Source of the DNA: Escherichia phage vB_EcoM_P54
Sequence record: PV390658.1
Strand: one strand, 5' to 3'
DNA length: 64,000 nt
In this document: positions 1 through 64,000 of the stretch, one piece after another
Position numbering within the stretch: position 1 is the stretch's first letter
Layout of the letters: every line of letters starts with the position of its first letter
Translations under genes and position numbers: made by a program
Notes under the pieces: generated by a model
The model's database searches: none
What the model was told of the DNA's origin: nothing
Seen by the model: only the letters and a program-made list of their open reading frames with translations

Positions 1-1851
1 ACCTCTACAGATATGGAAGAATGGCTCTTCTAAGTCCTGCTTCTCAAATGGTGAGATGTCTGCTGCAACATTCATATGGAAACTGTTTGTAAAATATTCC
101 TTATCAGAAACGCCTTTGATAACGCCAAACATATCTCTGAACTGTTTTAGCTGAGTTCCACACAATGACTCTGCTGGAGTGCCATATACTGCATACAGGA
201 AGCCATCTTCATTCTTAAACTCTTCAGTTTTCATGTTAATGTATGCCAGAACATCGTATGCAAAACTAGAACTTCCAACTTCATGAAGTCGTTTACCTTC
301 AGCAAGAACAGATAGTTCATCAAGCGCAGTAACCCCAAAAGAAGCTGTGAAGGACTTCACGATATCCCAACCAACCTTGTCAGTAGGTTTCTTAGTCCCT
401 TTGTACAGACCACCTTGTGTGAATGCAAGAGGGTTAGAACTTGCTGGCATATTAGCAATCATTTCGTAGCGTTTCTTGTGGAAGCTGCGAATCATCTCTA
501 GGTACTTATCAAGCTCTTTCCAGAAATCTAAACCATTCTCTTTAGAATACTGGTAAATCATTGGCAAGTTCAAAGATACAGCACCAATGTTAGCACGTCC
601 AACGTAGAACTCTTCTCCATTCTCGTTAAGATATGGGGATAAGAAAGCTCTGCAACCCATCGGTGAAATTACCTTGCCAGAACGCTCAAAAGCCTCTGCT
701 ACAGCACCATGACCAGATACACTTAAGAAGTCTGGATACATTGCTTTAGAGCAACACTCAATAGCTTTACTGTACAGTTGGCCTTGACAGATATTCTCAT
801 TGTGTCTCTTCTGGTCATGAATATAAACCAGTTTAGGGAATACAACAGGCTTCTTGCTCTTACCTTGTCCATTCATGCGAACATCAAGAATGGTGTTTGC
901 AATCATGTATTGTAGTCGGTTGTCTTCATTAGACATGTCTGAGTCAAGTAAACCAAATGTTAAAGTTGTGAATGCGAAATCACCACGGCTACAAGGTACA
1001 GTGTTTAGCTTCATCTCTAGTGACTGGAAGCCCTGAGTTAATTCAAGCTGTAGCTGCTCCATGACATAATTATGGTAATGTTCTTTAGGAATACCGTAAG
1101 ATGCTGCTTTCTCAGCATGATAGCGTAGAGACTTCTTAGCATACGGTACAAGCACCTTATCAATCTCTGCTAAAGTAAAACCACCAAATTGCTGTGCAGT
1201 TGCTGAAAGAACTACATCACCGATAACTTGTAAGGCTGACAGTACAGACTTCGGTTCACAGTATTCGATGCCAGACATTTCAAAACCACCTTTCAGTACT
1301 TTACCAATGTCAAACAGGCAACAGTTGATACCACCAAAAATTAGGTCTCTTAAGTCATGGATGTAGATAAACCCTTTTTCAATGGCTTCGAGTTCCTCTG
1401 GTGTTAAATGGTATTGTTTAAAGATTTCTTTAGTCAGATAGCCACGAATAATTGAACCTTTTGTAGAAATTAAACTGCTGTCAAAGTTAGCATTTTCACG
1501 GTCACCTAAGAAGAGTGTGTCTTTAGTCTTTTGGTAAAGCTCATCCCAATTTTGAGCAACCTCTTTACGGTAATTTCTATATGTTGAGTAAGACTCATAA
1601 ATCTCGTGATTGACTTCTGCCAAAGCACCCTCAACAATACTGTGAATGTCATTTACCGAGATGAGCAAATTATTCTGCTTAGTGGACTTTACCAGAATCC
1701 TCATAAATGCTGACTCAAGAGCTTGGGTAACATCTGGTGGAAGTTCTTTATACCCAACCCTGTTAGCTGACTTAGTTACTGCTGCTAAAACTTTTTTGAT
1801 ATCAGGTTCTTCAAGTGAGCCATTCTTTTTAATAATCTGTACTTTGTTCAT
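1..1851 (-). CDS. nrdD: anaerobic ribonucleoside-triphosphate reductase NrdD (class III), N-terminal ~617 codons; 3' end lies beyond the window start
   Basis: Minus-strand frame open from ATG at 1851..1849 to the window edge, so absent from the ORF track. My translation starts MNKVQIIKKNGSLEEPDIKKVLAAV (ATP-cone) and near the edge reads YFTNSFHMNVAADISPFEK, matching the T4 NrdD segment WYTNSFHVSVEENITPFEK as I recall it. Confidence 0.8.
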   Translation of the reverse strand, partial: MNKVQIIKKNGSLEEPDIKKVLAAVTKSANRVGYKELPPDVTQALESAFMRILVKSTKQNNLLISVNDIHSIVEGALAEVNHEIYESYSTYRNYRKEVAQNWDELYQKTKDTLFLGDRENANFDSSLISTKGSIIRGYLTKEIFKQYHLTPEELEAIEKGFIYIHDLRDLIFGGINCCLFDIGKVLKGGFEMSGIEYCEPKSVLSALQVIGDVVLSATAQQFGGFTLAEIDKVLVPYAKKSLRYHAEKAASYGIPKEHYHNYVMEQLQLELTQGFQSLEMKLNTVPCSRGDFAFTTLTFGLLDSDMSNEDNRLQYMIANTILDVRMNGQGKSKKPVVFPKLVYIHDQKRHNENICQGQLYSKAIECCSKAMYPDFLSVSGHGAVAEAFERSGKVISPMGCRAFLSPYLNENGEEFYVGRANIGAVSLNLPMIYQYSKENGLDFWKELDKYLEMIRSFHKKRYEMIANMPASSNPLAFTQGGLYKGTKKPTDKVGWDIVKSFTASFGVTALDELSVLAEGKRLHEVGSSSFAYDVLAYINMKTEEFKNEDGFLYAVYGTPAESLCGTQLKQFRDMFGVIKGVSDKEYFTNSFHMNVAADISPFEKQDLEEPFFHICRG

Positions 1852-1870
1852 TATTGCCCCTTTACATGCT

Positions 1871-1891
1871 AAAAAGGTCTCCGAAGAGACC
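1871..1891 (-). terminator. rho-independent terminator
   Basis: GGTCTC-cgaa-GAGACC hairpin followed by a U-run on the minus strand. Confidence 0.55.
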
Positions 1892-1899
1892 CTTTCATT

Positions 1900-2106
1900 T
1901 TAAATCTTTTTAGAAAACTTCGAAAAGAGTTCTCTTAGTTTTTCAGTGATGCCTAACTGTATCTCTAATATTTCAAAGATAACCCATATTAGCATGGCTC
2001 CAAACAATGAACCTTGTTCAAAATCAGCAAATAGGTTAATAACAAGCATACCAATCACAATAACTGGTGCATCAACAACCAAACCTTCCCAAAGGCGTTT
2101 AAGCAT
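1900..2106 (-). CDS. small hydrophobic protein (68 aa), hypothetical
   Basis: ORF track 1900..2106; hydrophobic segment VVDAPVIVIGMLVINLF; sits between NrdH-like gene and nrdD. Confidence 0.35.
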   Translation of the reverse strand: MLKRLWEGLVVDAPVIVIGMLVINLFADFEQGSLFGAMLIWVIFEILEIQLGITEKLRELFSKFSKKI

Positions 2107-2341
2107 TGTTCACCTCTGACATAAAATTCTGTAGCGTTCCAACAGGTTCTAGGTTTTGACCATCAGTTTTCATGATGAGTGGCATCTGACGAACTGGCAT
2201 CTGTGCAATATCCATCAGGTCTGACAGTTCATAATCCTGCCCTAACATTCTCACAACATGGTCAATACCACGAGCTTTTGCAAAATTCTTTGCAGTCTCA
2301 CACTGAGGGCATCCAGTTTTGGAGTAAATTACATAAGTCAT
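2099..2341 (-). CDS. nrdH: glutaredoxin-like redoxin (NrdH/thioredoxin fold)
   Basis: 80 aa; N-terminal YSKTGCPQCETAK with CPxC redox motif; directly downstream of nrdB. Confidence 0.65.
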   Translation of the reverse strand: MTYVIYSKTGCPQCETAKNFAKARGIDHVVRMLGQDYELSDLMDIAQMPVRQMPLIMKTDGQNLEPVGTLQNFMSEVNNA

Positions 2342-3414
2342 TAAGGAACCTCTAAAAATCCACTATTCAAATCATCTACAACAGTATTCAATAAATACGC
2401 ACCGTTCTGTTGCTCCTGATTAGCATTCTGCTCTTTATCAATTTCCATCTTCTTAATCATATACTTCAAAGGTGGTTCTTTAGGAGCTACAAAATCTCTG
2501 GGAATGCCAAACATATCATACAGTGGGGCAGCATTATAGTAAACCCACTCATGAAGAAGCTTTGTATTTAATCCAACTACAGCGCGTCCTTCGGAGAAGA
2601 TATAATACGACCATTTCTCTTCGCTTTCAACTACTTCATCTAAGATTACTTTAATCTCTGGAAGAATTTGTTGGAAAGCTTTTTGCCACTCATCATCTCT
2701 TAAAGTTTCTTTTAAAACTTCAATATCAATTTTAGTGTGAAGGATTTCATCAAGCATAATTTTCTGGACAGCTTGAGCAATACCCTGAAATTTATCTTGA
2801 GCATCAAGTGCAAAAGTACATGCAAAGGATGCCATAAAGGATATACCTTCCAGTGCAGTCACTGCAAATAGACCTTTTAGAATCACTTTATGGAAGTGCA
2901 AAGGGTCTTTATCCAGAAGTGAGTCACGGACATAACTCAGTCGATAGTTTATGCCTTCATCTAGTAATTCTTCAAGAACACGATTCACAGTTTTTAATCG
3001 GTCTTGCACAGCAATATTCTGGTTAATCTCATCTAAGATTGTTTCAGGGTTTTTAATACATTGCCTTACAATCTCCGAGTAAGTGAGGGCATGTAGGTTT
3101 TCAATCTCAGACTGCTTCATAATTGCAGTTGCATAAATGTCATCAGAGATGAATGGTGCAAAGGCAAACGCTAAACTTTTAGCAACTTGAGTATCTGCTT
3201 CCCATTGCCACTTAAGAATCTCAAGCATTACACCTGACATTGATGCTGGTACACTCTCAAAATCAAGACGTGATTGTTCAAAAGGGAACTCATCTTCTGA
3301 CCAGTCTTGTGCTTTTTGTTGTTTATATAGTTCAAAGATTTTTGGGTAGTGTTTATTAAGTGAGTCGAATGTTTTTCTCTCACCACCTAAAAAGATTGGG
3401 TGTTGGTTAATCAT
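2341..3414 (-). CDS. nrdB: ribonucleotide reductase class Ia beta subunit
   Basis: ORF track 2341..3474; diiron-type RNR small-subunit-like sequence; I place the start at ATG 3414 (MINQHPIFLGG) which has an AAGGAG RBS and abuts the upstream ORF stop. Confidence 0.85.
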   Translation of the reverse strand: MINQHPIFLGGERKTFDSLNKHYPKIFELYKQQKAQDWSEDEFPFEQSRLDFESVPASMSGVMLEILKWQWEADTQVAKSLAFAFAPFISDDIYATAIMKQSEIENLHALTYSEIVRQCIKNPETILDEINQNIAVQDRLKTVNRVLEELLDEGINYRLSYVRDSLLDKDPLHFHKVILKGLFAVTALEGISFMASFACTFALDAQDKFQGIAQAVQKIMLDEILHTKIDIEVLKETLRDDEWQKAFQQILPEIKVILDEVVESEEKWSYYIFSEGRAVVGLNTKLLHEWVYYNAAPLYDMFGIPRDFVAPKEPPLKYMIKKMEIDKEQNANQEQQNGAYLLNTVVDDLNSGFLEVP

Positions 3415-3668
3415 AGCGTGATTTCTCCTTTCTTTATCATCTCTAAGGCTTGTTTTCTGTCTAAAACTTCCCAATTTTCTTTGTTAAACATGTCATAAGG
3501 TCTTGCATAGATTTTACCATCTGCTGTAGAGATGTAAGAGACACCAGCGACCCATGAGTCATCATTCTGTTTTATCATCATATCTGTGCTACTCACATAG
3601 TACAGCGTTTTCCGAGGTTTGTGGAGCAAGTATATGGGTCTCTCATGTTTTTCTATTAAGTCTTTCAT
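3411..3668 (-). CDS. hypothetical protein (~86 aa) between nrdA and nrdB
   Basis: ORF track 3411..3752 overlaps nrdA 3' end; internal start MKDLIEKHERP at 3668 has a GGAG RBS. Confidence 0.4.
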   Translation of the reverse strand: MKDLIEKHERPIYLLHKPRKTLYYVSSTDMMIKQNDDSWVAGVSYISTADGKIYARPYDMFNKENWEVLDRKQALEMIKKGEITL

Positions 3669-3723
3669 AGTTTCTCCAAAGTTAATTTTAGAGGGTCTTT
3701 TACGACCCTCGTAGTTATTAAAA

Positions 3724-5958
3724 CTAAACACCACAACCCTCGCAATAAGCATCTTGCAGTGCAGATTTACCTACACCAATGCGGCTGTTGAGATAGTACA
3801 TGGTTTTCATACCTACTGAGTTGGCATAAATCATATACTTCAAAGCTTGAGCCAATGATACCTTCTTAGCTTTTGCGTAGTCAACATAGAAATCTGAAGA
3901 GATAGCTTGACCAGTGAACTTTTGAACAATTGCATAACAATCAATCAGGTCAAAGGTGTCAATATCCCAAGCAATTTCATAGACATACTTCAACTCTTCA
4001 TAATCTGGAACAATAAACAGTACGTTACCAGTTGCAGACTTTTTAGTTAAAATAAAGTCACGAATTGGATACAAGCCATTTGTCGTATTAGTTGCCAGTG
4101 AAGAACTCTCATTAGGCATGTAAGCTTCTAATACAGAGTTACGGATTCCACCATTTTCTTTAATACGTTGTGCTAAGTCATCCCAATCATAACGAAGTTT
4201 TGCATCATGCTTCTCATCAATCTTCCTGTTAGCTGTCTTCGGAGGAACCCAACCTTCAGGATACTTAGTGAACTGCATATACTCAGGTACACCACGTTCT
4301 TTAGCAAGTCTTAAAGAAGCTTCGTGTAAGTAGTAAGAGTGCATTTCAGCAAGCTCATGAAGCTTCGTCTTACCTGCTCTTGAAGAATAGTTCACGTAAT
4401 TTTTTGCAAGGTAATGAGCCACATTTGTAAGGCCAATACCAACAGAACGACGCTTCTGAACATGGTTGCGCATCGACGGATACGGATAATCCATAAGGTC
4501 AATAACGGAGTCAACCATTGCAAGAGCATAATAAGCAACGTCAGCGTATTCATCTTCTGAAATTCTCCCTGCAACCAAACTAGCTAGGAAGCAAAGAGCT
4601 ACCTCACCATCCTCTTTCACAGCATCATCTCTGTAAAGGTCTGTCTCTTTCTCAAAGCCGTACACTGGCAACACAATTTCCATACAAAGATTTGACATCT
4701 TCAAAGGTTCTTTAAATGGTGTATGTGTGTTTGCATTATTTGTGAAGAATGGGTACACACGTCCTGTTGCATAACGCTGCTGGATAAACAGTTTAGCAAT
4801 TTCACGAGCCTTCACCCGTCTGTGCTTCACACCTGAATGCACTGCATGACCAACTGCCATAGCAAACTCATCAGCAGATGCTGTGTAGAACATGTCATAG
4901 AGTTTTGGTGCATCCTTGTAAGAGAATAGCAACCAGTCTGTATCATATTGAACACACTGCCAGAAATAATCATTTGTACCAAATGAGTAGTCCATCTCGT
5001 TAATACGTTTCGAAGGAACCGTTGTAGGGTGCTTCAAACGCAGTAAATCTTCAATCTGCGGGTCTAGAGCGGTGTAGAAGTTGTTAGCTGAACCACCACG
5101 GCTCTTTTGTTTGTTTGCCTCTACAGATGAACGTACAAGCTTGTAATAAGGTAGTTTACCCATATGCTCAATAGTATTTTGACGGATACCATCACCAATA
5201 GTGCGAGTCTCCATCAGCATCCCAATACCAGCTTGCTTTGTAGTCATATCATAAGCAACCTTTGCAGCAATACCTAGAGATTCAGCAGTATCATTCGCCT
5301 TAATCAAACAGCATGACGCATAACCTGATTTAGTAGCTCTTAAACCATTCAGATAAGGCGTAGGAGCATTAATCTTAAGGTCAGATAGGTAAGTGTATAG
5401 CTTGATAACATCTTGCAGTCTACGGTGCTTTGGTTGCTTCTCAAAGGCTTTCATAGCCATACCCATAAACATAAACTGTGGTGACTCAAAAAGTCTTCCC
5501 GTTTTAATATCACGGATACCATACTTGTCTCTGAACTGTTTCAGGACTGCATAACCATAAGAGATATCTTTTGAGTGCACAATGTATCCTTGCAGGTATT
5601 CAAGCTCTTCCTGAGAATAGTCCATCTTCTCCCAAAGTCCTGCTCTCTCCATATTTTTAACGAAGGTAACCAGCGTAGGAACCTTAGTAAAGCCTCCAAA
5701 GGCTTCTTTGTAGATAATCCCTAGAAGTAGCCGTCCAGCCATGTCTGAGTACTCTTGAGTTTGTTTATCAACACAAACATCAATCATAGCTTGGTGCATC
5801 TCTTTTGTAGTGCAACCTTCATAGACACGTTTCATGGCTTCCATAGTGACTTCTGACCAAATAATACCACGCTTATCTGCCCATGATGCCCACTTATTCA
5901 GTCTTTCTGGGTCAAAGCTTACTACTGTACCGTTTGATTTTTTAATTGTCTTAATCAT
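3724..5958 (-). CDS. nrdA: ribonucleotide reductase class Ia alpha subunit
   Basis: 744 aa; N-terminal ATP-cone (IKKSNGTVVSFDPERL), SNLCMEIVLP region, C-terminal redox tail CEGCGV. Confidence 0.9.
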   Translation of the reverse strand: MIKTIKKSNGTVVSFDPERLNKWASWADKRGIIWSEVTMEAMKRVYEGCTTKEMHQAMIDVCVDKQTQEYSDMAGRLLLGIIYKEAFGGFTKVPTLVTFVKNMERAGLWEKMDYSQEELEYLQGYIVHSKDISYGYAVLKQFRDKYGIRDIKTGRLFESPQFMFMGMAMKAFEKQPKHRRLQDVIKLYTYLSDLKINAPTPYLNGLRATKSGYASCCLIKANDTAESLGIAAKVAYDMTTKQAGIGMLMETRTIGDGIRQNTIEHMGKLPYYKLVRSSVEANKQKSRGGSANNFYTALDPQIEDLLRLKHPTTVPSKRINEMDYSFGTNDYFWQCVQYDTDWLLFSYKDAPKLYDMFYTASADEFAMAVGHAVHSGVKHRRVKAREIAKLFIQQRYATGRVYPFFTNNANTHTPFKEPLKMSNLCMEIVLPVYGFEKETDLYRDDAVKEDGEVALCFLASLVAGRISEDEYADVAYYALAMVDSVIDLMDYPYPSMRNHVQKRRSVGIGLTNVAHYLAKNYVNYSSRAGKTKLHELAEMHSYYLHEASLRLAKERGVPEYMQFTKYPEGWVPPKTANRKIDEKHDAKLRYDWDDLAQRIKENGGIRNSVLEAYMPNESSSLATNTTNGLYPIRDFILTKKSATGNVLFIVPDYEELKYVYEIAWDIDTFDLIDCYAIVQKFTGQAISSDFYVDYAKAKKVSLAQALKYMIYANSVGMKTMYYLNSRIGVGKSALQDAYCEGCGV

Positions 5959-5975
5959 TTTTAAATCCTACAGGT

Positions 5976-5999
5976 GAAAAGAGCCTCCGAAGAGGCTCC
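5976..5999 (-). terminator. rho-independent terminator upstream of nrdA
   Basis: GAGCCTC-cgaa-GAGGCTC hairpin then UUUU on the minus strand. Confidence 0.6.
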
Positions 6000-6004
6000 C
6001 TAGT

Positions 6005-6343
6005 TTAAATCTTGAAAATTTGCTCATTCTGCCACATATCGTAAAACTTATCACTTACTTTTGTGACTGAAGAAGTGTGCATACAATTCAGGAAGAACCA
6101 TGATGATGTATTATTCTCCATAAGTGTTTCAAGTTTTTGTGTAACGTTCACATCCATGTCTGCAACAACGTAATTACCTCGCATCTTGCAAACAATTCTT
6201 CCAAACAAGATTGCACTTCTGCCTCTTCGGTCATCACAGTACATAACTGTGTCTCCGTGCTTAACGTCTTGTCCGATACTGTCAACACCTAACTTAGCAC
6301 CTGAGATAATGTCATCATAAGATAACTTTTTTGCTTTAGACAC
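6005..6343 (-). CDS. hypothetical protein (112 aa)
   Basis: ORF track; packed head-to-tail with neighbours; terminator hairpin just downstream. Confidence 0.45.
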   Translation of the reverse strand: MSKAKKLSYDDIISGAKLGVDSIGQDVKHGDTVMYCDDRRGRSAILFGRIVCKMRGNYVVADMDVNVTQKLETLMENNTSSWFFLNCMHTSSVTKVSDKFYDMWQNEQIFKI

Positions 6344-6668
6344 GGTATTTCTCCAAGTTTCTTTTTAGATATAACCAACCATAGTCAGTTCTTTCTACAC
6401 CCATGAAGAGTGGAGCCATCACAACTTTCCCAAAAGTATTTCTGTGTAGGCAGATTTCAAAGGAATACTCTTTCTCGATATCAATCCCATATTTGTACAG
6501 GACTGCTTTTAAAACTTGTTCATTATCCAGAAGTGTATCTGGAGTCTCACCATACTTCTCAAGTAACGGGTCATACATAAACACCGTCATAGAGATATTG
6601 TAGTTTGAGAAGTGGCTCTTCTGAGCCACACCTTCTTTATTAATGTTCTGTGAATCCATTATAACCAA
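6336..6668 (-). CDS. hypothetical protein (110 aa)
   Basis: ORF track; overlaps neighbours by a few nt in operon-like packing. Confidence 0.45.
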   Translation of the reverse strand: MVIMDSQNINKEGVAQKSHFSNYNISMTVFMYDPLLEKYGETPDTLLDNEQVLKAVLYKYGIDIEKEYSFEICLHRNTFGKVVMAPLFMGVERTDYGWLYLKRNLEKYRV

Positions 6669-7395
6669 CCCCTTTTAACCAGCACTTCAGGTTATTAGCA
6701 TCATAATTCAGTTTCGGGTATGAGGTTACATGGAACTGCTCACCATCATAGTAGACAATATCTGCAATCCATAGCCCATTCTCTTTACAGAAATCTTTAT
6801 CTGCTTTAGAGGTAATTGGATTAACTTCTACAAAACCATCTACACCCAAATCCTTTAAGCTACCTACAATACCTTTGCAGATAACGCATGTCTCAGATAC
6901 TACCACAAAAAGTTCTTGGCTTTCAAGCTCTACAATGTATTCACCAAGCTGTACTTTAGGGAGATTTGATTGCTTCATAATCTTCCCATCTGCTGCACGG
7001 ACAATTGCATACCATTCTTTACCATCAACTACTGACATTCTGATGATACACTCTTGACCAGTACGCTTCTCAATATCTGCAAGACGTTTTAAAGCTTCTT
7101 CATAGTCGTCTGTGTACTTTAGGTCATTATTATGGCAAACAGCTTCCATAGCGCCATTGTGGTCATGTTGTGACAGATAAATTAGACCGTCAAGAACATA
7201 TTGCAAATCTGCCTGAGCATCCAGTGTCTCAATGGGGTCTTTCTCTTCAATTGCTTTTACAAGCTCTTTTGCTTCTTCAAGCATACACAGAGACTGGGAT
7301 TTCAAAGATTCCCAATACTCATCACTGTAAGGTTGCTTTTGGGTGTTTCCGCAACGAAGATTCCAGTTTTTTACTGATTCTCTTGAGTTAAACAT
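6640..7395 (-). CDS. MazG-like NTP pyrophosphohydrolase domain protein with extra C-terminal domain
   Basis: 251 aa; N-terminal region EAKELVKAIEEKDPIETLDAQADLQYVLDGL resembles the all-alpha MazG/NTP-PPase fold (from memory); C-terminal ~130 aa unassigned. Confidence 0.45.
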   Translation of the reverse strand: MFNSRESVKNWNLRCGNTQKQPYSDEYWESLKSQSLCMLEEAKELVKAIEEKDPIETLDAQADLQYVLDGLIYLSQHDHNGAMEAVCHNNDLKYTDDYEEALKRLADIEKRTGQECIIRMSVVDGKEWYAIVRAADGKIMKQSNLPKVQLGEYIVELESQELFVVVSETCVICKGIVGSLKDLGVDGFVEVNPITSKADKDFCKENGLWIADIVYYDGEQFHVTSYPKLNYDANNLKCWLKGVGYNGFTEH

Positions 7396-7633
7396 TCGGA
7401 CTCCTTAAAAATCTGTTAACTTTTAGCTCTCGTGTTTCAATATATTCCAGATGCTCACGTAACTCTTGACGTTTAAGCATTAGGTGCTGCATTTGAGATT
7501 CAACAGCTTCAACTTCTTTAATTATTGACTCTCTGGCATTTGCAAGAATGCGCTCAAGTTCTTCAATCTTGCTGTCAACCTTTGCTACATGACTCACAGC
7601 TTTACTTTTGTTAAACATTTTATTCTCTCTCAA
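7388..7633 (-). CDS. hypothetical coiled-coil protein (81 aa)
   Basis: ORF track; heptad-like charged sequence. Confidence 0.4.
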   Translation of the reverse strand: MRENKMFNKSKAVSHVAKVDSKIEELERILANARESIIKEVEAVESQMQHLMLKRQELREHLEYIETRELKVNRFLRSPNV

Positions 7634-7639
7634 TAGTTA

Positions 7640-8137
7640 TCAAGCACAATTTGCTTTCATTACCTTATGGATTCTTTTTTCAGCATCTTCATAAGTTTCT
7701 TTAGTGATAAACTTAATTGCTGCAATATTGGCATTGTAGAAGAGTCTGAGCTTAGAGTCAATCCTTTTTGTCATTACATCGAATTTATGTTGAAGGTTTG
7801 CTTCGCCATAAACTAGACCGCCTTTTGTGTAGTAGGTTTGAATAATGTAAAAGTCAAAAAATTCTTTTCCAAAGCTCTCAATATCTTTTTTAATATACTC
7901 AGAAGAAGTCTCATAAGTCATCCAATCACTCTCCTTAGTGACTACCTTCTTCCGAGTCTTACCAGCAACTTTTCTTTTGGTCACGCTATTAAGCTGTTTC
8001 TTTCCAATATAATATTGTCCGGTTTTCTTACAGTATACTAAATAGACAAAACCAAAATGTTTAGCGGGGTCAACTTCCCCGCATAAAGATATCCAATGAC
8101 CATAGGTAGGACAATTGCCAAATCCTTTAATCTTCAT
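7640..8137 (-). CDS. GIY-YIG family endonuclease-like protein (possible homing endonuclease)
   Basis: 165 aa; FGFVYLVYCKKTGQYYIGKK fits the GIY-(10-11)-YIG spacing. Confidence 0.5.
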   Translation of the reverse strand: MKIKGFGNCPTYGHWISLCGEVDPAKHFGFVYLVYCKKTGQYYIGKKQLNSVTKRKVAGKTRKKVVTKESDWMTYETSSEYIKKDIESFGKEFFDFYIIQTYYTKGGLVYGEANLQHKFDVMTKRIDSKLRLFYNANIAAIKFITKETYEDAEKRIHKVMKANCA

Positions 8138-9167
8138 TCATACACGGCTCCCAATTATATTTCTTAAAAGAGAAATTATCTTTTGGATTTCTCTCTTGAT
8201 ATGCTATCCAGAAATGCTGTTCCATTAACTCTAATGGCGTTTTGGTAACAGTCTGTCCATCCCATGACACATAGGTATAAGAGTCTTTTTTAGCATAGAG
8301 TTCATAGATAGCATCAAGGCACTCTTTATATGTCTCTTTACCATCTAAAGCATTCATTACAGCTACTTTGCCAGCACCTTTAAGGCCGAAGTAGTTGTCT
8401 GCATTATCTCCAGCAACAGCCTGATAACACAAGAATTTAAAACCTACACCAACTGTTTTTGCAGCTTTTGGTTTTGATTTGATAGGACAATCCCAGATAT
8501 CACCAACATTATTGTCAGCAATAAAAATTAGTGGTGACTTTTCATAAGTCATATCAATACAATAAGTCCCTTCAGCTTGTCGAAGGTCTTTGTCAATACT
8601 CATAAGAGCAGCTTTTTTACCCATCTTTTCAGCTTTAGCAATTACGATTGAATCAGCTTCGAATCCACCCTTTAAGAGTTTGAACTCTGGTCTGGATAAA
8701 AGATATTCACGACAAGCGACTAAATGTGTTGGTGTGACAGCATCTTTACGGTTACCTTGATATTGGTGCTCAAGACCTTTAACGTCTTTATGTTTATGTA
8801 CACCTTTCTCTGTTAAGTAACCTACCCAAGTTCTTTCTTTGCCAACAATCTTAAGCCATTCCTGAAGAACCTGCTGAGTAGCCATGATAGCTTCTTTTTC
8901 ACTCTTAGCTTCTTTCCAAGTCTGTCTTTCCCATTCATCTTCATCAAATGCTAGGCCAAGCTCTTCTACAAGGGTTCTCTGGTCTGCTAACCATCTTGCA
9001 GCATCTTTTGCGTTATCAAATGATTCAGATTCTTCTGCTGTGAGCTTATTGACATATTTATATTTTGCTTTCTCAACTACACAAGCACCTTTATAGGCAA
9101 TACTGTCAGAGTCAATAAAGACATGTGTAACTGAATCGGGAAGTTTTTTTAATGTGTACTTCTCCAT
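8127..9167 (-). CDS. 5'-3' exonuclease, FEN-1/RNase H-like
   Basis: 346 aa; N-terminal VFIDSDSIAYKGAC and later SIDKDLRQ acidic clusters resemble the T4 RNase H / T7 gp6 flap-nuclease pattern; GGAGAG RBS. Confidence 0.6.
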   Translation of the reverse strand: MEKYTLKKLPDSVTHVFIDSDSIAYKGACVVEKAKYKYVNKLTAEESESFDNAKDAARWLADQRTLVEELGLAFDEDEWERQTWKEAKSEKEAIMATQQVLQEWLKIVGKERTWVGYLTEKGVHKHKDVKGLEHQYQGNRKDAVTPTHLVACREYLLSRPEFKLLKGGFEADSIVIAKAEKMGKKAALMSIDKDLRQAEGTYCIDMTYEKSPLIFIADNNVGDIWDCPIKSKPKAAKTVGVGFKFLCYQAVAGDNADNYFGLKGAGKVAVMNALDGKETYKECLDAIYELYAKKDSYTYVSWDGQTVTKTPLELMEQHFWIAYQERNPKDNFSFKKYNWEPCMNED

Positions 9168-9229
9168 TGTGACTCTCCATATGAAAAAGCCCCATACTAA
9201 GTACAGGGCTTTAAAGTAACTTTTAGAGA

Positions 9230-10087
9230 TTAGTCTTCTGTATCGAAGTCTTCATCTTCTTCGTCATCTGGGTCTGGCAAGTCTTCATCGTCACCATCAT
9301 CAGAATCATTCGAAGGTTTGTGGTCTTTTGCGTCTTCTTCAGTGATTTCACCATTATCTTCAACACCATCAAGACCAAGCATAGCCAGTTCGTCTTCATC
9401 CAGTTCAGGTTCACCGTTAGCACCGTTACCACCAGTGTAAGGTACAAGGGTGTCAATGATAAACTGTTCCTGAATAGGTTTTGTCAGAACATTGTTCTCA
9501 AAAGTGTAGAAGTGAGTAGAAAGAATCACACTACCAAAAGAACCGTTACCAACTGCAATATCTGGATGAATTACATCATAGTTCTTGTCATCTTCATGTT
9601 TATCGGATGCTTGAGCTTTGATTTTCTTCATCGGCTGTTTAACAGCTACACGTTTACCATTTACTTCTTCAATCAGCATTACAGGGAATGACTGTTTAGC
9701 TGTCCACACAGCACCATCTTTATAAGCTGCTGCACGACTTACTTTCAAGATGTAGTAAGTGTCTGCTTCAAATGGTGGTTTGCAACCAAACTTCTCTTCG
9801 AAGTCATCTGCATCAACCGCTTCAGTAGTAACTTTATCCCAACCTTCTGGGTTTTTCTTAGACTTAGTGAACTCTTTAAACAGTTTGTTACCATCTTCTG
9901 CCAGAATTGAAACACTGTAGTTGCAGTCTTTGCCTGGGAATTTCTTATCAATGGATTTACCTTTTCCCGGACGTGGTGAAGTGTTCAGGTAATAAAACCA
10001 GACATCTTTCAGAAGGTAACGCAGAGTTTGACGTTCAGTACCATTGTACTTCTCTACCGGAGCTTTCATTTTAACAACTTTAGACAT
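9230..10087 (-). CDS. putative ssDNA-binding protein with acidic C-terminal tail (T7 gp2.5-like)
   Basis: 285 aa; C-terminal ~60 aa strongly acidic ending DEDFDTED with a penultimate aromatic, as in T7 gp2.5; lies in the replication module. Assignment rests on the tail and context. Confidence 0.45.
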   Translation of the reverse strand: MSKVVKMKAPVEKYNGTERQTLRYLLKDVWFYYLNTSPRPGKGKSIDKKFPGKDCNYSVSILAEDGNKLFKEFTKSKKNPEGWDKVTTEAVDADDFEEKFGCKPPFEADTYYILKVSRAAAYKDGAVWTAKQSFPVMLIEEVNGKRVAVKQPMKKIKAQASDKHEDDKNYDVIHPDIAVGNGSFGSVILSTHFYTFENNVLTKPIQEQFIIDTLVPYTGGNGANGEPELDEDELAMLGLDGVEDNGEITEEDAKDHKPSNDSDDGDDEDLPDPDDEEDEDFDTED

Positions 10088-10561
10088 TATTTAAACCTCT
10101 ATCTCAATTTATGAAGAGTACCAATTCTAATTTGTTGATACTCTATTGTCAAACATTAATTACTGGAAGTTGTGCTTATCTTTAGAAGCTGCTTTACGTG
10201 CAGTTTTTCCAGTTCTTACACGCTTCTCTTCATAGTATTTTGCTGGTTTTCCAGCAGTGGCTTTTAAGGAATCCCCAAAAACTTTTTCAAATGCTTTAGA
10301 GTGTTTCATGATATTCTCCGATATACTTGATATTCAAACACATTTTCTTTAATTATAAAGAGCCAACCAATATTATGTCGAGGTATAGTAATAGTGACTG
10401 TTATCATACTGTGATGGAACTTTTCTTCTACCTCAACACCTCCATCACATTTCATGTAGAGCATTCTATAGAACCTATCAACCTTTGTCAAACACTCTTC
10501 CTGAAATTCATTTAAACTTTTTTCTTCAAAGAATGGTATGAACCCCTCTCTTTTATAACTA

Positions 10562-12547
10562 TCACTCAGTTTCAAACGGGCAGTCATCTGCATCCTCACT
10601 TAATACAGGTGGAATCGTTGAGCTTTGACGCTGTTCTTCAGTATAGACTTCACCAGTCTCACGGTCAAACACTTCATCCTCATAATGAGGTAAAGAGTCA
10701 TCGTAATGGTCTTCAGCTTCACCAATACCAAACTGTTGACGAATATTTTCTGCTGCACCATCAATGTCAACACCACATCCAGAGGCTTTGATAAGACGTC
10801 CTGTATCTGGATTGTACCAAGTATGACCAGCAATACCTGTTGACTTACCATGACGACGACACTTAGTTAACTTGATTTTTGTCAAGTTTTTCTTAACAGG
10901 GTCTGGGTCAACCTTGTTACGCATTAACAGAATGTTGTTCATGGAAATCTGGAAATACGCACCAGAACCTTTAATGTCCTCTTCAGAGATATCTCCACCT
11001 TCAGAGTTAGCTTTCTGACCACCTGCACTCTTACGAACGTGACATACGTTTACCTGCGCATACTGGTAGCGTTTGCAACGACGCAATAGTTCAGACAAAA
11101 CTTCCTCTTCATCCGTATCGGAACGTGACAGAGCCAATGTAATAGGGTCAAGAATAATAATCTTACAGTCTAAACTGTTAACAAGATAGTCAACAAACTC
11201 CAGCAAATTATCTTGGTCAATTGCCCCTTGATGGTCTACGATATGGATACGACGACCTTTAGATAGCTCTGCGTGTGCTTCCTTCAATTCATCCCAATCA
11301 CGTTCGTCATAAGGAATCTCAGAAATCTGCTTGCTTAGATGAATTGCACAGAGCATCTCCATCAACTCTTCATAGGTATCTTCTACAGGAATTACACCGA
11401 TATTATAATCAGTTTCCTTCCAAGCAGTGTAAATCATTTCACGGGTATATGCTGATTTACCTACTGAAGATGGTGCTGCCAGAGTTGTAATCTCACCTAA
11501 ACCGTAACCACCATAAGTCAACCTGTTCAAATCCCCGAAAGATTCTGGGAAAGGAATCAATGGAATCTGACCACGATTCTTCATTGCCTCAAAACCATCT
11601 GCAAAGTTCTTGATACCAGCAGGGCAGTAACGAGGTGCGTTGTAGATACGCTGCTTAAATCCTTCCAGAACTGTATCTTTCTCTTTATAGAACTTTGTCC
11701 ACCATTCGTTAAGGTCTTTTACACCTTCTGGATACTGGAATAAACGAACCTTCTCAATAGGTAGGATACCAGCAGCCTCTTTGGTAGCTTTAGCACCTGC
11801 TTCATCATTATCAAAGCACAAGTAAATCTCATCAAATGATGTGATGTACTGATAGTTGTCTTTGATAGACTTAATGTTTGCACCTGATGGAACAGATACG
11901 TGGCAGTAATTCTTACGACGAGACTTATCTTTAATCGCCAGAGAAGTCATGTAGATTGCTGTAGCGCATTCCATCTCACCTTCCCAGATGAATAAACGGT
12001 TACCACCTTCTGGAGCAATCCATGAACCGAACATTGCCAGTTCACCTTTAATATCTCCGACACCACCTGAAAAGTCTTTTAGCTTACCACGTAGGTGTTC
12101 TTTTGGATGGTCTTCTGGGTAACGGTGACGAACACGGTAGCCAACATGTTCTAGCTTGCCATCTTCATTACGTTTGTAAGTTGGATAGAAATGTGCATCA
12201 ATTTCACCATCACTATCAATGTCAACCTTGATACCTAAACGTTCAAGGACTTTTGCAGGAATCTTCCTATCTTTCAAGTCCATTGCTTCTAGGTTTTCTT
12301 TTACATCATCTAAATCCATTCCACGGAAAGTACGGTTTTTATTATCTGAACCAGTAGAATAAGTGCTCACGATTTGTCCTTTATCAAAATCCCACTCTGG
12401 GAAACCTTTGTTACAGCTAAAGCAAGTCATCGAATAAGAATCATCGTCATGATGGTAGATTGAACCAGCATCTGATGAACCACAACGTGGACATGCACAA
12501 TGACCAATAAACTGACCAGCCTCTTTCAATTTACGACCTTTAGACAT
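10562..12547 (-). CDS. bifunctional DNA primase-helicase (T7 gp4-like)
   Basis: N-terminal Cys4 zinc ribbon (CACPRCGSSD...CFSCNKG), central TOPRIM-like region, C-terminal DnaB-type P-loop SSVGKSAY; start refined to ATG 12547 with AGAGGTG RBS. Confidence 0.85.
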   Translation of the reverse strand: MSKGRKLKEAGQFIGHCACPRCGSSDAGSIYHHDDDSYSMTCFSCNKGFPEWDFDKGQIVSTYSTGSDNKNRTFRGMDLDDVKENLEAMDLKDRKIPAKVLERLGIKVDIDSDGEIDAHFYPTYKRNEDGKLEHVGYRVRHRYPEDHPKEHLRGKLKDFSGGVGDIKGELAMFGSWIAPEGGNRLFIWEGEMECATAIYMTSLAIKDKSRRKNYCHVSVPSGANIKSIKDNYQYITSFDEIYLCFDNDEAGAKATKEAAGILPIEKVRLFQYPEGVKDLNEWWTKFYKEKDTVLEGFKQRIYNAPRYCPAGIKNFADGFEAMKNRGQIPLIPFPESFGDLNRLTYGGYGLGEITTLAAPSSVGKSAYTREMIYTAWKETDYNIGVIPVEDTYEELMEMLCAIHLSKQISEIPYDERDWDELKEAHAELSKGRRIHIVDHQGAIDQDNLLEFVDYLVNSLDCKIIILDPITLALSRSDTDEEEVLSELLRRCKRYQYAQVNVCHVRKSAGGQKANSEGGDISEEDIKGSGAYFQISMNNILLMRNKVDPDPVKKNLTKIKLTKCRRHGKSTGIAGHTWYNPDTGRLIKASGCGVDIDGAAENIRQQFGIGEAEDHYDDSLPHYEDEVFDRETGEVYTEEQRQSSTIPPVLSEDADDCPFETE

Positions 12548-12740
12548 TAGCACCTCTTCGTTGTAGTTCTGCCTTCAATCCATTTTCAATCTTGTCCAGT
12601 TCATGAATCTCATCTGCAATCTCTTTCCTTCGTGATTCAACTCTCTTAAGACGTTCAATCATTACCTCATTGGAAAGAGATGAGAGTTCCACTAAACGAT
12701 GGTCAATAACCTTAAAATTATCTTTTACTCTCATCTTCAT
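12540..12740 (-). CDS. hypothetical coiled-coil protein (66 aa)
   Basis: ORF track only. Confidence 0.3.
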   Translation of the reverse strand: MKMRVKDNFKVIDHRLVELSSLSNEVMIERLKRVESRRKEIADEIHELDKIENGLKAELQRRGANV

Positions 12741-12748
12741 TCTCTCTT

Positions 12749-13492
12749 TTAAATTTTCAGGATAGCTCTTAGCTTGCTTTCAAGGTCTGCAAGAGTACCA
12801 TTATTATGGATAATGTCACGCGCATATTTAGTAGAAATCCCATTTTCTGAAACATGTGACGAAACCTTATCCACATTGTCTCTTTTTACTTCAATAATCT
12901 GGTGTGCAAATCTACTCAGCCACTCAGCTTCAGAGTCAAACCTTAAGTCACTGATTAAAACAACACCCTCTTGATTCATAAGTGAACAAGATTCAAAGAA
13001 GCGAGCCATTCGTTTTTCAAGGTCTTTAGCCCAGAATTTGTCACCCATAACTTTACGGATTACTTCAGTGCCCCAAATCTGTTGAATTTGTCTTGATGAG
13101 AATTTATACTTCTTGCTAAATCCCAGACGTGTCAATAGAGTTGGCTTAGCAACCTTCTTAAGTTCCATGATTAATCGTCCGGTTAACTCCGACATAAGCT
13201 TAAAGTCCATATGGTAACGTTCATCTCTGAAGGTGAACTCCATAGCTTCCGTAACTTTACCCATAAGTTCAGAGTATGATAAATCAAAAACCTGTGGAGT
13301 CTCTTTAGTTTCACCGTACAGGTCATTCCACGTCAAGTCAAATATCTTTGATGCAGATAGCTTGAGATTGTCTGCATAGGCCATTACTGCAACATTGTAG
13401 CCATACTCATCTTCTAGGATATTCTTAACAATAGAGCATGAGGTATCTTTTCCAGAACGTGCCTTTCCAGTAAATGCGATAATATTACTCAT
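12749..13492 (-). CDS. deoxynucleoside monophosphate kinase
   Basis: 247 aa; N-terminal IAFTGKARSGKDT P-loop resembles T4 gp1 (SGVKRSGKDT, from memory); GGGAGG RBS. Confidence 0.65.
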   Translation of the reverse strand: MSNIIAFTGKARSGKDTSCSIVKNILEDEYGYNVAVMAYADNLKLSASKIFDLTWNDLYGETKETPQVFDLSYSELMGKVTEAMEFTFRDERYHMDFKLMSELTGRLIMELKKVAKPTLLTRLGFSKKYKFSSRQIQQIWGTEVIRKVMGDKFWAKDLEKRMARFFESCSLMNQEGVVLISDLRFDSEAEWLSRFAHQIIEVKRDNVDKVSSHVSENGISTKYARDIIHNNGTLADLESKLRAILKI

Positions 13493-13553
13493 TTTGCCTC
13501 CCTTAATTACTAAAAAGCCCCCAACTAAGGAGGCTTGTAAGATTTATAAAGAC

Positions 13554-14366
13554 TTAGTGCAGTTGGTCACTAGTAATTTGTGAGTGCTCTTTTTCAGCCA
13601 TAGCTGAGATTTGCTTCACAAAATCATCGCCGAAGTTAATGCGAAGCTTCTCTTCAATGATTGAAGCACCGATGCTTACCAAAACATCATTGATTGCTTG
13701 CATACTCACACCACCAGTCATGCTCTCAATGAACTCAATGCTTGTACCCATCATCTGTGAAAGTTGGATTAGTGCAACGATATTCATCATCGTAGAGATA
13801 GCTGGAATCATCAATGCAACTTTCACCTGTAGTGGCTCTACATCAGCTACAGAGTCATCTTTCACAGCTTCTGCTAAAGAGTCTTTAGTTTGCTGGATAA
13901 TCTCTTTGATTCGTGGGTTTAACTCTTCTACACCCCAATCAAGTTTTTCATATCGTGACAGCTTCTCTTCCATTCGCTTCTCAAGAGCAGCCATAACAGC
14001 ACTCGTTGACGAAATTAACAGGTCAACTAGCTCATTATTATCTAAGAGCAGTAGCGAGTCTTTTTCTTCAGGTGTCATGGCAATATAGTCATTTTTCTGC
14101 ATCTCATAAAAAATGAACTCTGCAAGAGCATCAACACCTACAACAATAGATGCTAAGGCAAGCTTTTTGTCACACAGCATCATATTAACCTGTTCTGCAA
14201 AAGCACCGTTATCAGACTTGTCTTTAGGCAAGTTATAGCTTGCAGGCATAAACTGTTCTGTGTAGTTGTTTCCACGAAGAATCATAGCCATGCTTTCTAC
14301 GGCATTGATTAAGAATGCTTCGTCAATACCTTTTTCTTCAAGCATCTGGTCTACAGTAGTGTTCAT
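13554..14366 (-). CDS. hypothetical protein (270 aa)
   Basis: ORF track; no recognisable motif. Confidence 0.5.
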   Translation of the reverse strand: MNTTVDQMLEEKGIDEAFLINAVESMAMILRGNNYTEQFMPASYNLPKDKSDNGAFAEQVNMMLCDKKLALASIVVGVDALAEFIFYEMQKNDYIAMTPEEKDSLLLLDNNELVDLLISSTSAVMAALEKRMEEKLSRYEKLDWGVEELNPRIKEIIQQTKDSLAEAVKDDSVADVEPLQVKVALMIPAISTMMNIVALIQLSQMMGTSIEFIESMTGGVSMQAINDVLVSIGASIIEEKLRINFGDDFVKQISAMAEKEHSQITSDQLH

Positions 14367-14367
14367 A

Positions 14368-14790
14368 TTATTTCTCTCTCAGTTGGTTAAGTTTCTTTCT
14401 AGAACATTTTAAGTTTTCTGATGAAGAAAAGTCAAGTGTCTTTTCAGAACGTGGATAGTAATGTCTATCCCAAGAAGTTTCAACATCGTTAATCAGTGAC
14501 GCTAGATTACACAGGTCTGTACCACTTTGCAACCTCTTTTTAAGAGAATCTAGTAAAGCAACTGTGTCTTTAGCTTTACGTCTCGCTGTAGCAACATCTT
14601 TCATATGCTCAAATACAGAGCATTTTAAGTCATCTTCATAGTTTTCAGACAACTCTATTTCATGTTGTATATCAACCATTCTCCTGTGATGGTGAGCATA
14701 TTCCCGTTGAGCAGCAATGTCAAGTTCTTCCAACTTCTGCAAAGCTCTAACAAAGTCAGCTATGTCTGGGTGAACAAACATTTTCTGCAT
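14368..14790 (-). CDS. hypothetical protein (140 aa)
   Basis: ORF track; first gene of the leftward operon leaving the 14.8-15.0 kb divergent region. Confidence 0.45.
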   Translation of the reverse strand: MQKMFVHPDIADFVRALQKLEELDIAAQREYAHHHRRMVDIQHEIELSENYEDDLKCSVFEHMKDVATARRKAKDTVALLDSLKKRLQSGTDLCNLASLINDVETSWDRHYYPRSEKTLDFSSSENLKCSRKKLNQLREK

Positions 14791-14963
14791 GTAAGCCTCT
14801 TTTAAGTAACTATTAAGTTTTAATCTTTTATCTTAACGTATTCTATACGTTATACTTTAAAGCTTTTTAAAAGCTATTAAATAATCTTTTAAGAGTTTTA
14901 AAGTATCTGTATAGTTAAACTGTTAAGTAACCTTTTAAGTAAAAACCCACTTCGCAAAGATTA

Positions 14964-14990
14964 ACACCTTGTCAAGTACATTGTCAACTT
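14964..14990. promoter_or_regulatory. conserved 25 nt box ACACCTTGTCAAGTNCNTTGTCAAC in the divergent region
   Basis: Near-identical to the box at 57651-57675; contains two TTGACA hexamers on the minus strand. Confidence 0.45.
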
Positions 14991-15047
14991 GCTTTTTATA
15001 ATTTTTTGCAGTAATGTATGAGGTTAATGATTTTAGAGGGAGTAAAA

Positions 15048-17747
15048 ATGGAAAACGTAGATTTTAAAAACTTACATTTAGTTGGTGATACAGAAACTGA
15101 TGGTTTACTCCTTGAGTTCACTAAGGTGCACGTAATGGCTTTCGCAGACTATAAATCTGACGACGAAGAGCCACCTGTATGGGTCTTTACAGATGAACCT
15201 ATCCTCGGTCACAAGTATACCAAGTACATTAAGGGTGGTTTGCGTGAAGGTATTGAGTTTGCGTTAAAGGCAAAACGACTTTGCATCCATAATGGTTTAG
15301 GATATGACTGGTGGGTTTTCAATCACATTGCACCTGATTTGTGGAACTTTGATAATCCAAAGTGTAAGCCGTGGAGTAATTTCTTTCAGGATTCTCTTAT
15401 CCAGTCTCGTGTTCAATGGATGGATAGACCAACTCCAAAAGGCTATAAAGGTGCTCATGGCTTGGCAGCATGGGGTGCTCGTGTTGGTGTCCGTAAACCA
15501 GAGATTGAACATTGGGGTGTGTGGAATGCAGAAATCTTCACTCGTGTTGTGGAAGATATCCGTATTAACGCCAAAACTAAACGTGCACTGGATAATGAAT
15601 ATCTCAAGCTGAAGAAGTGTGGCGTAGATACTTATGAAACCTACATGCGAGCTAAAGAAACATCTTTCTGGATGAGTCAACAAGCTATCAATGGTTGGAA
15701 AGCTGATAAAGAGCTTATGGAGTTCCATGTAAAGGAACTTGACAAGTTGACTAATGAGCTTGCTTCAGAAGTTGAACCACATCTTCCTCCAACTATTAAG
15801 ACCAAAGGTAAAGTCACTGGAGAAGAATTTGCAAAAGCTTGGAATGAGTATGTTGAAGCATTCGGTCATGCAGATGGACTGAAGAGAATTACTAAGTACC
15901 CTAAGACAAAGTATCGTCAGCAGGTACGTAATGGTGAGATGCAGACATATGAAATCAAGCCATTTGGTAAACCAACTACCAAGATTTTTAACATTGAAAA
16001 GCGGAATTGCTATACACCAACCAACTCTGTAACTGGTGAAGAGTACAAGGAAGGCTTTGTAGCAATGAAGGATGCTCGTGCAATTTGCAATGAGTTGAAT
16101 GCAAAGATTGGTAAGAAGTGCAAAGACTGGAAGCCAGTAAAAACAGTTAAAACTGTGAAGTACTATAACAGCCATGTTGTTAACCACTTTGAGCTTGAGT
16201 CAAGTCGCTACACAGGTTTGATTGATGCACCATATACACCAATTGAGTTCGAAGTTTCTCGTATGACTCAGGTAGCAGTTGTTAAAGACTACTTGAAATC
16301 AGTTGGTTGGATTCCAGATGACTGGAACTATAAGAAAGACTCTGATGGTCGTCCTGTTAAGGTTTGTCGCTTCAAAGACAACAAAAAGATGATTACAAAA
16401 CATCCTAAGTGGGATGAGATGGTGGAACGGTGTGGTTTGAGTTATGTTGAACACGAAGGTGTCCAGTACATTGAACATAACTGGTCTGTGAAGAAGTACA
16501 CAGATTTGCTTGAGCCTTGCTTAATCCGTACTTCACCAAAACTTACTGAATCATCTTATGATACAATTGAAGGTGAGCTTGGACAGAAGATTGCGAAATA
16601 CTATACTTTGATGCACCGACGCAGAACTATTGAGAACTCAAAGGATGATGAAAAAGGTTGGTTGAACCAGATTCGTCCTGACGGTCGCCTTAGTGCTGGT
16701 GCAATGGTGTTTGGTACTTCAACTGGACGTATGACACAGTATGGTATTGTAAACGTACCGTCTGGTGCTGCTGTCTATGGGGAACCAATGAGGGCAGTGT
16801 GGATTTGTGAAGAAGGTACTAACGTTGTCTCTGTAGACATGAACTCAGCCCAGCTAGTTCTTCTTTGTAACTTTATGGGTGACAAAGACTTCACTAAAGC
16901 GGTAACGCAAGGTAAAGAAGAGATTGAGTTTATTCGTCAAGAAGATGGACGCTATTACTGCAAACATTTTGATGAGTACCTCAACCCAGAGATTGATAAG
17001 TACCTTCGCTATGACTCTGAGAATGACCTTTACGTTGTCTATTCAGGGACTGATGCACACACACTGAACAGTATTTACTTTAGCTTGAATGATGAGCAGG
17101 ATATCTTGACTTGTCGAGCTACTCAGGATGAGAACCTTCTCCATGAGATTAGCAAAGGTCGTAAGAAAGCTAAGAATGGTATCTATGCACTGCTGTTCGG
17201 TGCAGGTGATGAGAAGTTTGCTAAGACAATTAAGGCTGCAACTACTCAGGAAGGTGCACTGACTAAGCAGACTTACTTTATCCGTTTGCCTAAGATTAAG
17301 AAGCTGCTAGATGACTTGGAAGCTGACTACAAAGCAACTAAGAAGGCACTTGAAGAGGTGTTTGGTAAGACCGCTGCAATCTCTAAAGGGGGTTTTGTAA
17401 AGGTTGCTGGAGCTTGGTTGTGGTGTAAATCTCCACACAAACTGTTGAACTATCTTTTGATGGGTTCAGAGGCTCAGATTCAAAATGAGGCGATTAACCT
17501 TGCTTGTCGTCGTATGATTGACGAAGGTTTGATGAAGTTGAATGGTCGTCAACCAGCTATTGGTGCTCGTTTGCTCTGCGCATATCACGACGAGACGAGT
17601 TGGGAATGTCCAGAGAGTATGACGGCAGATGTGAAAGCAGTTACTGACTGGTATTATGGGCAAGCTTCTAAAAACTTAGGTCTTAAGAAAGAAACGCTTG
17701 TTACAGGCACTGGTAAGGTTGGCAAAAGCTGGCTTGAAGTACACTAA
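15048..17747 (+). CDS. DNA polymerase, family A, with 3'-5' exonuclease domain
   Basis: Exo I motif VGDTETDGL; motif B-like KNGIYALLFGAG; motif C-like YHDETSWECPE; start set at ATG 15048 (MENVDF) behind a GAGGGAG RBS rather than track start 15018. Confidence 0.9.
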   Translation: MENVDFKNLHLVGDTETDGLLLEFTKVHVMAFADYKSDDEEPPVWVFTDEPILGHKYTKYIKGGLREGIEFALKAKRLCIHNGLGYDWWVFNHIAPDLWNFDNPKCKPWSNFFQDSLIQSRVQWMDRPTPKGYKGAHGLAAWGARVGVRKPEIEHWGVWNAEIFTRVVEDIRINAKTKRALDNEYLKLKKCGVDTYETYMRAKETSFWMSQQAINGWKADKELMEFHVKELDKLTNELASEVEPHLPPTIKTKGKVTGEEFAKAWNEYVEAFGHADGLKRITKYPKTKYRQQVRNGEMQTYEIKPFGKPTTKIFNIEKRNCYTPTNSVTGEEYKEGFVAMKDARAICNELNAKIGKKCKDWKPVKTVKTVKYYNSHVVNHFELESSRYTGLIDAPYTPIEFEVSRMTQVAVVKDYLKSVGWIPDDWNYKKDSDGRPVKVCRFKDNKKMITKHPKWDEMVERCGLSYVEHEGVQYIEHNWSVKKYTDLLEPCLIRTSPKLTESSYDTIEGELGQKIAKYYTLMHRRRTIENSKDDEKGWLNQIRPDGRLSAGAMVFGTSTGRMTQYGIVNVPSGAAVYGEPMRAVWICEEGTNVVSVDMNSAQLVLLCNFMGDKDFTKAVTQGKEEIEFIRQEDGRYYCKHFDEYLNPEIDKYLRYDSENDLYVVYSGTDAHTLNSIYFSLNDEQDILTCRATQDENLLHEISKGRKKAKNGIYALLFGAGDEKFAKTIKAATTQEGALTKQTYFIRLPKIKKLLDDLEADYKATKKALEEVFGKTAAISKGGFVKVAGAWLWCKSPHKLLNYLLMGSEAQIQNEAINLACRRMIDEGLMKLNGRQPAIGARLLCAYHDETSWECPESMTADVKAVTDWYYGQASKNLGLKKETLVTGTGKVGKSWLEVH

Positions 17748-17763
17748 TTAGTATTGACAAGGT

Positions 17764-17797
17764 GCTCATGGAAGAGTACCTTATACTATATCTTGTA
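17764..17797 (+). promoter_or_regulatory. putative promoter with TTGACAAGGTG box upstream of the small-gene cluster
   Basis: TTGACAAGGTG at 17764-17774; TATACT 22 nt downstream. Confidence 0.4.
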
Positions 17798-17808
17798 TAG
17801 GAGGTCAC

Positions 17809-18027
17809 ATGACACTTTCAGAGATTGAAGTTCAGTTGCAATGTGCAGGTTATTCTCAAAAAGAGATTGAAGGGATGTTTATTGTTCTTTGCAGTAGCTG
17901 TAGGAATTTGAAGGTAAACCCTGAAGTTCTACGTAGAGTAGATATCTTTATTGCTGGAGATAAAATCGCAAAAGATAAGACAGGCTACTTAAAAGGTGAG
18001 CGTGTAAATATTGAGAGTTTACTATGA
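17809..18027 (+). CDS. small protein, paralog A of a tandem pair (72 aa)
   Basis: GGAGG RBS; shares MTL start and C-terminus DGKIAKDKTGYLKGERVNIESLL with paralog B. Confidence 0.5.
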   Translation: MTLSEIEVQLQCAGYSQKEIEGMFIVLCSSCRNLKVNPEVLRRVDIFIAGDKIAKDKTGYLKGERVNIESLL

Positions 18028-18233
18028 GCCACCGTGGAAGAACCCATGCAGCGATGATGAAAGGTGCTTCAAAGGAAACTATCAAGAACCGTAAGCAGAA
18101 GTTGTTTGAGAGAATGAACAGGTTAATTGACAATTCATCTCTTTCAGGTTCTGAGAAGGTTTTCTTGAAAGGTAATCTGAAAAGCATTGCACAAGAACTT
18201 ATTGATATTGAATATTGGAGACATCAAAAATGA
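18024..18233 (+). CDS. small basic protein (69 aa) between the paralogs
   Basis: ORF track; start overlaps the stop of the upstream gene. Confidence 0.4.
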   Translation: MSHRGRTHAAMMKGASKETIKNRKQKLFERMNRLIDNSSLSGSEKVFLKGNLKSIAQELIDIEYWRHQK

Positions 18234-18448
18234 CACTTGCAGACGTTATTCAGCAACTTCACGATAATTGCTACACTCCTGAGTTGATTCAAGAGATGCT
18301 TATTGTGGTGATGCCTAGTAAGTTCTTAAAAGGTTTTAATCGTGAGGCTTTAAAGGTCGCACATATCCTTATCGTTGACGGTAAGATTGCAAGAGACCGT
18401 ACAGGTGTTCTTAAGGGTGAACGCATTGATATCTTGGAATTGTTATGA
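18230..18448 (+). CDS. small protein, paralog B of a tandem pair (72 aa)
   Basis: Start refined to ATG 18230 (MTLADVIQQL) with GGAGA RBS; C-terminus DGKIARDRTGVLKGERIDILELL. Confidence 0.5.
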   Translation: MTLADVIQQLHDNCYTPELIQEMLIVVMPSKFLKGFNREALKVAHILIVDGKIARDRTGVLKGERIDILELL

Positions 18449-18605
18449 ATAGGTTATATAGTCTCTGGGGAAGGATGGGTAAAGACTCTGATTGGAACCT
18501 ACTAAAAACAAACGTAAAAAGTAATGAGATAGCGTACTACAAAATTCATTACTACAAAACTTTCAGAGAGCTTGAGTATCGTGAACAACAGACAGGAGAA
18601 GTATT

Positions 18606-18842
18606 ATGTGGAAATCAGTAATTGTGCTTGGTGTTATTTTTCTAGCTGGCTGCAACCCTTCTTATGAAGATAAAAATGCTTCTTATAGCCTCCCACCAGA
18701 GATGCAAGATTGCAAAGTCTATAAGTTGCATGGTGATGCCATAAGTAGAGATATTGTTGTTGTCAGATGTCCAAACTCTCAAACAACAACATCTTATAGT
18801 TATGGAAAAAATGGTCAATCACACACTACGGTTATTGAGTGA
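18606..18842 (+). CDS. putative lipoprotein (78 aa)
   Basis: Signal peptide MWKSVIVLGVIFLAGC with lipobox LAGC. Confidence 0.5.
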   Translation: MWKSVIVLGVIFLAGCNPSYEDKNASYSLPPEMQDCKVYKLHGDAISRDIVVVRCPNSQTTTSYSYGKNGQSHTTVIE

Positions 18843-18852
18843 GGTTTTCACG

Positions 18853-19059
18853 ATGGAAGTCCTAGTAAACTATATCTATTGTTATGATGTTGTTCACTCC
18901 ACTACAACCGTAGCTCAACGTAACCCAATTGTCCCACGAGAAGGTGAATTGGTTCGCATTGAGGGTTGGACTTACACTGTGGAAAGTATCATTCATAAGT
19001 TTGATGTTGCTGGTGATGTTCAAGTTATCGACGTAGAGATTGGTGGTAAGAGAAAATGA
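18853..19059 (+). CDS. hypothetical protein (~68 aa)
   Basis: ORF track 18754..19059 overlaps the lipoprotein gene; internal ATG 18853 has a GAGG RBS. Confidence 0.4.
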   Translation: MEVLVNYIYCYDVVHSTTTVAQRNPIVPREGELVRIEGWTYTVESIIHKFDVAGDVQVIDVEIGGKRK

Positions 19060-19215
19060 AACCTAAGCAAACAATGACAGATGCAACCTTCACAGTACAC
19101 AGCTTCGAAAGGTTGCACATCAAAGATACAAAAGATACACCAAAATGCGTTGTACATTTTATTAAAAGGAGTAGTAACATGTCCTATATGAAATCTGACA
19201 AAGGCAATAGCACAA

Positions 19216-19407
19216 ATGAATAAAGAAGACAAGCATAAAAATGCTGTACGGACTCCTGATGGAAAGGTTCAATCCTTCATCCTGACAGTTGGTGGAAAGC
19301 CGTTTCGTTGCCACTGCGGAGCAAACTGTTTTCATAAACCAGATAAAAATGACTTAGAGCTTTACGCATGTAATGCTTGTAATACTTGGTATCACTCAGA
19401 GGAATAA
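19216..19407 (+). CDS. small Cys-rich zinc-ribbon-like protein (63 aa)
   Basis: CHCGANCFH ... CNACNTW cysteine/histidine pairs. Confidence 0.4.
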   Translation: MNKEDKHKNAVRTPDGKVQSFILTVGGKPFRCHCGANCFHKPDKNDLELYACNACNTWYHSEE

Positions 19408-19408
19408 A

Positions 19409-20512
19409 ATGACAATACTGTACAAACAAAATAAAGACGGCTCTTTTAACGTCTGGTCATGCGTTGCTGTAGGTGACAAAGTTATTACAACCTACGGTAA
19501 AGAAAATGGCAAGATGATGTTTGAAGAGTACACAGCAGAACCTAAAAACATCGGTAAAAAGAATGAGCGTAACGCTGAACAGCAAGCTCTCTTTGAAGTT
19601 GCTGCTAAGTATAAAAAGCAGGTTGACCGTAAAGGCTACGCTTACACAAAAGAGTCTGCACAGAATACTGAGAAGGTAGGTGTACAGCTTGCTCATGATG
19701 CTGCAAAGGTTAGTCATGCAAAGTATCTGAAGTTCCCTGCTGATGCTCAACCGAAACTTGATGGTGTCCGTTGTAGGATTTCAAGGCACTTGAGTATTGG
19801 CAGTGTATTTACAGCATATTCTCGTGAGAATACTGTTTACAAAATCCCTACTGAACTAATACCTGACATTATGGCAATGTTAAGGCTCCACAAAGATGTT
19901 GATGAATTTGATGGAGAGATTTATGCTCATGGGTGGGACTTAGAAGATATCGTCTCCATGATTAAAAATGAAGACAATCCTGACAGACACTTGCTCAAGT
20001 TTTACTGGTACGATATCTGTGACAGTACTAAGACGTGGCCTGAGCGTAGAGATATTATTGAGACTTCACCATTGAATGACTTTAGAGATGGCTGTAAAGT
20101 TGTTCCTGTTAAGTCTCGTCGTGTAAATTCTTGGGAAGAGTTTGATGAAGCCCATGATAAGTGGGTTGAAGCTCAGTTTGAAGGTGCAATGTACCGTTCA
20201 ATCTCTGAAGACTCCTTCTATGAGTGTTGTCACCGTTCATACTTCTTGATTAAGCACAAGAAGATGCACACTGAAGAGTTTAAAGTGACTGGTGTAAAGA
20301 CTGATAAGCGTGGTCATGGCAAGTTCGTTGTAGAGACTCTTCCTAACGTCTTTGTAGATGTCTCATGGAAGACTACTCATGAGAAGAAACAGTATCTTGC
20401 TGAGCATCCTGAAGAGTTTATCGGGAAACCTTTAACGGTTCAGTTCCAGAAGATGACTCGTAAGGGGTCTTTACAGTTCCCTGTTGGGCTGGTTATACGA
20501 GATTATGAATAA
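19409..20512 (+). CDS. ATP-dependent DNA ligase
   Basis: Adenylation motif I KLDGVR; size and layout like T7-type ligases; start set at ATG 19409 behind GAGGA. Confidence 0.8.
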   Translation: MTILYKQNKDGSFNVWSCVAVGDKVITTYGKENGKMMFEEYTAEPKNIGKKNERNAEQQALFEVAAKYKKQVDRKGYAYTKESAQNTEKVGVQLAHDAAKVSHAKYLKFPADAQPKLDGVRCRISRHLSIGSVFTAYSRENTVYKIPTELIPDIMAMLRLHKDVDEFDGEIYAHGWDLEDIVSMIKNEDNPDRHLLKFYWYDICDSTKTWPERRDIIETSPLNDFRDGCKVVPVKSRRVNSWEEFDEAHDKWVEAQFEGAMYRSISEDSFYECCHRSYFLIKHKKMHTEEFKVTGVKTDKRGHGKFVVETLPNVFVDVSWKTTHEKKQYLAEHPEEFIGKPLTVQFQKMTRKGSLQFPVGLVIRDYE

Positions 20513-20518
20513 AAGTTG

Positions 20519-20546
20519 TTGACATAGAAAATTTGGTGAGTATACT
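20519..20546 (+). promoter_or_regulatory. sigma70-like promoter (TTGACA-16-TATACT) embedded in an 8 bp inverted repeat
   Basis: TTGACA at 20519-20524, TATACT at 20541-20546; GGTGAGTA (20535-20542) pairs with TACTCACC (20566-20573). Confidence 0.5.
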
Positions 20547-20619
20547 GAGCAGCATAAACCAACGGGTACTCACCAGCATCACTTAAGAGTCTTCTAAGAA
20601 GGTTTTTAAGTGATGCTCG

Positions 20620-20689
20620 GTCAGGTATGGTGCGGTGGTGTAAGGTGGTGTCAGGTGTAGTATGGTGCGGTGATGTGAGGTATGGGTAG
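20620..20689 (+). repeat. pentanucleotide-periodic tract (GGTNN x14)
   Basis: Reads GGTCA GGTAT GGTGC GGTGG TGTAA GGTGG TGTCA GGTGT AGTAT GGTGC GGTGA TGTGA GGTAT GGGTA. Confidence 0.75.
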
Positions 20690-20767
20690 TTAGTCTCAGC
20701 TACATTAAAATGAGACTTACCTTTTTAAAAGGTCTTTAAACAGGGTATTTTAATAAGGTAGTGTCAG

Positions 20768-20829
20768 GTTAGGTTAGGTGCGTTTTGGTAGGGTAGGGTA
20801 AGGTTCGGTAAGGTATGGGTGGATGGTAG
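20768..20829 (+). repeat. pentanucleotide-periodic tract (GGTNN x12)
   Basis: Reads GGTTA GGTTA GGTGC GTTTT GGTAG GGTAG GGTAA GGTTC GGTAA GGTAT GGGTG GATGG. Confidence 0.75.
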
Positions 20830-20908
20830 TAGCCACGTTAAAAATCTACCAAGTTTCTAAAGAGTCTTCTGTTGAGGGTTCTTTACAAACAACTTAACAA
20901 TCAACTAA

Positions 20909-21514
<606 letters not shown>

Positions 21515-21516
21515 TT

Positions 21517-21957
21517 ATGAATACAAAAGCATTAGCAGCAAAGTTTAGTTACGGTGACACTGTATCACATTCTGAGATGGATACCTTCTTAGGTATTGCG
21601 AAGCCAACTTATCAAGGTGACATTGTTAAGTACGAAGATGAAATGAAGGCTTATGCACTTACACGTCTAAACCGACTTGAGAAGTTTATTGAGAAGCTCC
21701 TTAAAGAAGAGAAGATTTATCTGGTTGCTTCAATGGGTGTTGGTTATCGTGTGGTTGAGCCTAAGCATCAAGCAACTATTGCAAAACGCAAAATGTCTGG
21801 TAAGATTGGTCGTGCTTTAAAGCAAGCCACTCAAGCAATTGAGAATGTGAACACTATGGCACTTAGCCATCAAGAACGTTCACGACTGATTGAACAGCAA
21901 AACCATTTAGCTGCTATGAAAGCTAACATTAACAAGCAACGTAGAAAACCTTTCTAA
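21517..21957 (+). CDS. hypothetical protein (146 aa), cassette gene 2
   Basis: ORF track; followed by a terminator hairpin at 21969-21992. Confidence 0.5.
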   Translation: MNTKALAAKFSYGDTVSHSEMDTFLGIAKPTYQGDIVKYEDEMKAYALTRLNRLEKFIEKLLKEEKIYLVASMGVGYRVVEPKHQATIAKRKMSGKIGRALKQATQAIENVNTMALSHQERSRLIEQQNHLAAMKANINKQRRKPF

Positions 21958-21968
21958 GTTGACTAGGT

Positions 21969-21992
21969 AGCCTCTTCGGAGGCTCCTTTTTA
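21969..21992 (+). terminator. rho-independent terminator after cassette gene 2
   Basis: AGCCTC-ttcg-GAGGCT hairpin followed by CCTTTTT. Confidence 0.65.
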
Positions 21993-22020
21993 AAAGGTCT
22001 TTAAGAGGGTCTTTTAATAA

Positions 22021-22090
22021 GGCTCGGCAATGTTCGGCATGGTCTGGTATAGTCCGGTGCTGTTCGGCGTGGTAAGGTGAGGTATGGGTA
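22021..22090 (+). repeat. pentanucleotide-periodic tract (GGYNN x14)
   Basis: Reads GGCTC GGCAA TGTTC GGCAT GGTCT GGTAT AGTCC GGTGC TGTTC GGCGT GGTAA GGTGA GGTAT GGGTA. Confidence 0.75.
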
Positions 22091-22158
22091 GTTAATCGGA
22101 GCTACATTAAAATTCGATTACATCACTTAAGAGTCTTCTAAGAGGATTTTTAAGTGTT

Positions 22159-22218
22159 GTGAGGCGAGGTACGGTCGGGTATGGCTATGTCTGGTATGGT
22201 TTGGTATGGAAGGATGGC
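22159..22218 (+). repeat. pentanucleotide-periodic tract (GYNNG x12)
   Basis: Reads GTGAG GCGAG GTACG GTCGG GTATG GCTAT GTCTG GTATG GTTTG GTATG GAAGG ATGGC. Confidence 0.7.
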
Positions 22219-22260
22219 AGCAGCCTTATAAAAAATCTGCCAAATAAGCTATAAAATCTG

Positions 22261-22295
22261 TTGACAAGTCAGGTGTTATAGCTTATTTTTATACT
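22261..22295 (+). promoter_or_regulatory. putative promoter with TTGACAAG box flanked by an 11 bp inverted repeat
   Basis: TTGACA 22261-22266; candidate -10 TATTTT (17 nt spacer) or TATACT (23 nt spacer); ATAAGCTATAA / TTATAGCTTAT brackets the -35. Confidence 0.4.
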
Positions 22296-22333
22296 CAATG
22301 TAATACAAAATTTAATATAACTTTGAGGTCATT

Positions 22334-22717
22334 ATGAAAAAGATTTTATTAGCTGCTGCAATGGTTATGGCAATGAATTTACCAGTCAATGCAACAGAAC
22401 TCCCAAATGTGGACTTATCAGGTGTTCCAGAAGACACTTGCCAGATTGTTAAAGGTGTTGCTCTAGCTAATGGTGAGCTACTTAAACCAATCTCTGAAGA
22501 ATCTTTGACAGAGATGACTGATAAGGTAACTGACTATCAGTATCGTGTTCTTGCAGAGTATTTCCTGCAATCTGCAAACATTAAAGAGAAACACCGTGAT
22601 GATATTGATGTACAGGCTATGCTCAACCACCGTATCCAGTTTAAAGAAGACTTGATGCAAAAAGCTATGTATGGTGTTGAGTATTTCTTAGAAAACAGAA
22701 GCTGCACAGGTATTTGA
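22334..22717 (+). CDS. putative secreted/periplasmic protein (127 aa)
   Basis: N-terminal signal-peptide-like MKKILLAAAMVMAMNLPVNA; GAGGT RBS. Confidence 0.5.
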   Translation: MKKILLAAAMVMAMNLPVNATELPNVDLSGVPEDTCQIVKGVALANGELLKPISEESLTEMTDKVTDYQYRVLAEYFLQSANIKEKHRDDIDVQAMLNHRIQFKEDLMQKAMYGVEYFLENRSCTGI

Positions 22718-22718
22718 T

Positions 22719-22931
22719 ATGGCTCTTAAAAAGTTACATCCCAGAAGCGGTTATGGTAAGATAATTGACGATACAGACGGCTTTACAGTCTTTACAGTTA
22801 TCTGTCAAGATGATTCACAGATTGAAAAGGCTCTTGATGATTATCTTAACGATGAACGTGAAAAGGTTAGAGCTACAAACATAGATTCATTGATTGACAC
22901 TTCACGCAAACGGAAGAAGAAAGATGAATGA
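22719..22931 (+). CDS. hypothetical protein (70 aa)
   Basis: ORF track. Confidence 0.4.
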   Translation: MALKKLHPRSGYGKIIDDTDGFTVFTVICQDDSQIEKALDDYLNDEREKVRATNIDSLIDTSRKRKKKDE

Positions 22932-23223
22932 GACTTTTGACCCTTATGCTCCACAAGATGATTGGGAGGCTGACAGAGAGGCTGAAATGGAGAGTTATAT
23001 TTGCCCAATGGATGTAGACGAAATGAGAGACTTCGTTGCACATCGTTTTAAGAGAGAGATTAAATCCAGAGGTCTTTCTCAAGAACAAGTTGCTAAAATT
23101 TGTGGTATCTCTCAAGCTCGTGTATCCAACATAATCAACCTCACTGGTAATGTCTCTCTTGAGTTTATGTTGGAAGTATGTGAAAAATTTGGTGTTAACT
23201 TTAATTTAAGGCTGGCAGATTAA
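22924..23223 (+). CDS. helix-turn-helix DNA-binding protein (XRE-like)
   Basis: LSQEQVAKICGISQARVSNIIN is a classic HTH; start set at ATG 22924 overlapping the upstream stop. Confidence 0.5.
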   Translation: MNETFDPYAPQDDWEADREAEMESYICPMDVDEMRDFVAHRFKREIKSRGLSQEQVAKICGISQARVSNIINLTGNVSLEFMLEVCEKFGVNFNLRLAD

Positions 23224-23224
23224 T

Positions 23225-23584
23225 ATGAAACGTGAAAACATTATCCACTCTGAAAACTTCGCATTAGGCTTTTATGGTGTACCTACTCACCTTGAAAAGT
23301 ATTACGGTGTAAAGATTCTTTCCAACCTCATTATGGCTTACAAAGATGGTAAGATTAAGCATACTGAGAAGAAACGTGTCATGGGTTACATGGCTGTAGG
23401 TTCAGCAATCTCAAACATTAAGCTGGAAACAACTAGCAGTAAGATTGTGAAAGACCACTTCATCAAAGAGCTTTACCAGAATCTTGATGGTGTAGATGTT
23501 CAGGCTGTTTGGCTGGATGTTGATGGTCATAACTACACAAGTTTCGTTTTCAAAAACGATGACATCAAGTGTCTGTTCCCATAA
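23225..23584 (+). CDS. hypothetical protein (119 aa)
   Basis: ORF track. Confidence 0.45.
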   Translation: MKRENIIHSENFALGFYGVPTHLEKYYGVKILSNLIMAYKDGKIKHTEKKRVMGYMAVGSAISNIKLETTSSKIVKDHFIKELYQNLDGVDVQAVWLDVDGHNYTSFVFKNDDIKCLFP

Positions 23585-23597
23585 TAGGTGATGAATT

Positions 23598-24113
23598 ATG
23601 ATTGATATCTACTTGCAAGATGCTCATGCAGACTTCCTTAAATTGATGCTTAAAAAGTTTATGGCTTCACAGTATGAGAATGAAGCATCTTTTAAAATAG
23701 TTACATGTGGCGACGAAGCTGGTTTTGTTGAGATTGAACATGAAGGCACTGGAAAGACTGTTTGCAAGTTACCTGATAGCATGTTCTCTAGCACATTCTT
23801 AGCAAAGACTAGCATAAATGTTAAGCTTGTACCTCAGATTGAAACATACTCTGGTACAGATTACCCTAAAGGTTTTAAGTCACTGATGAAGTACTTCTTA
23901 GATGACTTTGTGAGTAATCTTCTGAGAGAGGTAAAAGAAAGCCGTACAGTGTTGACTGTAGAGAATATGGGAGGCACTATAAGGGTTACTTCTGACTGCT
24001 TTGTTATGAGCCTTTTCGACTTCGTTCCTAAGAACTTTGATGGTATTCTGGATGAAGAAGATGACTGCGTAGACTTTATATTGGTTCTTGAACCAGTTTT
24101 TGAGGTTAAATAA
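23598..24113 (+). CDS. hypothetical protein (171 aa)
   Basis: ORF track. Confidence 0.45.
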   Translation: MIDIYLQDAHADFLKLMLKKFMASQYENEASFKIVTCGDEAGFVEIEHEGTGKTVCKLPDSMFSSTFLAKTSINVKLVPQIETYSGTDYPKGFKSLMKYFLDDFVSNLLREVKESRTVLTVENMGGTIRVTSDCFVMSLFDFVPKNFDGILDEEDDCVDFILVLEPVFEVK

Positions 24114-24374
24114 ATGAAAATTGAGCACTGCTATGAGTCTGATGGAACACCTATACGTTGTCCACATTGTGGGTGTACAGACTTGCAAGGTGAAGTTCAT
24201 GTGATTGTTAATGGTCATATAGCTGAAGAAAGTACTACATGTGTTGGTTGTGGTGAGCATCTATCATTCTGGGCTTACGGTTCATACCAACCTACACCGC
24301 ACTTAATCTACCATAGCAATAAAGCTGTGAAGAGTGTTATCAACTGGTTCATTAAGAAAGGATTTACAAAATGA
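24114..24374 (+). CDS. small zinc-ribbon protein (86 aa)
   Basis: CPHCGC ... CVGCGEH Cys pairs. Confidence 0.4.
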   Translation: MKIEHCYESDGTPIRCPHCGCTDLQGEVHVIVNGHIAEESTTCVGCGEHLSFWAYGSYQPTPHLIYHSNKAVKSVINWFIKKGFTK

Positions 24375-24916
24375 TTAAATTAATCTTTGCAAGTGGTGAA
24401 AATGGTGAGTTTGGTACTCCAACTGGTATGCCGTGGCCTCGACATAAACAGGACATGCAAGAGTTTAAGAGACTCACTAAAAATAACTTAGTAGTTATGG
24501 GTAATGAGACTTTTAAGACTCTGGGAAGTAAGCCTTTACCAGAACGTGCAAACCTCATCTTAACAAACTCTGTACCATATTTAGGCATAGATTTTGGCAA
24601 AGATGATGTAATGTATGCTAAGGCCAACAAAGAATCCTTTGGAGCATTTTTGAAGTATCTTGATAGTTCTATTGATGAAGATGTCTTTGTAATTGGTGGT
24701 GCAGGTGTTCTTGTCGATGCTTTGCCGTATGCTGATGTAGTTTTCCATACAGTTTTCCATAAAGTTACTGAAGAGGCCACTGTGTATTTACCTTTTGAAA
24801 ACTTCTTCGATAAACTGTATGATAACCGTGTATTTGCAAAGGTGCAGTCAAGACCCTCAGATGATGGTAAAGCAACCTTTGAAATCTATGTTCCACAAGT
24901 AAAAGGACACTTTTGA
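24371..24916 (+). CDS. frd: dihydrofolate reductase
   Basis: 181 aa; LIFASGENGEFGTPTGMPWP resembles the DHFR N-terminal signature; immediately upstream of thymidylate synthase as in T4 frd-td. Confidence 0.7.
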   Translation: MIKLIFASGENGEFGTPTGMPWPRHKQDMQEFKRLTKNNLVVMGNETFKTLGSKPLPERANLILTNSVPYLGIDFGKDDVMYAKANKESFGAFLKYLDSSIDEDVFVIGGAGVLVDALPYADVVFHTVFHKVTEEATVYLPFENFFDKLYDNRVFAKVQSRPSDDGKATFEIYVPQVKGHF

Positions 24917-24917
24917 T

Positions 24918-25817
24918 ATGTCACAAGCTGATTTGAGTTACAAAAATATCCTGAACCATGTTTTATCCGTTGGTGAACTGCGTACTACACGAACTGGAGA
25001 TGTTATCTCTGCATTTGCTCCACCACAGTTTCGTTTTGATATGAGAACTGGTTTCCCACTCTTAACATCTAAACAGGTGTTTACAAGGCAAGTTATTGGG
25101 GAAGCTTTATGGTTCATGAATGGTGAGAACAGGCTTGGTGAACTCCGTTATCGCACTTGGGGTGAAAATGATGGAGAACGCTGGACTATCTGGTCAGATG
25201 ATTTTAAACGCTGGTTAAGCTCTAACTATTCTTCTGAACAAGATTGGTTAGAAGATGCAGGCGGAAGAATCTATGGAGTTCAGTGGAGAAACTTTGAAGG
25301 TCATAATGGTTGTGTTGTAGACCAGTTAGAAACCTTAGTAACGAAGATGAAGGGTGATATTACAGACCGCTACATGCTTGTTAATGCTTGGAATGCAGCA
25401 GATATTGCAGCTAACTCAATGGCTTTAGCACCTTGTCATGTTCTGTTTCAGGTTTATATCACTAATGAGGGTGAAGTTGACTTGCAATGGTATCAGCGTT
25501 CTGTAGACACCTTTTTAGGACTTCCGTTTAACATTGCATCTTATGGTTTTATTCTGGAAGTTCTTTGTAAGATGACTGGATACACTCCACGGTACTTGAT
25601 AGGTGTCTTTGGAGATACTCAGATTTATCAGAACCATATGAAGCAGGTTTATGAACTGATGAACAATGAAGAGTTTCATGCACCGACTTTTGAGATTGGT
25701 GTCCCACTTAACACTTTAAGTGACTTAAAACATCTCACTGCAAGTGATTTTATCGGTGGTATTAATAATTACCAACATGCAGGAAAGATTGAAGCACCTT
25801 TGTCAGTAGGTAAATAA
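24918..25817 (+). CDS. td: thymidylate synthase
   Basis: 299 aa; active-site region MALAPCHVLFQ (ThyA PCH motif), RTGFPLLTSK. Confidence 0.85.
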   Translation: MSQADLSYKNILNHVLSVGELRTTRTGDVISAFAPPQFRFDMRTGFPLLTSKQVFTRQVIGEALWFMNGENRLGELRYRTWGENDGERWTIWSDDFKRWLSSNYSSEQDWLEDAGGRIYGVQWRNFEGHNGCVVDQLETLVTKMKGDITDRYMLVNAWNAADIAANSMALAPCHVLFQVYITNEGEVDLQWYQRSVDTFLGLPFNIASYGFILEVLCKMTGYTPRYLIGVFGDTQIYQNHMKQVYELMNNEEFHAPTFEIGVPLNTLSDLKHLTASDFIGGINNYQHAGKIEAPLSVGK

Positions 25818-25818
25818 A

Positions 25819-25850
25819 ACAAAAAAGGCTCCCGTAAAAAGGAGCCTTAA
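25819..25850. terminator. bidirectional terminator between td (plus) and the convergent minus-strand gene
   Basis: AGGCTCC-cgtaaaaa-GGAGCCT hairpin flanked by an A-run on the left and T-rich sequence on the right. Confidence 0.6.
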
Positions 25851-25853
25851 ACT

Positions 25854-26225
25854 TTACTTTTCAGTATTCTTTGTGTTCTTTTCAGTAATAGCTTGGAGGG
25901 CTGATACTGATTGAGCCAGATTGTTCACACTATCAGAGAATTTATCAAGAGTCTTAGTAAGTTTTGCGTTCTCACCCTTAACATTCTCTAACTGGACTTT
26001 CTGGTTCTCCATCCCTAGCTGAAGCAGCCTCATATCAGACTGTAAATCACGAATAGCTGAATAATTACTTTTGGAATAATTATCTAACTGCTGTAACTTT
26101 GTTGTGATAGACACTTCTTGCTTACCATCCGAGACTTGCATGGTGGTATACATCCCAATAACACTAAAAATACCAACTACAATTGCACCAATATTATTTT
26201 TAAAAGCTTCCTCTAGCCACTTCAT
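25854..26225 (-). CDS. membrane-anchored coiled-coil protein (123 aa), hypothetical
   Basis: N-terminal TM helix IGAIVVGIFSVIGMY followed by heptad-rich sequence; function unknown. Confidence 0.4.
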   Translation of the reverse strand: MKWLEEAFKNNIGAIVVGIFSVIGMYTTMQVSDGKQEVSITTKLQQLDNYSKSNYSAIRDLQSDMRLLQLGMENQKVQLENVKGENAKLTKTLDKFSDSVNNLAQSVSALQAITEKNTKNTEK

Positions 26226-26419
26226 TTATTCTCCCCCTTAAAAGCTTTTTCTAAGTTATCTACGAACTCATCATCAATAGGTGTGTCTGTTTTACTCGCA
26301 AGGTATCTTGCAAGCCTAAAGAACACTTTCTCAATCATGTATTCACTTAGAAGGGATAAAATGAGTTTCCAGAAGAAGCTACCTAGATTTTTTAGAAGAA
26401 TTGCTAGGATTGTAGGCAT
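26222..26419 (-). CDS. small membrane protein (65 aa), hypothetical
   Basis: Hydrophobic N-terminus ILAILLKNLGSFFWKLILSLL. Confidence 0.35.
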   Translation of the reverse strand: MPTILAILLKNLGSFFWKLILSLLSEYMIEKVFFRLARYLASKTDTPIDDEFVDNLEKAFKGENK

Positions 26420-26497
26420 TTAATCACCTCATCAGCCAAGATGGTGAGAATACCCATAAAAATATTAACACCATCTTAACAATCAGTCAACAAGGGA

Positions 26498-28885
26498 TTA
26501 AGCAGTTCTTACCCAAGCCATTAACTTATAGAACTGGTTAGTAACACTAAATGCTGAACCAGAACCTGTACTACCAGTGTTACCACTAACTGTGTGGCTG
26601 TGAGCACCAATACCTACAGAGTGGGAATGGTCACCAGCACCGCTTGTAGTACCAGACCATGTGTGTGTATGGTTACCAGTTGTGTTAGTGTTAGGGAACT
26701 TGTTATCTCTTCTATCAAGCCAGTCAAGCGTTCTAGGGAGGCTGTTACCAACTGTTGTATATCCGTACAAAGCATCACCACCATTAACCAATAGCAGACC
26801 TAAGTGGTGAGCGTGGTTACCAGCAGCACTTGTTGTACCACTTACAGAGTGAGTATGACCACCAGTACTATTAGTGCCCTTCGTACCATAATCAAAAGAT
26901 GAAGTGGTAGCAGAGAAACTGTGAGTGTGTGATGGTAAGTTACCAACAGCTAACGTCACAGAATCTGAACCACCTGTTGTAGCAACATCTGAACCGTTTG
27001 CTGCTGCGATTCTGATAGTTCTACCAACACCATTGTTCAGGTACGTCCAAGTTAGACCAGGAAGTGCTGTATTAGGGTCAACATTACTGTTAAACCACGT
27101 TACAATACCTACTGGATAGATTTTATTAAGGTCTGTAGAGTCACTAATTGCTGTTGCAATTTTCTGGTCAGTTTCTGCTTTAGTGTATGCACCAATCTCT
27201 GAAGGGGTTGGTCTCTGAGCTTCGGTGTAAACCTTAGACCATACATCCTCAAAACCAAGTGCATCTCTGGCTGTTCTGTACCACATCCCACCATTTTTGT
27301 ACCTAAACTTTAATTGTGCAGATGGTGTAGAGGCTTTCGTATTACAAAACAGGTTTAAGACTAAGAGTTCTGCCCCACCATCACTTGTTGATTCAGTGTA
27401 GATTCCTGAAGGTTGGTTCCAAGCTACACCACCTTCAGTCTCTTTTACCAGACCTCTGGATGCTGACCAGAAATACTTCGAATCAGTTTCTGATTTACCG
27501 TAGTATCTTGCATCAATGTTAGCCCAATCAGAGGGTTGAACTTGACCATTGATTTTCACTGTTTTATTTAGAAAAAAGTCATCTTGCATAAAAATAGTGG
27601 TCCCAGCTTTATCATTGTGGATAATGAGTTTAGATGGGTTTTCTACCTCGCCATTCCCGATGTACCATCTTCTCACATTATCAGCGTTATAACCAGCAAA
27701 GTATAGTGCATTATCCTGAACAGTGTTTCTTAGCTGTAACGATAGGTCATCTTGGAGAATAACTTGTGTAGACCTGAAAATGTTCATGTCACTGAGTTTA
27801 GCAAGATTACTCAAAGTAGCTGCTGGAATGTATCTAGAGTCAATGTTAGTCCAATCAGAAGGTTGAACTTGACCAGTGATTCTCACAGTCTTAGTAGCAC
27901 TAATCACATCTGACAAAGAGATGGTTGTGCTTGTGCTGTAGTTGTGCAGATTAACTACAGAGTCAGAAGTATCAGTCCCTAAGTAGAATTTGCTTGTACC
28001 ATCAGCCTTCACTCCAAGTAGGTATAGTCCGGTTGCATTAGAGGCATTCTTAATAACTAACGCAGCATTATTTCTGGTAATTTTGAACTCACCTACAAAA
28101 TTATTAATACCACTAAAGGTGTTATCACCAGCTAGCTGTGCAAATCTCTGATTAGCTACTGTCTGAGTAAAGTATCTAGCATCTAAGTTAGAGAAGTCAG
28201 AAGGTTGAACTTGACCCATGACTCTTAGTGTCTTGTTAAATGACGCTGTTGCGTCAAGGGTTAACATTGAGCCAGTGGCATGATTGTACAGATAAACATT
28301 AGTGTTGTTTGCATTTCCCTGTCCAACATACCACGTTTGCTGGTTATTAGCATCTCTACCCTGAATATATGAAGCTCCTGCATTCGTTGCTTTCTTAAGG
28401 GTTAACTGCTCACCATCAGTTACAATTGCTTGCCTAATGTTGAAGTTATTTGTTACAGCCAGCCTTGCATATCTTGCATCATTCTCTTCATTAGTTCTCA
28501 TCCCAAGTTCATTAGGGCTTGGTTTATTCAGAGTATGATAAACAGTTGCCGACCTTGAAGCATCTGCAATAGTCAGTTTAAGGCCATTTGCGTTGATTTT
28601 AAAAGTCTTTAAAACATCCCCAATAGTAACCTCAGAAGAGCCTGTTGGGTTAAAGACTACCTTACCACCATAAAGTAACTTAACAATCCCTAAATCACCC
28701 GTCATGGTACTACCAGCAATCTGAACAAACCTTTCAAGTTTAAAAGATGCTAAGAAGTCTTGATAGGTCATTCGACGGTCTTCATCACCCAGCATTTCAG
28801 GTCTCTTTTTAACTCTGACATGAAGAAGGTCATCTGAACGGATTGTGTCGATTGAGTTTAATTCACTCAACTTGTAATCTGCCAT
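26498..28885 (-). CDS. tail fiber protein with internal repeats and His-rich HxH C-terminal domain
   Basis: 795 aa; GQVQPSD(F/W)(S/T/A)N(L/I)D(A/S)RY repeated three times; C-terminus [32 protein letters not shown] resembles T4 gp37/gp12 metal-binding HxH boxes (from memory). Confidence 0.7.
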
Positions 28886-28931
28886 TATAAATTTTCCTCT
28901 TAAAAGGGGCTATAAAGCCCCTGTAAAGAAA

Positions 28932-30119
28932 TTAAGCTGTTCTCTGCCATACATACAGTACGAAGGATGGCTGTTCAATGTTGAAAGCTTGTCCACCACC
29001 AACACTGTTCGTGTTTCCACTATGCGTATGCTCAGAAGAAGAAACTGTCACAGTACCATTGTGCGTATGTGAACCAATACCAACTGTGTGACTGTGAGCA
29101 CCAATACCCACCGTATGGTTGTGGTTACCAGTTGTATTAGTGGTAACGCTAAAAGAGTGGGTGTGTGCACCAGCGACTTCACAGACAACATCTGCTGAGT
29201 ACCATGATTGGTCATTCCTTGAAGACCAGACCATTGCAGGTCTTTCCGATAGACCACCACCCGATTCATAGGTCAATCTGTGGTTGTGAGCACCAGCAGC
29301 ACTTGTTGACCCACTACCAACGTGATTGTGGTTACCAGTTGTGTTAGTAGTCTTTGTTCCATAGTCAAAAGAGTTGGTAGTCTTAGTCCCATAATCAAAA
29401 GCTGAAATTGAAACAGTTGCATTATGAGTATGACCACCACCACTAAGAGATACAGAGTGTGAGTGTTGAGGCATGTTATTAACTGACAAAGTGACAGTTG
29501 AAGCACCAAATACAGAACCTGCTGGCCTTGTATCAGAGTCATAACCAACCAACGCCCTACCTTTTGAAACTAACTCCCAAGTACCTCCACAAATTAAGTA
29601 TGTAGAAGGGTTTGCAGAGTTCATAGAAAGATGGATAGTACCTACTGGATAAGAAGCCTGAACAGCCTTGTACAAGTTATTTACTGCTCTTGCTGTAGCA
29701 TACTTATCTGCATCTTCATTATAAAGGTTAGATGTTGTCCAGTTCTGAACATTACTTAAACCAACCTGTGCCTTAGTTGTATTGTGTGGGTTACTCTTGT
29801 CCTTGATATGTTGCTGGACAAGGTTATTAACCTCTTCTGAAGACATAATCTGTAGATTTGCTCTTGCCTCAGCTACATTAACAATATCTGATAAGTTATT
29901 TGCAGCAACTAACTGAAGAGCATTAATAACATTATCTAAACCAATTTGTGTTTTAGTAACACCATGAGGGTTATTTTTTAGGCTTGCGTGTGGAGCAAGT
30001 AATTGCTCAAGAGTACACCTCTTATCCTCAATACCCTGCTTAAGATGGAAGATATCACTAAGGTCAATTGGTAAGGCTGCTTGAGGCAAGGCACTAATTT
30101 GAATTTCACCTACTGCCAT
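28932..30119 (-). CDS. tail fiber / receptor-binding protein with HxH-rich C-terminus
   Basis: 395 aa; duplicated SAFDYGTKTTN/SFDYGTKTTN; repeated TTGNHNH ... [16 protein letters not shown]. Confidence 0.65.
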   Translation of the reverse strand: MAVGEIQISALPQAALPIDLSDIFHLKQGIEDKRCTLEQLLAPHASLKNNPHGVTKTQIGLDNVINALQLVAANNLSDIVNVAEARANLQIMSSEEVNNLVQQHIKDKSNPHNTTKAQVGLSNVQNWTTSNLYNEDADKYATARAVNNLYKAVQASYPVGTIHLSMNSANPSTYLICGGTWELVSKGRALVGYDSDTRPAGSVFGASTVTLSVNNMPQHSHSVSLSGGGHTHNATVSISAFDYGTKTTNSFDYGTKTTNTTGNHNHVGSGSTSAAGAHNHRLTYESGGGLSERPAMVWSSRNDQSWYSADVVCEVAGAHTHSFSVTTNTTGNHNHTVGIGAHSHTVGIGSHTHNGTVTVSSSEHTHSGNTNSVGGGQAFNIEQPSFVLYVWQRTA

Positions 30120-30121
30120 TA

Positions 30122-38137
<8,016 letters not shown>

Positions 38138-38138
<1 letters not shown>

Positions 38139-38377
38139 TACATTTTTCCTGCTCTTCTAAGTTCGTTGTAAGCAATTTCCTCTTTATACGACCTCTGAAT
38201 TTCAAGAAATTGTCTCAATGATAATAAATCAGAGAATGTCATAGCAAAGAGTTGGTCAAGTGTTTCTTTACACCCTTCCATACCATAAATAGCAAGCACA
38301 AATTTCATCTCGTCTGCTTCTTCATAGGTTGCCTCTACAGCAGCATCAGTCAGTGGTGTCTGTAGAGTGTTACCCAT
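38138..38377 (-). CDS. tail assembly chaperone, -1 frameshift extension ORF
   Basis: 79 aa ORF in the -1 frame relative to the upstream chaperone; reachable via the T_TTT_TTC slippery site at 38416-38422. Confidence 0.5.
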
Positions 38378-38379
38378 GT

Positions 38380-38778
38380 TTACTGAGAAGTTAGGCTTTT
38401 GAAAATGCTTGCTTCGAAAAAACTTCCGAAATTTGCCTCCAGCGCAAATGCTAAGTAATCAATAAATTCACCATAGTTTGCTTGGAAGTATGTATCAATA
38501 TTAAGTGGGAAGTCATCAACAGTTGCCCCTTGAAATAATAGGGTAGCCATTTCTTCAAGGTTAATTTCTTCAATTCTGTCAAAACAAGCTTCAACAAGTT
38601 CTTTAAATGGAACCATTGGAGCTTCTTTCTTATCTTTATCAGTCAGACTTGATAGCATCTGTGCAAAGGTTGGAACAACAATCTTACCCAACTTCATAGA
38701 CATCTTAATACCATCTCTTGCCCCAAGCAGAACGATATTTACTTTCTTACCATTAATTACTCTAGATTCTGTTTTCAT
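38380..38778 (-). CDS. tail assembly chaperone
   Basis: 132 aa; between tail tube and tape measure; contains in-frame slippery heptamer near its 3' end. Confidence 0.55.
   Translation of the reverse strand: MKTESRVINGKKVNIVLLGARDGIKMSMKLGKIVVPTFAQMLSSLTDKDKKEAPMVPFKELVEACFDRIEEINLEEMATLLFQGATVDDFPLNIDTYFQANYGEFIDYLAFALEANFGSFFEASIFKSLTSQ
38416..38422 (-). promoter_or_regulatory. -1 programmed ribosomal frameshift slippery heptamer U_UUU_UUC
   Basis: Minus strand reads ...GGA AGT TTT TTC GAA...; TTT and TTC are zero-frame codons of the chaperone ORF; the -1 frame is open from here into ORF 38377..38138. Confidence 0.55.
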
Positions 38779-38794
38779 TGTGATTCCTTAATAC

Positions 38795-38840
38795 TTTTAA
38801 AAGAAACAAAAAAGGGGAAGACCTTTTAAAGTCTCCCCCT
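38795..38840 (-). terminator. rho-independent terminator after the tail tube gene
   Basis: GGGGGAGAC / GTCTTCCCC imperfect hairpin followed by a T7 run on the minus strand. Confidence 0.5.
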
Positions 38841-38851
38841 TATAGGATTTA

Positions 38852-39298
38852 TTAAACACTTGACGCTGGAATTGTTGAAGTGTAGTCTAGCTTCTCACAA
38901 CCAAAAATCCAAGTTTTAGAGTTCTGGTCACGACCAAGTTCAATCTGTGGTAATTCCTGCAACCAAGCATTAATACCAGTTGCCAGAACAGAGCCTGATG
39001 GGTCGTAGATTACGAAGTTAGAAGAGATATCTTCTTCAAGTTCCATATTGTCTTGTTTAGCTTGAATTGCAGAAAGCATCTGGTTAGAGAGAGAAGTCTG
39101 CATTAGCTCAATCTCAATAGTACCTGTCTTGTCTGCATTTCTTGTCAGAGCAACTTGACCACCTGCACCAACAACTGGTGTGATAAGTGGTGATGTTCTC
39201 TGTAGACGTAAGAATGAATCTGGAGCAAAGCCTTCAATAGCAATGCCGTTCCAGCTACACACAACGTCTTTAGGGGAATATTGCTGATACATAGCCAT
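38852..39298 (-). CDS. tail tube protein
   Basis: 148 aa; immediately downstream of the sheath gene; terminator hairpin follows. Confidence 0.55.
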   Translation of the reverse strand: MAMYQQYSPKDVVCSWNGIAIEGFAPDSFLRLQRTSPLITPVVGAGGQVALTRNADKTGTIEIELMQTSLSNQMLSAIQAKQDNMELEEDISSNFVIYDPSGSVLATGINAWLQELPQIELGRDQNSKTWIFGCEKLDYTSTIPASSV

Positions 39299-39313
39299 TC
39301 CAATTTACCTCTA

Positions 39314-40666
39314 TTATTCGTAAGCCACTGTACCTTTCAAGTCAACATCCAAGATAGCCCCTGCTAAGATACCTGCGAAGGTAACATCTTTCAGGATACG
39401 AGCTTTCTTGTCTGCCAAAGCAACTTGAGAGGCTTTAGGAACATTAACTGTGTAAGATGACAGGAAGTTTCTGTTGACTGCTCTTTGTAGAGAGGTTTCA
39501 ATGACTTGACGAATACGGGTAATACCAGTATCATCATAAGTAATCTTACCACCCTTCTGGTTAATTAGCAAGTCTCTCAGAGAAGTTTTCAGGTCTGATT
39601 CCAACCAGTCAACGCCACGGATGATATCAATCCATTCCCCACCAGAAGTAATCCCTCTACGAACCACTGGAACACCACCATCAAGGTCAATAAAGTTACA
39701 GTGACGTGCATCTAAAGCTGACTTCTGAATACTTGTCAGAGGTCTCTTATTAGCTGGCTGTAGAGAAGCAGCTACACCAGTCAACTGAGCATTACCCCAA
39801 GCAATTGACCCTGCATCGTATGGAGCACCATAAGCAATGTATGCCATCTCTGGATAGTCTTCTGCTGCTGTGTGATGCCACAAGCAAACTGTGCGAGTAT
39901 ACATACTCTTAGCAAGCTGTGCTGGAACATCGTTTGCACTGTTTAATTCTGTACCTTGTAGTGCTGATACATCAGAGTTAGCAGTGAAGAAGATTTTCTT
40001 ACGAGCCTGAATCTCAGAAGCCATTGCTAGGACAAACTGTTGAGTTCTGTCTTCTGCTGCAATGAAATACCAGTCAGTAGAATAAGCTTCAATGGCTGCC
40101 AGAGCAGTTGATGCTGTATCGGCAGTTGTGCTTGCAATAGATACAGTCTGTGCTGTAGTTGTTACTTTCACAAAGTCATTATCACCAGCTTTGGTAATAA
40201 TCATTGTGGCAGAACCATTGCTACCAGTTACGTTCACAGAAACCTTATCTTTGATTGTTGGGTCAGCTTCAATCTGTGTTTTAAACTGTTGCAACACTAC
40301 TTCAGCAGTGTCTGAGTCTTGCGCTGTATACTGGTATGGTTGAGAAATTCCACCGCCAGCAGCTACAGTAATCGAGTAGTCTGTACTTTCGGTAACGGCA
40401 TCAGGAATTGATACAGTGTACTGCATAGCACGTCTACCAATATAAAGCTGAGTTACTTTAGGAGTCTGACTCCAAAGTTGTTTAGCAGCCTTATATGCAG
40501 CAGTATTCTCATCGAAATCTTCAGCAACTTCAGTTAAGGAAGTGTAGCCACGTACTCTTTCTTCAAAGTTATCTGTTGAAGCTAAGAATAGTGGTAAACC
40601 AAAACCTTCTCTTGTAGTTCCTGCGGTGTTCAATGTAATATCTACATTAACAATTGGATTCCACAT
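39314..40666 (-). CDS. contractile tail sheath protein
   Basis: 450 aa; size and position upstream of tube. Confidence 0.6.
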   Translation of the reverse strand: MWNPIVNVDITLNTAGTTREGFGLPLFLASTDNFEERVRGYTSLTEVAEDFDENTAAYKAAKQLWSQTPKVTQLYIGRRAMQYTVSIPDAVTESTDYSITVAAGGGISQPYQYTAQDSDTAEVVLQQFKTQIEADPTIKDKVSVNVTGSNGSATMIITKAGDNDFVKVTTTAQTVSIASTTADTASTALAAIEAYSTDWYFIAAEDRTQQFVLAMASEIQARKKIFFTANSDVSALQGTELNSANDVPAQLAKSMYTRTVCLWHHTAAEDYPEMAYIAYGAPYDAGSIAWGNAQLTGVAASLQPANKRPLTSIQKSALDARHCNFIDLDGGVPVVRRGITSGGEWIDIIRGVDWLESDLKTSLRDLLINQKGGKITYDDTGITRIRQVIETSLQRAVNRNFLSSYTVNVPKASQVALADKKARILKDVTFAGILAGAILDVDLKGTVAYE

Positions 40667-41266
40667 TTATTTTACCCCTTTGGAGTCTACATCTAGATGG
40701 ATAATATATTCTGGTGGCTCTTGTCCTTCTTCATAAACTAACTCACCATCAACAATGACACGCTCGATAATACTTCCACGTTCATCTTTCAGGACTGAGT
40801 TTTTTACAAGAGTTACAACAAGAGGTGCAGAATTTTCGAAATCTGTATTGAGATAAGTGTAATCATTAGGGATTGCTCCAGTGTCTAATACTGTAGCTCC
40901 TGTTTCTTCAAGGATTAAATCTCTGACTGAACTCATCTCTAATCGTTGTTTAAGCTCAAGCATAATACTGTGAGCACCTTTACCATTCACCGTAATTAAT
41001 ACTGGAATCTGAAAAGCAATTCTGTAGCAAACTACATCATCCTCAACAAACTTATCAAGAACCCAACCATAAGGTGTTGCAGCATCTTGACAATATACGG
41101 TAATAAATGGCTGGTCAGGTTTTAAACCTTTGTCATTTGAGTTATCAGAAGGGTAAGCTCTAATTACGTTTGGTCTATTATTCTTATCACGAGCTAGTCT
41201 GTGACCAATAACATCCACTAAGGTTCTAACTAGACCTTTTTCAAGTTCTGCTGTTTCTAACTGCAT
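40667..41266 (-). CDS. head-tail joining / tail completion protein (199 aa)
   Basis: Position between capsid and sheath genes. Confidence 0.4.
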   Translation of the reverse strand: MQLETAELEKGLVRTLVDVIGHRLARDKNNRPNVIRAYPSDNSNDKGLKPDQPFITVYCQDAATPYGWVLDKFVEDDVVCYRIAFQIPVLITVNGKGAHSIMLELKQRLEMSSVRDLILEETGATVLDTGAIPNDYTYLNTDFENSAPLVVTLVKNSVLKDERGSIIERVIVDGELVYEEGQEPPEYIIHLDVDSKGVK

Positions 41267-41642
41267 TCATTTTATCCCTTCTAATAATGATATATTCATA
41301 ATGGGACGTATGGGCTAATTGCTGTGACCAATCCATAGTCATAAATACTTCATACTCATGACCATCAATCATAACAATGTCAGACTCATTCCACTCTACA
41401 TCATCTGAAGTTCTAAGTTTATATGTGGTATACAGGATTCTTGTATCGGTAAGCCTAATACCTTCCGGTAAAGCAATCTGTGTACCGTTCTTTACAGAAC
41501 CTTTGATATATGGCTGGATATTACCTTTACATTTGACCTCTACAATATCTTGTGAAGCTACCCAATCACCATCATCATTATAATAACCATCTTCAGAGAC
41601 TTTACGCTTTACTACAAAGCTGTGTCTGTTTAAGAGCCTCAT
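41241..41642 (-). CDS. head-tail connector protein (133 aa)
   Basis: Position. Confidence 0.4.
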   Translation of the reverse strand: MRLLNRHSFVVKRKVSEDGYYNDDGDWVASQDIVEVKCKGNIQPYIKGSVKNGTQIALPEGIRLTDTRILYTTYKLRTSDDVEWNESDIVMIDGHEYEVFMTMDWSQQLAHTSHYEYIIIRRDKMNAVRNSRT

Positions 41643-42121
41643 TTTTTAATACCCTTCTTAGTAGAAATTTTATAAGCAAGGTTCTCCCTTAAGTCACCTG
41701 TCTCAACAAGAGGTGCGTTAAAGCCTTTTTTCTTGACTGTGGAAGGTGCGTTAGGAGGGAGGATAGCAGAATTACCAAAACCTCTTTTAATTGCCTTTTG
41801 AGCATTCTTTGCAAATGCTTCTAAGGTATTTGAAGGGTCTGTGTTGAGACTGCTAAGTTGCTTATATAGATTCTTCTTAGTCTGCTCTAACAAGGTCTGT
41901 TTGTTTAGCATCATAGTGATTTCAAACAACCTACGATATACTTTACCAGAAGCTGAAGGAACCCCAATAACTTCTTGTAAATACATTAAAGCAGGATAAG
42001 AAAAACCAGAGCTATGTTGACCTTGTTCTTGAAAATACCCAACTTGAGCATTAGCCGTTTGCAAGTTCTTCATAGCCCCGACTAATTTTGCTCTAGCGGG
42101 GTGAATAACCCTTTTAACCAT
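41639..42121 (-). CDS. head-tail connector protein (160 aa)
   Basis: Position. Confidence 0.4.
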   Translation of the reverse strand: MVKRVIHPARAKLVGAMKNLQTANAQVGYFQEQGQHSSGFSYPALMYLQEVIGVPSASGKVYRRLFEITMMLNKQTLLEQTKKNLYKQLSSLNTDPSNTLEAFAKNAQKAIKRGFGNSAILPPNAPSTVKKKGFNAPLVETGDLRENLAYKISTKKGIKK

Positions 42122-42570
42122 TATTCATCTCGCTCGATAATAAATACGCCATTAACACGGTTGCAGTAATCTCTACCTTCGTATCTGGCAGCATCACCAT
42201 ATTCTGTGTATTTCTTGACAGAGCAAGGATTCTGACGACGCATGTCAATATCGCACTGATTAATACCACCTGCATAGGGCAGTCCTGAAACAGAGCTTTT
42301 AACAAGGTCATCATAAACAGCTTTCAGAGATTTGAATCTGGAAGAGTTACGTAAATAAACACCACCAACCTTCTCATCTCCCATCTTGGCTACTTGAAAG
42401 AGTAAATATTTAAGAGCTTTGATGGCTGCTTTCTTTTCATCCTTTCCAGATTCTAGATAGAACCACTCTAGCACAGACTGCTCAATAAGAATTTCATCAT
42501 TATTGGTGTCTGTGCAGAGGATTCTTACTCTATCAAGAGGGTTATTGGCTGGGTCGCCTGTATAACACAT
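42121..42570 (-). CDS. head completion/connector protein (149 aa)
   Basis: Position directly after the capsid gene. Confidence 0.4.
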   Translation of the reverse strand: MCYTGDPANNPLDRVRILCTDTNNDEILIEQSVLEWFYLESGKDEKKAAIKALKYLLFQVAKMGDEKVGGVYLRNSSRFKSLKAVYDDLVKSSVSGLPYAGGINQCDIDMRRQNPCSVKKYTEYGDAARYEGRDYCNRVNGVFIIERDE

Positions 42571-42590
42571 TCATAACCCTCCTAAGTTTA

Positions 42591-43697
42591 TCAGCCACCT
42601 TTGGCGTCAGCGCGAACATCTACCAGCAACTGAGGACGAGTACAGTATGGCAGCATGTAAGAGTGAGCTTCGAAGTCAATACCTTCGTCACGGTCTTTTT
42701 CGTATTCGAATACGTACAGTTCCTGACCAAGTGTATTTGCATAACCCATCTTAGGACATGGACCATATGCCACTTCGAAGATGTTGTTTGCTTCACCCAG
42801 CATAGAGACGTTAGGGAAGGCATGACCAACACCAACAGTGTCTGCTACGCTGTCAATGCTCACCAGAGTGTGAACCTTACCACGCTTGTCTTTGAACTTA
42901 CCATTGTACTGGACAAACTTAACACCACCGTAGTAGAAGGTGTTCATATGAGCCTGAACGCCGTCAGTGCCACCAGTTCTCAGAGAACCAGTAATCTGTT
43001 GCCAAGCCAGTGGAGTCTGCTGTGCAAGATAAGCGTCACGAATCTTAGGATGTTTAACCAGCTTGCTGAAGAATACACGGTCAACAACTACGTGAATTTC
43101 TTCACCGTTGATTACAGTGCCGGTCTTAGCTTCGTCTTCCATGTGCATACGCAGTTCTTCAATAGAAGCGTCGATGTCAGCATTAGGGTTGTCAAGGTCG
43201 AAGTAAATAGTCTTCTTCTCAACGTCGAACTGCTTGTACAGGTCAGCGTACAGAGTACCACGAGCATCAACAACTTTACCCTTCAGAGCTTGCATAAACA
43301 GGAACTCACGAGTAATATCGAACTTGGTACGAATCTTCATCAGCTTCTTAGCACGTACTACAGCTTCAGTAGTAAGCTCGTTTGCAGTGCCTGGCTGACG
43401 TACACCCTGAATTTCATCAGGAGTGATGCTTTCAACTTCTTTGAAGTACATCATTGGGAAGCTGATTTGACGAACACGCTCAGGTGCGCTAGTCTCTGCC
43501 TTACGGCTATCACGGTCTACCGCATCAAGCAAGCTAACATCCCAATCAGTCAAGTCCATAAGGAAAGTAGTTTGGGTGATTGGTGCTGAACGGAACAGAC
43601 CTAAGTTGGAAATATACCCATAAGTATTTGGGATAGACTGGACTTCACCAGTCAGGTCAGCAAGGAAAAATCTGCTTTTTTCAGAGTTAGTCAACAT
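42591..43697 (-). CDS. major capsid protein
   Basis: 368 aa; gene order decoration-capsid after the protease as in lambda-type head modules; strong codon usage. Confidence 0.6.
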   Translation of the reverse strand: MLTNSEKSRFFLADLTGEVQSIPNTYGYISNLGLFRSAPITQTTFLMDLTDWDVSLLDAVDRDSRKAETSAPERVRQISFPMMYFKEVESITPDEIQGVRQPGTANELTTEAVVRAKKLMKIRTKFDITREFLFMQALKGKVVDARGTLYADLYKQFDVEKKTIYFDLDNPNADIDASIEELRMHMEDEAKTGTVINGEEIHVVVDRVFFSKLVKHPKIRDAYLAQQTPLAWQQITGSLRTGGTDGVQAHMNTFYYGGVKFVQYNGKFKDKRGKVHTLVSIDSVADTVGVGHAFPNVSMLGEANNIFEVAYGPCPKMGYANTLGQELYVFEYEKDRDEGIDFEAHSYMLPYCTRPQLLVDVRADAKGG

Positions 43698-43730
43698 TGT
43701 AAAATTCTCCAGAATGTCTTATTATTGTTA

Positions 43731-44108
43731 TTACAGGCCAGTTGGTACGAAATCAATACCTTTAGCAGCCAGAGCCTTCTTGACTTCATCAGCATTAACG
43801 CTTGATTCAAGAGTAAGCATGTCTTTCAGTTCTGCATCGCGGTAAATACCAACAACTTTCAACTGACCGTGATAAGACAGTTGTGAGTCTGCATAAAAGT
43901 TAACGATACATACAGAGTCAGCCTGAGCTTCTTGCCCTGCTGTAACCTTAGTACCATCTGCTTTCAGAACTTCACCTACACGGTATTCTGTTGAAGCAAC
44001 TGGAGTGTACTCTTTACGAGAGTGGCCTGTTGGGGTAACCTGTTCCCAAAGAATGATATCATTCAGAGGTTCTCTTTTACCTAACTTAGTAAAACCTTGA
44101 TATGCCAT
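43731..44108 (-). CDS. head decoration protein (lambda gpD-like)
   Basis: 125 aa; located between protease and capsid genes. Confidence 0.45.
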   Translation of the reverse strand: MAYQGFTKLGKREPLNDIILWEQVTPTGHSRKEYTPVASTEYRVGEVLKADGTKVTAGQEAQADSVCIVNFYADSQLSYHGQLKVVGIYRDAELKDMLTLESSVNADEVKKALAAKGIDFVPTGL

Positions 44109-44119
44109 TATTGTGTTCC

Positions 44120-45466
44120 TTATTTGATAAGAGATTTTAGAGCATTCTGGAGAGCCAGTTTGCGTTGTTCAGCGGTGTCTTCGGAAGCATTCTTAGCTGG
44201 TTCTTTTTCTTCTTCAACTAAATCAGCTTCGCCGTCATTACCCACTTCTTCCATAGCGTTGGAATGTTCAAGAACAGCACCAGCAGTTTCTTTCAGCTTG
44301 GTAATTTCTGATTCTTTTTCTTCCATTGCAGAAGCATGGGACGCGATAGTTTCATTAAGTTTCTGGTTAGCACCTTCCATAGCATTCATAAACAGAACAC
44401 TCAGAGGGTTATCAAGACCAGCACCTAAAATAGTCGTTGCAGCTTCTTTTGCATCAAATCCAAAAGCTTCAGCAGAAGCAGAAATCTTATTAGTCAAATC
44501 TGACAAAGCAGCTTCCTGTTCTTTAGCTTTCATTTGAGCAACCTGAAGACGCAAAGCTTCTAGTTCTTGCTTTTCTTGTTCAGTCATTTCTTCACCTGAA
44601 TTGTTAACGTTTAAACTTACAGGAGCCTCTTCAGAACCTTGTAAGTAATTTAAGAAATCATCTTGAGACATGATTGAGTTAATTAAACCAAGTTCAAGAG
44701 CTTCCTGAGCAGAATAAACATTCGCCTCAGTATTCTTTACAGCTTCTTCAGAGAGATTACGAGATTCAGCTACAAAACCTGTAAAGGTTGCGTAGGTATC
44801 ATTAATTCTCTTTTGAAGTCTTTCTTTGCTTTCTTCTGAAAGTGCTTGGAATGGTGAACCCATACCTTTAAACTCACCAGCTTTGATGACGTTAATTGTT
44901 ACGCCATTCTTTTCAAATGCCTTAGTTAATTCCTGATGAACCATGATTACACCGATAGAACCAACATCTGCATCTGGTGATGCAATAATTTCTTCAGCAG
45001 AAGATGCAAGAGCATATGCAGCGGAACAAGCGAACTCATCTACATAAGCAATAATTTTCTTTTGGCCTCTTGAAGCCATAATGTGACGTGCTAATTCAAA
45101 GCAACCTGAAGCTTCACCACCACCAGAATCAATATGCAGAACAATAGTCTTAATTGACTCATCTGCTAAAGCTTCGTCAAAGCCTCTACGTAAACCTTCA
45201 TAAGAGCTTAGACCACCTGTACACATTGCATCAATGAATGTCATACGATGAGTTAAACCACCCATAATAGGAATAATAGCAATATCATCTTTTACTTTTA
45301 AAAGACTTCTTGCTTCACCTTTGGGTTTATCAAAGTTTACTGCTGCTTGGACATCACCCAGCAATCTGTTATTCACATAAGTTGCTGCTGAGTGAGCTAA
45401 TGATTCAGTGGCTAGTAAAGGTTGGTTGAATAATCTATCAGCAAGTCTGAAGATATTCGAACTCAT
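44120..45466 (-). CDS. prohead protease (S49/ClpP-fold) fused to scaffold-like C-terminal domain
   Basis: N-terminal half has S49-like core (IVLHIDSGGGEASG ... FACSAAYALASSA); C-terminal half is a long helical E/K/A-rich region. Confidence 0.7.
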   Translation of the reverse strand: MSSNIFRLADRLFNQPLLATESLAHSAATYVNNRLLGDVQAAVNFDKPKGEARSLLKVKDDIAIIPIMGGLTHRMTFIDAMCTGGLSSYEGLRRGFDEALADESIKTIVLHIDSGGGEASGCFELARHIMASRGQKKIIAYVDEFACSAAYALASSAEEIIASPDADVGSIGVIMVHQELTKAFEKNGVTINVIKAGEFKGMGSPFQALSEESKERLQKRINDTYATFTGFVAESRNLSEEAVKNTEANVYSAQEALELGLINSIMSQDDFLNYLQGSEEAPVSLNVNNSGEEMTEQEKQELEALRLQVAQMKAKEQEAALSDLTNKISASAEAFGFDAKEAATTILGAGLDNPLSVLFMNAMEGANQKLNETIASHASAMEEKESEITKLKETAGAVLEHSNAMEEVGNDGEADLVEEEKEPAKNASEDTAEQRKLALQNALKSLIK

Positions 45467-45477
45467 TTTTACTCACC

Positions 45478-45810
45478 CTATTTGTTTAAATCTACAGAGA
45501 CTGAAGAGATAACATAGATACCTTCTTCAGCAAAGAATTGAGGTTTGCTAAGAGCACCAGTTGCCACGCATTTATCGTTAGCATCCCACAAGCTATAGTG
45601 TGAGACCGTTGCAGAAGCTGGGACAGTAATGTTAACTGTGTCTTCTGAGGCAATTAAGCCATTATCCGGTTCAGAAAAATAAATAGCCACTGGCTGAGTA
45701 ACCTTATTTGCTGTAGGGTCTGCCGTTGGGTCTACATTGTGTAAAATAATAGTCGTTGGGGTTAGCGTGGCGAGGATTTTATTCTTACCATCAATAGTTA
45801 ATGTTCCCAT
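45478..45810 (-). CDS. hypothetical head-module protein (110 aa)
   Basis: ORF track. Confidence 0.4.
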   Translation of the reverse strand: MGTLTIDGKNKILATLTPTTIILHNVDPTADPTANKVTQPVAIYFSEPDNGLIASEDTVNITVPASATVSHYSLWDANDKCVATGALSKPQFFAEEGIYVISSVSVDLNK

Positions 45811-46310
45811 TAATTAAACCTTACTTTTTGTTTAAGGACTGTTGAATGGTTACCAGATTCATCTACCACATTTACAATCATATCATATACTTTACCTTTG
45901 ACAAGTACTTTGTAATCATTTTGTGAAAAAATGTATTCAAGTCTGTTTGTTTCTTTGTTAACTGTCATTGGGGATTGAAATGCAGTATCGAGGGTAATGA
46001 AAGCGGCTTCAATGCTATTAACATTGATACGTTTATTCTCGCAGTTATATAACTTTACACCCAAAAGGCATGAACTGTCAAATGGAATTTTAACAATTTC
46101 ACTACAATTTCCTGAAATAAACGGTTTTCCACTCATTGGTGCATCAAGTAACCTGCAAATAGTGAAAACGTCAGAGACTCCACCATCACTGACATAACCT
46201 GAAAGGCTGACCCTTGAGCCAGCCTCTACAGATAGTTTATCAGTAATGATAAGGACACCCCTATACGAATGCACTCGTGTAGCATTTGAAATAGAGATAA
46301 CTTCAGCCAT
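45810..46310 (-). CDS. hypothetical head-module protein (166 aa)
   Basis: ORF track. Confidence 0.4.
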   Translation of the reverse strand: MAEVISISNATRVHSYRGVLIITDKLSVEAGSRVSLSGYVSDGGVSDVFTICRLLDAPMSGKPFISGNCSEIVKIPFDSSCLLGVKLYNCENKRINVNSIEAAFITLDTAFQSPMTVNKETNRLEYIFSQNDYKVLVKGKVYDMIVNVVDESGNHSTVLKQKVRFN

Positions 46311-54909: not shown

Positions 54910-54997
54910 TGGTGTGCCGTGTAGGAGTCGAACCTACCGAGTCTCAATGACAAGGGATTTACAGTCCCCACCGCTACCATCTACGGGATAACGACAC
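54910..54997 (-). tRNA. tRNA-Tyr (anticodon GUA), long variable arm
   Basis: 88 nt; anticodon stem GGGA/TCCC with loop CTGTAAA; long extra arm; T-arm GTAGGTTCGACTCCTAC; CCA encoded. Confidence 0.7.
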
Positions 54998-55006
54998 ATT
55001 TAAATT

Positions 55007-55083
55007 TGGCGGTTAGTCAGGGATTCGAACCCTGTGCCATTCGCTTAACAGGCGACCGCACATACCTTATGTGCTTCCTAACC
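55007..55083 (-). tRNA. tRNA-Asn (anticodon GUU)
   Basis: T-arm CAGGGTTCGAATCCCTG, D-stem GCAC/GTGC, anticodon loop CTGTTAA, CCA encoded. Confidence 0.7.
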
Positions 55084-55160
55084 TTAATACATTGCCAGAC
55101 CGTGTTTTTTCTTTTATCCGCAAAAAGTATTTTGTTGCTGAATACGGTCTTCTGCAAAAT

Positions 55161-55237
55161 TGGAGGCGGGTGCAGGAGTCGAACCTGCCGATACCATGCT
55201 AATGAGACATGTGAGACGCCCTTTCTCTATACCCGCA
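55161..55237 (-). tRNA. tRNA with anticodon CAU (second copy; Met, initiator or Ile-lysidine type)
   Basis: T-arm GCAGGTTCGACTCCTGC, anticodon stem CATGT/GCATG with loop CTCATTA, CCA encoded. Confidence 0.6.
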
Positions 55238-55328
55238 ATTCTTAATGACCAGACCAAATCTCTTCTTTGTCCGATTTACCTTCAGATGTATAAGATTAAG
55301 TTTGCTGTAATTGGTCTTCTGTCAAAAC

Positions 55329-55406
55329 TGGCGTTCCAGAAGGGATTTGAACCCTCAGATATCCACTTTGAAAGAGTGGTGACTATACCATTTTGTCTAC
55401 TGGAAC
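55329..55406 (-). tRNA. tRNA-Glu (anticodon UUC)
   Basis: Acceptor GTTCCAG/CTGGAAC, T-loop TTCAAAT, anticodon stem CCACT/AGTGG with loop CTTTCAA, CCA encoded. Confidence 0.75.
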
Positions 55407-55413
55407 ATTAATT

Positions 55414-55490
55414 TGGTCTCTGTTGGAGGACTTGAACCTCCGGCCTTACCGCCCCAAACGGAACGCTCTACCAAGCTGAGCTAAACAGAG
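55414..55490 (-). tRNA. tRNA-Pro (anticodon UGG)
   Basis: Acceptor CTCTGTT/AACAGAG, canonical D-arm GCTC-AGCTTGGTA-GAGC, T-arm GGAGGTTCAAGTCCTCC, anticodon loop TTTGGGG, CCA encoded. Confidence 0.75.
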
Positions 55491-55655
55491 ATAAACTTTT
55501 CAAACTCTATGTAACCACTTTAACATTATTTTTTAGTGGTTGTCAAGAACTTTTTTAAAATATTTTTCAGTATCTTAGAAAAGCTCTCATTTCGTTTCTA
55601 TGTAGAACATATTAAAGGGTATCAAACACATTGTCAATACCCTTTTTAAAACTTT

Positions 55656-57071
55656 TTACCAGATGTAACGGTCAATCATTACTGCTTTGAGCATTACGCT
55701 GATTGGGTCAAACTTCTCACCACCAAGCAGAGCTTTTAAAGTGGCTGGAGAGAACCCTGATACCATTGCTACACCATTATCCTTAACAGACACTTCGCAA
55801 GTGCCATTACGGTTTGCTAAGTACCAGAATACTAGTTGTGGCATTTCGTATCCAGCTTTTTTGTACTTACTCTGAATTGCTTCAAAGTTTGTACGACCAT
55901 TTGCACCATCAACCTGATTGAACTCCATATCAGAGAAGATAATAAGCTTACTTGGCATATCTTTCTGAGTCAAGTTGTTTCGCTTACCTACCTCAAGAAT
56001 ACGGTCAAAAGCTGCTTGTAAGTTAGTTGAACCATACTCAACATGACGCATAACCTGACGATGACGGTTTCGTAAATCACCACTCAGTTCAATGAAATGA
56101 GGGTTTGTTGAATATACCATTAACTCATCTTTAAAGCAACCTGTATTGCGTTCTGCTACATACAAGGCAAGGGATACACCAATATCAAGGGCAGTGATTG
56201 AACCAAGATTCACCCAAGACATTGAACTTGAAACATCAGTCATACATAAGATGTTTTCACCCTCTGCCATCCAGTTTGGAAGTGCTTTCCACTGCTCGTT
56301 AGCGACATCTGCATTACCATACTTAATAGATTTAATCACATCGTATGGGTAAACAGCACCAGCGTTAATCTTAGCCTCACCTTTTGAGAGTGACTCGATG
56401 TAAGCTTTGTAACGTTCCCCATCTTTACGGTTAAAGAGTTTTTGGTAACGTGCAGCAGCGAGTGAAGGAACCTTGCTGTAGTCAATCTTACCAAACTCAT
56501 TAGCAGAGATTTTTTGCTCAACCGTATCAGACAGTGCAGATAACAGTGTGCGATACTCCTTCTCGCTTAAGTTTGCAAACTTACAGAAACGTTTTACAAA
56601 CTGTTTATGGCGTGGTTTTACTCGTGGCAACCACTTAGCTGCTAAACCCGCTGTTGCAGGGTCTAGTAACGCTGCTTCTAAATGTTTGAAGGCATCTGTC
56701 TCAAAGCGAGTACCTACGAAGATTTTGAAGTCATCAAAACGACCAAGTTCTGCAATCTTATCCATAATGCGAAGAACCTGTGTAGGTTCTAAAACCTTAT
56801 CTTCAATCGCTTGAAGTAAAACAGTTCGGAAAGCTTTACGCTCACCCATACCTTCTCGTACATCTCGCATATGCAGTAAAATACGAACTGCAACATCAAC
56901 ATCCTCACGCAAAGCTTTGTAGAACAAGTCTGGTAAGATTTCTACATTGCTACGGCTTGAGCCAGCAGCTTTGTAAAAGTCTACAAGAGCAGACATTGAT
57001 GAAGTATGGTTTACAGCACCATTTTCAGTTCGACCTGCATGAAGGTGCGCATGTTTAAATAACTCGCTCAT
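55656..57071 (-). CDS. vWA (MIDAS) domain protein with helical N-terminal domain; possibly DUF2828/TROVE(Ro60)-like
   Basis: 471 aa; MIDAS-like CMTDVSSSMS followed by hydrophobic strands and LIIFSDMEF; N-terminal ~270 aa helical; immediately upstream of and co-oriented with the tRNA cluster. Family assignment is inference. Confidence 0.55.
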   Translation of the reverse strand: MSELFKHAHLHAGRTENGAVNHTSSMSALVDFYKAAGSSRSNVEILPDLFYKALREDVDVAVRILLHMRDVREGMGERKAFRTVLLQAIEDKVLEPTQVLRIMDKIAELGRFDDFKIFVGTRFETDAFKHLEAALLDPATAGLAAKWLPRVKPRHKQFVKRFCKFANLSEKEYRTLLSALSDTVEQKISANEFGKIDYSKVPSLAAARYQKLFNRKDGERYKAYIESLSKGEAKINAGAVYPYDVIKSIKYGNADVANEQWKALPNWMAEGENILCMTDVSSSMSWVNLGSITALDIGVSLALYVAERNTGCFKDELMVYSTNPHFIELSGDLRNRHRQVMRHVEYGSTNLQAAFDRILEVGKRNNLTQKDMPSKLIIFSDMEFNQVDGANGRTNFEAIQSKYKKAGYEMPQLVFWYLANRNGTCEVSVKDNGVAMVSGFSPATLKALLGGEKFDPISVMLKAVMIDRYIW

Positions 57072-57152
57072 ATTTTACTCTCTTCTCTCATTTGTTGTTT
57101 GATGTGACAGACTTTAGAGCAACTTTGTAGAGTCTGTCAACATCTTTTAAAA

Positions 57153-57524
57153 TTATTTTTTAAGCGTTGCTACAGCAGAGAACGTTGGTTTGTTATCTGT
57201 CTGAGACTGACCACCATTATCAGGAGTCTTCTTAGTGTCTGCTGCAATTGCTTTCATCTCACCTGCTGAGTGGGTCATGATAGTTTTACCAGCTTCCATC
57301 ATTGACTTCAGGTTTACATCGTCAGTCGTCAAACCGAACTCTGCAAGCTTAGCAGCGTCCCTTGTAACAATCGCCTCAAACAACTTTGCAGCAAACTCAG
57401 CAGAATTATCAATGGTCAGTTGAGCTTTTACGAGAGAACTTTTGTTACGAGAGCCTTTTGGTCTTCCAGATGGGTTTCCAGACTGGCCTTTTTTAAACTG
57501 GCCTTTGTTTGTTCTGTTTTTCAT
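57153..57524 (-). CDS. basic protein with AT-hook-like motif (123 aa)
   Basis: N-terminus KKGQSGNPSGRPKGSRNK contains a GRP AT-hook core; first gene after the divergent promoter region at 57.5-57.75 kb. Confidence 0.45.
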   Translation of the reverse strand: MKNRTNKGQFKKGQSGNPSGRPKGSRNKSSLVKAQLTIDNSAEFAAKLFEAIVTRDAAKLAEFGLTTDDVNLKSMMEAGKTIMTHSAGEMKAIAADTKKTPDNGGQSQTDNKPTFSAVATLKK

Positions 57525-57650
57525 TGGTATGCCTCTTATAAGACCTCTTAAAAGGCTTTTAAGATAAAAGATAGATATCCAGAAAGATATCTGTTTAAAT
57601 AGCCTTTTTAGAGGAACCTTTTAAGTAATCTTCTAAGTATTTATAAGCCT

Positions 57651-57675
57651 ACACCTTGTCAAGTCCTTTGTCAAC
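57651..57675. promoter_or_regulatory. conserved 25 nt box ACACCTTGTCAAGTCCTTTGTCAAC in the divergent region
   Basis: Second copy of the box seen at 14964-14990, again between divergently arranged genes. Confidence 0.45.
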
Positions 57676-57773
57676 AACTTTTTTAACTTGCAATAGTTCT
57701 TGACTTGTTGTATGGATTACTGTACCATCTTACTTAAAGCTGTAGGTCTGCCTTGTTCTACAAAGGAGACTTA

Positions 57774-57935
57774 ATGAGAAAATCAAACAACCCGAAGAAA
57801 GGTAAAAATACCAATCACTGTAAGGAATCAAAAAGGGTAGAGTTACTCTACTATTCATCCTCTGAAATTGGTCTGTACCTGTTCTTTCAAAATTACAGAA
57901 GACAAGAGGATTATCTATGTGTAGTTCCCAATTAG
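57774..57935 (+). CDS. small basic protein (~53 aa)
   Basis: ATG 57774 (MRKSNNPKKGK) behind AAAGGAGAC RBS; ORF track lists longer 57753..57935. Confidence 0.3.
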   Translation: MRKSNNPKKGKNTNHCKESKRVELLYYSSSEIGLYLFFQNYRRQEDYLCVVPN

Positions 57936-58150
57936 AAATCGCAGATATTATAGATTTATATAAAACTGCAAAGAGTCATGGCTATATAACCTCAATTGGA
58001 AAGAATAGTCACTACGATGCTTTGACTGGAATGTATTTCAGGGCAATGGCTCAATCTAGTGAACAACACTTAATGGTTTCTTCCAGTGAGTTTACTTCGT
58101 TTCTCTATTGCAGCAAAATCATAAATCGCAGGAGAACTGAAAAATGTTAA
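57917..58150 (+). CDS. hypothetical protein (77 aa)
   Basis: AGAGGA RBS before ATG 57917. Confidence 0.4.
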   Translation: MCSSQLEIADIIDLYKTAKSHGYITSIGKNSHYDALTGMYFRAMAQSSEQHLMVSSSEFTSFLYCSKIINRRRTEKC

Positions 58151-58734
58151 CAGTAAGTTTTAATTATAATAGTGATGGCTCTGTATCAATTAATTCACCA
58201 TATGCAAATGACCTATTGAAAGAGCTAGTTAATCAGTGTGATAGAGGTCTTCACTATGTTCCAAATTCTTTCAAGCAGAAGACTATTGCTAATAACTTGA
58301 TGCGTGTGACGGTTACAACATCAAATCCAAATTATGATATTGATAGTGGAAGTCCTTACTCTTTAGTTGCGCTTGGAGAGAGCAGTCAATTCAAGCTTGT
58401 TTGCCACGACTCAGAAACATTCCTTAAGGTATTTTCCAACCTTATCCATAATAATAAGTACAGCTACGTTGATGGTAGTGTAAACTTCTATCCAGCAAAC
58501 TATACCTGTCTATTGATTGATAATATGAGAAGTAGCAAGCAAGAGCCTACAGAAATTTCATTTGATGTGAACTCTAGTCCAGACGCAGAAACAAGTAATA
58601 ACTTCGATATGAGTTACGCGCTATCACTTAGTAAGAAATCCGAGTTCATTGATTATGTCAATGGATTTGGTTTTAAGTTTGACGAGAGCATGAATCTCAA
58701 AAAACTTAAGAACCTACTTAAGACCAAAGCTTAA
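58144..58734 (+). CDS. hypothetical protein (196 aa)
   Basis: AGGAG RBS. Confidence 0.45.
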   Translation: MLTVSFNYNSDGSVSINSPYANDLLKELVNQCDRGLHYVPNSFKQKTIANNLMRVTVTTSNPNYDIDSGSPYSLVALGESSQFKLVCHDSETFLKVFSNLIHNNKYSYVDGSVNFYPANYTCLLIDNMRSSKQEPTEISFDVNSSPDAETSNNFDMSYALSLSKKSEFIDYVNGFGFKFDESMNLKKLKNLLKTKA

Positions 58735-58925
58735 GTATAAACAGGGGCTAATGCCCCTTTAATTGTTTATAAGTACACGCCATAAGGTAAAAGTGTAAAA
58801 GACTTTATTGCTCCCACAACTACACATCAATTCCGTGAAAATAGTGAAGTGCGTCATTGTTGGTGATGTGTCCCACTACATAAAGTTTATTTGAGATTAA
58901 ACGCACATTTAGAGGATAAAAAGAA

Positions 58926-59810
58926 ATGATTAAAGCAAAGACTTACCCAGACTTCAAAGAGTTTGTAAAAGGTTTTGTTGCAAACGTAAAGGCTGGTAAG
59001 AGATATGATTTTAGAACATATCAAGAGGCTATTTTACCACTTACCTATAGTTCGTATTGGCCTGAAGCTGACATTGCAGAAGTTAAGAAGTTTGACTACA
59101 AACCAGCCTATAAAGTCCCATTTAGTGATGAACTCCTTTACAGTGTTGGTGCACAGATGAGAACTGCTGATTTCTTCATGGATTTACAGTATGCAATCAT
59201 CAACGGTAAAGATGTTGACACAATTTACTGTGAATGGCTGGCAAGAGTTAAACCTTTCTCAATGCTGAATGCTAAGTTGAAAGATGCCATCACACCACCA
59301 TCAATCACTCAGCAGCCAACAAACCAAACAGTCAATGAAGGTGGAACACTTACTCTGAGTGTTATTGCGTCTAACGCCACTGGATATCAGTGGAAGAAGG
59401 ATGGTGATGACATCCCTAGTGCCACTTCTGCAACTTACACAAAACAATCCGTAGCACCTTCTGATGCTGGTTCTTATACTTGTGTTGTGTCTGGAGAGGC
59501 TGGTACAAGCGTTACCTCAGATGCAGCAACAGTTACTGTCAACGCACTACCTGTGATTACACAGCAACCTTCTGGTCAGACTATCAATGAGGGTGGAGAC
59601 ATCAACTTGGTAGTGGCTGCAACAGGTGCAACAGGTTATCAGTGGAAGAAAGATGGCTCTGACATCCCTTCAGCTACAAATGCTACCTATAGCAAGTCTG
59701 GTGCTCTACAAGCAGATACAGGAAGCTACACCTGTGTAGTTACTGGTGCAGGTGGCTCTGTAACATCTAATGCGGCAACAGTTACAGTTAACCCAGCAGG
59801 GGAGGCATAA
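58926..59810 (+). CDS. protein with two tandem Ig-like domains
   Basis: 294 aa; two ~86 aa repeats each with ATGYQWKKDG(D/S)DIPSAT and GSYTCVV, an I-set/Ig-like signature; stop overlaps the endolysin start. Confidence 0.55.
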   Translation: MIKAKTYPDFKEFVKGFVANVKAGKRYDFRTYQEAILPLTYSSYWPEADIAEVKKFDYKPAYKVPFSDELLYSVGAQMRTADFFMDLQYAIINGKDVDTIYCEWLARVKPFSMLNAKLKDAITPPSITQQPTNQTVNEGGTLTLSVIASNATGYQWKKDGDDIPSATSATYTKQSVAPSDAGSYTCVVSGEAGTSVTSDAATVTVNALPVITQQPSGQTINEGGDINLVVAATGATGYQWKKDGSDIPSATNATYSKSGALQADTGSYTCVVTGAGGSVTSNAATVTVNPAGEA

Positions 59811-60274
59811 TGCAACTCTCAAGAAAAGGTTTAGAAGCTATTAAGTTCTTCGAAGGTCTGAAGTTAGAGGCTTACGAAGACTCTGCCGGAATCCCGACAA
59901 TCGGGTATGGTACAATCCGTATTGACGGAAAACCTGTTAAGATGGGTATGAAAATTACTGCTGAACAAGCTGAACAGTATCTTCTTGCAGATGTTGAGAA
60001 GTTTGTTGCAGCAGTGAACAAAGCTATCAAGGTTCCAACTTCTCAGAATGAGTTCGATGCACTTGTAAGTGAAACATACAACATCGGTATCACAGCTATG
60101 CAGGATTCTACATTTATCAAGCGCCACAACGCTGGTAACAAGGTAGGTTGTGCAGAAGCTATGCAGTGGTGGAACAAGGTTACAGTCAAAGGTAAGAAGG
60201 TCACTTCAAACGGCTTGAAAAACAGACGCAGAATGGAAGCTGACATTTATCTTGACAGTGCATACCCAAAGTAA
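59810..60274 (+). CDS. endolysin, GH24 lysozyme family
   Basis: 154 aa; N-terminal LEAIKFFEGLKLEAYEDSAGIPTIGYGT matches the catalytic signature of lambda R / T4 e type lysozymes. Confidence 0.75.
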   Translation: MQLSRKGLEAIKFFEGLKLEAYEDSAGIPTIGYGTIRIDGKPVKMGMKITAEQAEQYLLADVEKFVAAVNKAIKVPTSQNEFDALVSETYNIGITAMQDSTFIKRHNAGNKVGCAEAMQWWNKVTVKGKKVTSNGLKNRRRMEADIYLDSAYPK

Positions 60275-60284
60275 TATCTTCATA

Positions 60285-60309
60285 GGCTCCTTCGGGAGCC
60301 TTTTTATTT
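60285..60309 (+). terminator. rho-independent terminator after the endolysin gene
   Basis: GGCTCC-ttcg-GGAGCC hairpin followed by TTTTTATTTT. Confidence 0.7.
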
Positions 60310-60324
60310 TCTAAGGAGAAAACT

Positions 60325-60723
60325 ATGAAGCTTTGGGCTAGTGACTTTGGGACTTTTAAGTACACTCGTAATGGTTCACTTGTACGCATCATTGGAAGTA
60401 ACATTGTTACAGTTGGTGATAGGGTGCATACAATGTTCACTGTTGAGTTGGTTGAACTCTCACCTATTGAGGCTGCTAATAACGGTTTATTCAAGTTTGA
60501 AACTTATCATGTAAATGAACATGGGCAGTTTAATACTCTAGGTGAAAGTGGTCTCGATATTATTTCAGAGAACCCATTGACAAGAGAGCAGCTTGCAGGT
60601 TACTATAAAACCATTCTTGAAAGAACTTTGGCGACACATGAACATGAAGCCAGATATCACATCGAACGGTGTGAAGTTCTAAAAGCAAAAATCGAACAAG
60701 CAGAGAGAGGTTTTTATGAATAA
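60325..60723 (+). CDS. hypothetical protein (132 aa)
   Basis: AAGGAGA RBS. Confidence 0.45.
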   Translation: MKLWASDFGTFKYTRNGSLVRIIGSNIVTVGDRVHTMFTVELVELSPIEAANNGLFKFETYHVNEHGQFNTLGESGLDIISENPLTREQLAGYYKTILERTLATHEHEARYHIERCEVLKAKIEQAERGFYE

Positions 60724-61123
60724 AGATGTTAGAGATATCCAAGTAAAGGTGGACACATTCGGTCATGATGGTCGAGAAGACATTGGTTTTGCCGACGCAG
60801 TAATATTCAAGTGTAACGGAGATTTATTCCTTCGTTTTACAGGGTCTGGAAGCACCCTTCATAGAATGCGAGATGATGAAGATGGCTGCCCTGTATTTGG
60901 TTGGTTTGACAGGGAGTTCCCTCTCTACGCAATCCACTACCCAGATGGTGGTGAAGACTGGACAACCCAATCAATCTTTGATGAGCTTAATGGTGTCCCA
61001 GTTGAGCAAGAAGAAGAAGAAGAGGAAGAACCTGTTGAACTCACCTTCACTTTTATCAAAGAAGAGAAAGTAGGTGAATTGTCCGTAACTGAAGCAATTC
61101 AAGTCTCACAGGTTATTCGTTAA
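60716..61123 (+). CDS. hypothetical protein (135 aa) with poly-Glu stretch
   Basis: ORF track; EQEEEEEEEP run. Confidence 0.45.
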   Translation: MNKDVRDIQVKVDTFGHDGREDIGFADAVIFKCNGDLFLRFTGSGSTLHRMRDDEDGCPVFGWFDREFPLYAIHYPDGGEDWTTQSIFDELNGVPVEQEEEEEEEPVELTFTFIKEEKVGELSVTEAIQVSQVIR

Positions 61124-61416
61124 TGAGTAAAGTACAGGTTATTTTCCCTATTTGTGACTTCTCACTAGAGCGTGAACTTGACCTGTACGAAGAAATTACT
61201 GACGAAATTATCTGGTCTGTTGTAGAAGAGGCTATCAAGAAACTGTATGGTGGCCTCTTAAATCCATCAAGTAAAAAGCTCAATACTAAACAAGTAGCTG
61301 ATACGTACACTTCATATGATGCCTACAACAAACCTTTTGAGAACACCTGCTTTGACCTTATGGTAGGTAATAACAAAGTCAATTATTTCTTCGTCAGAGA
61401 GTTTAACGATGAGTAA
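61123..61416 (+). CDS. hypothetical protein (97 aa)
   Basis: ORF track. Confidence 0.45.
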   Translation: MSKVQVIFPICDFSLERELDLYEEITDEIIWSVVEEAIKKLYGGLLNPSSKKLNTKQVADTYTSYDAYNKPFENTCFDLMVGNNKVNYFFVREFNDE

Positions 61417-61753
61417 GCTCCATGTCACAGTGTACAAAAACTTCTCAGATATCAAAGAGTCTTTAACCAATAAGCTTGATATGCAACGGAAAAGACTCTT
61501 TTTAATGTACGATATCGACAACTACGACCATCCTAAAGAGTTTAACTACAAAGATGGTACAAAGGTTGTTGAATTTGAAGATTCTGTAACGGTGTATGTC
61601 AAACATGACTTGCCAGCAAAGTATATAGGGATGTTAGAGTACTATATATTCAAACACACAGGTATGCGTGGTGAATCTGTCAAGATATCTTCTATAGAAG
61701 TTTTTGAGAAACCTAACACACAACTTAAAAAGTATTTAATGAGGAAACTGTAA
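61409..61753 (+). CDS. hypothetical protein (114 aa)
   Basis: ORF track. Confidence 0.45.
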   Translation: MSKLHVTVYKNFSDIKESLTNKLDMQRKRLFLMYDIDNYDHPKEFNYKDGTKVVEFEDSVTVYVKHDLPAKYIGMLEYYIFKHTGMRGESVKISSIEVFEKPNTQLKKYLMRKL

Positions 61754-62343
61754 TGTCCGAAGAGCAACAGAGTATCACTCCACAAGTGACATTAGTACAA
61801 CATTTTGGAAACATCGAAGGGTGTATTGCACTTTTTCAACAAAATATCAATTCTCCTGCAAAAGTCTGCAAGTTGACTATGAATGTCAACAACATCAGTG
61901 TTTGTCTTGTTGAGGAAGTCCAGTACTTCAAGTTTAATGACAGAGAAGTTGATGCTGCACTTTTGAAGTATCGAGCAAATCTCGAAAAAGACATTGACCA
62001 TAAAGAGCTTGTAACACTGTTTGGTGACCTTCACAAGCTTCTTGAAAAGGTTATTAAGCGTACATACTACATGAACAATGGTTCCATCGTCACAACTTTG
62101 ATTTCCCCATGTATCTCAGAACCAATTCTGACTGATGAAGGTGGATACTACGTAGTGGCATCAGCAGATTCTGATTGGTGGATGAAAAATACAGCACTTA
62201 AGACGGTTATTGAGGCTATTCGTGAGCACATCCCTTCGTTCAGCCCGTGGAAAGGCAAAGGTGATGACTTTATCGCATTGTTGAGTGAAGAAAGTAGCAA
62301 ACGTAGTGCATTAATGCCTAAGAAATACTCTTGCCGAGTATAA
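61753..62343 (+). CDS. hypothetical protein (196 aa)
   Basis: ORF track. Confidence 0.45.
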   Translation: MSEEQQSITPQVTLVQHFGNIEGCIALFQQNINSPAKVCKLTMNVNNISVCLVEEVQYFKFNDREVDAALLKYRANLEKDIDHKELVTLFGDLHKLLEKVIKRTYYMNNGSIVTTLISPCISEPILTDEGGYYVVASADSDWWMKNTALKTVIEAIREHIPSFSPWKGKGDDFIALLSEESSKRSALMPKKYSCRV

Positions 62344-62405
62344 AATATTAACTATAATGGGAGCTATCGAGAGGTAGTTCCCTTTTTAGTTTCTGGAGAA
62401 TAGAT

Positions 62406-62951
62406 ATGGCTAAAGTAAAAGAACACGATAAAATTATTTTGTATGTTAAACAGAACCCTTCTAAGAGTGTTGAGGCTGTTGTGACATACGTCTCACATAA
62501 TGGTACAGTTTATTTTCGACCACTGAAGAACTTAGACTTTGATACTACACCAAACCACACATTTAGCACTTCTGCAAGACTGTGTGCAGGGACTGTATAC
62601 TCAACTGCTGAGATTGAGTCCTTATCTTTCACAGGTGCTTACAAGAACTTTATTGGGATTGCTTTAAAAGACTCTGAAGAATCTTTTAAATTTTTCATGG
62701 AGACTAATAAAGGATGTTACGCACATATCATGCCAGTTTTTAAGAGGGTTGGTACAGAGCTTACCAGCAAGTGCGAAGAAATTAGCAGTGACCTGAAGGA
62801 ACTTAAAACATCTGTGCAGAATGCTGTTTACATCATTGAAAGGAACCACTTAGAAGTTCTTTTCAGAGATATGCTGAAAGCAGGATTTACTCCAGACGAA
62901 ATTACAAGAGAGACTCAACGTCAGTTCAGAAATGCTATGGTGAAAGAATGA
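62406..62951 (+). CDS. hypothetical protein (181 aa)
   Basis: ORF track. Confidence 0.45.
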   Translation: MAKVKEHDKIILYVKQNPSKSVEAVVTYVSHNGTVYFRPLKNLDFDTTPNHTFSTSARLCAGTVYSTAEIESLSFTGAYKNFIGIALKDSEESFKFFMETNKGCYAHIMPVFKRVGTELTSKCEEISSDLKELKTSVQNAVYIIERNHLEVLFRDMLKAGFTPDEITRETQRQFRNAMVKE

Positions 62952-63166
62952 AAAAGCTAACTACAGTTGAAGATTACTACAAGCTGTCTCTACTAGAACA
63001 GTATCGTAGAAGTCAGAACATCAGAAAATGCTATGGTAGACACGCTGAAGGTGATTTTTACCATTGTTACGATGCGGATTTAAAAGGTGTAACACCTAGA
63101 GGGAAAGTCCTGCAAAGACTTGTTGACCTTGAGTGGAACAAACGATTGAGAGGGGTTGGAAAATGA
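62948..63166 (+). CDS. hypothetical protein (72 aa)
   Basis: ORF track. Confidence 0.4.
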   Translation: MKKLTTVEDYYKLSLLEQYRRSQNIRKCYGRHAEGDFYHCYDADLKGVTPRGKVLQRLVDLEWNKRLRGVGK

Positions 63167-63666
63167 TTTATGAAGAAAGATACAAAATAGACTATCAAGA
63201 TACTCGTCATCACACTTCTTTGAGAGTAACCAAACCAAATGGAGATACCGGTATTATAGCACATTTTGGTGGTGATTATTGGTACGGTACAGGTTGCTTT
63301 GAAGGCTACAATAAAGAATACTTGAAAGCCTTCTACAGAGACTTTACAAATGACTACAACAGGGTTGTTGACGAAAAGAATAAGTGCATTAAGCATGAAC
63401 ACCGTGCCAGAGGTTGTCTAAGTATTGTCATGGTACTGGCATTTTTCCTAGCAACATTACTGGCAGTATCAGCAATCAGTTCCATAGCTCAAGACTTAAC
63501 CATTACACAGATTACTGCAAAGGTATATGATGTTTGGTACTTGTATGCTGTTCCTTTAGTTGGTATCATCATCTCACTAATGAGATTCAGAGTTCATAAG
63601 AAACGACTTAAGGACTCTGAGGTTAAACTTGAAGAGGTAAGTAAAGAATGCAACCTACAATTATAG
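63163..63666 (+). CDS. membrane protein (~167 aa)
   Basis: Two hydrophobic helices (LSIVMVLAFFLATLLAVSAI; YLYAVPLVGIIISL); start set at ATG 63163 overlapping the upstream stop. Confidence 0.45.
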   Translation: MIYEERYKIDYQDTRHHTSLRVTKPNGDTGIIAHFGGDYWYGTGCFEGYNKEYLKAFYRDFTNDYNRVVDEKNKCIKHEHRARGCLSIVMVLAFFLATLLAVSAISSIAQDLTITQITAKVYDVWYLYAVPLVGIIISLMRFRVHKKRLKDSEVKLEEVSKECNLQL

Positions 63667-63742
63667 CTGTATGTGTTCGTTTTGCAATCGCTGAAATGAT
63701 TAATAAGGCAATCTTGAAAGATGCCTATGGAGAAACTAAGTA

Positions 63743-63967
63743 ATGATTAAGACACCTGTACCAATTTTTGGATTCCCTTCTATTGAAGAGTTCAAAGTTT
63801 ATCTTGACAAAAACTTCTACAATGAGCAGCCTGTTACTCTGCTGAAGAGTGACTTATCAGAGCTTCTTGATATGGTTATCAAGGCAACTTCTGAGAAGGA
63901 ACCTGAGCAGAAAGCTGAGAAGAAGACTAGTAAGAAATCTGATAAGAAGACTGAAAAGTCTGAGTAA
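63743..63967 (+). CDS. hypothetical protein (74 aa) with Lys/Glu-rich C-terminus
   Basis: ORF track. Confidence 0.4.
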   Translation: MIKTPVPIFGFPSIEEFKVYLDKNFYNEQPVTLLKSDLSELLDMVIKATSEKEPEQKAEKKTSKKSDKKTEKSE

Positions 63968-64000
63968 TAACTTGAGGGGTTACTTGATAGCCCCTTTGTA

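Follow-up and report, generated by a model that had tools for sequence, protein, structure and literature searches.

The first 25,817 nucleotides of the 64,000-nt stretch of Escherichia phage vB_EcoM_P54 DNA analyzed here (the window) are, with a probability of roughly 0.93, the early region of a Felixounavirus (Felix O1-like myophage) that combines a T7-style replisome and dNTP supply genes with a gp2.5-like single-strand DNA-binding protein (SSB) and a type II VIPR system. The replication and nucleotide-supply region of Felix O1-like phages has already been described and is ordinary, and its mosaic character was reported in 2010, when a podovirus-like polymerase and primase-helicase resembling those of T7 and SP6 were found beside nrd, td, and frd in the Felix O1 genome (Whichard et al. 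2010, PMC3185647). Also encoded in this region are the SSB, which has never been annotated in the records sampled, and a complete VIPR system, itself recently described.

The kinship with Felix O1 that was suggested in a preliminary description of this DNA is borne out by megablast of the whole window. Queries 1-25000, 25001-50000, and 50001-64000 yielded 94-98% identity over 95-100% of their lengths, and the best matches were hundreds of Felixounavirus (Ounavirinae) records, Felix O1 itself included, with no unrelated phage group. Gene order in the module is that of TP1, HMD-P10, and BPS15Q2, and the module as a whole is ordered identically in Felix O1, wV8, TP1, Bas63, SUSP1, and Moogle, which also share the 24-tRNA-gene cluster and contractile-tail genes of the window. 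Against these genomes the window differs only by small indels and variable small ORFs, at 17.8-18.2 kb and 19.06-19.2 kb, and vB_EcoM_P54 carries its own set of guide sequences in its VIPR guide RNAs (vrRNAs). In BPS15Q2 the polymerase is split by HNH and endonuclease VII insertions, both of which are absent from the vB_EcoM_P54 polymerase. All of the genes named in the preliminary description were found within 1-25817, a block closed by the stop codon of td (25817). The contractile-tail morphogenesis genes that it had included are present, but they lie to the right of this span (tail sheath, baseplate hub and wedge, and tape measure); the tail sheath gene (39314-40666, minus strand; phrog_205, 3e-123) marks the contractile-tail context.

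The presumed acidic-tailed SSB is a protein of 285 aa (9230-10087, minus strand) that is recorded as 'hypothetical' in every GenBank entry sampled. Taken by itself, it matches nothing in Pfam, PHROG, or the PDB by sequence, its direct profile alignment with gp2.5 (hhalign) is weak (26%), and its first AF2 model was poor. On these grounds, it might instead serve the replisome in some other essential accessory role (loading the helicase, conferring processivity, or partnering the primase-helicase, for instance), with host SSB used by the phage, and the 'DNA helicase/primase*' label given by the PhageMaP authors to its positional ortholog, Bas63 gene 55, would agree with such a role. We consider this unlikely, however, in view of the wider family. 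A profile search gathered 64 relatives, mostly of 200-245 aa, and intermediate members match known SSB models (Pfam SBB_T7 in 5 of 48 and Enc34_ssDNA-bd in 2 of 48), while the wider family profile aligns with T7 gp2.5 at a probability of 93.5% (hhalign, E 2e-7). A confident AF2 model (pLDDT 86), built from an input alignment in which gp2.5-like relatives were already included, was searched against PDB folds; the best nine matches were exclusively SSBs of the gp2.5/Enc34/DUF2815 class, after which scores fall to noise, and matches in BFVD agree. TM-scores against solved SSBs are modest (0.40-0.52, target-normalised). An acidic tail with a conserved Phe is moreover a hallmark of gp2.5, and no second SSB candidate was present among the genes examined. 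The fitness in MG1655 of Bas63 gene 55, an ortholog by gene order and numbering and not by sequence, is -2.1 to -2.4, equal to that of the primase-helicase (PhageMaP). Wider profile, fold model, and published fitness data thus support the identification of the 285-aa protein as a T7 gp2.5-like SSB.

The C-termini of the SSB and the primase-helicase have a common, co-varying F-x-T-E ending. The SSB tail ends in F-D-T-E-D, with F281 and T283 invariant across the family, and the primase-helicase ends in DADDCPFETE; in four lineages, the respective SSB/primase-helicase ends are DFDTED/PFETE, PFKTE/PFRTE, NFETE/EFQTA, and PFETE/PFETE. The helicase and SSB of T7 likewise carry matching C-terminal motifs, as gp2.5 and gp4 both end in DF, although the tail Phe stands at the very end in T7 and four residues from the end in vB_EcoM_P54. 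From the analogy with T7, we infer that both proteins may dock on the polymerase through their acidic tails.

The replisome as a whole deserves the designation T7-type that it had been given, on the basis of its gp4 similarity, PDB matches restricted to gp5, the gp2.5-like SSB, and PHROGs common with T7 for polymerase, primase-helicase, and ligase. The uninterrupted family A DNA polymerase (15018/15048-17747, plus strand; 899 aa from the annotated start; Pfam DNA_pol_A, phrog_17) has PDB matches to T7 gp5 only (4e-11), with 22% identity over 364 aa, and is about 200 aa longer than that of T7. The fused, gp4-like primase-helicase (10562-12547/12553, minus strand; 661-663 aa; Toprim_2 and DnaB_C, phrog_239) aligns with T7 gp4 over 592 aa at 28% identity (E 2e-42), and the ATP-dependent DNA ligase (19373/19409-20512, plus strand; Pfam DNA_ligase_A_M and OB_2) belongs to phrog_114, as does T7 ligase. 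The 5'-3' exonuclease (8127-9167, minus strand; phrog_107, 4e-63) has no Pfam match and weak matches to Pol I 5'-nuclease motifs; because phrog_107 takes in both T7 gp6 and T4 RNase H (rnh), we class the enzyme as FEN-type (T7 gp6 / T4 RNase H class) and not as T7-specific. The phage therefore has in common with T7 (gp5, gp4, gp2.5, gp6, gp1.3) a polymerase family, a Toprim-DnaB fusion, a gp2.5-fold SSB, a FEN-type exonuclease, and an ATP ligase, although identities are 22-28% at best. In vivo, these five proteins would constitute a minimal T7-style replisome, with primers removed by the exonuclease and Okazaki fragments sealed by the ligase. Initiation cannot be T7-like, since no phage RNA polymerase was reported in Felix O1 (Whichard et al. 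2010, PMC3185647).

The nucleotide-supply genes begin with nrdD, encoding the large subunit of the anaerobic (class III) ribonucleotide reductase (1-1851, minus strand; Pfam NRDD 2e-91 and ATP-cone; NCBIfam TIGR02487 above cut-off). As previously remarked, this gene is truncated at the edge of the window: its reading frame continues past the first position, and 617 aa are visible, with about 97 C-terminal aa missing relative to the 2145-nt gene of TP1. The class Ia enzyme is encoded by nrdB (small subunit; 2341-3414, minus strand; Pfam Ribonuc_red_sm 3.7e-34) and nrdA (large subunit; 3724-5958, minus strand; Pfam Ribonuc_red_lgN/lgC, lgC 5e-91, and ATP-cone), whose product has E. coli R1 as its best PDB match (3e-126). 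An 80-aa redoxin (2099-2341, minus strand; Pfam Glutaredoxin 3.9e-7) is the likely reductant of NrdAB; the term NrdH-like is only loosely apt for this CPQC protein of glutaredoxin fold, as the NCBIfam models for NrdH score far below their cut-offs and those for Grx also stay below theirs. The set further comprises a MazG-like nucleotide pyrophosphohydrolase bearing an additional region at its C-terminus (6640-7395, minus strand; Pfam PRA-PH 6e-6, phrog_2144 6e-102), a deoxynucleoside monophosphate kinase (12749-13492, minus strand; Pfam DNMK 9e-23, phrog_139), the dihydrofolate reductase gene frd (24371-24916, plus strand; Pfam DHFR_1 1e-22), and the thymidylate synthase gene td, which lacks an intron (24918-25817, plus strand; Pfam Thymidylat_synt 2e-72 and PDB matches). 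These genes would make dNTP supply self-sufficient, with NrdAB and the phage glutaredoxin acting aerobically and NrdD anaerobically; the dNMP kinase, the MazG-like enzyme, and the pair of thymidylate synthase and dihydrofolate reductase would supply the remaining steps.

The same enzyme functions stand beside myophage replication genes in T4 (nrdA, nrdB, nrdD, nrdC/H, td, frd, and gene 1), so that calling nrdD, nrdA, nrdB, td, and frd T4-type is apt for gene content; it is not apt for sequence affinity, as identities to T4 are 25-34%. Judged by their sequences, the nrd, td, and frd genes resemble cellular homologs at least as closely as those of T4, with E. coli NrdA scoring 426 bits against phage NrdA and the thymidylate synthases of T4 and E. 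coli scoring alike. T4 carries group I introns in td, nrdB, and nrdD, whereas vB_EcoM_P54 has none of these, and among the parts of T4 compared by BLAST, the dCMP hydroxymethylase and dCTPase genes were not matched. A literal mosaic, in which cassettes for a T7-like replisome and for T4-like nucleotide metabolism were recently transferred horizontally into a myophage, would account for gene content that mirrors T7 (pol, gp4, gp2.5, gp6, ligase) and T4 (nrdA/B/D, td, frd, dNMP kinase). Such a recent chimera is quite improbable given identities to T7 and T4 of 22-34% only, the equal or greater closeness of NrdA and thymidylate synthase to cellular enzymes, and the lack of any T4 intron. Moreover, the order of polymerase, unknown genes, dNMP kinase, primase-helicase, SSB, exonuclease, GIY-YIG, MazG, and nrdAB is kept in relatives whose SSBs are 44-62% identical, a sign that the arrangement is old and specific to the lineage.

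Between the ligase gene and downstream small genes, at 20512-22334, lie the components of a predicted type II VIPR system: Vipr, Vap1, and four guide RNAs of YNNGG repeats, which by sequence make up a complete RNA-guided anti-satellite system. On the plus strand, vrRNA1 (20616-20726) has 14 repeats (20616-20685) and a pseudoknotted tail, vrRNA2 (20759-20853) has 12 (20759-20818), vrRNA3 (22023-22120) has 13 (22023-22087), and vrRNA4 (22160-22245) has 10 (22160-22209), each of the latter three again followed by a tail. Upstream of vrRNA1 is a sigma-70-type promoter-like site (TTGACA-16-TATACT; 20519-20546, plus strand; 11/12 match), identical in sequence in Moogle and SUSP1, and the vrRNAs are presumably expressed in vB_EcoM_P54. 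The two genes between the RNA pairs, both on the plus strand, are vipr (20927-21514), encoding a RAMP-like guide-RNA-binding protein 98% identical to SUSP1 Vipr, and vap1 (21517-21957), 99% identical to the SUSP1 gene beside vipr and ascribed a role as VIPR accessory protein (10.64898/2026.04.26.720920). The vipr family matches PDB 36pp, 'SUSP1 Vipr protein' (1e-77); of 120 viral loci that bear arrays, 56 encode a homolog. In all 23 arrays, the length is an exact multiple of 5 nt, Y and GG are conserved, and NN is random. Pairing in the tail pseudoknot reaches 99%, and 8 of its 9 pairs show compensatory changes; the 64-kb window contains no periodic GG arrays elsewhere. The type II system of Escherichia phage SUSP1 (bioRxiv 10.64898/2026.04.26.720920,.720927; PDB 36pp) is alike in its vrRNAs flanking both genes, 10-14 YNNGG repeats per RNA, conserved tail pseudoknot, and promoter; however, the vrRNAs are arranged 2+2 in vB_EcoM_P54, 1+3 in SUSP1, and 2+3 in Moogle, and the NN guide sequences differ from those of SUSP1. 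The preliminary description had overlooked this locus.

Vipr protomers polymerise on vrRNAs of about 100 nt composed of YNNGG repeats, and the NN dinucleotides read double-stranded DNA with every third base skipped, silencing transcription of the target (10.64898/2026.04.26.720920,.720927). Under this published 1-nt-skip rule, three of the four guides match a single family of E. coli satellite elements. The tape-measure gene of the satellite is matched by vrRNA1 at 27/28 NN and by vrRNA2 at 22/24, and vrRNA3 matches a 107-aa gene upstream of it at 22/26 (85%) in satellite variants L136 and L137 only; a target search for vrRNA4 found none. The high matches of vrRNA1 and vrRNA2 arise from the 1-nt-skip reading only and are in frame with codon positions 1-2. 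As in SUSP1, the targets follow the skip rule and belong to a satellite element of E. coli. This E. coli-integrated satellite, whose tape-measure operon the system would target, mimics the ends of the phage's own tape-measure protein. That the G-rich pentamer arrays (20.6-20.85 and 22.0-22.25 kb) are instead a replication origin, primed by an R-loop or G-quadruplex after a strong promoter, or a protein-sponge RNA is suggested by their place inside the replication module, the near-consensus sigma-70 site upstream, the G-rich non-template strand, and a position either side of a two-gene cassette that recalls iteron-flanked initiator genes, but it is extremely improbable beside a gene whose product shares 98% identity with SUSP1 Vipr, a protein of solved structure, an array architecture exactly as published for vrRNAs, and satellite matches in codon register for which chance is excluded (by rough estimate, about 1e-3 exact matches expected in the scan).

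The two early operons diverge from about 14.8-15.05 kb, where gene layout defines an intergenic region (14791-15047) between the leftward and rightward genes; divergent early promoters were placed in the corresponding region of Felix O1 (Whichard et al. 2010, PMC3185647). The leftward operon is headed by two conserved genes of 270 aa (labeled 'minor tail protein') and 140 aa (13554-14790, minus strand; phrog_4251 and phrog_4039), which are syntenic in relatives and have no Pfam or PADLOC match. A Cro/CI-type HTH transcriptional regulator is encoded at 22924-23223 (plus strand; Pfam HTH_3 5e-11). Finally, a SegE-type GIY-YIG nuclease gene (7640-8137, minus strand; Pfam SegE_GIY-YIG 2e-27) overlaps the exonuclease gene and occupies the same place in distant relatives; databases label its product 'NAD synthetase'.

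Megablast searches place this phage within Felixounavirus (Ounavirinae), and the assignment to a Felix O1-type phage in the preliminary description was correct. Three segments spanning the window, which holds 64 kb of the approximately 88-kb genome, are 94%–98% identical to Felixounavirus over 95%–100% of each. When positions 1–25000 were searched against 50,697 phage records, 268 were matched and 184 of these covered at least 80% of the segment at 90%–99% identity, nearly all of them Felixounavirus phages of Escherichia, Salmonella, Shigella, or Citrobacter. The same picture was obtained for 25001–50000 and 50001–64000, with Felix O1 itself 93.5% identical to the latter segment. At the ICTV genus level, nucleotide identity is about 70% or more across the genome, and by this measure the window belongs to the genus. 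The remaining genus hallmarks are also present, namely a myophage structural module (tail sheath, baseplate hub and wedge, tape measure, portal, and terminase), which bears out the contractile-tail morphogenesis genes read initially, and a large cluster of 24 tRNA genes at 49839–55490 (minus strand) that includes two each for Met, Gln, Lys, and Ser and three for Leu.

The replication and nucleotide metabolism module at 1–25817 had been described as a T7-type replisome beside T4-type nucleotide genes, and the two labels fared differently. When the T7 genome was searched by tblastn with the window proteins, the primase-helicase (10562–12547, minus strand), in which Toprim_2 and DnaB_C domains are fused in one ORF, aligned with gp4 over 592 aa at 28% identity (E 2e-42). 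The family A polymerase (PF00476, plus strand) is 22% identical to gp5 over 364 aa, its N-terminal 485 residues giving no BLAST alignment to gp5. The only solved structures in the PDB matched by the polymerase are those of T7 gp5; the polymerase (phrog_17), primase-helicase, and ligase also share PHROGs with their T7 counterparts, and the T7-type label is well founded. The T4-type label holds for gene content, as nrdA, nrdB, nrdD, a small redoxin, td, frd, and a dNMP kinase are all present, but does not extend to sequence affinity. When nrdD, nrdA, nrdB, frd, and td were compared with T4, identities were 25%–34% and no specific relationship to the T4 proteins was found; the best solved relative of NrdA is E. 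coli R1 (426 bits), and the T4 and E. coli thymidylate synthases give like scores. Since identity to T4 is low and cellular matches are equally good, "T4-type" should therefore be read as a statement about gene content only.

Pfam confirms, at the expected places, nrdD, glutaredoxin, nrdB, nrdA, a MazG/PRA-PH-type pyrophosphohydrolase, and dNMP kinase, and likewise the Toprim and DnaB_C fusion, family A polymerase, ATP ligase, DHFR, and thymidylate synthase. As noted at the outset, nrdD is cut by the window edge; its frame continues past the window start, and 617 residues lie inside. The redoxin called NrdH-like has a glutaredoxin fold with a CPQC motif, but NrdH models match it far below their cut-offs. 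The exonuclease has no Pfam match; it is grouped in phrog_107 alongside T7 gp6 and T4 RNase H and shows weak matches to the 5'-nuclease motifs of Pol I. The Felix O1 genome paper (PMC3185647) already lists these module genes, likens the polymerase to those of SP6 and T7 and the primase-helicase to those of T7-like phages, and reports that Felix O1 encodes no phage RNA polymerase. The module as first described is thus confirmed and, once the T4 label is toned down, its interpretation is supported, but it contains nothing new, as Felix O1-like phages and their podovirus-like replication genes were already published in 2010.

A further predicted member of the replisome is the 285-aa acidic-tailed protein encoded at 9230–10087 (minus strand) and ending in ...DDEEDEDFDTED, which is labelled as a hypothetical protein in all annotated records among 60 sampled evenly from 255 matches. 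Its close homologs are confined to Ounavirinae-like phages. The protein itself has no Pfam (E<=0.01), PHROG-function, or PDB sequence match, and does not pass the gp2.5 and Enc34 family models (PF21265 and PF10991). A profile of the close homologs, searched against 1.84 billion representative proteins, returned 64 relatives, mostly of 200–245 aa; of 48 aligned family members, five matched Pfam SBB_T7 and two Enc34_ssDNA-bd, all weakly. The direct profile matched gp2.5 weakly and the gap was bridged only by this library-wide search, after which the 48-sequence profile aligned with T7 gp2.5 at a probability of 93.5% (E 2e-7), the IGNGS/IGGGS strand being part of the alignment. An AlphaFold2 model from a shallow 11-sequence alignment was discarded (pLDDT 49), and the model from the 48-sequence alignment reached pLDDT 86, with residues 1–220 above 95. 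The best nine Foldseek matches of this model in the PDB are all gp2.5-class SSBs at probabilities of 0.94–1.0, among them 4klk (DUF2815), 5odj/k/l (Enc34), 1je5 (T7 gp2.5), and 4jg2, and probability then falls below 0.1; matches in BFVD agree. The predicted fold is therefore a gp2.5-type OB fold, and the C-terminal tail is acidic and Phe-bearing as in that class.

Published knockout data for the Felixounavirus Bas63 are consistent with an important role. Gene 55 of Bas63 is flanked by two small genes on one side and the exonuclease gene on the other, just as the SSB gene is in the window, and from this gene order and a gene numbering identical with that of TP1 we infer that it is the SSB ortholog. 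Its knockout fitness in MG1655 is -2.1 to -2.4, equal to that of the primase-helicase. Felix O1 is absent from the main text of Lopes et al. (2010) on remote homologs of gp2.5. The profile and the predicted fold thus support the initial reading of the 285-aa protein as a gp2.5-like SSB and candidate ssDNA binder. Such an assignment supplies a missing annotation in a genus that is widely applied in the biocontrol of Salmonella and E. coli, and offers a testable picture of how the replisome holds together.

This picture concerns the C-terminal tails. In the SSB family, the Phe four residues from the end and the next Thr are invariant, and the primase-helicase of the window ends in a closely similar ...DADDCPFETE. 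We compared both endings in the window and in three divergent metagenome relatives whose SSBs are 44%–62% identical to that of the window. The SSB and primase-helicase end in DFDTED and PFETE, respectively, in the window, in PFKTE and PFRTE in L009, in NFETE and EFQTA in L010, and in PFETE and PFETE in L011. The gp2.5 and gp4 proteins of T7 both finish with an acidic run followed by DF, and these tails bind the polymerase. Because the T7 tails bind polymerase and the tails are alike here, a common polymerase docking site for both tails may be inferred by analogy in Felix O1-like phages. It is possible, with a probability that we place slightly above even (roughly 0.55), that the SSB and primase-helicase share a co-evolving docking peptide, in which (P)F-x-T-E comes after a stretch of acidic residues, and compete for one site on the polymerase. 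Such competition would be a variant, in a myophage, of the tail-switching of T7 gp2.5 and gp4. If this is true, more than 250 GenBank records have carried, as "hypothetical", the essential SSB of phages that are widely used in therapy and biocontrol.

Several labels around the module also deserve comment. The gene at 7640–8137 (minus strand), called NAD synthetase in relatives and in phrog_447, encodes a SegE-type GIY-YIG nuclease (Pfam 2e-27). It overlaps the exonuclease gene, and its position is kept in the relatives with 44%–62% identical SSBs. In the published knockout data, loss of the Bas63 ortholog lowers fitness in MG1655 (-1.3 to -2.0), which is unusual for a selfish homing endonuclease. 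Polarity on the exonuclease gene could account for this cost, or the nuclease may have a genuine function, for instance in degrading host DNA in concert with the exonuclease. At the head of the replication operon, a 270-aa protein (13554–14366, minus strand; phrog_4251) is labelled a minor tail protein. Its position is kept in distant relatives, and in the same data Bas63 can do without its counterpart, gene 49, which scores a positive fitness; the structural label is doubtful. Both names have been copied between records and are probably wrong. The 86-aa CxxC protein just upstream of frd (24114–24374, plus strand) weakly matches the ECs_2282 zinc-binding family, and its Bas63 counterpart, labelled as Lar-like restriction alleviation, has host-dependent fitness in those data. 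The polymerase gene is intact in the window (15048–17747), whereas its counterpart in Salmonella phage BPS15Q2 (15533–19034) is interrupted by an endonuclease VII-type gene; this phage also has an HNH gene insertion beside the exonuclease gene. Further spots that vary among related phages lie at 17822–18230 and 19060–19214.

Two long intergenic gaps within the module, at approximately 20.5–20.9 and 21.96–22.33 kb, contain four G-rich arrays in which GG recurs at intervals of 5 nt, with a hairpin after each. This periodicity occurs on the plus strand only and nowhere else in the 64 kb. The preliminary description did not include the locus, which was spotted by its periodicity and named through PDB 36pp and two preprints. 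We delimited 23 arrays by their conserved flanks in the window phage, TP1, HMD-P10, BPS15Q2, Moogle, and SUSP1; each is an exact multiple of 5 nt, and they span 50–90 nt (10–14 pentamers in the four of the window). Pentamer position 1 is T or C (0.91/0.09), positions 2–3 are random, and positions 4 and 5 are G at 0.80 and 0.98; the NN positions differ wholly even between phages that are approximately 95% identical overall. Rfam returned nothing for the arrays. Before a protein match was found, we considered and dropped primase-site arrays, Rho-terminator insulators, and boxA-type antitermination, as well as an R-loop or G-quadruplex origin and a TRAP-like or CsrA-like protein sponge; Chi-like RecBCD decoys were also dropped, as exact Chi does not fit the YNNGG register.

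The adjacent 195-aa protein (20927–21514) belongs to a family with no name and no Pfam domain, and PADLOC returned nothing for it, for vap, or for neighbouring genes. Its family profile matches PDB 36pp, "SUSP1 Vipr protein", at 1e-77; the protein is 98% identical to SUSP1 Vipr with a G-loop of GxGDxRPRFGRF, and the neighbouring Vap1 (21517–21957) is 99% identical to the corresponding SUSP1 gene product. [quoted passage not shown] According to these, each vrRNA consists of 9–16 YNNGG repeats and a tail that forms a pseudoknot, and Vipr, a primitive RAMP protein, polymerises on it; pairing between the NN dinucleotides and dsDNA, with every third base skipped, silences transcription. In SUSP1, the vrRNAs are expressed and form a target-silencing Vipr ribonucleoprotein, and most guides in its clade aim at a satellite phage. 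The window carries a complete type II locus of this SUSP1 clade at 20512–22334 (plus strand), consisting of a promoter, vrRNA1 and vrRNA2 (20616–20726 and 20759–20853), vipr, vap1, a terminator, and vrRNA3 and vrRNA4 (22023–22120 and 22160–22245). In a tail pseudoknot drawn by eye from the same sequences that scored it, 99% of cells are paired across 11 distinct tails and eight of nine pairs are compensated, against 28%–44% for slid controls. Judged from sequence, the system looks to be a working one.

The guides can be read directly. An exact search with 12 dinucleotides of the vrRNA1 NNx pattern matched one IMG/VR contig, identical to a locus of E. coli JNEC-KY173 (NZ_AP045169.1). In this contig, vrRNA1 matches at 27 of 28 NN positions and vrRNA2 at 22 of 24, approximately 520 bp apart within one gene, a tape-measure gene (Pfam TMP_3), at the predicted target sites TCACAGATGGCTGGTAAGGGTCAGGTTATGGCTGAAGAGCT and AGTCAGTTTTACGCATTAAGTAGTAAATCCAAGAC, respectively. 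The matched bases are codon positions 1–2 of this gene, and for both targets only a skip of 1 nt works, lengths of 0, 2, and 3 yielding background alone. An exact 11-dinucleotide scan of IMG/VR with vrRNA3 found nothing; this guide has its match (22/26) in two further variants of the element, within a small gene that lies upstream of the tape-measure gene. No vrRNA4 target was found in the satellite variants or in a 9-dinucleotide IMG/VR scan. Three of the four guides thus map to this E. coli element, and the window contains no self-targets at the 80% threshold of the published work (best match <=75%).

The targeted element, of approximately 11 kb, is inserted in a DUF72 gene (11035–23007 of the JNEC-KY173 locus) and encodes a serine recombinase, a baseplate/Dit-like protein, the tape measure, an HTH protein, and a Dam-type methylase. 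Its tape measure is 27% identical to that of the phage overall, with the first approximately 45 and the C-terminal residues nearly identical, and such mimicry of the ends is expected where a satellite borrows the tail of its helper. The element is likely a satellite targeted by the vrRNAs, and related tape-measure genes are present in 478 of 5,426 complete E. coli genomes. The published 1-nt-skip code is hereby independently confirmed on a phage other than SUSP1. Guides that are readable straight from sequence should be useful for studies of phage-satellite conflict and for choosing Felixounaviruses for therapy.

Finally, scanning IMG/VR for seven YNNGG pentamers retrieved at least 120 contigs. 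Among the 120 listed, 56 encode a Vipr homolog (tblastn); other module proteins are not recurrent, three of them matching one locus each. The listed contigs without a Vipr homolog may carry divergent Vipr types or other array architectures named in the preprint. Many unrelated IMG/VR contigs hold much longer YNNGG tracts, such as those at 1934–2824 of L034 and 6298–7012 of L039, the longest reaching up to 131 consecutive pentamers in L039.

What the first reader, a model, noticed from the sequence alone, without database searches (positions are those of the whole stretch)
6640..7395. MazG-like pyrophosphohydrolase fused to an uncharacterised C-terminal domain
Phage MazG-type enzymes have been proposed to clear alarmones or non-canonical nucleotides. 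Here the MazG-like segment occupies only the N-terminal ~110 aa and is followed by ~130 aa with paired cysteines (CVICKG, DFCKENG) of unknown function.
Basis: inference. Interest (0 to 1): 0.35.

Follow-up and report, generated by a model that had tools for sequence, protein, structure and literature searches.

The report
Phage dUTPase-like enzyme fused to glutaredoxin-like domain
A conserved middle gene of Felix O1-type phages encodes a MazG/DR2231-type nucleotide pyrophosphatase, probably a dUTPase, joined by a flexible linker to a previously unannotated, atypical glutaredoxin-like CxxC domain; this is a modest new domain combination in phage DNA-precursor metabolism, not a new kind of system.

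Summary
The ORF is real: 6640..7395 on the minus strand, 251 aa, in a Felixounavirus genome, conserved in about 300 phage records.

- **N-terminal module.** The pyrophosphatase module spans residues 1 to about 152: a helical bundle, a beta-hairpin and an R-x2-D-x-K-x2-K-P tail. By family profile its closest solved relative is Deinococcus DR2231, a MazG-like enzyme reported to act only on dUTP. The acidic and basic catalytic residues are invariant.
- **C-terminal domain.** Residues about 161-244 form a thioredoxin fold of the glutaredoxin/NrdH/DUF836 type. C170-V-I-C173 sits at the canonical active-site position and is kept in 35 of 35 homologues. The position of the fold's cis-proline is Asp212. 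C203 (DFCKENG) is a single cysteine and is not invariant.
- **Distribution.** The C-terminal domain was found only in this fusion, in about 6 clusters among 1.84 billion representative proteins.
- **Context.** The gene lies in the replication and dNTP-synthesis block. Stand-alone relatives of the N-terminal module sit next to RNR or thymidylate synthase genes in five other phage lineages. No trimeric dUTPase was found in these phages.

Best reading: a phage dUTP (or dNTP) pyrophosphatase carrying a tethered thiol-redox or docking domain. Novelty: a new variant of a known kind. Interest is modest.

The parts
6640..7395 (-). Whole CDS, 251 aa plus stop: two-domain protein (DR2231/MazG-like NTP pyrophosphatase plus glutaredoxin-like domain)
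   Evidence: ORF list. PHROG 2144 over the full length, E=5.7e-102. Found in 304 phage records.
6940..7395 (-). Residues 1-152: all-alpha NTP pyrophosphatase module of DR2231 type. Helices 4-14, 25-50, 54-75, 79-91 and 98-112, then beta-hairpin 116-133 and a basic tail.
   Evidence: AF2 secondary structure. BFVD matches to stand-alone 159-174 aa proteins, TMt 0.72-0.76. Profile A7 against the PDB hits DR2231 at E=7e-8.
7141..7323 (-). Residues 25-85: the stretch matched by Pfam PRA-PH (PF01503)
   Evidence: E=6.4e-6, 26.9 bits, above the 21.3-bit cut-off.
7264..7278 (-). E40-E41-A-K-E44: first acidic (metal-binding) motif, EExxE
   Evidence: Invariant in 26 of 26 diverse modules. Aligned to the EE..E motif of DR2231.
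7207..7221 (-). D59-A-Q-A-D63: second acidic motif. It is DxxxD here, where DR2231 has ExxD one residue later.
   Evidence: D63 is invariant and D59 is conserved in at least 90% of sequences. Alignment to DR2231 '...HELADL...'.
7117..7140 (-). V86-C87-H-N89-N90-D-L-K93: 'VCxNNxxK' helix, probably binding substrate or phosphate
   Evidence: N90 and K93 are invariant. Aligned to 'VHRANLSK' of DR2231. C87 is also present in stand-alone homologues.
6958..7050 (-). Residues 116-146: beta-hairpin plus the R133-x2-D136-x-K138-x2-K141...P146 tail
   Evidence: K138 and K141 are invariant; R133 and D136 are conserved in at least 90%. The tail aligns to 'RRADGKQLKP' of DR2231, which lacks the hairpin.
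6916..6957 (-). Residues 147-160: inter-domain linker
   Evidence: pLDDT is below 50 at residues 155-158. The whole-protein pTM is 0.45, against 0.79 for the C-terminal domain alone.
6664..6915 (-). Residues 161-244: thioredoxin-fold (glutaredoxin/NrdH/DUF836-like) domain with topology b1-a1-b2-a2-b3-b4-a3
   Evidence: DSSP topology. The top 50 Foldseek PDB hits are almost all thioredoxin-fold proteins (one exception at rank 22), probability 0.97-1.00, TMq 0.48-0.68. Profile against the PDB gives Grx1, NrdH and 2fgx at E=0.0045-0.05. Pfam Glrx-like or Glutaredoxin hits appear in some homologues.
6877..6888 (-). C170-V-I-C173: CxxC at the N-terminus of helix a1, the canonical redox-active position
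   Evidence: Both Cys are kept in 35 of 35 fusion homologues while the two middle residues vary freely. Aligned on CPYC of yeast Grx1 and CVQC of NrdH.
6760..6762 (-). D212: the residue at the position of the thioredoxin-fold cis-proline, just before b3
   Evidence: The NrdH alignment puts its 'AP' on the family consensus 'gd'. This column is D, S, C or Q and never P in 35 sequences.
6787..6789 (-). C203 (in DFCKENG): a lone cysteine in helix a2, not invariant
   Evidence: Ala in 4 of 35 homologues.
7388..7633 (-). Upstream 81-aa coiled-coil-like ORF (PHROG 4442, function unknown). Its stop overlaps the target's start by 8 nt.
6336..6668 (-). Downstream 107-110 aa ORF (PHROG 4007) that overlaps the target's 3' end and is conserved next to the fusion in all related loci
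   Evidence: tblastn hits in L003, L006, L007 and L008. PHROGs.
2099..5958 (-). Context: nrdA (3724..5958), a small ORF, nrdB (2341..3474 from the first start codon) and a separate 80-aa CPQC glutaredoxin (2099..2341)
   Evidence: ORF list. Annotation of the homologous region in phage Alf5. PHROG 22 'thioredoxin domain'.

Best explanation
The gene encodes a two-domain enzyme of the phage's DNA-precursor machinery.

**N-terminal module (residues 1 to about 152).**
- Shown: it is an all-alpha, MazG-superfamily nucleoside-triphosphate pyrophosphatase of the DR2231 type. Its acidic EExxE and DxxxD motifs should hold the Mg/Mn ions. Conserved N90, K93, R133, K138 and K141 should hold the triphosphate, so the reaction would be (d)NTP to (d)NMP plus PPi.
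- Inferred: its main substrate is dUTP. That would keep uracil out of phage DNA and supply dUMP to the phage thymidylate synthase, filling the place of the trimeric dUTPase that these phages lack.

**C-terminal domain (residues about 161-244).**
- Shown: it is a flexibly tethered thioredoxin-fold domain of glutaredoxin/NrdH type, with an invariant CxxC at the canonical position but Asp in place of the cis-proline.
- Inferred, weakly: it is a thiol-reactive module that either docks the pyrophosphatase onto a thiol-dependent partner of the dNTP pathway (ribonucleotide reductase or its reductant system) or makes the enzyme responsive to the thiol redox state. It is probably not an efficient general disulfide reductase.
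For: **Domain identities**
- Pfam PRA-PH is above its cut-off and PHROG 2144 matches the full length.
- AF2 models: whole protein pLDDT 82; C-terminal domain alone pLDDT 88, pTM 0.79.
- A family profile of 26 N-terminal modules hits DR2231 first in the PDB (E=7e-8 to 4e-7). The alignment runs through the EE..E..D..YV and V.xaNxxK motifs. The trailing R..DGK..KP motif also lines up, though that second stretch is not significant on its own.
- E40, E41, E44, D63, N90, K93, K138 and K141 are invariant.
- DR2231 is reported to act exclusively on dUTP (title of Mota et al. 2016, seen in the reference list of PMC10014863; see also PMC5122711).

**C-terminal domain**
- Foldseek returns almost only thioredoxin-fold proteins.
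- The profile hits Grx1, NrdH and DUF836 structures with the CxxC aligned on their active sites.
- Pfam Glrx-like matches 6 of 15 homologues and Glutaredoxin 3 of 15, best E=1.7e-5.
- The CxxC is kept in 35 of 35 sequences, although the domain is only 25-38% identical between lineages.

**Context**
- The gene is in the block primase/helicase, exonuclease, GIY-YIG, small ORF, this gene, then RNR.
- The phage has ThyA, DHFR, dNMP kinase, NrdAB and NrdDG but no annotated dUTPase or dCMP deaminase. tblastn and a motif scan found no trimeric dUTPase.
- Stand-alone relatives of the N-terminal module lie in the DNA-replication or dNTP-synthesis block in 5 of 5 other phage lineages. Four sit within a few genes of RNR genes, with ThyX, NT5C and Trx/Grx nearby in two of them; the fifth sits in a T4-like replication block with ThyA about 7 kb away.
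Against: - No activity was measured, and substrate specificity cannot be read from sequence.
- The second acidic motif differs from DR2231 (DxxxD rather than ExxD). The family also has an inserted helix and hairpin that DR2231 lacks. Specificity may therefore differ.
- E. coli supplies its own Dut, so a phage dUTPase is not strictly required.
- For the C-terminal domain, the cis-proline, the most conserved feature of catalytic thioredoxin-fold proteins besides the CxxC, is absent. The two residues inside the CxxC are unconstrained.
- The phage already has a canonical 80-aa CPQC glutaredoxin next to nrdB.
- Pectobacterium phage Wc4-1 keeps the fusion with its CxxC yet has no detectable NrdA, NrdB or that glutaredoxin in its whole genome. 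The domain is therefore not tied to the phage class Ia RNR.
- AF2 gives no confident packing between the two domains (pTM 0.45).
Confidence: 0.55

Rival explanations
1. The N-terminal module is a broad 'house-cleaning' (d)NTP pyrophosphatase that removes non-canonical or damaged nucleotides (for example oxidised dNTPs), or trims canonical pools. It is not a dUTP-specific enzyme. The redox domain would then fit a link to oxidative damage.
For: - Many members of the all-alpha NTP-PPase superfamily are promiscuous or act on non-canonical NTPs (PMC10014863 introduction; PMC5122711).
- The assayed cyanophage MazG is a pyrophosphohydrolase; its substrate preference was not read here (PMC6850273).
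- The motif differences from DR2231 (DxxxD, inserted hairpin) leave specificity open.
Against: - The closest characterised relative is reported to be exclusive for dUTP.
- The genome lacks any other dUTPase but has ThyA.
- Stand-alone relatives sit near thymidylate synthase genes: two genes from ThyX in L013, six genes from it in L012, and about 7 kb from ThyA in L015.
Confidence: 0.25
2. The enzyme degrades signalling nucleotides, either (p)ppGpp alarmones or immune second messengers, as a host-takeover or anti-defence function.
For: E. coli MazG was linked to ppGpp, and phage MazG proteins have long been proposed to act on alarmones (from my own knowledge; this is also the background of PMC6850273). 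No assay excludes it here.
Against: - The assayed cyanophage MazG does not hydrolyse magic-spot nucleotides (title of PMC6850273).
- This protein belongs to the DR2231/PRA-PH-like branch, not the canonical MazG family PF03819.
- The PADLOC library of defence-system proteins was not searched, and no link to defence or anti-defence was seen.
- The context in six phage lineages is RNR, thymidylate synthase and replication genes.
Confidence: 0.07
3. The C-terminal domain is not a redox module. The CxxC binds a metal (Zn, or an Fe-S cluster bridged between subunits of the oligomeric enzyme), or the domain is simply a structural or oligomerisation appendage.
For: - The cis-proline is absent, the CxxC dipeptide is unconstrained, and no glutathione-binding or NrdH signature motifs are present.
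- MazG-type enzymes are oligomers (from my own knowledge), so two or more CxxC pairs could come together.
- Some glutaredoxins bridge [2Fe-2S] clusters (from my own knowledge; human Grx2 appears among the Foldseek hits).
Against: - The CxxC sits exactly at the N-cap of helix a1 of a thioredoxin fold, the geometry of redox-active sites.
- Only two cysteines are invariant in the domain.
- No other metal-ligand pattern is conserved.
Confidence: 0.2
4. The protein is a histidine-biosynthesis enzyme (phosphoribosyl-ATP pyrophosphohydrolase, HisE/HisI), as many GenBank records name it.
For: The best Pfam hit is PRA-PH. Records carry the names 'phosphoribosyl-ATP pyrophosphohydrolase' or 'hisI'.
Against: - The name comes from the Pfam family label, which covers the wider HisE/MazG-like fold.
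- The family profile hits DR2231 about 100-fold better than HisE (E=7e-8 against 1.9e-5).
- No other histidine-pathway gene is in the phage, and the context is dNTP synthesis.
Confidence: 0.02

Closest known systems
DR2231 of Deinococcus radiodurans (MazG-like all-alpha NTP pyrophosphohydrolase; PDB 2yeu, 2yf3, 5i0m and others)
   Same: - It is the best PDB match of the family profile (E=7e-8 to 4e-7).
- The motifs align: N-terminal 'fH..iG', EE..E, the D..YV helix and V.xaNxxK. The trailing R..DGK..KP also lines up, though that stretch is not significant on its own.
- Foldseek match to 2yf3, TMt 0.53. BFVD relatives are labelled 'DR2231-like'.
   Different: - The phage family has an extra helix and beta-hairpin (about residues 95-132) between the NxxK helix and the basic tail.
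- Its second acidic motif is DxxxD rather than ExxD.
- It has Cys87 where DR2231 has His.
- It carries a C-terminal thioredoxin-fold domain that DR2231 lacks.
PHROG 2144 / 'MazG-like pyrophosphatase' or 'phosphoribosyl-ATP pyrophosphohydrolase-like protein' of Ounavirinae phages (Felix O1, wV8, Moogle, phiEa21-4-like, Wc4)
   Same: It is the same gene: full-length match at E=5.7e-102, 98-100% identical in many Felixounavirus genomes. It is listed as a middle gene in Shigella phage Sf14 (PMC12482277).
   Different: Existing annotation names only the N-terminal half. In the records seen and the papers searched, the C-terminal thioredoxin-fold domain is nowhere annotated or discussed.
Glutaredoxin-like proteins: NrdH-redoxins, DUF836/Glrx-like (PF05768; PDB 1ttz, 2fgx), classical glutaredoxins
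   Same: - Same b1-a1-b2-a2-b3-b4-a3 topology and size.
- The CxxC lies at the start of helix a1 and aligns on CPYC/CVQC.
- TMt is 0.73-0.75 to 1ttz and 7c10.
- Some family members give weak Pfam hits.
   Different: - There is no cis-proline (Asp212).
- In the aligned sequences I saw no NrdH WSGFRP-type motif and no glutathione-site TVP/GG motifs; this is my own reading, not a formal scan.
- The window protein reaches no Pfam threshold.
- It has no detectable similarity to the phage's own 80-aa glutaredoxin (BLASTP E=1.0).
- The domain is never found as a stand-alone gene.
Phage T4 gp56 dCTPase/dUTPase and the T4 dNTP-synthetase complex (from my own knowledge; not tested here)
   Same: It is a functional analogue: a phage pyrophosphatase, which I recall being grouped with the dimeric d(C/U)TPases, that makes dUMP/dCMP for downstream enzymes and works alongside RNR and a phage thioredoxin/glutaredoxin.
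   Different: No sequence comparison was made here. T4 keeps the pyrophosphatase and the thioredoxin as separate proteins.
Canonical MazG (E. coli MazG, PF03819) and cyanophage MazG
   Same: Same all-alpha superfamily and the same EExxE-type metal site. The profile gives a weak match to E. coli MazG 3crc (E=0.07).
   Different: It belongs to a different branch (PRA-PH/DR2231-like). It has a single catalytic domain, not a tandem. There is no evidence for alarmone hydrolysis.

Membership tests
All-alpha NTP pyrophosphohydrolase superfamily (MazG / HisE / dimeric dUTPase) | Profile match to a family model above the curated threshold | tested here: met
   Pfam PF01503 PRA-PH, 26.9 bits against a cut-off of 21.3, residues 25-85.
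All-alpha NTP pyrophosphohydrolase superfamily (MazG / HisE / dimeric dUTPase) | All-alpha helical-bundle fold | tested here: met
   AF2 helices 25-50, 54-75, 79-91 and 98-112 at pLDDT mostly 80-96, lower (67-79) over residues 71-90. Foldseek hits to DR2231 and to 'DR2231-like NTP-PPase' viral models.
All-alpha NTP pyrophosphohydrolase superfamily (MazG / HisE / dimeric dUTPase) | Acidic metal-binding motifs EExx(E/D) plus a second (E/D)xx(x)D pair | tested here: met
   E40, E41, E44 and D63 are invariant and D59 is conserved in at least 90% of 26 diverse modules. The second pair is DxxxD rather than ExxD.
All-alpha NTP pyrophosphohydrolase superfamily (MazG / HisE / dimeric dUTPase) | Mg/Mn-dependent hydrolysis of (d)NTP to (d)NMP plus PPi | not testable with these tools
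   Needs an enzyme assay.
DR2231-like subfamily (dUTP-specific MazG-like enzymes) | Closest solved relative by family profile, with the C-terminal R..DGK..KP motif | tested here: met
   DR2231 entries are the seven best PDB hits, E=7e-8 to 1.6e-5. The tail motif lines up, though that second stretch is not significant on its own.
DR2231-like subfamily (dUTP-specific MazG-like enzymes) | Exclusive activity on dUTP | not testable with these tools
   Inferred only, from homology, the absence of another dUTPase and neighbourhood to ThyA/ThyX and RNR.
Thioredoxin-fold superfamily | b-a-b-a-b-b-a topology with a central sheet | tested here: met
   DSSP on two AF2 models. 986 Foldseek matches, the top 50 almost all thioredoxin-fold proteins, best E=2.3e-4.
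Thioredoxin-fold superfamily | CxxC at the N-terminus of helix a1 | tested here: met
   C170/C173 lie immediately before and inside the first turn of helix 171-182. They are invariant in 35 of 35 sequences and aligned on Grx/NrdH active sites.
Thioredoxin-fold superfamily | cis-Proline loop before strand b3 | tested here: not met
   The Pro of NrdH 'APVVV' aligns with Asp212. The column is D, S, C or Q in all 35 sequences.
Glutaredoxin (PF00462) / NrdH / Glrx-like DUF836 (PF05768) | Match to the family model at a significant score | tested here: inconclusive
   The window protein has no hit. Among 15 diverse homologues, 6 hit Glrx-like (best E=0.021) and 3 hit Glutaredoxin (best E=1.7e-5). The profile against PDB Grx and NrdH chains gives E=0.0045-0.05.
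Glutaredoxin (PF00462) / NrdH / Glrx-like DUF836 (PF05768) | Family signature motifs (glutathione-site TVP and GG/CDD for Grx; WSGFRP for NrdH) | tested here: not met
   None was seen by eye in the alignment of 15 diverse domains. Besides the CxxC, only A198-D199 and W239-L240 are invariant. The motif definitions come from my own knowledge, and no pattern scan was run.
Glutaredoxin (PF00462) / NrdH / Glrx-like DUF836 (PF05768) | Disulfide reductase activity or electron donation to RNR | not testable with these tools
   Needs biochemical assays. The indirect evidence is mixed: there is RNR neighbourhood, but the fusion persists in phage Wc4-1, which lacks NrdAB.
Canonical MazG (PF03819) | Match to PF03819 | tested here: not met
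   PF03819 does not appear among the Pfam hits of the window protein even at E up to 10. Only a few distant stand-alone homologues carry a precomputed PF03819 hit.

The most novel reading that the evidence does not exclude
The tethered, cis-proline-less CxxC domain is a dedicated coupling device. It would form a (mixed-disulfide or non-covalent) complex with a thiol-dependent partner. Candidates are the C-terminal CxxC tail of ribonucleotide reductase, the class III RNR, or (by analogy with host thioredoxin on T7 DNA polymerase) the phage's T7-like DNA polymerase. The dUTP-destroying enzyme would then be physically parked at the site where dNTPs are made or used. That would be a one-polypeptide version of a 'dNTP-synthetase complex', and its activity might be gated by the redox state.
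Probability: 0.15. Interest if true: 0.6.

Novelty: new variant of a known kind. Interest (0 to 1): 0.33.

Why it matters
Phage MazG-like genes are widespread, and their roles have long been guessed at rather than tested.

- **A concrete hypothesis.** For a whole subfamily of well-studied coliphages and Salmonella phages (Felix O1 and relatives, used in typing and therapy), the 'MazG' appears to be a DR2231-type probable dUTPase. It would fill an apparent gap, since these phages have thymidylate synthase but no dUTPase.
- **An unannotated domain.** The protein carries a redox-type domain that no database or paper seen here annotates.
- **Possible biological value.** If the CxxC domain couples the enzyme to ribonucleotide reductase or to thiol redox state, it would be a compact natural example of enzyme tethering in dNTP synthesis. 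It would also be a rare thioredoxin-fold CxxC protein that works without the cis-proline.
- **Practical value.** It corrects misleading names: 'phosphoribosyl-ATP pyrophosphohydrolase' and 'hisI' for this gene, and 'NAD synthetase' for its neighbour.

Tried and rejected
1. **Cys87 as a fusion-specific redox partner of the CxxC.** Rejected. Cys87 (in the MazG helix VCxNNxxK) is also present in many stand-alone homologues, is Ser in one fusion (P0041), and is His, Leu, Met or Val in others.
2. **The C-terminal domain as a duplicate of the phage's own glutaredoxin.** Rejected. BLASTP against the 80-aa CPQC glutaredoxin gives E=1.0.
3. **A dedicated reductant of the phage NrdAB.** Weakened. The complete genome of Pectobacterium phage Wc4-1 has no tblastn match to NrdA, NrdB or the 80-aa glutaredoxin but keeps the fusion with its CxxC. 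A second lineage (L007) has only NrdD nearby.
4. **Stand-alone copies of the C-terminal domain.** None is real. P0040 (157 aa, L011) is followed in another frame by the thioredoxin-like domain with CALC, so it is a frameshifted fusion. P0127 (88 aa, L018) is the second half of a split gene on a scaffold where nrdA is split too. The exhaustive search of 1.84 billion representatives found the domain only in 244-251 aa fusions. The other four hits were repeat proteins.
5. **P0043 (224 aa) as a cysteine-less version of the domain.** hhalign found no relation between its C-terminal extension and the domain (probability 0.9%).
6. **Single-sequence searches of the C-terminal half.** Pfam, NCBIfam and PDB gave nothing significant. 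Only profiles and structure prediction resolved it.
7. **Literature searches.** Searches for the fusion (MazG with thioredoxin or glutaredoxin; Felix O1 or Felixounavirus) returned nothing relevant. The two DR2231 primary papers were not held.
8. **Scan for a trimeric dUTPase.** tblastn with E. coli Dut and a motif-3 scan of the window and of two complete Ounavirinae genomes were negative.
Full report
**1. What is in the sequence**

The window is a Felixounavirus (Ounavirinae, Felix O1-like myovirus) genome. The region 6000-8200 is 97-98.5% identical to the closest of 257 matching E. coli, Salmonella and Shigella phage records.

The finding's coordinates match exactly one ORF on the minus strand: 6640..7395, ATG start, 251 aa.
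- Its start overlaps the stop of an upstream 81-aa ORF by 8 nt (ATGTTTAA).
- Its 3' end is overlapped by a downstream 107-110 aa ORF.
- tblastn finds the protein in 304 phage records, nearly all Ounavirinae, at identities from 100% down to 38%.
- It matches PHROG 2144 ('MazG-like pyrophosphatase') end to end at E=5.7e-102.

This is therefore a real, conserved gene.

**2. The N-terminal module**

Pfam PRA-PH (PF01503) matches residues 25-85 above its curated cut-off.

An AlphaFold2 model (mean pLDDT 82) shows helices 4-14, 25-50, 54-75, 79-91 and 98-112. These are followed by a beta-hairpin (116-133) and an extended segment.

- Foldseek against viral models finds stand-alone proteins of 159-174 aa that cover about 157-162 residues of the query (TMt 0.72-0.76, 31-35% identity). 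Many other hits are labelled 'NTP pyrophosphohydrolase, DR2231-like'.
- A profile search with the first 151 residues recovered 169 proteins. These include the 244-251 aa fusions and many stand-alone forms of 148-184 aa.
- In an alignment of 26 diverse modules the invariant residues are E40, E41, E44, D63, N90, K93, K138 and K141. D59, R133 and D136 are conserved in at least 90%.

The functional unit therefore runs to about residue 152.

A profile of that alignment hits DR2231 of Deinococcus radiodurans as the best solved relative (E=7e-8 to 4e-7). HisE (1yvw) scores 1.9e-5 and E. coli MazG 0.07.
- The alignment covers the N-terminal 'fH..iG' motif, the EE..E motif, the second acidic helix and 'V.xaNxxK'.
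- The trailing 'RRADGKQLKP' of DR2231 lines up with 'R133..D136.K138..K141-P', although that second stretch is not significant on its own.
- Differences: the phage family has an inserted helix and hairpin, a DxxxD second motif where DR2231 has ExxD, and Cys87 where DR2231 has His.

[quoted passage not shown] I saw this only as the title of Mota et al. 2016 in the reference lists of PMC10014863 and PMC7575645. PMC5122711 also discusses it as a MazG-like enzyme that can supply dUTPase activity.

**3. The C-terminal domain**

Single-sequence searches of residues about 150-251 found nothing significant in Pfam, NCBIfam or the PDB. Two weak PDB hits were thioredoxin-fold proteins with the CxxC aligned.

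*Structure.*
- The AF2 models give the topology b1(161-165), a1(171-182), b2(189-191), a2(197-205), b3(212-216), b4(221-225), a3(233-242). This is the glutaredoxin version of the thioredoxin fold, with C170/C173 at the N-terminus of a1.
- Modelled alone with 15 diverse homologues, the domain reaches pLDDT 88 and pTM 0.79.
- Foldseek with the whole-protein model returns mostly thioredoxins, glutaredoxins and calsequestrin Trx-domains. TMt is 0.73-0.75 for the DUF836 protein XcR50 (1ttz) and for cGrx1 (7c10).
- With the domain model, 986 matches are returned and the top 50 are almost all thioredoxin-fold proteins. Best is 1zma at E=2.3e-4; TMq ranges 0.48-0.68.

*Sequence.*
- A profile of the 15 domains hits yeast Grx1, the DUF836 protein 2fgx, NrdH-redoxins and Grx2/3 (E=0.0045-0.054). 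The CxxC aligns on CPYC/CVQC.
- Scanned one by one against Pfam, 6 of 15 homologues hit Glrx-like/DUF836, 3 hit Glutaredoxin (best E=1.7e-5) and 3 hit Thioredoxin_2.

The fold assignment therefore rests on independent structural and sequence evidence.

**4. What is and is not conserved in that domain**

Across 35 fusion sequences:
- Both cysteines of the CxxC are present in every one.
- The two residues between them vary freely: VI, II, AI, EI, FI, PI, SM, ML, RL, TQ, TL, SL, SF, TK.
- C203 is Ala in 4 sequences.
- Apart from the CxxC, only A198-D199 (start of a2) and W239-L240 (a3) are invariant among 15 diverse domains.
- The alignment to NrdH puts the fold's cis-proline ('APVVV') on Asp212. 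That column is D, S, C or Q and never Pro.
- I did not see the NrdH WSGFRP motif or the glutathione-site motifs. The motif definitions come from my own knowledge and no pattern scan was run.

The C-terminal domain diverges faster than the N-terminal module. Against the window protein, distant lineages are 25-38% identical in the C-terminal domain and 38-56% in the N-terminal module.

The whole-protein pTM of 0.45, with pLDDT below 50 at residues 155-158, indicates a flexible tether and no confident inter-domain packing.

**5. Distribution**

An exhaustive profile search of the C-terminal domain against 1.84 billion representative proteins found it in six clusters only. All are 244-251 aa proteins with the domain at residues about 150-250. 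The remaining four hits are long repeat proteins.

Apparent stand-alone copies turned out to be split genes:
- In L011 the thioredoxin-like domain (with CALC) follows P0040 in another reading frame.
- In L018 the gene is cut into 120-aa and 88-aa pieces, on a scaffold where nrdA is also split.

The domain is thus known only as part of this fusion, and the fusion is confined to Ounavirinae-like phages. These are Felixounavirus, Suspvirus, Mooglevirus, Kolesnikvirus, the Pectobacterium Wc4/Arno162 group, a Yersinia phage and metagenomic relatives.

**6. Genomic context**

In the window and in annotated relatives the gene order is:
- DNA polymerase, dNMP kinase, primase/helicase, unknown ORFs, 5'-3' exonuclease, 165-aa GIY-YIG protein, 81-aa ORF;
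- this gene;
- 110-aa and 112-aa ORFs, nrdA, nrdB, 80-aa glutaredoxin, nrdD, nrdG.

The same order holds in distant members: Erwinia phage (L003), metagenomic L006 and L007, and Pectobacterium phage Wc4-1.

A fully annotated Felixounavirus genome lists ThyA, DHFR, dNMP kinase, NrdAB, NrdDG, glutaredoxin, PRPP synthetase and Nampt. It lists no dUTPase, dCMP deaminase or dCTP deaminase.

Stand-alone relatives of the N-terminal module in five unrelated phage lineages also sit among nucleotide-metabolism or replication genes:

| Locus | Neighbourhood of the stand-alone module |
|---|---|
| L012 | NT5C, thioredoxin, ThyX, NrdB, NrdA |
| L013/L014 | NT5C, ThyX, NrdA, NrdB, glutaredoxin |
| L015 | T4-like phage, between the clamp loader and DNA polymerase, ThyA about 7 kb away |
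| L016 | One gene from NrdB, NrdA, NrdD, NrdG |
| L017 | Directly after NrdB |

In two of those lineages (L012 and L013/L014) the pyrophosphatase and a Trx/Grx are separate genes of one cluster. In Ounavirinae a Trx-fold domain is fused to the enzyme. This is a 'Rosetta-stone' hint of functional linkage, but only a hint.

**7. How it most likely works**

*Shown:* a DR2231-type all-alpha pyrophosphatase with an intact set of acidic and basic residues; a thioredoxin-fold CxxC domain on a flexible linker; a conserved place in the dNTP-synthesis and replication gene block.

*Inferred, moderate confidence:* the enzyme hydrolyses dUTP (possibly other dNTPs too) to the monophosphate and pyrophosphate. 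This would remove dUTP made from RNR-derived dUDP and feed dUMP to the phage ThyA.

*Inferred, low confidence:* the CxxC domain is thiol-reactive, and serves as a docking or regulatory module rather than an efficient general reductase. The reasons are the missing cis-proline and the unconstrained CxxC dipeptide. From my own knowledge, mutating the cis-proline in DsbA/thioredoxin stabilises mixed disulfides with substrates, so a natural non-proline variant might favour long-lived complexes.

It is unlikely to be the dedicated reductant of the phage class Ia RNR. A canonical CPQC glutaredoxin is encoded right after nrdB. Phage Wc4-1 keeps the fusion although its whole genome lacks NrdA, NrdB and that glutaredoxin.

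**8. Comparison with what is known, and novelty**

The N-terminal module qualifies as a member of the all-alpha NTP-PPase superfamily and of its DR2231-like branch. It is not a canonical MazG (PF03819), and there is no reason to call it HisE.

The C-terminal domain is a structural member of the thioredoxin-fold superfamily. It fails one defining feature of catalytic members (the cis-proline) and reaches no family threshold for glutaredoxin, NrdH or DUF836. It should be described as 'glutaredoxin-like, atypical', not filed as a glutaredoxin.

The gene family itself is already in databases (PHROG 2144), named after its N-terminal half. What is new:
- recognition of the C-terminal thioredoxin-fold domain;
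- its restriction to this fusion;
- the DR2231/dUTPase link;
- the observation that the fusion fills the dUTPase gap in these phages.

I found no paper describing any of this. It is a new variant of a known kind and of modest interest. A specialist would find it sensible rather than surprising, but it gives a clear and cheap set of experiments for a long-standing vague annotation.

**9. Verdict**

The domain boundaries, and the reading of DFCKENG as a second cysteine pair, are wrong.
- Confidence by claim: domain identities about 0.9; dUTP as the main substrate about 0.5; any specific role for the CxxC domain 0.3 or less.

Noticed in passing
window 7640..8137 (-): The 165-aa protein two genes upstream is named 'NAD synthetase' in many GenBank records and in PHROG 447. 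By Pfam it is a SegE-type GIY-YIG nuclease domain (PF19835, E=2.2e-27) with no added DNA-binding domain. It is syntenic and 52-63% identical across distant Ounavirinae-like phages, which is better conserved than the MazG fusion. It therefore looks like a core replication or repair gene, not a mobile homing endonuclease, and the 'NAD synthetase' name looks wrong.
   Followed up: partly
window 6336..6668 (-): The 107-110 aa ORF overlapping the 3' end of the target (PHROG 4007, function unknown) is co-conserved with the fusion in all four related loci tested. It also matches a small PHROG (3506, 115 positions) labelled 'thymidylate synthase' at E=6e-11. That is far too short for ThyA or ThyX, so the label is doubtful. 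It may be a partner of the fusion protein.
   Followed up: partly
GenBank MG065664.1 (Campylobacter phage A132) and GU169904.1 (Staphylococcus phage SA1); Records attributed to a Campylobacter phage and a Staphylococcus phage carry this Felix O1-type gene at 99.2% and 97.4% protein identity. These records probably contain Felixounavirus DNA through contamination, chimeric assembly or misassignment.
   Followed up: no
L011:1174-1910 and L018:2622-3267: In two metagenome assemblies the fusion gene is split by a frameshift into a MazG part and a thioredoxin-like part. In L018 nrdA is split as well. These are probably assembly or sequencing errors and could be mistaken for stand-alone domains.
   Followed up: yes
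L015:7001-7654 (T4-like metagenomic contig): A 217-aa homologue of the pyrophosphatase module, carrying a large insertion, sits directly between the clamp-loader small subunit gene and the family B DNA polymerase gene of a T4-like phage. A dNTP pyrophosphatase placed inside the core replisome operon is striking.
   Followed up: no
window 3411..3752 (-): A 113-aa ORF (PHROG 2652, function unknown) lies between nrdA and nrdB. It overlaps nrdA, and also nrdB as listed from its first start codon. It is annotated as a hypothetical protein at the same place in related phages.
   Followed up: no
window residue C87 of the target (nt 7135..7137) and homologues: The residue before the invariant NN/N..K motif is Cys in most members of the phage family, His in DR2231 and the more distant stand-alone forms, and occasionally Leu, Met, Val or Ser. 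A Cys/His alternation next to the active site could reflect a metal or substrate contact. It remains unexplained.
   Followed up: partly

Follow-up and report, generated by a model that had tools for sequence, protein, structure and literature searches.

Strong sigma-70 promoters with an UP element, an extended -10 element or both are familiar from E. coli rrnB P1, the T5 early promoters and T7 A1. In the MotA-dependent middle promoters of T4, a MotA box, approximately TTTGCTTTA, is centred at -30 and replaces the -35 element. T4-type phages reportedly carry promoter-early stem-loop (PeSL) cassettes, which Arbiol et al. are said to have described in 2010. Another known arrangement is the C-box operator of restriction-modification controller proteins, e.g. 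PvuII, in which GACT-N3-AGTC-N4-GACT-N3-AGTC overlaps the -35 element (PMC2175313). For phage Felix O1, Whichard et al. 2010 (PMC3185647) predicted the promoter P41, TTGACA-N15-TATAGG, at 21515-21541. Genome papers on Felix O1-like phages describe as unknown both which promoters are used in the divergent regions and how transcription is timed.

The window, by which we mean the whole 64,000-nt (64-kb) stretch of DNA analysed here, belongs by its sequence to a Felixounavirus, a Felix O1/wV8-like myovirus. For bases 14000-16500 there are 256 matching phage records, with identities of 80-99% and Shigella phage Z31 (98.3%) among the best, and the gene order is the same as in Z31. The genes lie in blocks on the minus and plus strands, and this layout makes regions A and B, each present in about 250 records, the two divergent junctions of the window:

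1-14790, minus strand: replication and nucleotide-metabolism genes
14791-15017: divergent intergenic region A, the Felix O1 96/97 intergenic region
15018-25817, plus strand: genes for DNA polymerase, ligase, an HTH regulator, DHFR and thymidylate synthase
25854-57524, minus strand: morphogenesis genes, an array of 24 tRNAs, and genes for a Ro-like protein and a DUF5681 protein
57525-57774: divergent intergenic region B, the Felix O1 40/41 intergenic region
57775 onward, plus strand: a gene block that contains the lysin gene

Across region A, the DNA polymerase gene faces an operon of which the primase/helicase gene is a member. The start codon of the polymerase is probably the conserved ATG at 15048, after GAGGGAG, and not 15018.

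A search of the whole window finds the 25-nt sequence ACACCTTGTCAAGTMCWTTGTCAAC exactly at 14964-14988 and 57651-57675, both on the plus strand, with no further match in the window at up to 3 mismatches; shuffled sequences are expected to give 0. The original prediction had placed such a box in both divergent intergenic regions, and this is confirmed, with the end given as 14990 being 2 nt too long. Its core, TTGACAAGGTG, is exact at 14965-14975 (minus), 57652-57662 (minus) and 17754-17764 (plus). A plus-strand recurrence had been placed at 17764, which is the end of the motif and not its start; the copy reported with an insertion at 22261 also exists, as TTGACA-AGTC-AGGTG, with the insertion measuring 4 nt. 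Motif enrichment had been proposed as a check, and in the window the core gives 8 matches at up to one mismatch against 1.82 +/- 1.40 expected, a number reached by none of 100 shuffles. In Z31 one further exact copy, the fourth, closely follows the stop codon of nrdD, some 300 nt past the left end of the window. In the complete Z31 genome, all 4 exact copies are intergenic and run in the same direction as the local genes.

Regions A and B are collinearly alike over about 105 nt, with a local alignment score of 46 (shuffles give 19.8 +/- 2.7, with a maximum of 31). They have in common, in this order, ATATCTGT, AACCTTTTAAGTAA, about 22 nt, the box and a T-run. Judging by this alignment, the two regions are paralogous or have been kept alike over that length.

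On the minus strand, the box has the form GTTGACA-N6-TTGACAAGGTGT with an A-tract on its 5' side. In region A, where it reads GTTGACA-ATGTAC-TTGACA-AGGTGT, the parts are the following:

14964-14988, minus strand: box A, reading GTTGACAATGTACTTGACAAGGTGT; a direct repeat of two TTGACA hexamers 12 bp apart, then TG
14988-15011, minus strand: A-rich, UP-element-like tract, CTGCAAAAAATTATAAAAAGCAAG, 5' of the distal hexamer, within which AAAAAGCAAG is invariant
14982-14987, minus strand: distal TTGACA, predicted -35 of PL(A), a leftward promoter, with no variation among 20 distinct relatives
14970-14975, minus strand: proximal TTGACA, in the PL(A) spacer at about -24 to -19; invariant
14958-14966, minus strand: predicted extended -10 of PL(A), TGt plus TAATCT, with a predicted start at about 14951-14952
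14989-15017, plus strand: PR(A), the rightward predicted promoter for the DNA polymerase gene, TTGCTT-N17-TAATGT

TAATCT or TAGTCT is found 18 nt downstream of the distal hexamer. As for the proximal hexamer, no usable -10 is present 16-18 nt past it, the hexamers there being GAAGTG, AAGTGG and AGTGGG. The sequence TG(T/G)TA(A/G)TCT is kept across Felixouna-, Susp- and Mooglevirus, followed by 7 variable nucleotides and then by AGTGGGTTTT, which is invariant. On the opposite strand, TTGCTT and TA..GT of PR(A) are conserved (TAGGGT in Mooglevirus), and a TATAAT in its spacer is not. The AAGCAA of the A-tract is the reverse complement of this rightward -35. In GenBank record MZ726792 (phage ASO1B), a minus-strand promoter feature is annotated over box A.

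The corresponding parts of region B, where the minus strand of the box reads GTTGACA-AAGGAC-TTGACA-AGGTGT, are:

57651-57675, minus strand: box B, reading GTTGACAAAGGACTTGACAAGGTGT
57675-57690, minus strand: UP-element-like A-tract, GTTAAAAAAGTTG, with the A-run kept and the flanks varying
57669-57674, minus strand: distal TTGACA, predicted -35 of the leftward promoter PL(B); invariant in 15 distinct relatives
57657-57662, minus strand: proximal TTGACA, in the PL(B) spacer; invariant
57646-57653, minus strand: predicted -10 of PL(B), TG plus TAGGCT, 17 nt from the distal hexamer, with a predicted start at about 57638
57700-57728, plus strand: PR(B), a rightward predicted promoter, TTGACT-N17-TACCAT; invariant

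The -10 variants in region B are TAGGCT, TAGCCT, TAAGTT and TAGTGT, all of which retain TA...T. Past the -10, 7-8 nt are variable, and the relatives then agree completely from ACTTAGAAGAT to the start codon. No usable -10 occurs 17-18 nt past the proximal hexamer, where TACTTA is found (CACTTA in other genera). The A-tract cores 5' of the distal hexamers are AAAAAGCAAG in A and TTAAAAAAGTTG in B. In terms of an extended -10, the TG is canonical (TGn) only in region A; in region B it abuts TAGGCT, and Felix O1 has TA at that place. The plus-strand TTGTCA was tried as a rightward -35 and rejected, fitting only region B (TTGTCA-N18-TGcAATAGT) and failing in region A.

The published coordinates of P41 map onto distal hexamer B. 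P41 and PL(B) have the same locus and the same distal hexamer, and the difference is in the -10, which was set at N15 for P41. For the 96-97 region, our region A, the Felix O1 promoter paper states that it saw no promoter of this kind, and it does not remark on a second hexamer, on the paralogy of A and B or on conservation across genera (PMC3185647).

Conservation footprints were built from 28 viral contigs for region B and 29 for region A, together with the window, and comprise 15 and 20 distinct sequences, respectively, from Felixouna-, Susp- and Mooglevirus. In region B, no variation is seen in the A-run, the distal TTGACA or (C/A)TTGACAA. The 5-6 bases between the hexamers are free (AAGGA, AAGTA, TTCCT, AGCCT, AGGGG, AATGA), and so are the two bases after TTGACAA (GG, CG, GA, GC). 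The AGGTG extension accordingly reads GGTG, CGTG, GATG or GCTG in relatives, and GGTA (AGGTA) in Felix O1, whose sequence is TTGACAAGGTA. In region A, AAAAAGCAAG-TTGACAA is invariant, 4 bases are free, and CTTGACA(A/G)GGTG and (T/G)TA(A/G)TCT are kept. The footprints show, then, that conservation does not extend over the 25-mer as a whole. The pattern is what one would expect of a -35/-10 promoter with its transcript beginning 7-9 nt past the -10, which puts the predicted starts at about 14951 and 57638.

The equivalent regions of distant Ounavirinae were located by means of the DNA polymerase and flanking genes. Pectobacterium phage Wc4 has a single leftward TTGACA-N17-TAGGCT, and Kolesnikvirus-like contigs have a single-hexamer TTGACA-N17/18-TACATT. 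Contig 063805 carries TTGACT-N17-TATCCT in region A and TTGACG-N17-TAAGCT in region B. In Hafnia phage Zyzzx, whose polymerase is 54% identical, each of the two divergent regions carries a pair of perfect hexamers, TTGACAgaacTTGACA and TTGACAaacacTTGACA, and such pairs occur nowhere else in its 86-kb genome. In this phage TAnnnT is found at 17 nt from the distal hexamer only (TATTGT, TACTCT).

Compared with sigma-70 promoters, each box contains two perfect -35 hexamers, invariant in relatives. The key -10 positions (T-12, A-11 and T-7) are found 16-18 bp from the distal hexamer in both regions, and not from the proximal one. The -10 elements had earlier been described as weak or mis-spaced. 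This holds when they are measured from the proximal hexamer, which is the wrong partner for the -10, but not when measured from the distal one, where the distance to TAnnnT is 18 nt for A and 17 nt for B. A consensus scan (at least 9/12 overall and at least 4/6 per hexamer) lists neither box promoter, because their -10s match at 3/6 positions only; neighbouring phage promoters score 10-11/12.

In Z31, 16 of 21 intergenic co-oriented TTGACA sites have a TAnnnT at 16-18 nt, versus 9 of 81 elsewhere (15/19 versus 10/83 if the two hexamers of region A are counted as elsewhere instead). The intergenic exceptions are the proximal members of tandem pairs and two sites that are probably not promoters. 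The total number of TTGACA in the window is not enriched (69, with 67 expected), so the signal is positional and not compositional. Other intergenic TTGACA sites of this phage have a similar A-tract upstream and a good -10:

10152, minus strand: TTGACA with -10 TAGAAT
20519, plus strand: TTGACA with -10 TATACT
54234, minus strand: TTGACA with -10 TATAGT
55637, minus strand: TTGACA with -10 TAATAT
55546 and 57140, both minus strand: TTGACA with -10 TAAAGT

Genomes of Felix O1 and VpaE1 yield phage from naked DNA in E. coli cell-free extract, so the host polymerase must start the programme. A literature search found no mapped transcription starts or RNA-seq data for any Felixounavirus, and no phage RNA polymerase or polymerase modifier is reported in the literature on these phages; according to published statements, neither a polymerase nor any apparent modifier of it is encoded. 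Read by eye, the box and the leader show no match to sigma-54, sigma-32 or LexA-like sites. A Pho box was also rejected, since it needs an 11-bp spacing and a conserved -10, and Susp- and Mooglevirus do not keep the TATAAT that lies 10 nt past box A.

We read the box as the core of two paralogous leftward promoters for host sigma-70 polymerase, one from each divergent control region, and give this reading a probability of roughly 0.65. What is observed is the anatomy of the sequence, its conservation and the link between TTGACA and TAnnnT across the genome; from this we infer that RNA polymerase uses the distal hexamer and where the transcripts start. The sigma-70 holoenzyme would bind the A-tract, which is placed like a proximal UP subsite, then the distal TTGACA as the -35 and, after a 17-18 bp spacer, a weak or extended TAnnnT -10 (TGtTAATCT in A, TG-TAGGCT in B). 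In its second half, CTTGACAAGGTG, the box consists of a second perfect -35 hexamer, placed in the spacer, and the TG just 5' of the -10. Transcription would start about 7 nt past the -10, near 14951 and 57638, and the transcripts would be headed by long, AT-rich, highly conserved leaders. PL(A) would drive the replication and nucleotide-metabolism operon, and PL(B), equivalent to P41, the DUF5681 gene, the Ro-like gene, the tRNA array and the morphogenesis operon. The original prediction is thereby upheld in taking the box as promoter DNA at both divergent regions, with its core recurring at other co-oriented intergenic promoter-like sites.

As for timing, published RT-PCR has ORFs 41, 42, 96, 97 and 98 peaking at 25 min, and the text of the same paper describes ORF 96 as early. 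Given these maxima at 25 min, the genes adjoining the boxes may not necessarily be "early".

Like rrnB P1, the T5 early promoters and T7 A1, the predicted promoters have TTGACA, a spacer of 17-18 bp, TA...T, an A-tract at about -46 to -41 and, in region A, TGn. They differ from them in having a second perfect TTGACA in the spacer and a weak -10 (3/6). A MotA box is absent from boxes A and B, which have a perfect -35 instead.

Perfect tandem TTGACA, with hexamers 3-8 nt apart, is found in the window only in boxes A and B (0.24 expected; two are reached in 8 of 300 shuffles). Z31 has a further intergenic pair, also co-oriented, at 1375/1362, with a -10 (TAACTT, 17 nt) after the distal hexamer only. 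The distance between hexamers is 10-13 bp across the cases. In all 5 of them, 4-7 nt separate the proximal hexamer from the -10 downstream, which puts this hexamer at about -24 to -19. The proximal hexamer was rejected as a normal -35, having no TAnnnT at 16-18 nt in A or B, nor in the two Hafnia regions. A plain promoter would not account for the invariance of the proximal hexamer, nor for the confinement of perfect tandem pairs to the two divergent regions in the window and in the Hafnia phage.

The literature search found no published description of the doubled hexamer. It is a new feature in a promoter design that is otherwise ordinary and was already predicted at one of the two sites. By comparison of the genomes, it marks both divergent regions here and, independently, in the Hafnia phage lineage. 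It is thus a lineage trait of both control regions, kept in two lineages despite fully diverged surroundings.

For the proximal hexamer we favour, as a guess, either another register in which sigma region 4 could dock or a weak second promoter that overlaps the first. A second register would move the start 12 nt downstream. In region B this would coincide with a second ACTTAnAAG, whose distance from the first is exactly 12 nt. Region A, however, lacks a -10 for such a register. In A, B and Hafnia region B, TTACTTAAAAG is found 27-28 nt from the proximal hexamer. A more ambitious reading, which we regard as unlikely, is that the doubled -35 is a selected device specific to the two master divergent regions of Felix O1-like phages. 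Together with TTACTTAAAAG at its fixed distance and the invariant, AT-rich leader built of repeats, it might act as a two-register promoter or as a phage- or host-factor switch that times the infection.

The core of the box is also found at sites with one hexamer only, of which the window contains:

17754-17787, plus strand: single-hexamer site after the polymerase gene, TTGACA, with -10 candidates TACCTT (N17) and TATACT (N22)
22261-22295, plus strand: single-hexamer site, TTGACA-AGTC-AGGTGT, with -10 candidates TATTTT (N17) and TATACT (N23)

At 17754, AAGGTGCTC and GAGTACCTT form a stem-loop (-12.9 kcal/mol, z = -3.2), and the entire 60-nt spacer is invariant in relatives. The 22261 site is invariant up to TATACT and variable just after. 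It lies just upstream of an operon that contains the gene for an HTH_3 protein (22894-23223; Pfam E = 5e-11; PHROG "transcriptional regulator"). At the nrdD site, AAGGTGGTGTGAG...CTTACATCACCTT, with a T-run behind it, forms a stem-loop (-24.4 kcal/mol, z = -5.9), and AAGGTA...TACCTT in relatives is a compensatory change. This stem-loop is the terminator of nrdD, with the -10 of the next promoter (TAGGCT, N18) in its loop. A further case is found at 14327 of Z31, TTGACA-AGGGGCTTCAAAGCCCCT-TAGAAT. Within boxes A and B the fold is not significant (z = -1.05 and +0.99).

In Z31, AGG occurs within 0-4 nt after TTGACA at 7 of 19 intergenic sites versus 3 of 83 others, with the region A hexamers among the 83. 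Because of the stems at 17754, nrdD and Z31 14327, this excess is largely that of the G-rich 5' arms of stem-loops in promoter spacers. AGGTGT has 49 copies in the genome and is not concentrated in intergenic DNA. AGGTG as a specialised extended -35 was rejected: it varies in region B and in Felix O1, and is part of an RNA stem at two sites.

The sites at 17754, nrdD, 55637 and Z31 14327 resemble the T4-type PeSL cassettes in combining, within a compact intergenic unit, a sigma-70 promoter and a stem-loop or terminator. A second likeness is that short identical stretches recur between cassettes. Boxes A and B differ from the cassettes, having no stem-loop. In terms of C-box systems, the likeness is at 22261, where a small Xre-family HTH gene lies downstream of a promoter with short repeats at the -35. 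The repeats here are direct, and not two inverted pairs, and the C-box pattern is absent from boxes A and B and from the 22261 site. By analogy, autoregulation by the HTH_3 protein is possible at 22261.

This protein, of Xre/Cro type, or a host factor could also be imagined to bind the proximal CTTGACAAGGTG, or the pair of repeats, as an operator. Binding would overlap the spacer and switch both master promoters, as well as the 17754, 22261 and nrdD sites, during infection. The position of the HTH_3 gene, in the operon just downstream of the 22261 site, is consistent with this, and so is a proximal hexamer that is invariant yet has no -10. The same can be said of the exact 11-mer, which is found four times in the full genome of the relative, always intergenic and co-oriented, and the transcription timing of this phage is an acknowledged open question in the literature. 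We nevertheless hold an operator to be distinctly unlikely. The Hafnia phage has the doubled hexamers, but no homologue of the HTH_3 protein was detected in its whole genome (tblastn, E up to 10). Furthermore, the part outside the hexamer varies in region B, the distance between hexamers ranges over 10-13 bp, and there is no dyad symmetry beyond CTTGNCAAG, which is present in any TTGACAAG. At 2 of the 4 sites, AAGGTG is explained by the stem-loop.

The original prediction had favoured a specialised promoter class over plain sigma-70, with TTGACAAGGTG as an extended -35 or activator site, which in such a class would be read by a modified RNA polymerase. Every distal or single hexamer, however, has a correctly spaced -10, in boxes A and B included, and no polymerase-modifying factor is reported in the literature. 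The enrichment of AGG right after intergenic TTGACA would suit such a class. Against that stand the AGGTG that is not conserved in region B or Felix O1 and co-varies as an RNA stem at nrdD, the AAGGTG that is a stem-loop arm at 17754 and nrdD, and an AGGTGT that is common in the genome. TTGACA with an A-tract is also found in phage promoters with good -10s. There remain, in its favour, a near-consensus TATACT at an abnormal 22-23 nt at 17754 and 22261, with the variability at 22261 beginning after TATACT, and TTACTTAAAAG at its fixed 27-28 nt from the proximal hexamer in A, B and Hafnia region B. We consider this claim very unlikely to be right; on the present evidence the box would be of plain sigma-70 design and not a new promoter class. 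A replication origin is highly improbable. It would combine the direct repeats with an extremely AT-rich and palindrome-rich leader, and would be primed by transcription or use the hexamers as iteron-like protein sites; region A does lie between the DNA polymerase gene and the primase/helicase operon. Its leader has 21% GC versus 39%, its repeats are about one helical turn apart, and it has long imperfect palindromes. The repeats are only two, however, and equal the -35 consensus of all other phage promoters. The sense-strand bias of the leader units and the few compensatory pairs favour a role at the RNA level. The cumulative GC skew simply tracks gene orientation, and is for this reason confounded as an origin marker.

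Felix O1-like phages are widely used in Salmonella and E. coli typing, in biocontrol and in cell-free phage engineering. For engineering, both regions are probably key early control points of the genome. Testable predicted starts can be assigned at about 14951 and 57638 leftward, and at about 15024 and 57735 rightward. What deserves experimental work is the second hexamer and the leaders, all of them conserved.

The leaders of the sigma-70 promoters proposed here are:

14791-14952, minus strand: PL(A) leader, about 160 nt, with about 11 sense-strand CTWWANAG units
57525-57638, minus strand: PL(B) leader, about 113 nt, folding as a long hairpin

Both are nearly invariant across the three genera. 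The PL(A) leader includes the AT-richest 150 nt of the window. For both leaders the predicted fold is a long hairpin (z = -2.2 and -2.95), and one or two base pairs show compensatory changes. In Rfam 15, 14700-15100 has no match at E up to 1, and 57450-57850 has chance-level matches only. More than the box, the leaders look like the specialised part of the control regions. Both leaders are made up of CTWWANAG units, which on the plus strand read CTNTWWAG; of 62 such copies in the 64 kb, 7 are in region A (227 nt) and 3 in region B. The CTWWANAG unit pattern is found after the leftward promoter in every Ounavirinae lineage examined.

Both leftward operons begin with long 5' leaders, transcribed after the predicted sigma-70 promoters of the two divergent intergenic regions:
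14791-14952, minus strand, leader A, long 5' leader of a leftward operon
57525-57638, minus strand, leader B, long 5' leader of a leftward operon

These leaders are nearly invariant across Felixounavirus, Suspvirus and Mooglevirus. Both are composed of sense-strand CTWWANAG units such as CTTAAAAG, CTTAACAG and CTATACAG, with about 11 in leader A and 7 in leader B, and both fold as extended hairpins with one or two compensatory pairs. No other 150-nt stretch of the window is as AT-rich as leader A (21% GC). The unit pattern also follows the leftward promoter in more distant phages (Wc4, Kolesnikvirus-like, Hafnia-type and 063805-type). RNA-level control, an array of protein sites and an origin are possible roles for the leaders.

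A third co-oriented tandem hexamer pair is found outside the window, in the early small-ORF region of the relative Z31:
Z31 1362-1380, minus strand, TTGACA-N7-TTGACA
An A-tract precedes the pair, and TAACTT follows the distal hexamer at a distance of 17 nt. As for the sites with one hexamer (TTGACAAGG), both carry a near-consensus TATACT:
17782-17787, plus strand, TATACT
22290-22295, plus strand, TATACT
This element lies 22-23 nt past the -35, placing it 5-6 nt further along than a weak -10 of normal spacing. At the 22261 site, variability among relatives starts directly after it.

For the DNA polymerase, the start of the longest ORF (15018), also the one annotated in Z31, falls within the rightward promoter predicted here. 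The start that is conserved is ATG 15048, with GAGGGAG ahead of the codon (region 15018-15050). Downstream of this gene, relatives Z31 and ASO1B have an HNH homing endonuclease gene that is absent from the window:
L001 6957-7469 and Z31 41853-42386, HNH locus, corresponding to window 17748-17808
The HNH gene is inserted precisely at the junction of the polymerase stop codon with the TTGACAAGGTG promoter, and its own stop codon abuts the promoter hexamer.

Two intergenic regions have repeat modules in common:
20513-20911, plus strand
21958-22333, plus strand
The modules include a hairpin CATCACTTAAGAGTCTTCTAAGA..TTTTTAAGTG, four G/T-rich, GGT-periodic tracts (about 70 nt), the hairpin GGGTAGTTAGTCTCAGCTACATTAAAATGAGACT with its paralogue, and a 38-nt repeat, CCTTTTTAAAAGGTCTTTAA..AGGGT.TTTTAATAAGG. 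One difference between the two copies is compensatory (TGGTAG..CTACCA versus TGGCAG..CTGCCA). The modules carry no annotation in relatives; they are candidates for non-coding RNAs or for processing sites.

In terms of RNA-related genes, a Ro-like protein and a tRNA-like element were found:
55656-57071, minus strand, Ro/TROVE-like "RNA-binding protein" of 471 aa, adjoining the tRNA array
53805-53883, minus strand, tRNA-like element with truncated D-arm (Rfam tRNA, 31.7 bits)
Homologues of the protein occur, among others, in mycobacteriophages and jumbo Vibrio phages. ARAGORN does not call the element, which follows a strong predicted promoter (54234) in a gap with few ORFs and could serve the Ro protein as a Y-RNA-like partner.

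Lastly, terminator stem-loops fused with predicted promoters are seen in the phage:
55614-55645, minus strand, -35 within the stem (55637)
Z31 14327 and 23745-23806, minus strand, the sites after rIIA and after nrdD
In the latter two, the stem fills the promoter spacer, with the -10 in its loop.

Follow-up and report, generated by a model that had tools for sequence, protein, structure and literature searches.

Two long-separated alleles of one orphan protein family appear to occupy recombining cassettes around a conserved gene in a Felix O1-like phage

Downstream of the DNA polymerase gene of Escherichia phage vB_EcoM_P54, two related 72-aa genes, here called A and B, flank a 69-aa gene, here called mid. 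Our analysis indicates that A and B are true, retained and diverged paralogs, and that the pair represents two long-separated allelic lineages placed in two slots, one before mid (slot 1) and one after it (slot 2), rather than the product of a recent local duplication. Judging by their sequences in related phages, A, mid and B behave as independent cassettes and not as an obligate three-part machine. The overall explanation that we favour, and that we hold to be probable with some reserve, is that old A and B alleles travel on recombining cassettes and encode allele-specific binding proteins.

The DNA analysed (the window) is a stretch of 64,000 nucleotides of record PV390658.1. It belongs to a Felixounavirus (Felix O1-like) and is ~97% identical to the E. 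coli phage vB_EcoM_Shy across positions 15000-20600. A, mid and B form the head of a run of small co-oriented genes that lies in the interval from polymerase to ligase, and the features of this locus are as follows.

15018-17747: family-A DNA polymerase gene, the upstream neighbour of the small-gene run
17754..17787, + strand: promoter-like element TTGACA-N22-TATACT, six bases past the polymerase stop codon, heading the small-gene operon
17799..17804, + strand: Shine-Dalgarno sequence AGGAGG, 4 nt 5′ of the A start codon
17809..17822, + strand: 14-nt direct repeat ATGACACTTTCAGA, recurring at the start of B (18230-18243, 13/14 identical)
17809..18027, + strand: gene A, 72 aa, A-type member of PHROG 4230, slot 1
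17948-18187, opposite strand: open reading frame of 79 aa
18024..18233, + strand: gene mid, 69 aa, basic, three helices, PHROG 5180, with an ATGA overlap with both A and B
18230..18448, + strand: gene B, 72 aa, B-type member of PHROG 4230, slot 2
19373-20512: ATP-dependent DNA ligase gene, downstream of the small-gene run

A preliminary description of this DNA had seen two 72-aa paralogs here, separated by a small basic gene with overlapping start and stop codons, and each of these points was borne out. BLASTP aligns A and B over 30/72 identities (42%) without a gap (50 bits, E 3e-15), which is far beyond chance. Both genes match PHROG 4230 from end to end (positions 1-72 of 72; E 2.3e-35 for A and 6.2e-42 for B) and mid matches PHROG 5180 in the same manner (positions 1-69 of 69, E 2.3e-46). 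No function is recorded in either PHROG entry, and over 250 phage records in GenBank list the genes of these families as 'hypothetical protein'. B shares 90% identity with ORF93 of Felix O1 and 87% with gp44 of Bas63. The predicted isoelectric point of mid is 10.3 (15 K+R versus 7 D+E) and that of A and B is ~6.1. The stop and start codons overlap as ATGA at 18024-18027 (A/mid) and 18230-18233 (mid/B), which suggests translational coupling of the three genes. A search for a third family copy in the window found none.

Structure prediction, which had been proposed as a check, gave confident models. The AlphaFold2 model of B, made from the family alignment (pLDDT 91.5, pTM 0.77), has helices at residues 3-12, 17-21, 38-43 and 68-71 and strands at 25-28, 46-49 and 52-56, while that of mid (pLDDT 87.2) consists of helices 3-13, 17-36 and 42-68. 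Compared with solved structures, the B model found no match, and it matches neither a winged-helix/HTH nor a GT-B fold. In BFVD it matched a family member of the A-type (TM 0.86), an indication that A and B share the same fold, predicted to be a compact alpha/beta domain; beyond its own family it gave two weak matches only, both from Kuravirus.

The constant part of this putative domain comprises the N-terminal helices and the C-terminal hairpin and loop, with the motif GKIxKDxTGxLKGER. The C-terminal consensus described earlier is right overall and needs correction in one detail, since the DGKIA of B is GDKIA in A. Fully or almost fully conserved residues are M1, T2, Q9, L10, Y15, I20, M23, I25, I46 and I48, followed by G51, K52, I53, D56, T58, G59, L61, K62, G63, E64 and R65. 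Column entropy is 0.73 bits for residues 46-65 and 1.14 for residues 1-23, rising to 1.95 for residues 24-45. In the A lineage as in the B lineage, residues 24-45 have a pN of 0.15-0.48, as against 0.00-0.05 for residues 1-23. The pattern of entropy and pN defines constant termini around a hypervariable central strand-loop-helix (24-45). The divergence that had been noticed outside the C-terminus is therefore concentrated in this segment, and such a concentration fits different specificities of the two proteins.

The divergence between A and B is old. Their nucleotide identity is 52%, so that they resemble each other at the protein level only, and their synonymous sites are saturated (dS ~1.8). 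Within the C-terminal block, 14/23 residues are identical and just 3 of these 14 use the same codon, which shows that the conservation of the block reflects selection on the protein and not recent gene conversion. The latter was considered and rejected (third-position identity in the block is 0.35). A residual DNA repeat and low synonymous divergence, the two marks of a recent tandem duplication, were both lacking: the sole DNA repeat joining the two genes is formed by their first 14 nt. In a neighbour-joining tree the A clade has 93% bootstrap support, three single-copy sequences (from genomes L031, L027 and L028) fall between A and B, and the basal nodes reach 66% at most. All three genes are under purifying selection: Nei-Gojobori estimates of omega lie at 0.10-0.21 in A and at 0-0.09 in mid, and their median in B is 0.10. 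Hence the earlier reading of retained, diverged duplicates stands as regards retention, and is not supported as regards a local tandem origin, since the lineages are old and mostly found singly.

To survey the arrangements in relatives, we used A-mid-B as a blastn query, which returned 272 phage records, and took 60 of them at even steps for a count. The arrangements, with loci that we examined, were:

mid-B: 29/60 sampled records; Felix O1 and Bas63 read polymerase-HNH-mid-B
B only: 12/60; TP1 and SUSP1 read polymerase-B, without mid
A-mid-B: 8/60; the window, Shy and UAB_Phi87 read polymerase-A-mid-B
A-mid: 6/60; Moogle, Silverhawkium and genomes L066-L068 read polymerase-A-mid-other gene
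mid only: 4/60; an Erwinia Kolesnikvirus phage has mid without any family member
C-mid: 1/60; Maleficent reads polymerase-HNH-C-mid, C being a third type with 53% identity to B and 40% to A

The cassettes therefore occur in six combinations at least. In the Erwinia Kolesnikvirus locus we looked for a hidden family member beside mid and found none. The complete A-mid-B arrangement is present in ~13% of related genomes (35/272 records cover at least 80% of the query). Whether relatives carry one or both copies had been posed as a question, and the answer is that this minority has both and that most have a single A or B. Breakpoints of the blastn alignments fall at query positions 234 and 441-444, that is, at the gene boundaries. 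With tblastn, the family is found in 251 records, 65 of which have an A-type gene and ~34 of which have two copies; searches at the protein level and with HMMs agree with the blastn classes. The slots are used consistently: in the loci examined, A-type genes precede mid, being the sole family copy there in Mooglevirus, and B-type genes follow mid, or follow the polymerase gene directly when mid is absent. The B-type is the lone family copy in most Felixounavirus and in Suspvirus.

Comparisons of synonymous divergence indicate that adjacent genes at this locus differ in history. When the window is compared with Silverhawkium, a Mooglevirus, pS is 0.23 for A and 0.54 for the C-terminus of the polymerase (Fisher p 2.6e-4). 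In comparisons of the window with several mid-B phages, it is 0.10-0.15 for mid and 0.47-0.52 for the adjacent B (p 6e-5 to 5e-4). Most of the Felixounavirus loci sampled encode one and the same mid protein (100% identity), and the synonymous divergence of mid is below that of the adjacent B. A particularly clear case is that of Silverhawkium (L004) and L066, whose backgrounds are near-identical (pS 0.10 in the polymerase gene and 0.08 in mid). In their slot-1 gene, codons 1-23 are like the background (pS 0.07), and codons 24-64 belong to another allele (pS 0.54-0.60, pN 0.15-0.45). The switch of allele past codon 23 thus appears to be an intragenic breakpoint. Furthermore, the polymerase sequence of the window is equally close to those of two mid-B phages (L007 and L013), of the B-only phage TP1 and of another A-mid-B phage. 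Because genomes with such similar polymerases differ in their cassettes, the arrangement is polymorphic among close relatives. From these comparisons we conclude that the A-mid-B state has probably been made and unmade by recombination at and within the cassettes. In many relatives, HNH homing-endonuclease genes are inserted behind the polymerase gene, ahead of the promoter element, and these neighbours could promote cassette exchange.

The sequences that surround the cassettes are shared among genomes with different contents. The promoter-like element at 17754-17787 is present a single time in the window. Its spacer is an inverted repeat of 9 bp (AAGGTGCTC / GAGTACCTT, loop ATGGAA) whose hairpin has a dG of -18.8 (z -2.5). 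A sigma-70 scan misses the element because of its 22-nt spacer. It is near-identical, with a few substitutions at most, in the Felixounavirus, Mooglevirus and Suspvirus loci examined, regardless of which gene comes next, and its equivalent in AYO145A is annotated as 'promoter'. More distant relatives have TTGACA-N16-TATAAT at this site, with a stem of other sequence. The Shine-Dalgarno sequence is likewise kept in relatives ahead of whichever gene stands first, as are the ATGA couplings, and an Rfam search of positions 17600-18700 gave no match. The 14-nt repeat at the starts of A and B is a candidate recombination site for the deletion of A plus mid; in TP1 and SUSP1, where B follows the polymerase gene without mid, B opens with the same 14-nt string.

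An alternative history is that a local duplication around mid, in the common ancestor of Felixounavirus, Mooglevirus and Suspvirus, gave rise to A-mid-B, that the copies specialised, and that one of them was later lost in most lineages. The equal length of A and B, their gapless alignment and their common first 14 nt agree with it, as do the orderly use of the slots where mid is present (A- or C-type in slot 1 and B-type in slot 2 of the loci examined) and the single copy of more distant relatives. The tree of these 72-aa proteins is weakly resolved at its base, and the exchange of A between genera may have run in either direction. However, synonymous sites have reached saturation and no DNA repeat is left from a duplication, the tree does not join A and B in a clade that excludes the single-copy outgroups, and the history of A differs from those of the flanking polymerase gene and of mid. 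A duplication would also demand many independent and precise losses, and genomes whose polymerase sequences are near-identical differ in arrangement. We consider this history unlikely, and regard two old allelic lineages brought together by recombination as the better account of the pair.

As to what the proteins do, the proposal that we put forward within the account of old alleles on recombining cassettes is that A and B would each be a non-essential binding protein, produced during the middle phase of infection. Through its constant face it would contact a conserved partner, and its variable face would be fitted to a host factor that is strain-specific and evolves fast, be it a component of a defence system or a target of host takeover, so that a phage with both alleles might cover more targets or hosts. 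The proposal is drawn from the size of the proteins, their pattern of conservation, their variable presence, the swapping of alleles and the genomic context. In our judgement this idea of non-essential binders, whose targets differ between the alleles, is tentative and has somewhat less than an even chance of being right. The host targets themselves, which the preliminary description had also suggested, are conjecture.

The timing assumed in this proposal comes from Felix O1, in which RT-PCR detected a transcript of ORF93 that peaks at 25 min, as do those of ORF96 (polymerase) and ORF88 (ligase) (PMC3185647, Table 3). We checked the ORF numbering against the GenBank notes, and the expression data concern the ortholog of B alone. 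The genes are hence present and, for B, expressed in relatives, as the preliminary description had required; its term 'early region' is imprecise, since ORF93 falls in the 'middle' class. In the literature searched we found no Felixounavirus transcriptome. A PhageMaP study of Bas63 found about two-thirds of the genes to be non-essential (PMC11482910), and its text does not mention gp44 (B) or gp45 (mid) among the defence counters or triggers. Felix-like phages do not figure in the HIDEN-SEQ and transposon essentiality preprints.

Homology searches place the family without assigning it a role. We built a profile from 25 A-type and B-type sequences and searched 1.84 billion cluster representatives with HMMER, obtaining 12 clusters at E ≤ 1e-3, among which there was no annotated relative; word-indexed searches returned close relatives only, and tblastn of a distant member (P0153) against GenBank phages found no match. 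PHROG 4230 is a tiny family and hardly extends beyond the Ounavirinae and phages close to them. No Pfam match rose above noise for any of the three proteins, and sequence profile searches of the PDB returned de novo designed proteins and coiled coils only, all at E > 0.07. PADLOC had no match for A or B and one weak match of 14 bits for mid, and neither Pfam nor NCBIfam contains a defence or anti-defence match for A or B. Because these three libraries hold few phage anti-defence proteins, they make a weak test of a defence-related role.

A remote relative probably exists beyond these groups, in Kuravirus, whose phiEco32 gp100 and EP335 A0A2Z3DNU6 are the two weak matches of the B model in BFVD (Foldseek probability 1.00 for both; TM 0.62 and 0.59, E 7e-3 and 2e-2, respectively). 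Aligned with the A/B family by hhalign, gp100 has a probability of 55% (E 1.2e-4, 55 columns), and the two share the string HxLIxDGxxxKxRxG. This protein (phi32_100, 73 aa, which we take from its length to be UniProt B0FIR2) differs in belonging to a group of podoviruses, in stopping just past the predicted hairpin, without LKGER, and in being encoded away from the polymerase gene. The phiEco32-related paper that we searched gives no timing class for gene 100.

The partner of A and B could instead be mid. If the acidic alpha/beta proteins bound the basic helical one, for example to modulate a nucleic-acid-binding regulator, the trio would be a unit, as in the three-part module suggested earlier. 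The adjacency with ATGA coupling and the complementary charges (isoelectric points of ~6.1 and 10.3) are in keeping with this, mid is extremely conserved, synonymous sites included, and ~73% of the sampled relatives have a family member adjoining it. Yet B occurs without mid in ~20% of relatives (TP1 and SUSP1 among them), mid occurs without any family member in the Erwinia Kolesnikvirus locus examined, an unrelated gene precedes the family gene in distant relatives, and A appears to work beside Felix-type and Moogle-type mid alike. An obligate module is unlikely because A-mid-B is but one of at least six combinations, with breakpoints at the gene boundaries and inside genes; with five other arrangements in existence, the module of the preliminary description would not be an obligate one. 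We therefore rate a functional trio as improbable, a shade below an ancestral duplication.

A third possibility is that the family protein is an accessory factor of replication that binds the family-A DNA polymerase or another part of the replisome, A and B being isoforms. The position of the gene speaks for it. Wherever neighbours are visible, the family gene lies between the DNA polymerase and the DNA ligase genes and follows the polymerase directly or after one or two genes, even in the most distant members, which are single-copy: in L031 it is directly 3′ of the polymerase gene, in L027 it lies within the polymerase-ligase interval behind one unrelated gene, and in L028 it is upstream of the ligase gene, behind a relative of the unrelated gene of L027. 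The coincidence of the ORF93 peak with those of polymerase and ligase points the same way. Against this, the family is absent from the examined Kolesnikvirus locus and its alleles are swapped among genomes with near-identical polymerases, and such a role seems to us doubtful, slightly more so than that of a partner of mid.

B-type proteins show a further likeness, to WaaK (RfaK), the GlcNAc-transferase of the LPS core that makes the receptor sugar of Felix O1. The NCBIfam model NF012028 (WaaK/RfaK, GT4) matches B at model positions 122-170 (E 1.3e-4, 21.2 bits), which is the only NCBIfam result for A, mid and B, and it also matches 12/12 other B-type members tested. In BLASTP, residues 4-49 of B align to residues 122-166 of Salmonella WaaK with 17/46 identities (pairwise E 5e-8), including PS(K/Q)FLK(G/A)F, and in a shuffle test p was 2e-7 with B, ~0.02 with the C-type and L031 proteins, and 0.4 with A. 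The B-type might accordingly derive from, or mimic, a segment of WaaK and interfere with receptor synthesis. If true, the phage would disturb the making of its own receptor, for instance shielding its progeny from adsorption to debris or excluding superinfecting phages, and the A-type allele would address a different host factor. Nevertheless, the profile-profile probability is 22%, 21 bits compare with a family cutoff of 618, the B model has no GT-B match, and the lack of DNA similarity between B and WaaK rules out a recent capture of DNA. WaaK/RfaK has ~380 aa and B has 72, and the similarity is found in the B-type and not in the A-type. Membership of B in NF012028/GT4 was rejected, the score being far below the cutoff and the Rossmann-like GT-B fold absent. 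We find a link with receptor synthesis very improbable and treat the likeness, until tested, as coincidence or as a convergent beta-alpha-beta pattern.

Finally, that A, mid and B are chance reading frames or mis-annotations, as the opposite-strand frame at 17948-18187 and the minus-strand ORF given in place of mid in the UAB_Phi87 paper might suggest, is refuted to near certainty by the selection and conservation data, namely strong purifying selection in the + frame and end-to-end PHROG matches, along with the kept ribosome-binding sites and ATGA couplings, the ORF93 transcript and the confident structure models.

Virulent phages have mosaic accessory cassettes, for instance the clusters of small genes that separate core replication genes in T4-like and T5-like phages. 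The genes studied here are likewise short, co-oriented, coupled, swapped at their boundaries and variably present, as in the mosaic small-gene cassettes of virulent phages. Unlike in the usual mosaic cassettes, two old alleles of the same family flank an unusually conserved gene in one genome, and alleles also switch inside a gene. In the papers that we searched, we found no account of the A and B lineages, of the two slots or of the cassette polymorphism, and the genome papers of Felix O1 and UAB_Phi87 do not discuss the genes as paralogs. PHROG 4230 is already catalogued, and the locus is ordinary phage mosaicism, neatly resolved, not a new kind of system. It nonetheless offers a compact case of allelic cassette exchange, in which an orphan fold presents a hypervariable segment of 22 residues on a constant scaffold and the number of alleles in natural genomes ranges from none to two. 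Phages of the Felix O1 type have wide use in Salmonella typing and in the biocontrol and therapy of E. coli and Salmonella. Roughly two-thirds of their genes are non-essential and lack characterisation (PMC11482910), and this natural variety of alleles on one scaffold makes the locus convenient for deletion and allele-swap work on host range or resistance to defence.

Upstream of gene A, the first of the two 72-aa paralogs, we found a structure that combines promoter-like boxes with a hairpin-forming spacer:

17754-17787, promoter-like element TTGACA-N22-TATACT, the spacer being a 9-bp inverted repeat with the loop ATGGAA.

The 22-nt spacing exceeds that of a canonical sigma-70 promoter and, despite this, near-identical copies of the element are carried by three genera (Felixounavirus, Mooglevirus and Suspvirus). 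At the same place in two distant relatives with a single family member, L027 and L028, we observed TTGACA-N16-TATAAT, with another stem, around GGAAG (L027:4717, L028:516). The stem of the element and its distant counterparts looks like a covarying structure, and the element may act as an operator or as a promoter under regulation.

The space between the polymerase stop codon and this element is occupied by an HNH homing-endonuclease gene in many relatives, namely Felix O1, Maleficent, SUSP1, Bas63 and SapYZU01 (loci L002, L023, L025 and L033). The window carries no HNH gene at the equivalent site, 17748-17753. The C-terminus of the polymerase is strongly diverged (76-77% amino-acid identity) in L002, L012, L014 and L018. 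All four carry additional sequence here, the HNH gene being confirmed among them only for L002.

Downstream of A lies mid, the gene of the 69-aa basic protein that separates A from its paralog B. The protein is 100% identical in most sampled Felixounavirus loci, and within the same genome pairs the pS of mid (0.10-0.15) is three to five times below the value for its neighbour B. This low synonymous divergence may be the consequence of a recent sweep, of frequent homogenising recombination or of selection on the nucleotide sequence itself. An open reading frame also runs opposite the A/mid junction:

17948-18187, minus strand, ORF of 79 aa.

The UAB_Phi87 genome paper gives a minus-strand ORF at this junction (orf100, 104 aa), and mid is missing from its list. 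The minus-strand ORF is probably spurious, because selection analysis supports the plus-strand genes.

Comparison of window positions 18427-18621 with vB_EcoM_Shy (L001), the closest overall relative, shows that homology stops near codon 66 of B, inside the 3′ end of the gene. There, the ending ...ERIDILELL of the window is replaced by ...ERISIDI, and the next gene after B (58 aa) is a different allele, 54% identical between both phages. As judged from this comparison, the 3′ end of B is a further intragenic mosaic junction.

Residues 4-49 of B locally resemble residues 122-166 of WaaK/RfaK (hmmscan E 1.3e-4; shuffle test p 2e-7), the LPS GlcNAc-transferase responsible for the receptor sugar of Felix O1. 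The similarity is specific to the B-type lineage, being absent from A-type members, and neither fold nor DNA support was found for it.

Two other genes belong to the same run as A, mid and B:

18606-18842, protein of 78 aa, N-terminus of lipoprotein type (MWKSVIVLGVIFLAGC), match to PHROG 902.
19216-19407, 63-aa Cys-rich protein (CxC...CxxC), directly ahead of the ligase gene.

The Maleficent homolog of the former is annotated as 'membrane lipoprotein'. The latter is 78% identical to gp40 of Bas63, which is reported from the PhageMaP screen to trigger the hhe defence system, its toxicity depending on the presence of hhe.

Outside these phages, a further candidate member of the A/B family was found in a Kuravirus podovirus:

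L064:26521-26742, phiEco32 gene 100, 73-aa protein.

This protein appears to be remotely related to the A/B family; it shares ...HYLIIDGVLVKSRHGW with ...AHILIVDGKIARDRTGV.

Follow-up and report, generated by a model that had tools for sequence, protein, structure and literature searches.

The DNA analysed here, which we refer to as the window, is a stretch of 64,000 nucleotides from Escherichia phage vB_EcoM_P54 (sequence record PV390658.1), and it is Felixounavirus (Felix O1-like) genome sequence. Positions 17700-20600 are 95.6% identical to Salmonella phage OPT-SAL01 and match 259 GenBank phage records, almost all of which are Felixounavirus (Felix O1-like myoviruses of the Ounavirinae). 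Two small open reading frames (ORFs) on the plus strand, D and G, lie within this region, and a third, J, lies on the minus strand in an array of 24 minus-strand tRNA genes at 49839-55490. All three ORFs had been picked out beforehand in a reading of the sequence alone, and this sequence-only reading is referred to below where our results bear on its claims.

The gene array from DNA polymerase to DNA ligase

Every protein of the stretch was run by tblastn against more than 25 related loci, giving the gene order DNA polymerase-(HNH endonuclease)-(A)-B-C-D-lipoprotein E-F-(G)-zinc-ribbon H-DNA ligase, where brackets mark genes that are optional. Scans of IMG/VR contributed only eight additional loci. 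Downstream of D is the lipoprotein gene E (18606..18842, plus strand; 78 aa, lipobox LAGC, phrog_902), whose start overlaps the end of D. This is followed by gene F (18853..19059, plus strand; 68 aa, phrog_4427, Felix O1 ORF90), the stop of which overlaps the start of G. Gene H (19216..19407, plus strand; 63 aa, phrog_5768, Felix O1 ORF89) encodes a four-Cys zinc-ribbon-like protein, and its start overlaps the stop of G. At most junctions of the array, neighbouring genes share an ATGA or another short overlap. Between the polymerase and ligase genes, no site is prominent as a promoter or terminator candidate, and the counts of such sites are not above shuffled expectation. The architecture is thus that of an operon, and because the junctions overlap and no internal promoter-like or terminator-like site is prominent, we infer that the array forms a single translationally coupled unit. 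D and G are members of this dense row of small genes, which runs from DNA polymerase to DNA ligase through overlapping stops and starts.

For Felix O1, genes 96-80 have been described as a single transcription unit (PMC3185647). The sequence-only reading had placed D and G in an ‘early region’, and this is roughly right, as the Felix O1 polymerase transcript is detectable within 5 min, but most of the ORFs assessed by RT-PCR peak later (ORFs 88, 89, 90, 93 and 96 at 25 min, ORF95 at 5 min; PMC3185647). The RT-PCR table covers the neighbours of ORF92, the ortholog of D, and not ORF92 itself (PMC3185647). By comparison with these neighbours, transcription of the array in the window would be part of an early-to-middle replication unit.

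Existence, conservation and selection of D and G

ORF D (18445..18621, plus strand; 58 aa) begins with an ATG that overlaps the upstream TGA stop as ATGA, and ends with a TAA at 18619-18621. The frame is open for just five codons before 18445, which leaves this ATG as the only possible start. The sequence-only reading had recognised the same ORF, but had placed it at 18474..18620 with a length of 48 aa, beginning from what is in fact an internal Met at 18475. The alleles of Felix O1, Shy and Michonne have Val (GTT or GTC) at this Met11 codon (18475..18477, plus strand), which therefore cannot be the conserved start. The conserved YSLWGR of the protein lies upstream of Met11, and the GGGGAAGG that had been taken for a ribosome-binding site is the codons TGG GGA AGG (W-G-R) inside YSLWGRMG, the most conserved motif of D. 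Alignments from PHROG and tblastn begin at residues 1-5, and in a comparison with the phrog_2381 HMM (E=3.2e-22) residues 1-53 fall on profile positions 6-59 of 60. The choice of a start by eye can evidently err, and for D it cut off the motif that is best conserved.

At the other end of the ORF, the overlap between the D stop and the lipoprotein start had been correctly seen, and it extends over 16 nt from the ATG at 18606. The overlap exists because the window allele has lost the TAA after ...YREQ and gained 10 codons. This allele-specific C-terminal extension (QTGEVLCGNQ and stop; 18589..18621, plus strand) reads through the ribosome-binding site and start of the lipoprotein gene. Where other D alleles read CGT GAA CA(A/G) TAA, the window reads CAA CAG ACAGGAG. 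The allele type of the window is found in about 25 records, whereas every other D allele stops directly after ...REQ.

We see D in 244 of 50,697 phage records searched by tblastn, and the matches comprise nearly all Ounavirinae, the phi92-like phages of Justusliebigvirus at ~50% identity, and one Klebsiella phage at 39%. Only the sense frame is free of stops in all 16 of the Ounavirinae haplotypes. The pN/pS ratio is 0.31 in this frame, whereas four of the others give 1.3-1.7 and one antisense frame gives 0.46, and the variable sites fall 20/17/40 over the three codon positions (third-position enrichment p=6e-4). Judged by these substitution patterns, D is a genuine protein-coding gene under purifying selection.

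The core of D spans ~45 residues, with the pattern YSLWGRMG-x3-DW-x2-LK(S/T)NV ... Y-x-KT(F/Y/W)RE(V/L)-x-(Y/F/H)RE, and R10, G12, D16, Y36, T39 and R41 are invariant in an alignment of 10 divergent members. At least four alleles circulate in Ounavirinae with a mutual identity of 54-70%, compared to 86-92% for the flanking genes. D is a near-universal gene of the Ounavirinae with several divergent alleles. The AlphaFold model places helices at residues 7-11, 13-19 and 26-50 with low confidence (pLDDT 62), and the domain is probably helical. A full HMMER pass of D against 1.84 billion representative proteins returned only six true relatives, and the family is therefore small and, it appears, confined to phages. 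The repeat protein P0005, which also came up in this search, was discarded as a spurious match.

ORF G (19056..19223, plus strand; 55 aa, phrog_25478) is an optional cassette between F and H. The sequence-only reading had its length and its ATGA overlap with the upstream stop right, while its coordinates (19057..19222) were off by one position at each end. The 3' end of G overlaps H, with the TAA of G positioned 3 nt after the H ATG (19216), and the 7-mer AAATGAA is found at both junctions. In phages without G, the F-H junction falls at exactly the same AAATGAA. G is probably gained or lost through recombination at the 7-nt microhomology of the gene junctions. Its distribution is narrow, comprising just 34 phage records at 71-96% identity, with a single further copy, 44% identical, in Citrobacter phage HP1. 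Even the HP1 copy retains the first six residues, and this conservation supports the first ATG as the start of G. Residues 1-51 fall on positions 1-51 of 52 in the phrog_25478 HMM (E=1.2e-39). The sense frame alone is open in all 12 G haplotypes, and pN/pS is 0.25 in this frame versus 0.46-1.0 in the other frames, with values of 0.25 and 0.24 for the neighbours F and H, respectively. Variable sites fall 11/9/22 by codon position, giving a third-position bias at p=8e-3. On the strength of these sequence comparisons, G too is a genuine protein-coding gene under purifying selection. It encodes a basic protein for which a β-hairpin is predicted, with strands at residues 13-23 and 29-39 in a low-confidence AlphaFold model (pLDDT 66, rising to 88 in the core).

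The earlier suggestion that D and G are plausible genes, to be judged by conservation of their frames in related phages, is thus borne out, as for both ORFs their own frame alone is open in all relatives examined, and pN/pS is about 0.9-1.7 for most of their other frames. The description of these ORFs as unlisted does not hold outside the window. The annotations of OPT-SAL01, Shy and JH2 list both D and G as hypothetical proteins, and the Felix O1 RefSeq also has D, as ORF92, under a later-series locus tag and accession (FelixO1p244, YP_001504373.1). The original GenBank record has no CDS in that frame. D, G and J all match PHROG families. As all three ORFs fall within hypothetical-protein families described before and have annotated counterparts in related phages, the finding was already known, and the current understanding of these phages is unchanged by it. 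A 60-aa cutoff does hide real genes in this phage group, and the lesson is mainly one of annotation hygiene.

ORF J and its cassette in the tRNA array

ORF J (52080..52187, minus strand) encodes a basic peptide of 35 aa. It had been described as a basic 35-aa ORF with a ribosome-binding site between two tRNAs on the minus strand, all of which is accurate, but at 52092-52199, which is not where the frame lies. In the phrog_13848 HMM (E=9.1e-18), residues 1-35 fall on profile positions 2-35 of 41. Most Felixounavirus genomes are without J, and in these tRNA-Leu(CAA)-ATTTT directly abuts tRNA-Arg(ACG). About 33 records besides the window carry a precise 109-nt insertion with J. When the window is aligned to Shy and Sf13, this cassette (AGGAGAGCACT-ATG...GGTAA) falls at 52090..52198 on the minus strand, with tRNA-Leu(caa) upstream (52204..52281, minus strand) and tRNA-Arg(acg) downstream (52014..52089, minus strand). 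The first bases of the cassette are the J Shine-Dalgarno AGGAG (52194..52198, minus strand), 6 nt before the ATG. Its GGAG is present in 11/11 sequences, and the motif bases that follow vary in a few. Because the cassette ends one base before the tRNA, nt 1-10 of tRNA-Arg supply the final three codons of J and its TAG stop, which lies at nt 8-10. The window has no second copy of the cassette, and none of its tRNA spacers contains a further ORF preceded by a ribosome-binding site. The cassette is the only mildly unusual feature among those described here, in that it carries an ORF ending inside tRNA-Arg.

The position of the stop has consequences for expression. As it lies inside tRNA-Arg, J would be completed only from an unprocessed tRNA precursor, and processing by RNase P would leave a non-stop J message. 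The peptide itself (MSDKSIAKKFRASYLNRRKNKDCEKLYGVLVGKQD) is basic and hydrophilic with no hydrophobic transmembrane segment, and a type I toxin-like membrane peptide was rejected on these grounds. A derivation of J by deletion from the Mooglevirus ORF in the same slot (Sf13 gp18) is not supported, as the two proteins show no similarity.

The coding evidence for J is more equivocal than that for D and G, and its standing as a plausible gene is accordingly less firm. The pN/pS ratio is 0.50, which is the lowest of the six frames but not significant, and variable sites by codon position fall 6/7/10 (third-position enrichment p=0.21), and selection on the peptide could not be demonstrated. A ribosome-binding site, a start and an ORF of at least 30 aa occur together in 1.8% of shuffles. 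Together, the shuffle frequency and the third-position value are only suggestive of a gene beyond chance. The frame is open in 10/11 haplotypes, and when the substitutions are permuted, 22% of the permutations leave it intact by chance. Codon usage is coding-like, with a log-odds of +11 bits. In favour of a gene we also count the phrog_13848 match, the ribosome-binding site at the very edge of the cassette and the unrelated Mooglevirus ORF that follows the same leader in the same slot. Against it we count a broken frame in SPJ41, the loss of the stop that RNase P cleavage would bring about, and the predicted pairing of the ribosome-binding site and ATG with the 3' part of the ORF. With this sequence evidence in hand, we slightly favour J as a translated micro-gene.

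Two other accounts of the cassette need to be weighed against a translated J. The 109-nt insertion may be a structured spacer RNA, freed by RNase P and 3' trimming, with J as an incidental ORF; this account likens the insertion to the stable T4 ‘species 1/2’ RNAs, and we regard it as possible but unlikely. Its ends are predicted to pair in a 15-bp stem, the 5' arm of which (52182..52196, minus strand) spans the Shine-Dalgarno and start codon of J, while the 3' arm (52098..52113, minus strand) covers J codons 26-30 and is almost invariant at the DNA level. The fold has an MFE of -24.1 kcal/mol with z=-2.64, and 2/200 shuffles fold as well, which is only suggestive. Both arms are far more conserved than the interior of J, which is near-neutral at the protein level, and the position of the J stop inside tRNA-Arg also suits an RNA. 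Every substitution in the stem keeps pairing, yet all are one-sided, with 0 compensatory pairs, and an Rfam scan of the spacer found the flanking tRNAs only and no family for the insertion. It also speaks against a spacer RNA that the cassette opens exactly with AGGAG-N6-ATG, that an unrelated Mooglevirus cassette in the same slot keeps the leader and likewise encodes an ORF, and that the sense frame of J combines the lowest pN/pS of the six with coding-like codon usage.

Alternatively, the cassette could be neutral junk, a decaying remnant of a larger gene or insertion that has no function as either protein or RNA. We consider this improbable, as the ribosome-binding site, the ATG and the 3' 45 nt are nearly invariant in a set where peptides differ by up to 20%, and the frame is intact in all but one of the haplotypes. 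The exception is SPJ41, in which a 1-nt deletion in an A-run breaks the frame, and a similar disruption is suggested by tblastn matches that cover only residues 7-35 in SWJM-02 and fall in two pieces in NBEco005, although homopolymer frameshifts may be sequencing errors. That ~87% of the genus is without J, and that the interior of J is the most variable stretch of its neighbourhood, would also agree with decay. Translation of J as a micro-gene remains our preferred reading of the cassette.

Possible roles and comparison with known systems

Pfam, NCBIfam and PADLOC gave no matches for D, G, J or their neighbours. Used as a profile against PDB, the D alignment picked up nothing but FolD (E=0.033) and antibody light chains, both judged to be spurious. 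A SUKH (SMI1-KNR4) assignment for D was also rejected, as SUKH_5 was reached by only 1/10 members, at E=0.054 and 13.7 bits against a cutoff of 27. When the low-confidence models of D and G were compared to PDB and BFVD with Foldseek, nothing was found with E<1, and word-indexed homolog searches with D and G found close relatives only. In our search of the literature on Felixounavirus transcriptomics, anti-defence and tRNA-cluster small ORFs, the Felix O1 genome paper was the only relevant find. We infer that D, G and J are non-enzymatic accessory proteins that are made alongside the replication module and bind a host or phage partner, and a role in host modulation or counter-defence would fit.

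Overall, the best explanation of the data, in which we have good confidence, is that D and G are genuine small genes of the polymerase-ligase array and that J is probably a translated micro-gene on a cassette in a tRNA slot. More specific roles can be proposed only tentatively. D and/or G may serve in anti-defence or host takeover by inhibiting an immune or housekeeping protein of the host, an idea that we find doubtful on balance. It would agree, indirectly, with the divergence of the D alleles within well-conserved flanks, with the reuse of the D domain as a fusion module, with the patchy distribution of the G (and J) cassettes and, by analogy with the timing of neighbouring ORFs in Felix O1, with a place for D and G in an early-to-middle replication unit. 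However, Pfam, NCBIfam, PDB and Foldseek searches revealed no similarity of D or G to a characterised anti-defence or host-takeover family, and our literature search gave no link. The near-universal presence of D in the subfamily under purifying selection is at least as compatible with a conserved internal function of the phage, such as replication. We think it very improbable that J is tied to tRNA maturation and that, separately, the D domain is a portable targeting module from a counter-defence family, so far uncharacterised, that Ounavirinae and Stephanstirmvirinae have in common. Under the scheme for J, pairing with the end of the ORF would mask its ribosome-binding site and ATG, and the peptide would be completed only from precursors that RNase P has yet to cut. 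If true, J would be a read-out or modulator of tRNA-processing capacity during infection.

The closest described counterpart of D is Felix O1 ORF92, which is also located between ORF93 and the lipoprotein ORF91. The two share the core YSLWGR(V/M)G...DW..L..NV...Y.KT.RE..YREQ, with 56% identity over residues 1-48 (tblastn). Window D differs in that it is of the 58-aa type, in which the stop after REQ is lost and the 10-aa extension follows. More distant relatives carry the ~45-residue domain at 39-50% identity (phrog_2381 E near 1e-17), and they do so in unrelated genomic contexts and in larger proteins, whereas the domain stands alone in window D. In phi92 gp205 (Justusliebigvirus) it is fused N-terminal to a phrog_7812 domain, in the 79-aa CDS0236 of Klebsiella phage phi1_175008 it is C-terminal, and in the metagenomic protein P0009 (165 aa) it is again C-terminal, behind a phrog_2510-like domain. 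No Pfam domains were found on the short contigs around P0009. The near-universal presence of D in Ounavirinae and the reuse of its domain in fusions of phi92-like phages make it a sensible choice for functional study.

For G, the orthologs wV8 gp99, JH2 gp066 and Shy_0090 (phrog_25478) are 81-96% identical and lie, as G does, between F and the zinc-ribbon gene, but their C-terminus is variable in length (50-57 aa). Citrobacter phage HP1_70 is the only distant copy, and it lies at another position in the array. The J orthologs SP116 HB2014_50, S19cd gp27 and D1-2 QGF20838 (phrog_13848) are 80-100% identical and share the tRNA-Leu/tRNA-Arg slot, although J is unannotated in many records, including that of Felix O1 itself, where the sequence is present. 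Mooglevirus Sf13 has the same TTTTAGGAGA..ATGA leader in the same slot, followed by an unrelated 70-aa ORF (phrog_10765) whose end, like that of J, lies within the tRNA.

Outside these phage groups, the comparisons are analogies. The T7 proteins Ocr, Gp0.4 and Gp2 are small early phage proteins that bind host targets. No homology to D, G or J was detected, and the likeness is one of analogy only, in small size, early-to-middle expression and freedom from enzymatic motifs. The tRNA cluster of phage T4 encodes the stable species 1/2 RNAs, and ORFs are also found in the tRNA region of T5. These resemble the J cassette as short non-tRNA elements that are co-transcribed in a tRNA array, and the ends of the J insertion are likewise predicted to be paired. 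The J cassette has no sequence or Rfam relationship to them, and it differs from them in carrying a canonical ribosome-binding site and an ORF.

Mosaicism between the polymerase and ligase genes

The interval between the DNA polymerase and DNA ligase genes is a mosaic hotspot, with between 19% and 100% of it covered, depending on the relative. In many relatives, among them Felix O1 (ORF95), Michonne, SUSP1, LMP34 and dune, an HNH homing endonuclease lies directly 3' of the polymerase; the window lacks this gene (17748..17808, compared with the related phage loci L004, L006, L007, L027 and L028). In this gene array we also see two 72-aa paralogs, A (17809..18027, +) and a second copy (18230..18448, +), which share ~43% identity and each match phrog_4230. 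The first copy, A, is found in some relatives only. Search hits at 88-92% identity included Felixounavirus or phi92-like sequence in GU169904.1, MG065664.1 and MG065656.1, which are titled 'Staphylococcus phage SA1' and 'Campylobacter phage A132/C3' and are probably contaminated or chimeric entries.

Predicted lipoprotein, zinc-ribbon-like protein and putative promoter

Within the replication-gene operon sits a gene for a predicted lipoprotein of 78 aa (18606..18842, +; phrog_902, Felix O1 ORF91), with a signal peptide and the lipobox LAGC, which may be of the superinfection-exclusion type. The Felix O1-type allele differs from that of the window in that it has a GTG start. Directly 5' of the ligase, a 63-aa four-Cys zinc-ribbon-like protein is encoded (19216..19407, +; phrog_5768, Felix O1 ORF89). 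This protein is labelled 'DNA ligase' in several GenBank records, apparently through annotation carry-over. Directly 3' of the ligase stop lies the region's top match to a sigma-70-like promoter (TTGACA-16-TATACT, 11/12; 20519..20546, +), from which a further transcription unit may begin.

The J slot of the tRNA array

The tRNA array has an embedded HNH-type endonuclease ORF of 130 aa (53439..53831, -), as well as J, a 35-aa ORF between tRNA-Leu and tRNA-Arg. One antisense frame over J (52083..52187) is also stop-free, in 10/10 haplotypes and with a pN/pS of 0.70, which probably just reflects how rich in A the sense sequence is. In Mooglevirus phages, the insert between these tRNA genes differs from the J insert of the window. 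Shigella phage Sf13 (L034, 148..360; slot at window 52090..52203) here carries gp18 (phrog_10765), a Cys-rich, basic protein of 70 aa whose ORF extends at its 3' end ~50 nt into tRNA-Arg. This ORF is preceded by the leader TTTTAGGAGA, which is identical to the leader of J.

Follow-up and report, generated by a model that had tools for sequence, protein, structure and literature searches.

The window analysed here is a 64,000-nucleotide stretch of Escherichia phage vB_EcoM_P54 (PV390658.1), read on one strand from 5' to 3'. It belongs to the genus Felixounavirus; 238 phage records match it, the best at 95% identity. Downstream of a DNA ligase gene there is a cassette of two genes, vipr and vap, and the two intergenic regions on either side of this cassette are occupied by tracts in which a G followed by a pyrimidine recurs in phase every 5 nt. 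Two of the units formed by a tract and its 3' tail, here called vrRNA1 to vrRNA4, lie upstream of vipr-vap and two lie downstream (Table 1). A preliminary description of this DNA, made from its letters without database searches, had correctly spotted the element as non-coding and periodic. The promoter-like site just past the ligase gene could serve the transcription of vipr and of the two vrRNAs that precede it.

Table 1. Features of the locus in the window; names follow the assignment argued in the text.
Feature	Coordinates	Strand	Remarks
Sigma-70-like promoter, TTGACA-16-TATACT	20519..20546	+	11/12 consensus matches; just past DNA ligase stop codon
Upstream module A, hairpin-forming (AGCATCACTTAAGAGTCTTCT / AGAAGGTTTTTAAGTGATGCT)	20575..20617	+	abuts vrRNA1
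vrRNA1 guide region	20614..20683	+	14 pentamers
vrRNA1 3' tail, H-type pseudoknot	20684..20721	+	covariation
Upstream module B (CCTTTTTAAAAGGTCTTTAAACAGGGTATTTTAATAA)	20720..20756	+	abuts vrRNA2
vrRNA2 guide region	20757..20816	+	12 pentamers, unit six degenerate (GTTTT)
vrRNA2 3' tail, pseudoknot (GGGTGGATGGTAGTAGCCACGTTAAAAATCTACCAAGT)	20817..20854	+	covariation
vipr	20927..21514	+	195-aa RAMP protein, phrog_4652
vap	21517..21957	+	146-aa accessory gene, phrog_5926
Terminator-like hairpin AGCCTCTTCGGAGGCT, then CCTTTTT	21969..21984	+	after vap
Upstream module B	21985..22020	+	abuts vrRNA3
vrRNA3 guide region	22021..22085	+	13 pentamers
vrRNA3 3' tail, pseudoknot	22086..22123	+	covariation
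Upstream module A	22120..22160	+	abuts vrRNA4
vrRNA4 guide region	22158..22207	+	10 pentamers; orphan guide
vrRNA4 3' tail, pseudoknot	22208..22245	+	P1 AAGG/CCTT, P2 TGGCAG/CTGCCA

Is the periodicity more than chance? When G-T in phase with a period of 5 was counted in 60-nt sliding windows, the count peaked at 12 of 12 inside the tracts, and a threshold of 9 of 12 left only the four tract clusters in the entire 64 kb. On the reverse strand the same scan reached a maximum of 6. Since the high counts are confined to four clusters, the periodicity is real and far past chance. All four tracts are on the plus strand and hold 10–14 pentamers each. In the 5-nt register, vrRNA1 reads TGCTC GGTCA GGTAT GGTGC GGTGG TGTAA GGTGG in its first half and TGTCA GGTGT AGTAT GGTGC GGTGA TGTGA GGTAT in its second. 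The preliminary description had reported four tracts with a strict GGY every 5 nt; the number and the period stand, but the strictness is slightly overstated, as the first G is present in 75% of units over the homologous tracts described below. Its tract positions were essentially right, except that the ends took in some bases of the conserved 3' tail (GGGTAG.../GGAAGG...) and that the second tract begins 11 nt earlier than was described.

Other phages, where a search had been suggested, carry pentameric tracts as well, both at 20 related loci and at loci with vipr relatives of 37–40% identity. With the window, the related loci form a set of 21 loci and 88 tracts, of which 87 passed the quality filter and 67–68 are unique. 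Among 67 unique tracts, 98% have G at position 2 of the unit and 100% have C or T at position 3; position 1 is G in 75%, T in 14% and A in 10%. The entropies of positions 1 to 5 in these tracts are 1.05, 0.15, 0.49, 1.92 and 1.88 bits, the last two positions being near-random, and pairwise identity in a tail-anchored comparison is 0.81 at GGY positions versus 0.32 at NN positions. The tracts of the clade combine a conserved GGY with a hypervariable NN, and it is the information in these variable positions, a gapped guide, that the preliminary description overlooked. The final pentamer is GGTAT in all four tracts (20679–20683, 20812–20816, 22081–22085 and 22203–22207) and in 41 of the 67 unique clade tracts. 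The AT of this last unit rarely matches a target in the comparisons described below, so that GGTAT behaves as belonging to the constant 3' handle and not to the guide proper. An Rfam scan of 19500–23500 at permissive E-values gave chance matches only. Parts of these elements had been labelled in earlier annotations without a function, two tracts in phage wV8 appearing in part as 'DR_4' direct repeats and the tails in phage ASO1B as terminators.

Could the tracts instead act as tandem two-tetrad G-quadruplexes (G4) in RNA or DNA, as had been proposed from their spacing? Each formally fits (G2N3)n and would be flagged by a pattern-based predictor, and ViennaRNA puts one marginal G4 in tract 1. 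They share GG runs and short loops with the thrombin-binding aptamer, a two-tetrad G4; unlike the aptamer, they have no predicted stability gain, a conserved pyrimidine, T or A at the first G, and informative loops. Three tracts fold identically with the G4 model of ViennaRNA on or off, one G4 adds 0.9 kcal/mol to the stability of the remaining tract, and no tandem array is predicted. Nor are the tracts more stable than their shuffles: three fall slightly below them, by less than one standard deviation, and tract 2 is far weaker (-2.4 kcal/mol, where its shuffles average -10.7 kcal/mol). The absence of the first G from 25% of units would break the G4 registers. A fixed pyrimidine after GG and a free NN have no G4 rationale, and both are explained by the pockets of the Vipr protein (10.64898/2026.04.26.720927). 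G4 formation also leaves unexplained the gapped matches to satellite genes reported below, and we regard it as a very improbable functional unit here. The low predicted fold stability suits a guide that is kept single-stranded for protein loading.

The 38-nt tail that follows each tract contains two interleaved helices. In vrRNA1, P1 joins 20686–20689 with 20700–20703 and P2 joins 20692–20698 with 20711–20717, with an A-rich connecting loop. The 25 distinct tails align without gaps, with P1 in columns 3–6 and 17–20 and P2 in columns 8–15 and 28–35. Nine of the 12 pairs are changed on both sides, 88.7% of the cells are paired versus 25–44% when the partners are slid, and none of 500 shuffles reaches the observed covariation score. 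Within the window itself, the P2 helix of vrRNA3 (TAATCG/CGATTA) covaries with respect to that of vrRNA1 (AGTCTCA/TGAGACT).

The protein encoded by vipr is identical to the Vipr of phage SUSP1 at 192 of 195 residues (98%), and the preprint that defines the SUSP1 clade does so by a Vipr identity above 90%. Its model has a Cas7/Csm3-like RAMP fold, the relatedness being at the level of the fold, with 9–14% identity. It is a single-RRM RAMP with a glycine-rich loop and a thumb, and its gene adjoins the repeats. Residues H17, E71, M72, R138, C173, D177, W178 and R179, which contact GGY, are all present; the contact residue given as T175 in the preprint is V175 both in the window Vipr and in SUSP1 as aligned. 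By analogy with SUSP1, Vipr is the predicted effector that binds the GGY motifs. The product of vap is identical at 144 of 146 residues (99%) to that of the gene adjoining vipr in SUSP1; its single-sequence model is of low confidence (pLDDT 70), and a fold search with it was uninformative and gave no confirmation of the DNA-binding fold predicted for this protein. Pfam holds no family for Vipr or vap, and in PHROGs both match only families without an assigned function. Neither of the flanking genes, the DNA ligase upstream and a 127-aa ORF downstream, matches a Cas family.

Relatives of the 195-aa protein gave 520 matches. Loci with relatives of 37–40% identity, on unrelated metagenomic phage contigs, have flanking tracts of 9–20 units, in the form (GGCNN)n or (GGTNN)n. 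Because tracts flank even relatives at this distance, they belong with the Vipr protein. In two of these distant loci, L025 (3065–4003) and L026 (2385–3818), where Vipr is 37–38% identical, the tracts reach 20 units, those of L025 are GGC-rich, and many end in GGTTTTTT in place of the pseudoknot tail. Short hairpins lie between these tracts, one of them with a loop resembling that of a tRNA T-arm (GGGTGCGAATCCC). A Vipr gene 100% identical to that of the window is also found in GU169904.1 (Staphylococcus phage SA1, 91679–92263), where the locus matches at the DNA level too; this suggests FelixO1-like sequence inside the record, through a chimeric or contaminated assembly.

VIPR, for Viral Interference Programmable Repeat, has been described by one laboratory in two bioRxiv preprints of April–June 2026 (10.64898/2026.04.26.720920, 10.64898/2026.04.26.720927). 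The system comprises a phage-encoded ancestral RAMP, Vipr, with the accessory gene vap, and vrRNAs of about 100 nt made of 9–16 GGY/NN pentamers and a 3' tail; in the SUSP1 clade this tail folds into a pseudoknot (10.64898/2026.04.26.720920, 10.64898/2026.04.26.720927). In cryo-EM structures one Vipr protomer occupies each pentamer, sequestering GGY and presenting NN (10.64898/2026.04.26.720927). The NN dinucleotides pair with double-stranded DNA with one target base skipped, and binding represses transcription; in SUSP1 the vrRNAs are expressed at about 100 nt and co-purify with Vipr, and the ribonucleoprotein binds dsDNA (10.64898/2026.04.26.720920, 10.64898/2026.04.26.720927). The locus at 20519–22245 is almost certainly a type II VIPR locus of the SUSP1 clade. 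We are equally confident that its tracts supply the guides for four VIPR vrRNAs, an element that is real, most probably functional and already known. The statement in the preliminary description that no phage element of such architecture had been described was thus overtaken by these preprints. Its other proposal, of iterated binding sites for a protein, holds in that one Vipr protomer sits on each pentamer (10.64898/2026.04.26.720927), but the substrate is RNA and not dsDNA at half-turn spacing.

Iterated sites in DNA were also considered in another form, in which a protein of replication, priming or packaging would bind double- or single-stranded sites, as at an origin, at T7-type primase pentanucleotides or in Chi-like arrays. 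Strand asymmetry, G-richness and an intergenic position would fit, and the tracts contain GGGTC/TGGTC-like pentamers, which we take to resemble the pentanucleotide sites of T7-type primases. The tracts, however, always travel with vipr, even at 37–40% identity and beside different replication genes; a covarying RNA pseudoknot follows each of them; and it is under a single, specific gapped rule that their variable positions agree with foreign genes. This makes DNA sites of any such kind extremely improbable.

The trp leader of Bacillus subtilis has repeats of a triplet and a 2-nt spacer that are bound by ring-shaped TRAP. The window tracts resemble it in their triplets with 2-nt spacers and in having about 13 repeats, and hairpins and one terminator-like site lie nearby, so that a ring protein wrapping 11–14 NGY triplets might be imagined to control termination in a vipr/vap operon. 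The two systems share an oligomer that reads about 11 trinucleotides with 2–3-nt spacers in single-stranded RNA at a 5-nt period. TRAP, however, consists of small beta-sandwich subunits closed into a ring, acts by attenuation and takes no information from its spacers, whereas VIPR has an open helical RAMP filament and uses the spacers as a DNA-reading guide; attenuation does not predict target information in the spacer dinucleotides. No TRAP-family domain is present in the neighbouring proteins, and the binder, a RAMP, assembles into a helical filament and not into a ring (10.64898/2026.04.26.720927). TRAP-like attenuation is accordingly given next to no weight. Three further candidates, a Shine-Dalgarno-like sponge for 30S subunits, pairing with tRNA CCA ends, and boxA/Nus antitermination (prompted by a GGTCTTTAA resemblance), were dropped on the RAMP fold, the tail covariation and the gapped target matches.

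What do the guides of this VIPR locus read? When 5,426 complete E. coli genomes were searched with the locus by BLAST, 152 of them proved to hold vrRNA-like chromosomal copies. They sit in an integrated element of about 10 kb that is the satellite of the preprints, where an E. coli satellite phage is given as the natural target of the SUSP1 clade (10.64898/2026.04.26.720920, 10.64898/2026.04.26.720927); 482 of the 5,426 genomes match a 4.8-kb segment of it. The satellite (loci L028–L045) encodes a large serine recombinase, baseplate and tape-measure proteins, small ORFs and sometimes an HNH endonuclease or a Dam methylase. It carries at most one vrRNA, and the annotation of the fetched loci lists no ORF of the size of vipr. 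There are four or more integration sites (inside yecE/DUF72, tonB-yciI, wrbA-ymdF and lpxL-mdtG), and the element is often disrupted by IS elements. The tail genes that they share suggest that the phage and this element stand to each other as helper and satellite.

Every guide was scored against 18 satellite variants with skip lengths of 0 to 3 and a cut-off of at least 80% NN match, the conserved last unit being left out of the scores of the window guides. With a skip of one base, 51 of 68 real guides reached the cut-off versus 2 of 68 shuffled ones. The corresponding numbers of real and shuffled guides were 1/68 and 2/68 without a skip, 3/68 and 0/68 with a skip of two, and 1/68 and 1/68 with a skip of three. 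Raw sequence thus gives back the published 1-nt-skip rule independently of the preprints. The skipped base is at codon position 3, the wobble position, in 24 of 34 high-quality matches, that of vrRNA1 included.

The guide of vrRNA1 matches at 26 of 26 NN positions in the satellite tape-measure gene (L033, from strain A65EC, 9452–9489), a score equalled by none of 1000 and none of 300 shuffles; its predicted 1-nt-skip target is TCGCAGATGGCTGGTAAGGGTCAGGTGATGGCTGAGGA. For vrRNA2 the match is 20 of 22, also in the tape-measure gene (L035, from strain E110019, 8597–8628, and L040, 6929–6963), and for vrRNA3 it is 21 of 24 in a small satellite ORF, with none of 1000 shuffles equal in either case. 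Over its first 11 units vrRNA3 matches 21 of 22 (L034, 12319–12356). The matches of vrRNA2 and vrRNA3 are imperfect, at 88–91%, among 18 satellite variants sampled from 482 carrier genomes. At least three of the four window guides are, on these matches, aimed at genes of the E. coli satellite phage, mostly the tape-measure gene. For vrRNA4, with the gapped guide GA.GA.AC.CG.AT.TA.CT.AT.TT, the best score in the 18 satellite loci is 14 of 18, equalled by 959 of 1000 shuffles; the window and 27 phage loci likewise gave no match above shuffles, and the exact 18-base 1-nt-skip pattern is absent from IMG/VR viral contigs.

Two further observations concern guides and their units. The broken unit GTTTT of vrRNA2 (20782–20786) nevertheless has a TT that matches the satellite target, so a degenerate unit inside a guide is evidently tolerated. 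Read with a skip of one base, a widespread satellite-borne vrRNA (L029, 20004–20068) agrees at 20–22 of its 24 NN positions with REP-like palindromes (AGGCCTGATAAGCGTAGCGCATCAGGCA) that lie in the chromosome outside the satellite. These matches lie at L031 19423–19457, L035 17311–17345 and in six other loci, and none of 1000 shuffles reaches 21.

Might the main job of the locus be something else, such as regulation of phage or host genes or action against other competitors, with the satellite matches secondary? That vrRNA4 has no satellite target would fit, as would the 17 of 68 clade guides without a match of at least 80% in the sampled satellites, and VIPR of other clades targets prophage regulators and other VIPR loci (10.64898/2026.04.26.720920, 10.64898/2026.04.26.720927). 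Three of the four window guides and 51 of the 68 clade guides match the satellite, however, and no significant match to the helper phage itself is found in the 64-kb window, where the best self-targets of the four guides under a 1-nt skip reach 68–73%, within the range of shuffles. We therefore consider a different main job unlikely, if less so than the alternatives above. As at least three of four guides read satellite genes, the most likely role of the VIPR locus is to arm the helper phage against its parasite.

The mechanism we propose is that of SUSP1 applied to this phage. Each tract would be the guide part of a vrRNA of about 90–110 nt, with 10–14 pentamers and a 38-nt pseudoknot tail. 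Vipr, as a minimal Cas7-like RAMP, would polymerise on the vrRNA with one protomer per pentamer, burying G1, G2 and Y3 and leaving N4N5 exposed; the first three positions would be kept because Vipr buries them. The exposed dinucleotides would pair with one strand of dsDNA, every third target base being skipped. With two bases read and one skipped, a guide of 13 units would read 26 bases over 38 bp, and its binding would silence transcription of the target. Expression as small RNA, formation of the ribonucleoprotein, binding to dsDNA and repression are expected to hold in vB_EcoM_P54 by extrapolation from SUSP1.

Directly 5' of every phage vrRNA there is a module of 35–40 nt, of two types, A (CATCACTTAAGAGTCTTCTAAGAGGGTTTTTAAGTGATG) and B (CCTTTTTAAAAGGTCTTTAAGAGGGTCTTTTAATAA). 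Their shared core, GTCTTYTAAGAGGGTYTTTTAA, occurs at four sites in the 64 kb, each just 5' of a tract. The arms of module A at vrRNA1 are 21 nt long and 86% complementary. The modules are kept before vrRNAs in 20 related phage loci and are absent before the satellite vrRNAs. A degenerate copy is present at about 20857–20890, ahead of vipr. Module and tail types are combined differently by position, as A-X, B-Y, B-X and A-Z for vrRNA1 to vrRNA4. A sigma-70 scan gave no promoter-like matches inside the upstream modules, and the VIPR discovery preprint, so far as its text could be searched, discusses neither such modules nor vrRNA biogenesis (10.64898/2026.04.26.720920). Tentatively, the modules may be dedicated elements for vrRNA biogenesis or control, acting as a promoter or operator peculiar to the phage or as a hairpin for processing, and may with the three interchangeable tail types delimit cassettes that are swapped by recombination; we hold this to be possible rather than probable. 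If it is true, cassette swapping would be a route of guide turnover, giving 67 unique guides while Vipr stays 98–100% identical.

Two other promoter-like sites were seen at the downstream end of the locus. A 9/12 sigma-70 match at 22024–22053 falls within the vrRNA3 guide tract. Just past vrRNA4, at 22242–22288, there is a 19-nt inverted repeat (AAATAAGCTATAAAATCTG / CAGGTGTTATAGCTTATTT) that overlaps the promoter-like TTGACA-17-TATTTT at 22261–22289 and could act as the operator of the gene that follows.

The type II VIPR of SUSP1 has the same order of DNA ligase, vrRNA, vipr, vap and vrRNAs, the same GGY/NN guides of 10–14 units, the same pseudoknot tail families, the same class of satellite target and the same 1-nt skip. 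The two differ in layout, as SUSP1 (L017/L027) has one vrRNA upstream and three downstream, as the preprint reports, against two and two in the window, and in genus, SUSP1 being a Suspvirus. Among related loci of Felixounavirus and Suspvirus (L001–L020) there are 2–5 vrRNAs per locus, 1–3 upstream and 0–3 downstream of vipr-vap, and almost all guides differ between phages although Vipr is 98–100% identical. The NN strings of the window likewise differ almost completely from those of SUSP1 and the other loci, 68 being unique among 88 tracts. The SUSP1 system has been studied experimentally, whereas that of the window is known from its sequence. What the analysis adds to the known system is small: the upstream modules, the orphan guide of vrRNA4 and the satellite guide that matches REP elements.

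Class 1 CRISPR-Cas, with its filament of Cas7, Csm3 or Cmr4 on crRNA, shares with VIPR the RAMP fold with a G-loop and thumb, subunits that polymerise on a guide RNA and flip bases at a fixed period, and a variable guide that ends in a structured handle, which is conserved. VIPR has a period of 5 nt and buries three bases, whereas class 1 CRISPR has a period of 6 nt with one base flipped. Unlike CRISPR, VIPR reads its guide non-contiguously, skipping one target base for every two read, has no reported PAM and is encoded by phages. Repeat searches of the locus gave the pentamer tracts and short flanking modules only, and no repeat-spacer array with identical repeats of 25–40 nt; cas1, cas2 and the genes of a multi-subunit effector are absent from it, vipr and vap being the only genes it holds.

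VIPR is a newly reported way of RNA-guided DNA reading, with a gapped guide, a 20-kDa RAMP and no PAM, and a link to the ancestry of CRISPR has been proposed for it. It is standard equipment of the FelixO1-like phages, which are widely used in the typing and biocontrol of Salmonella and E. coli. For vB_EcoM_P54, the guide matches give concrete, testable pairings of helper and satellite.
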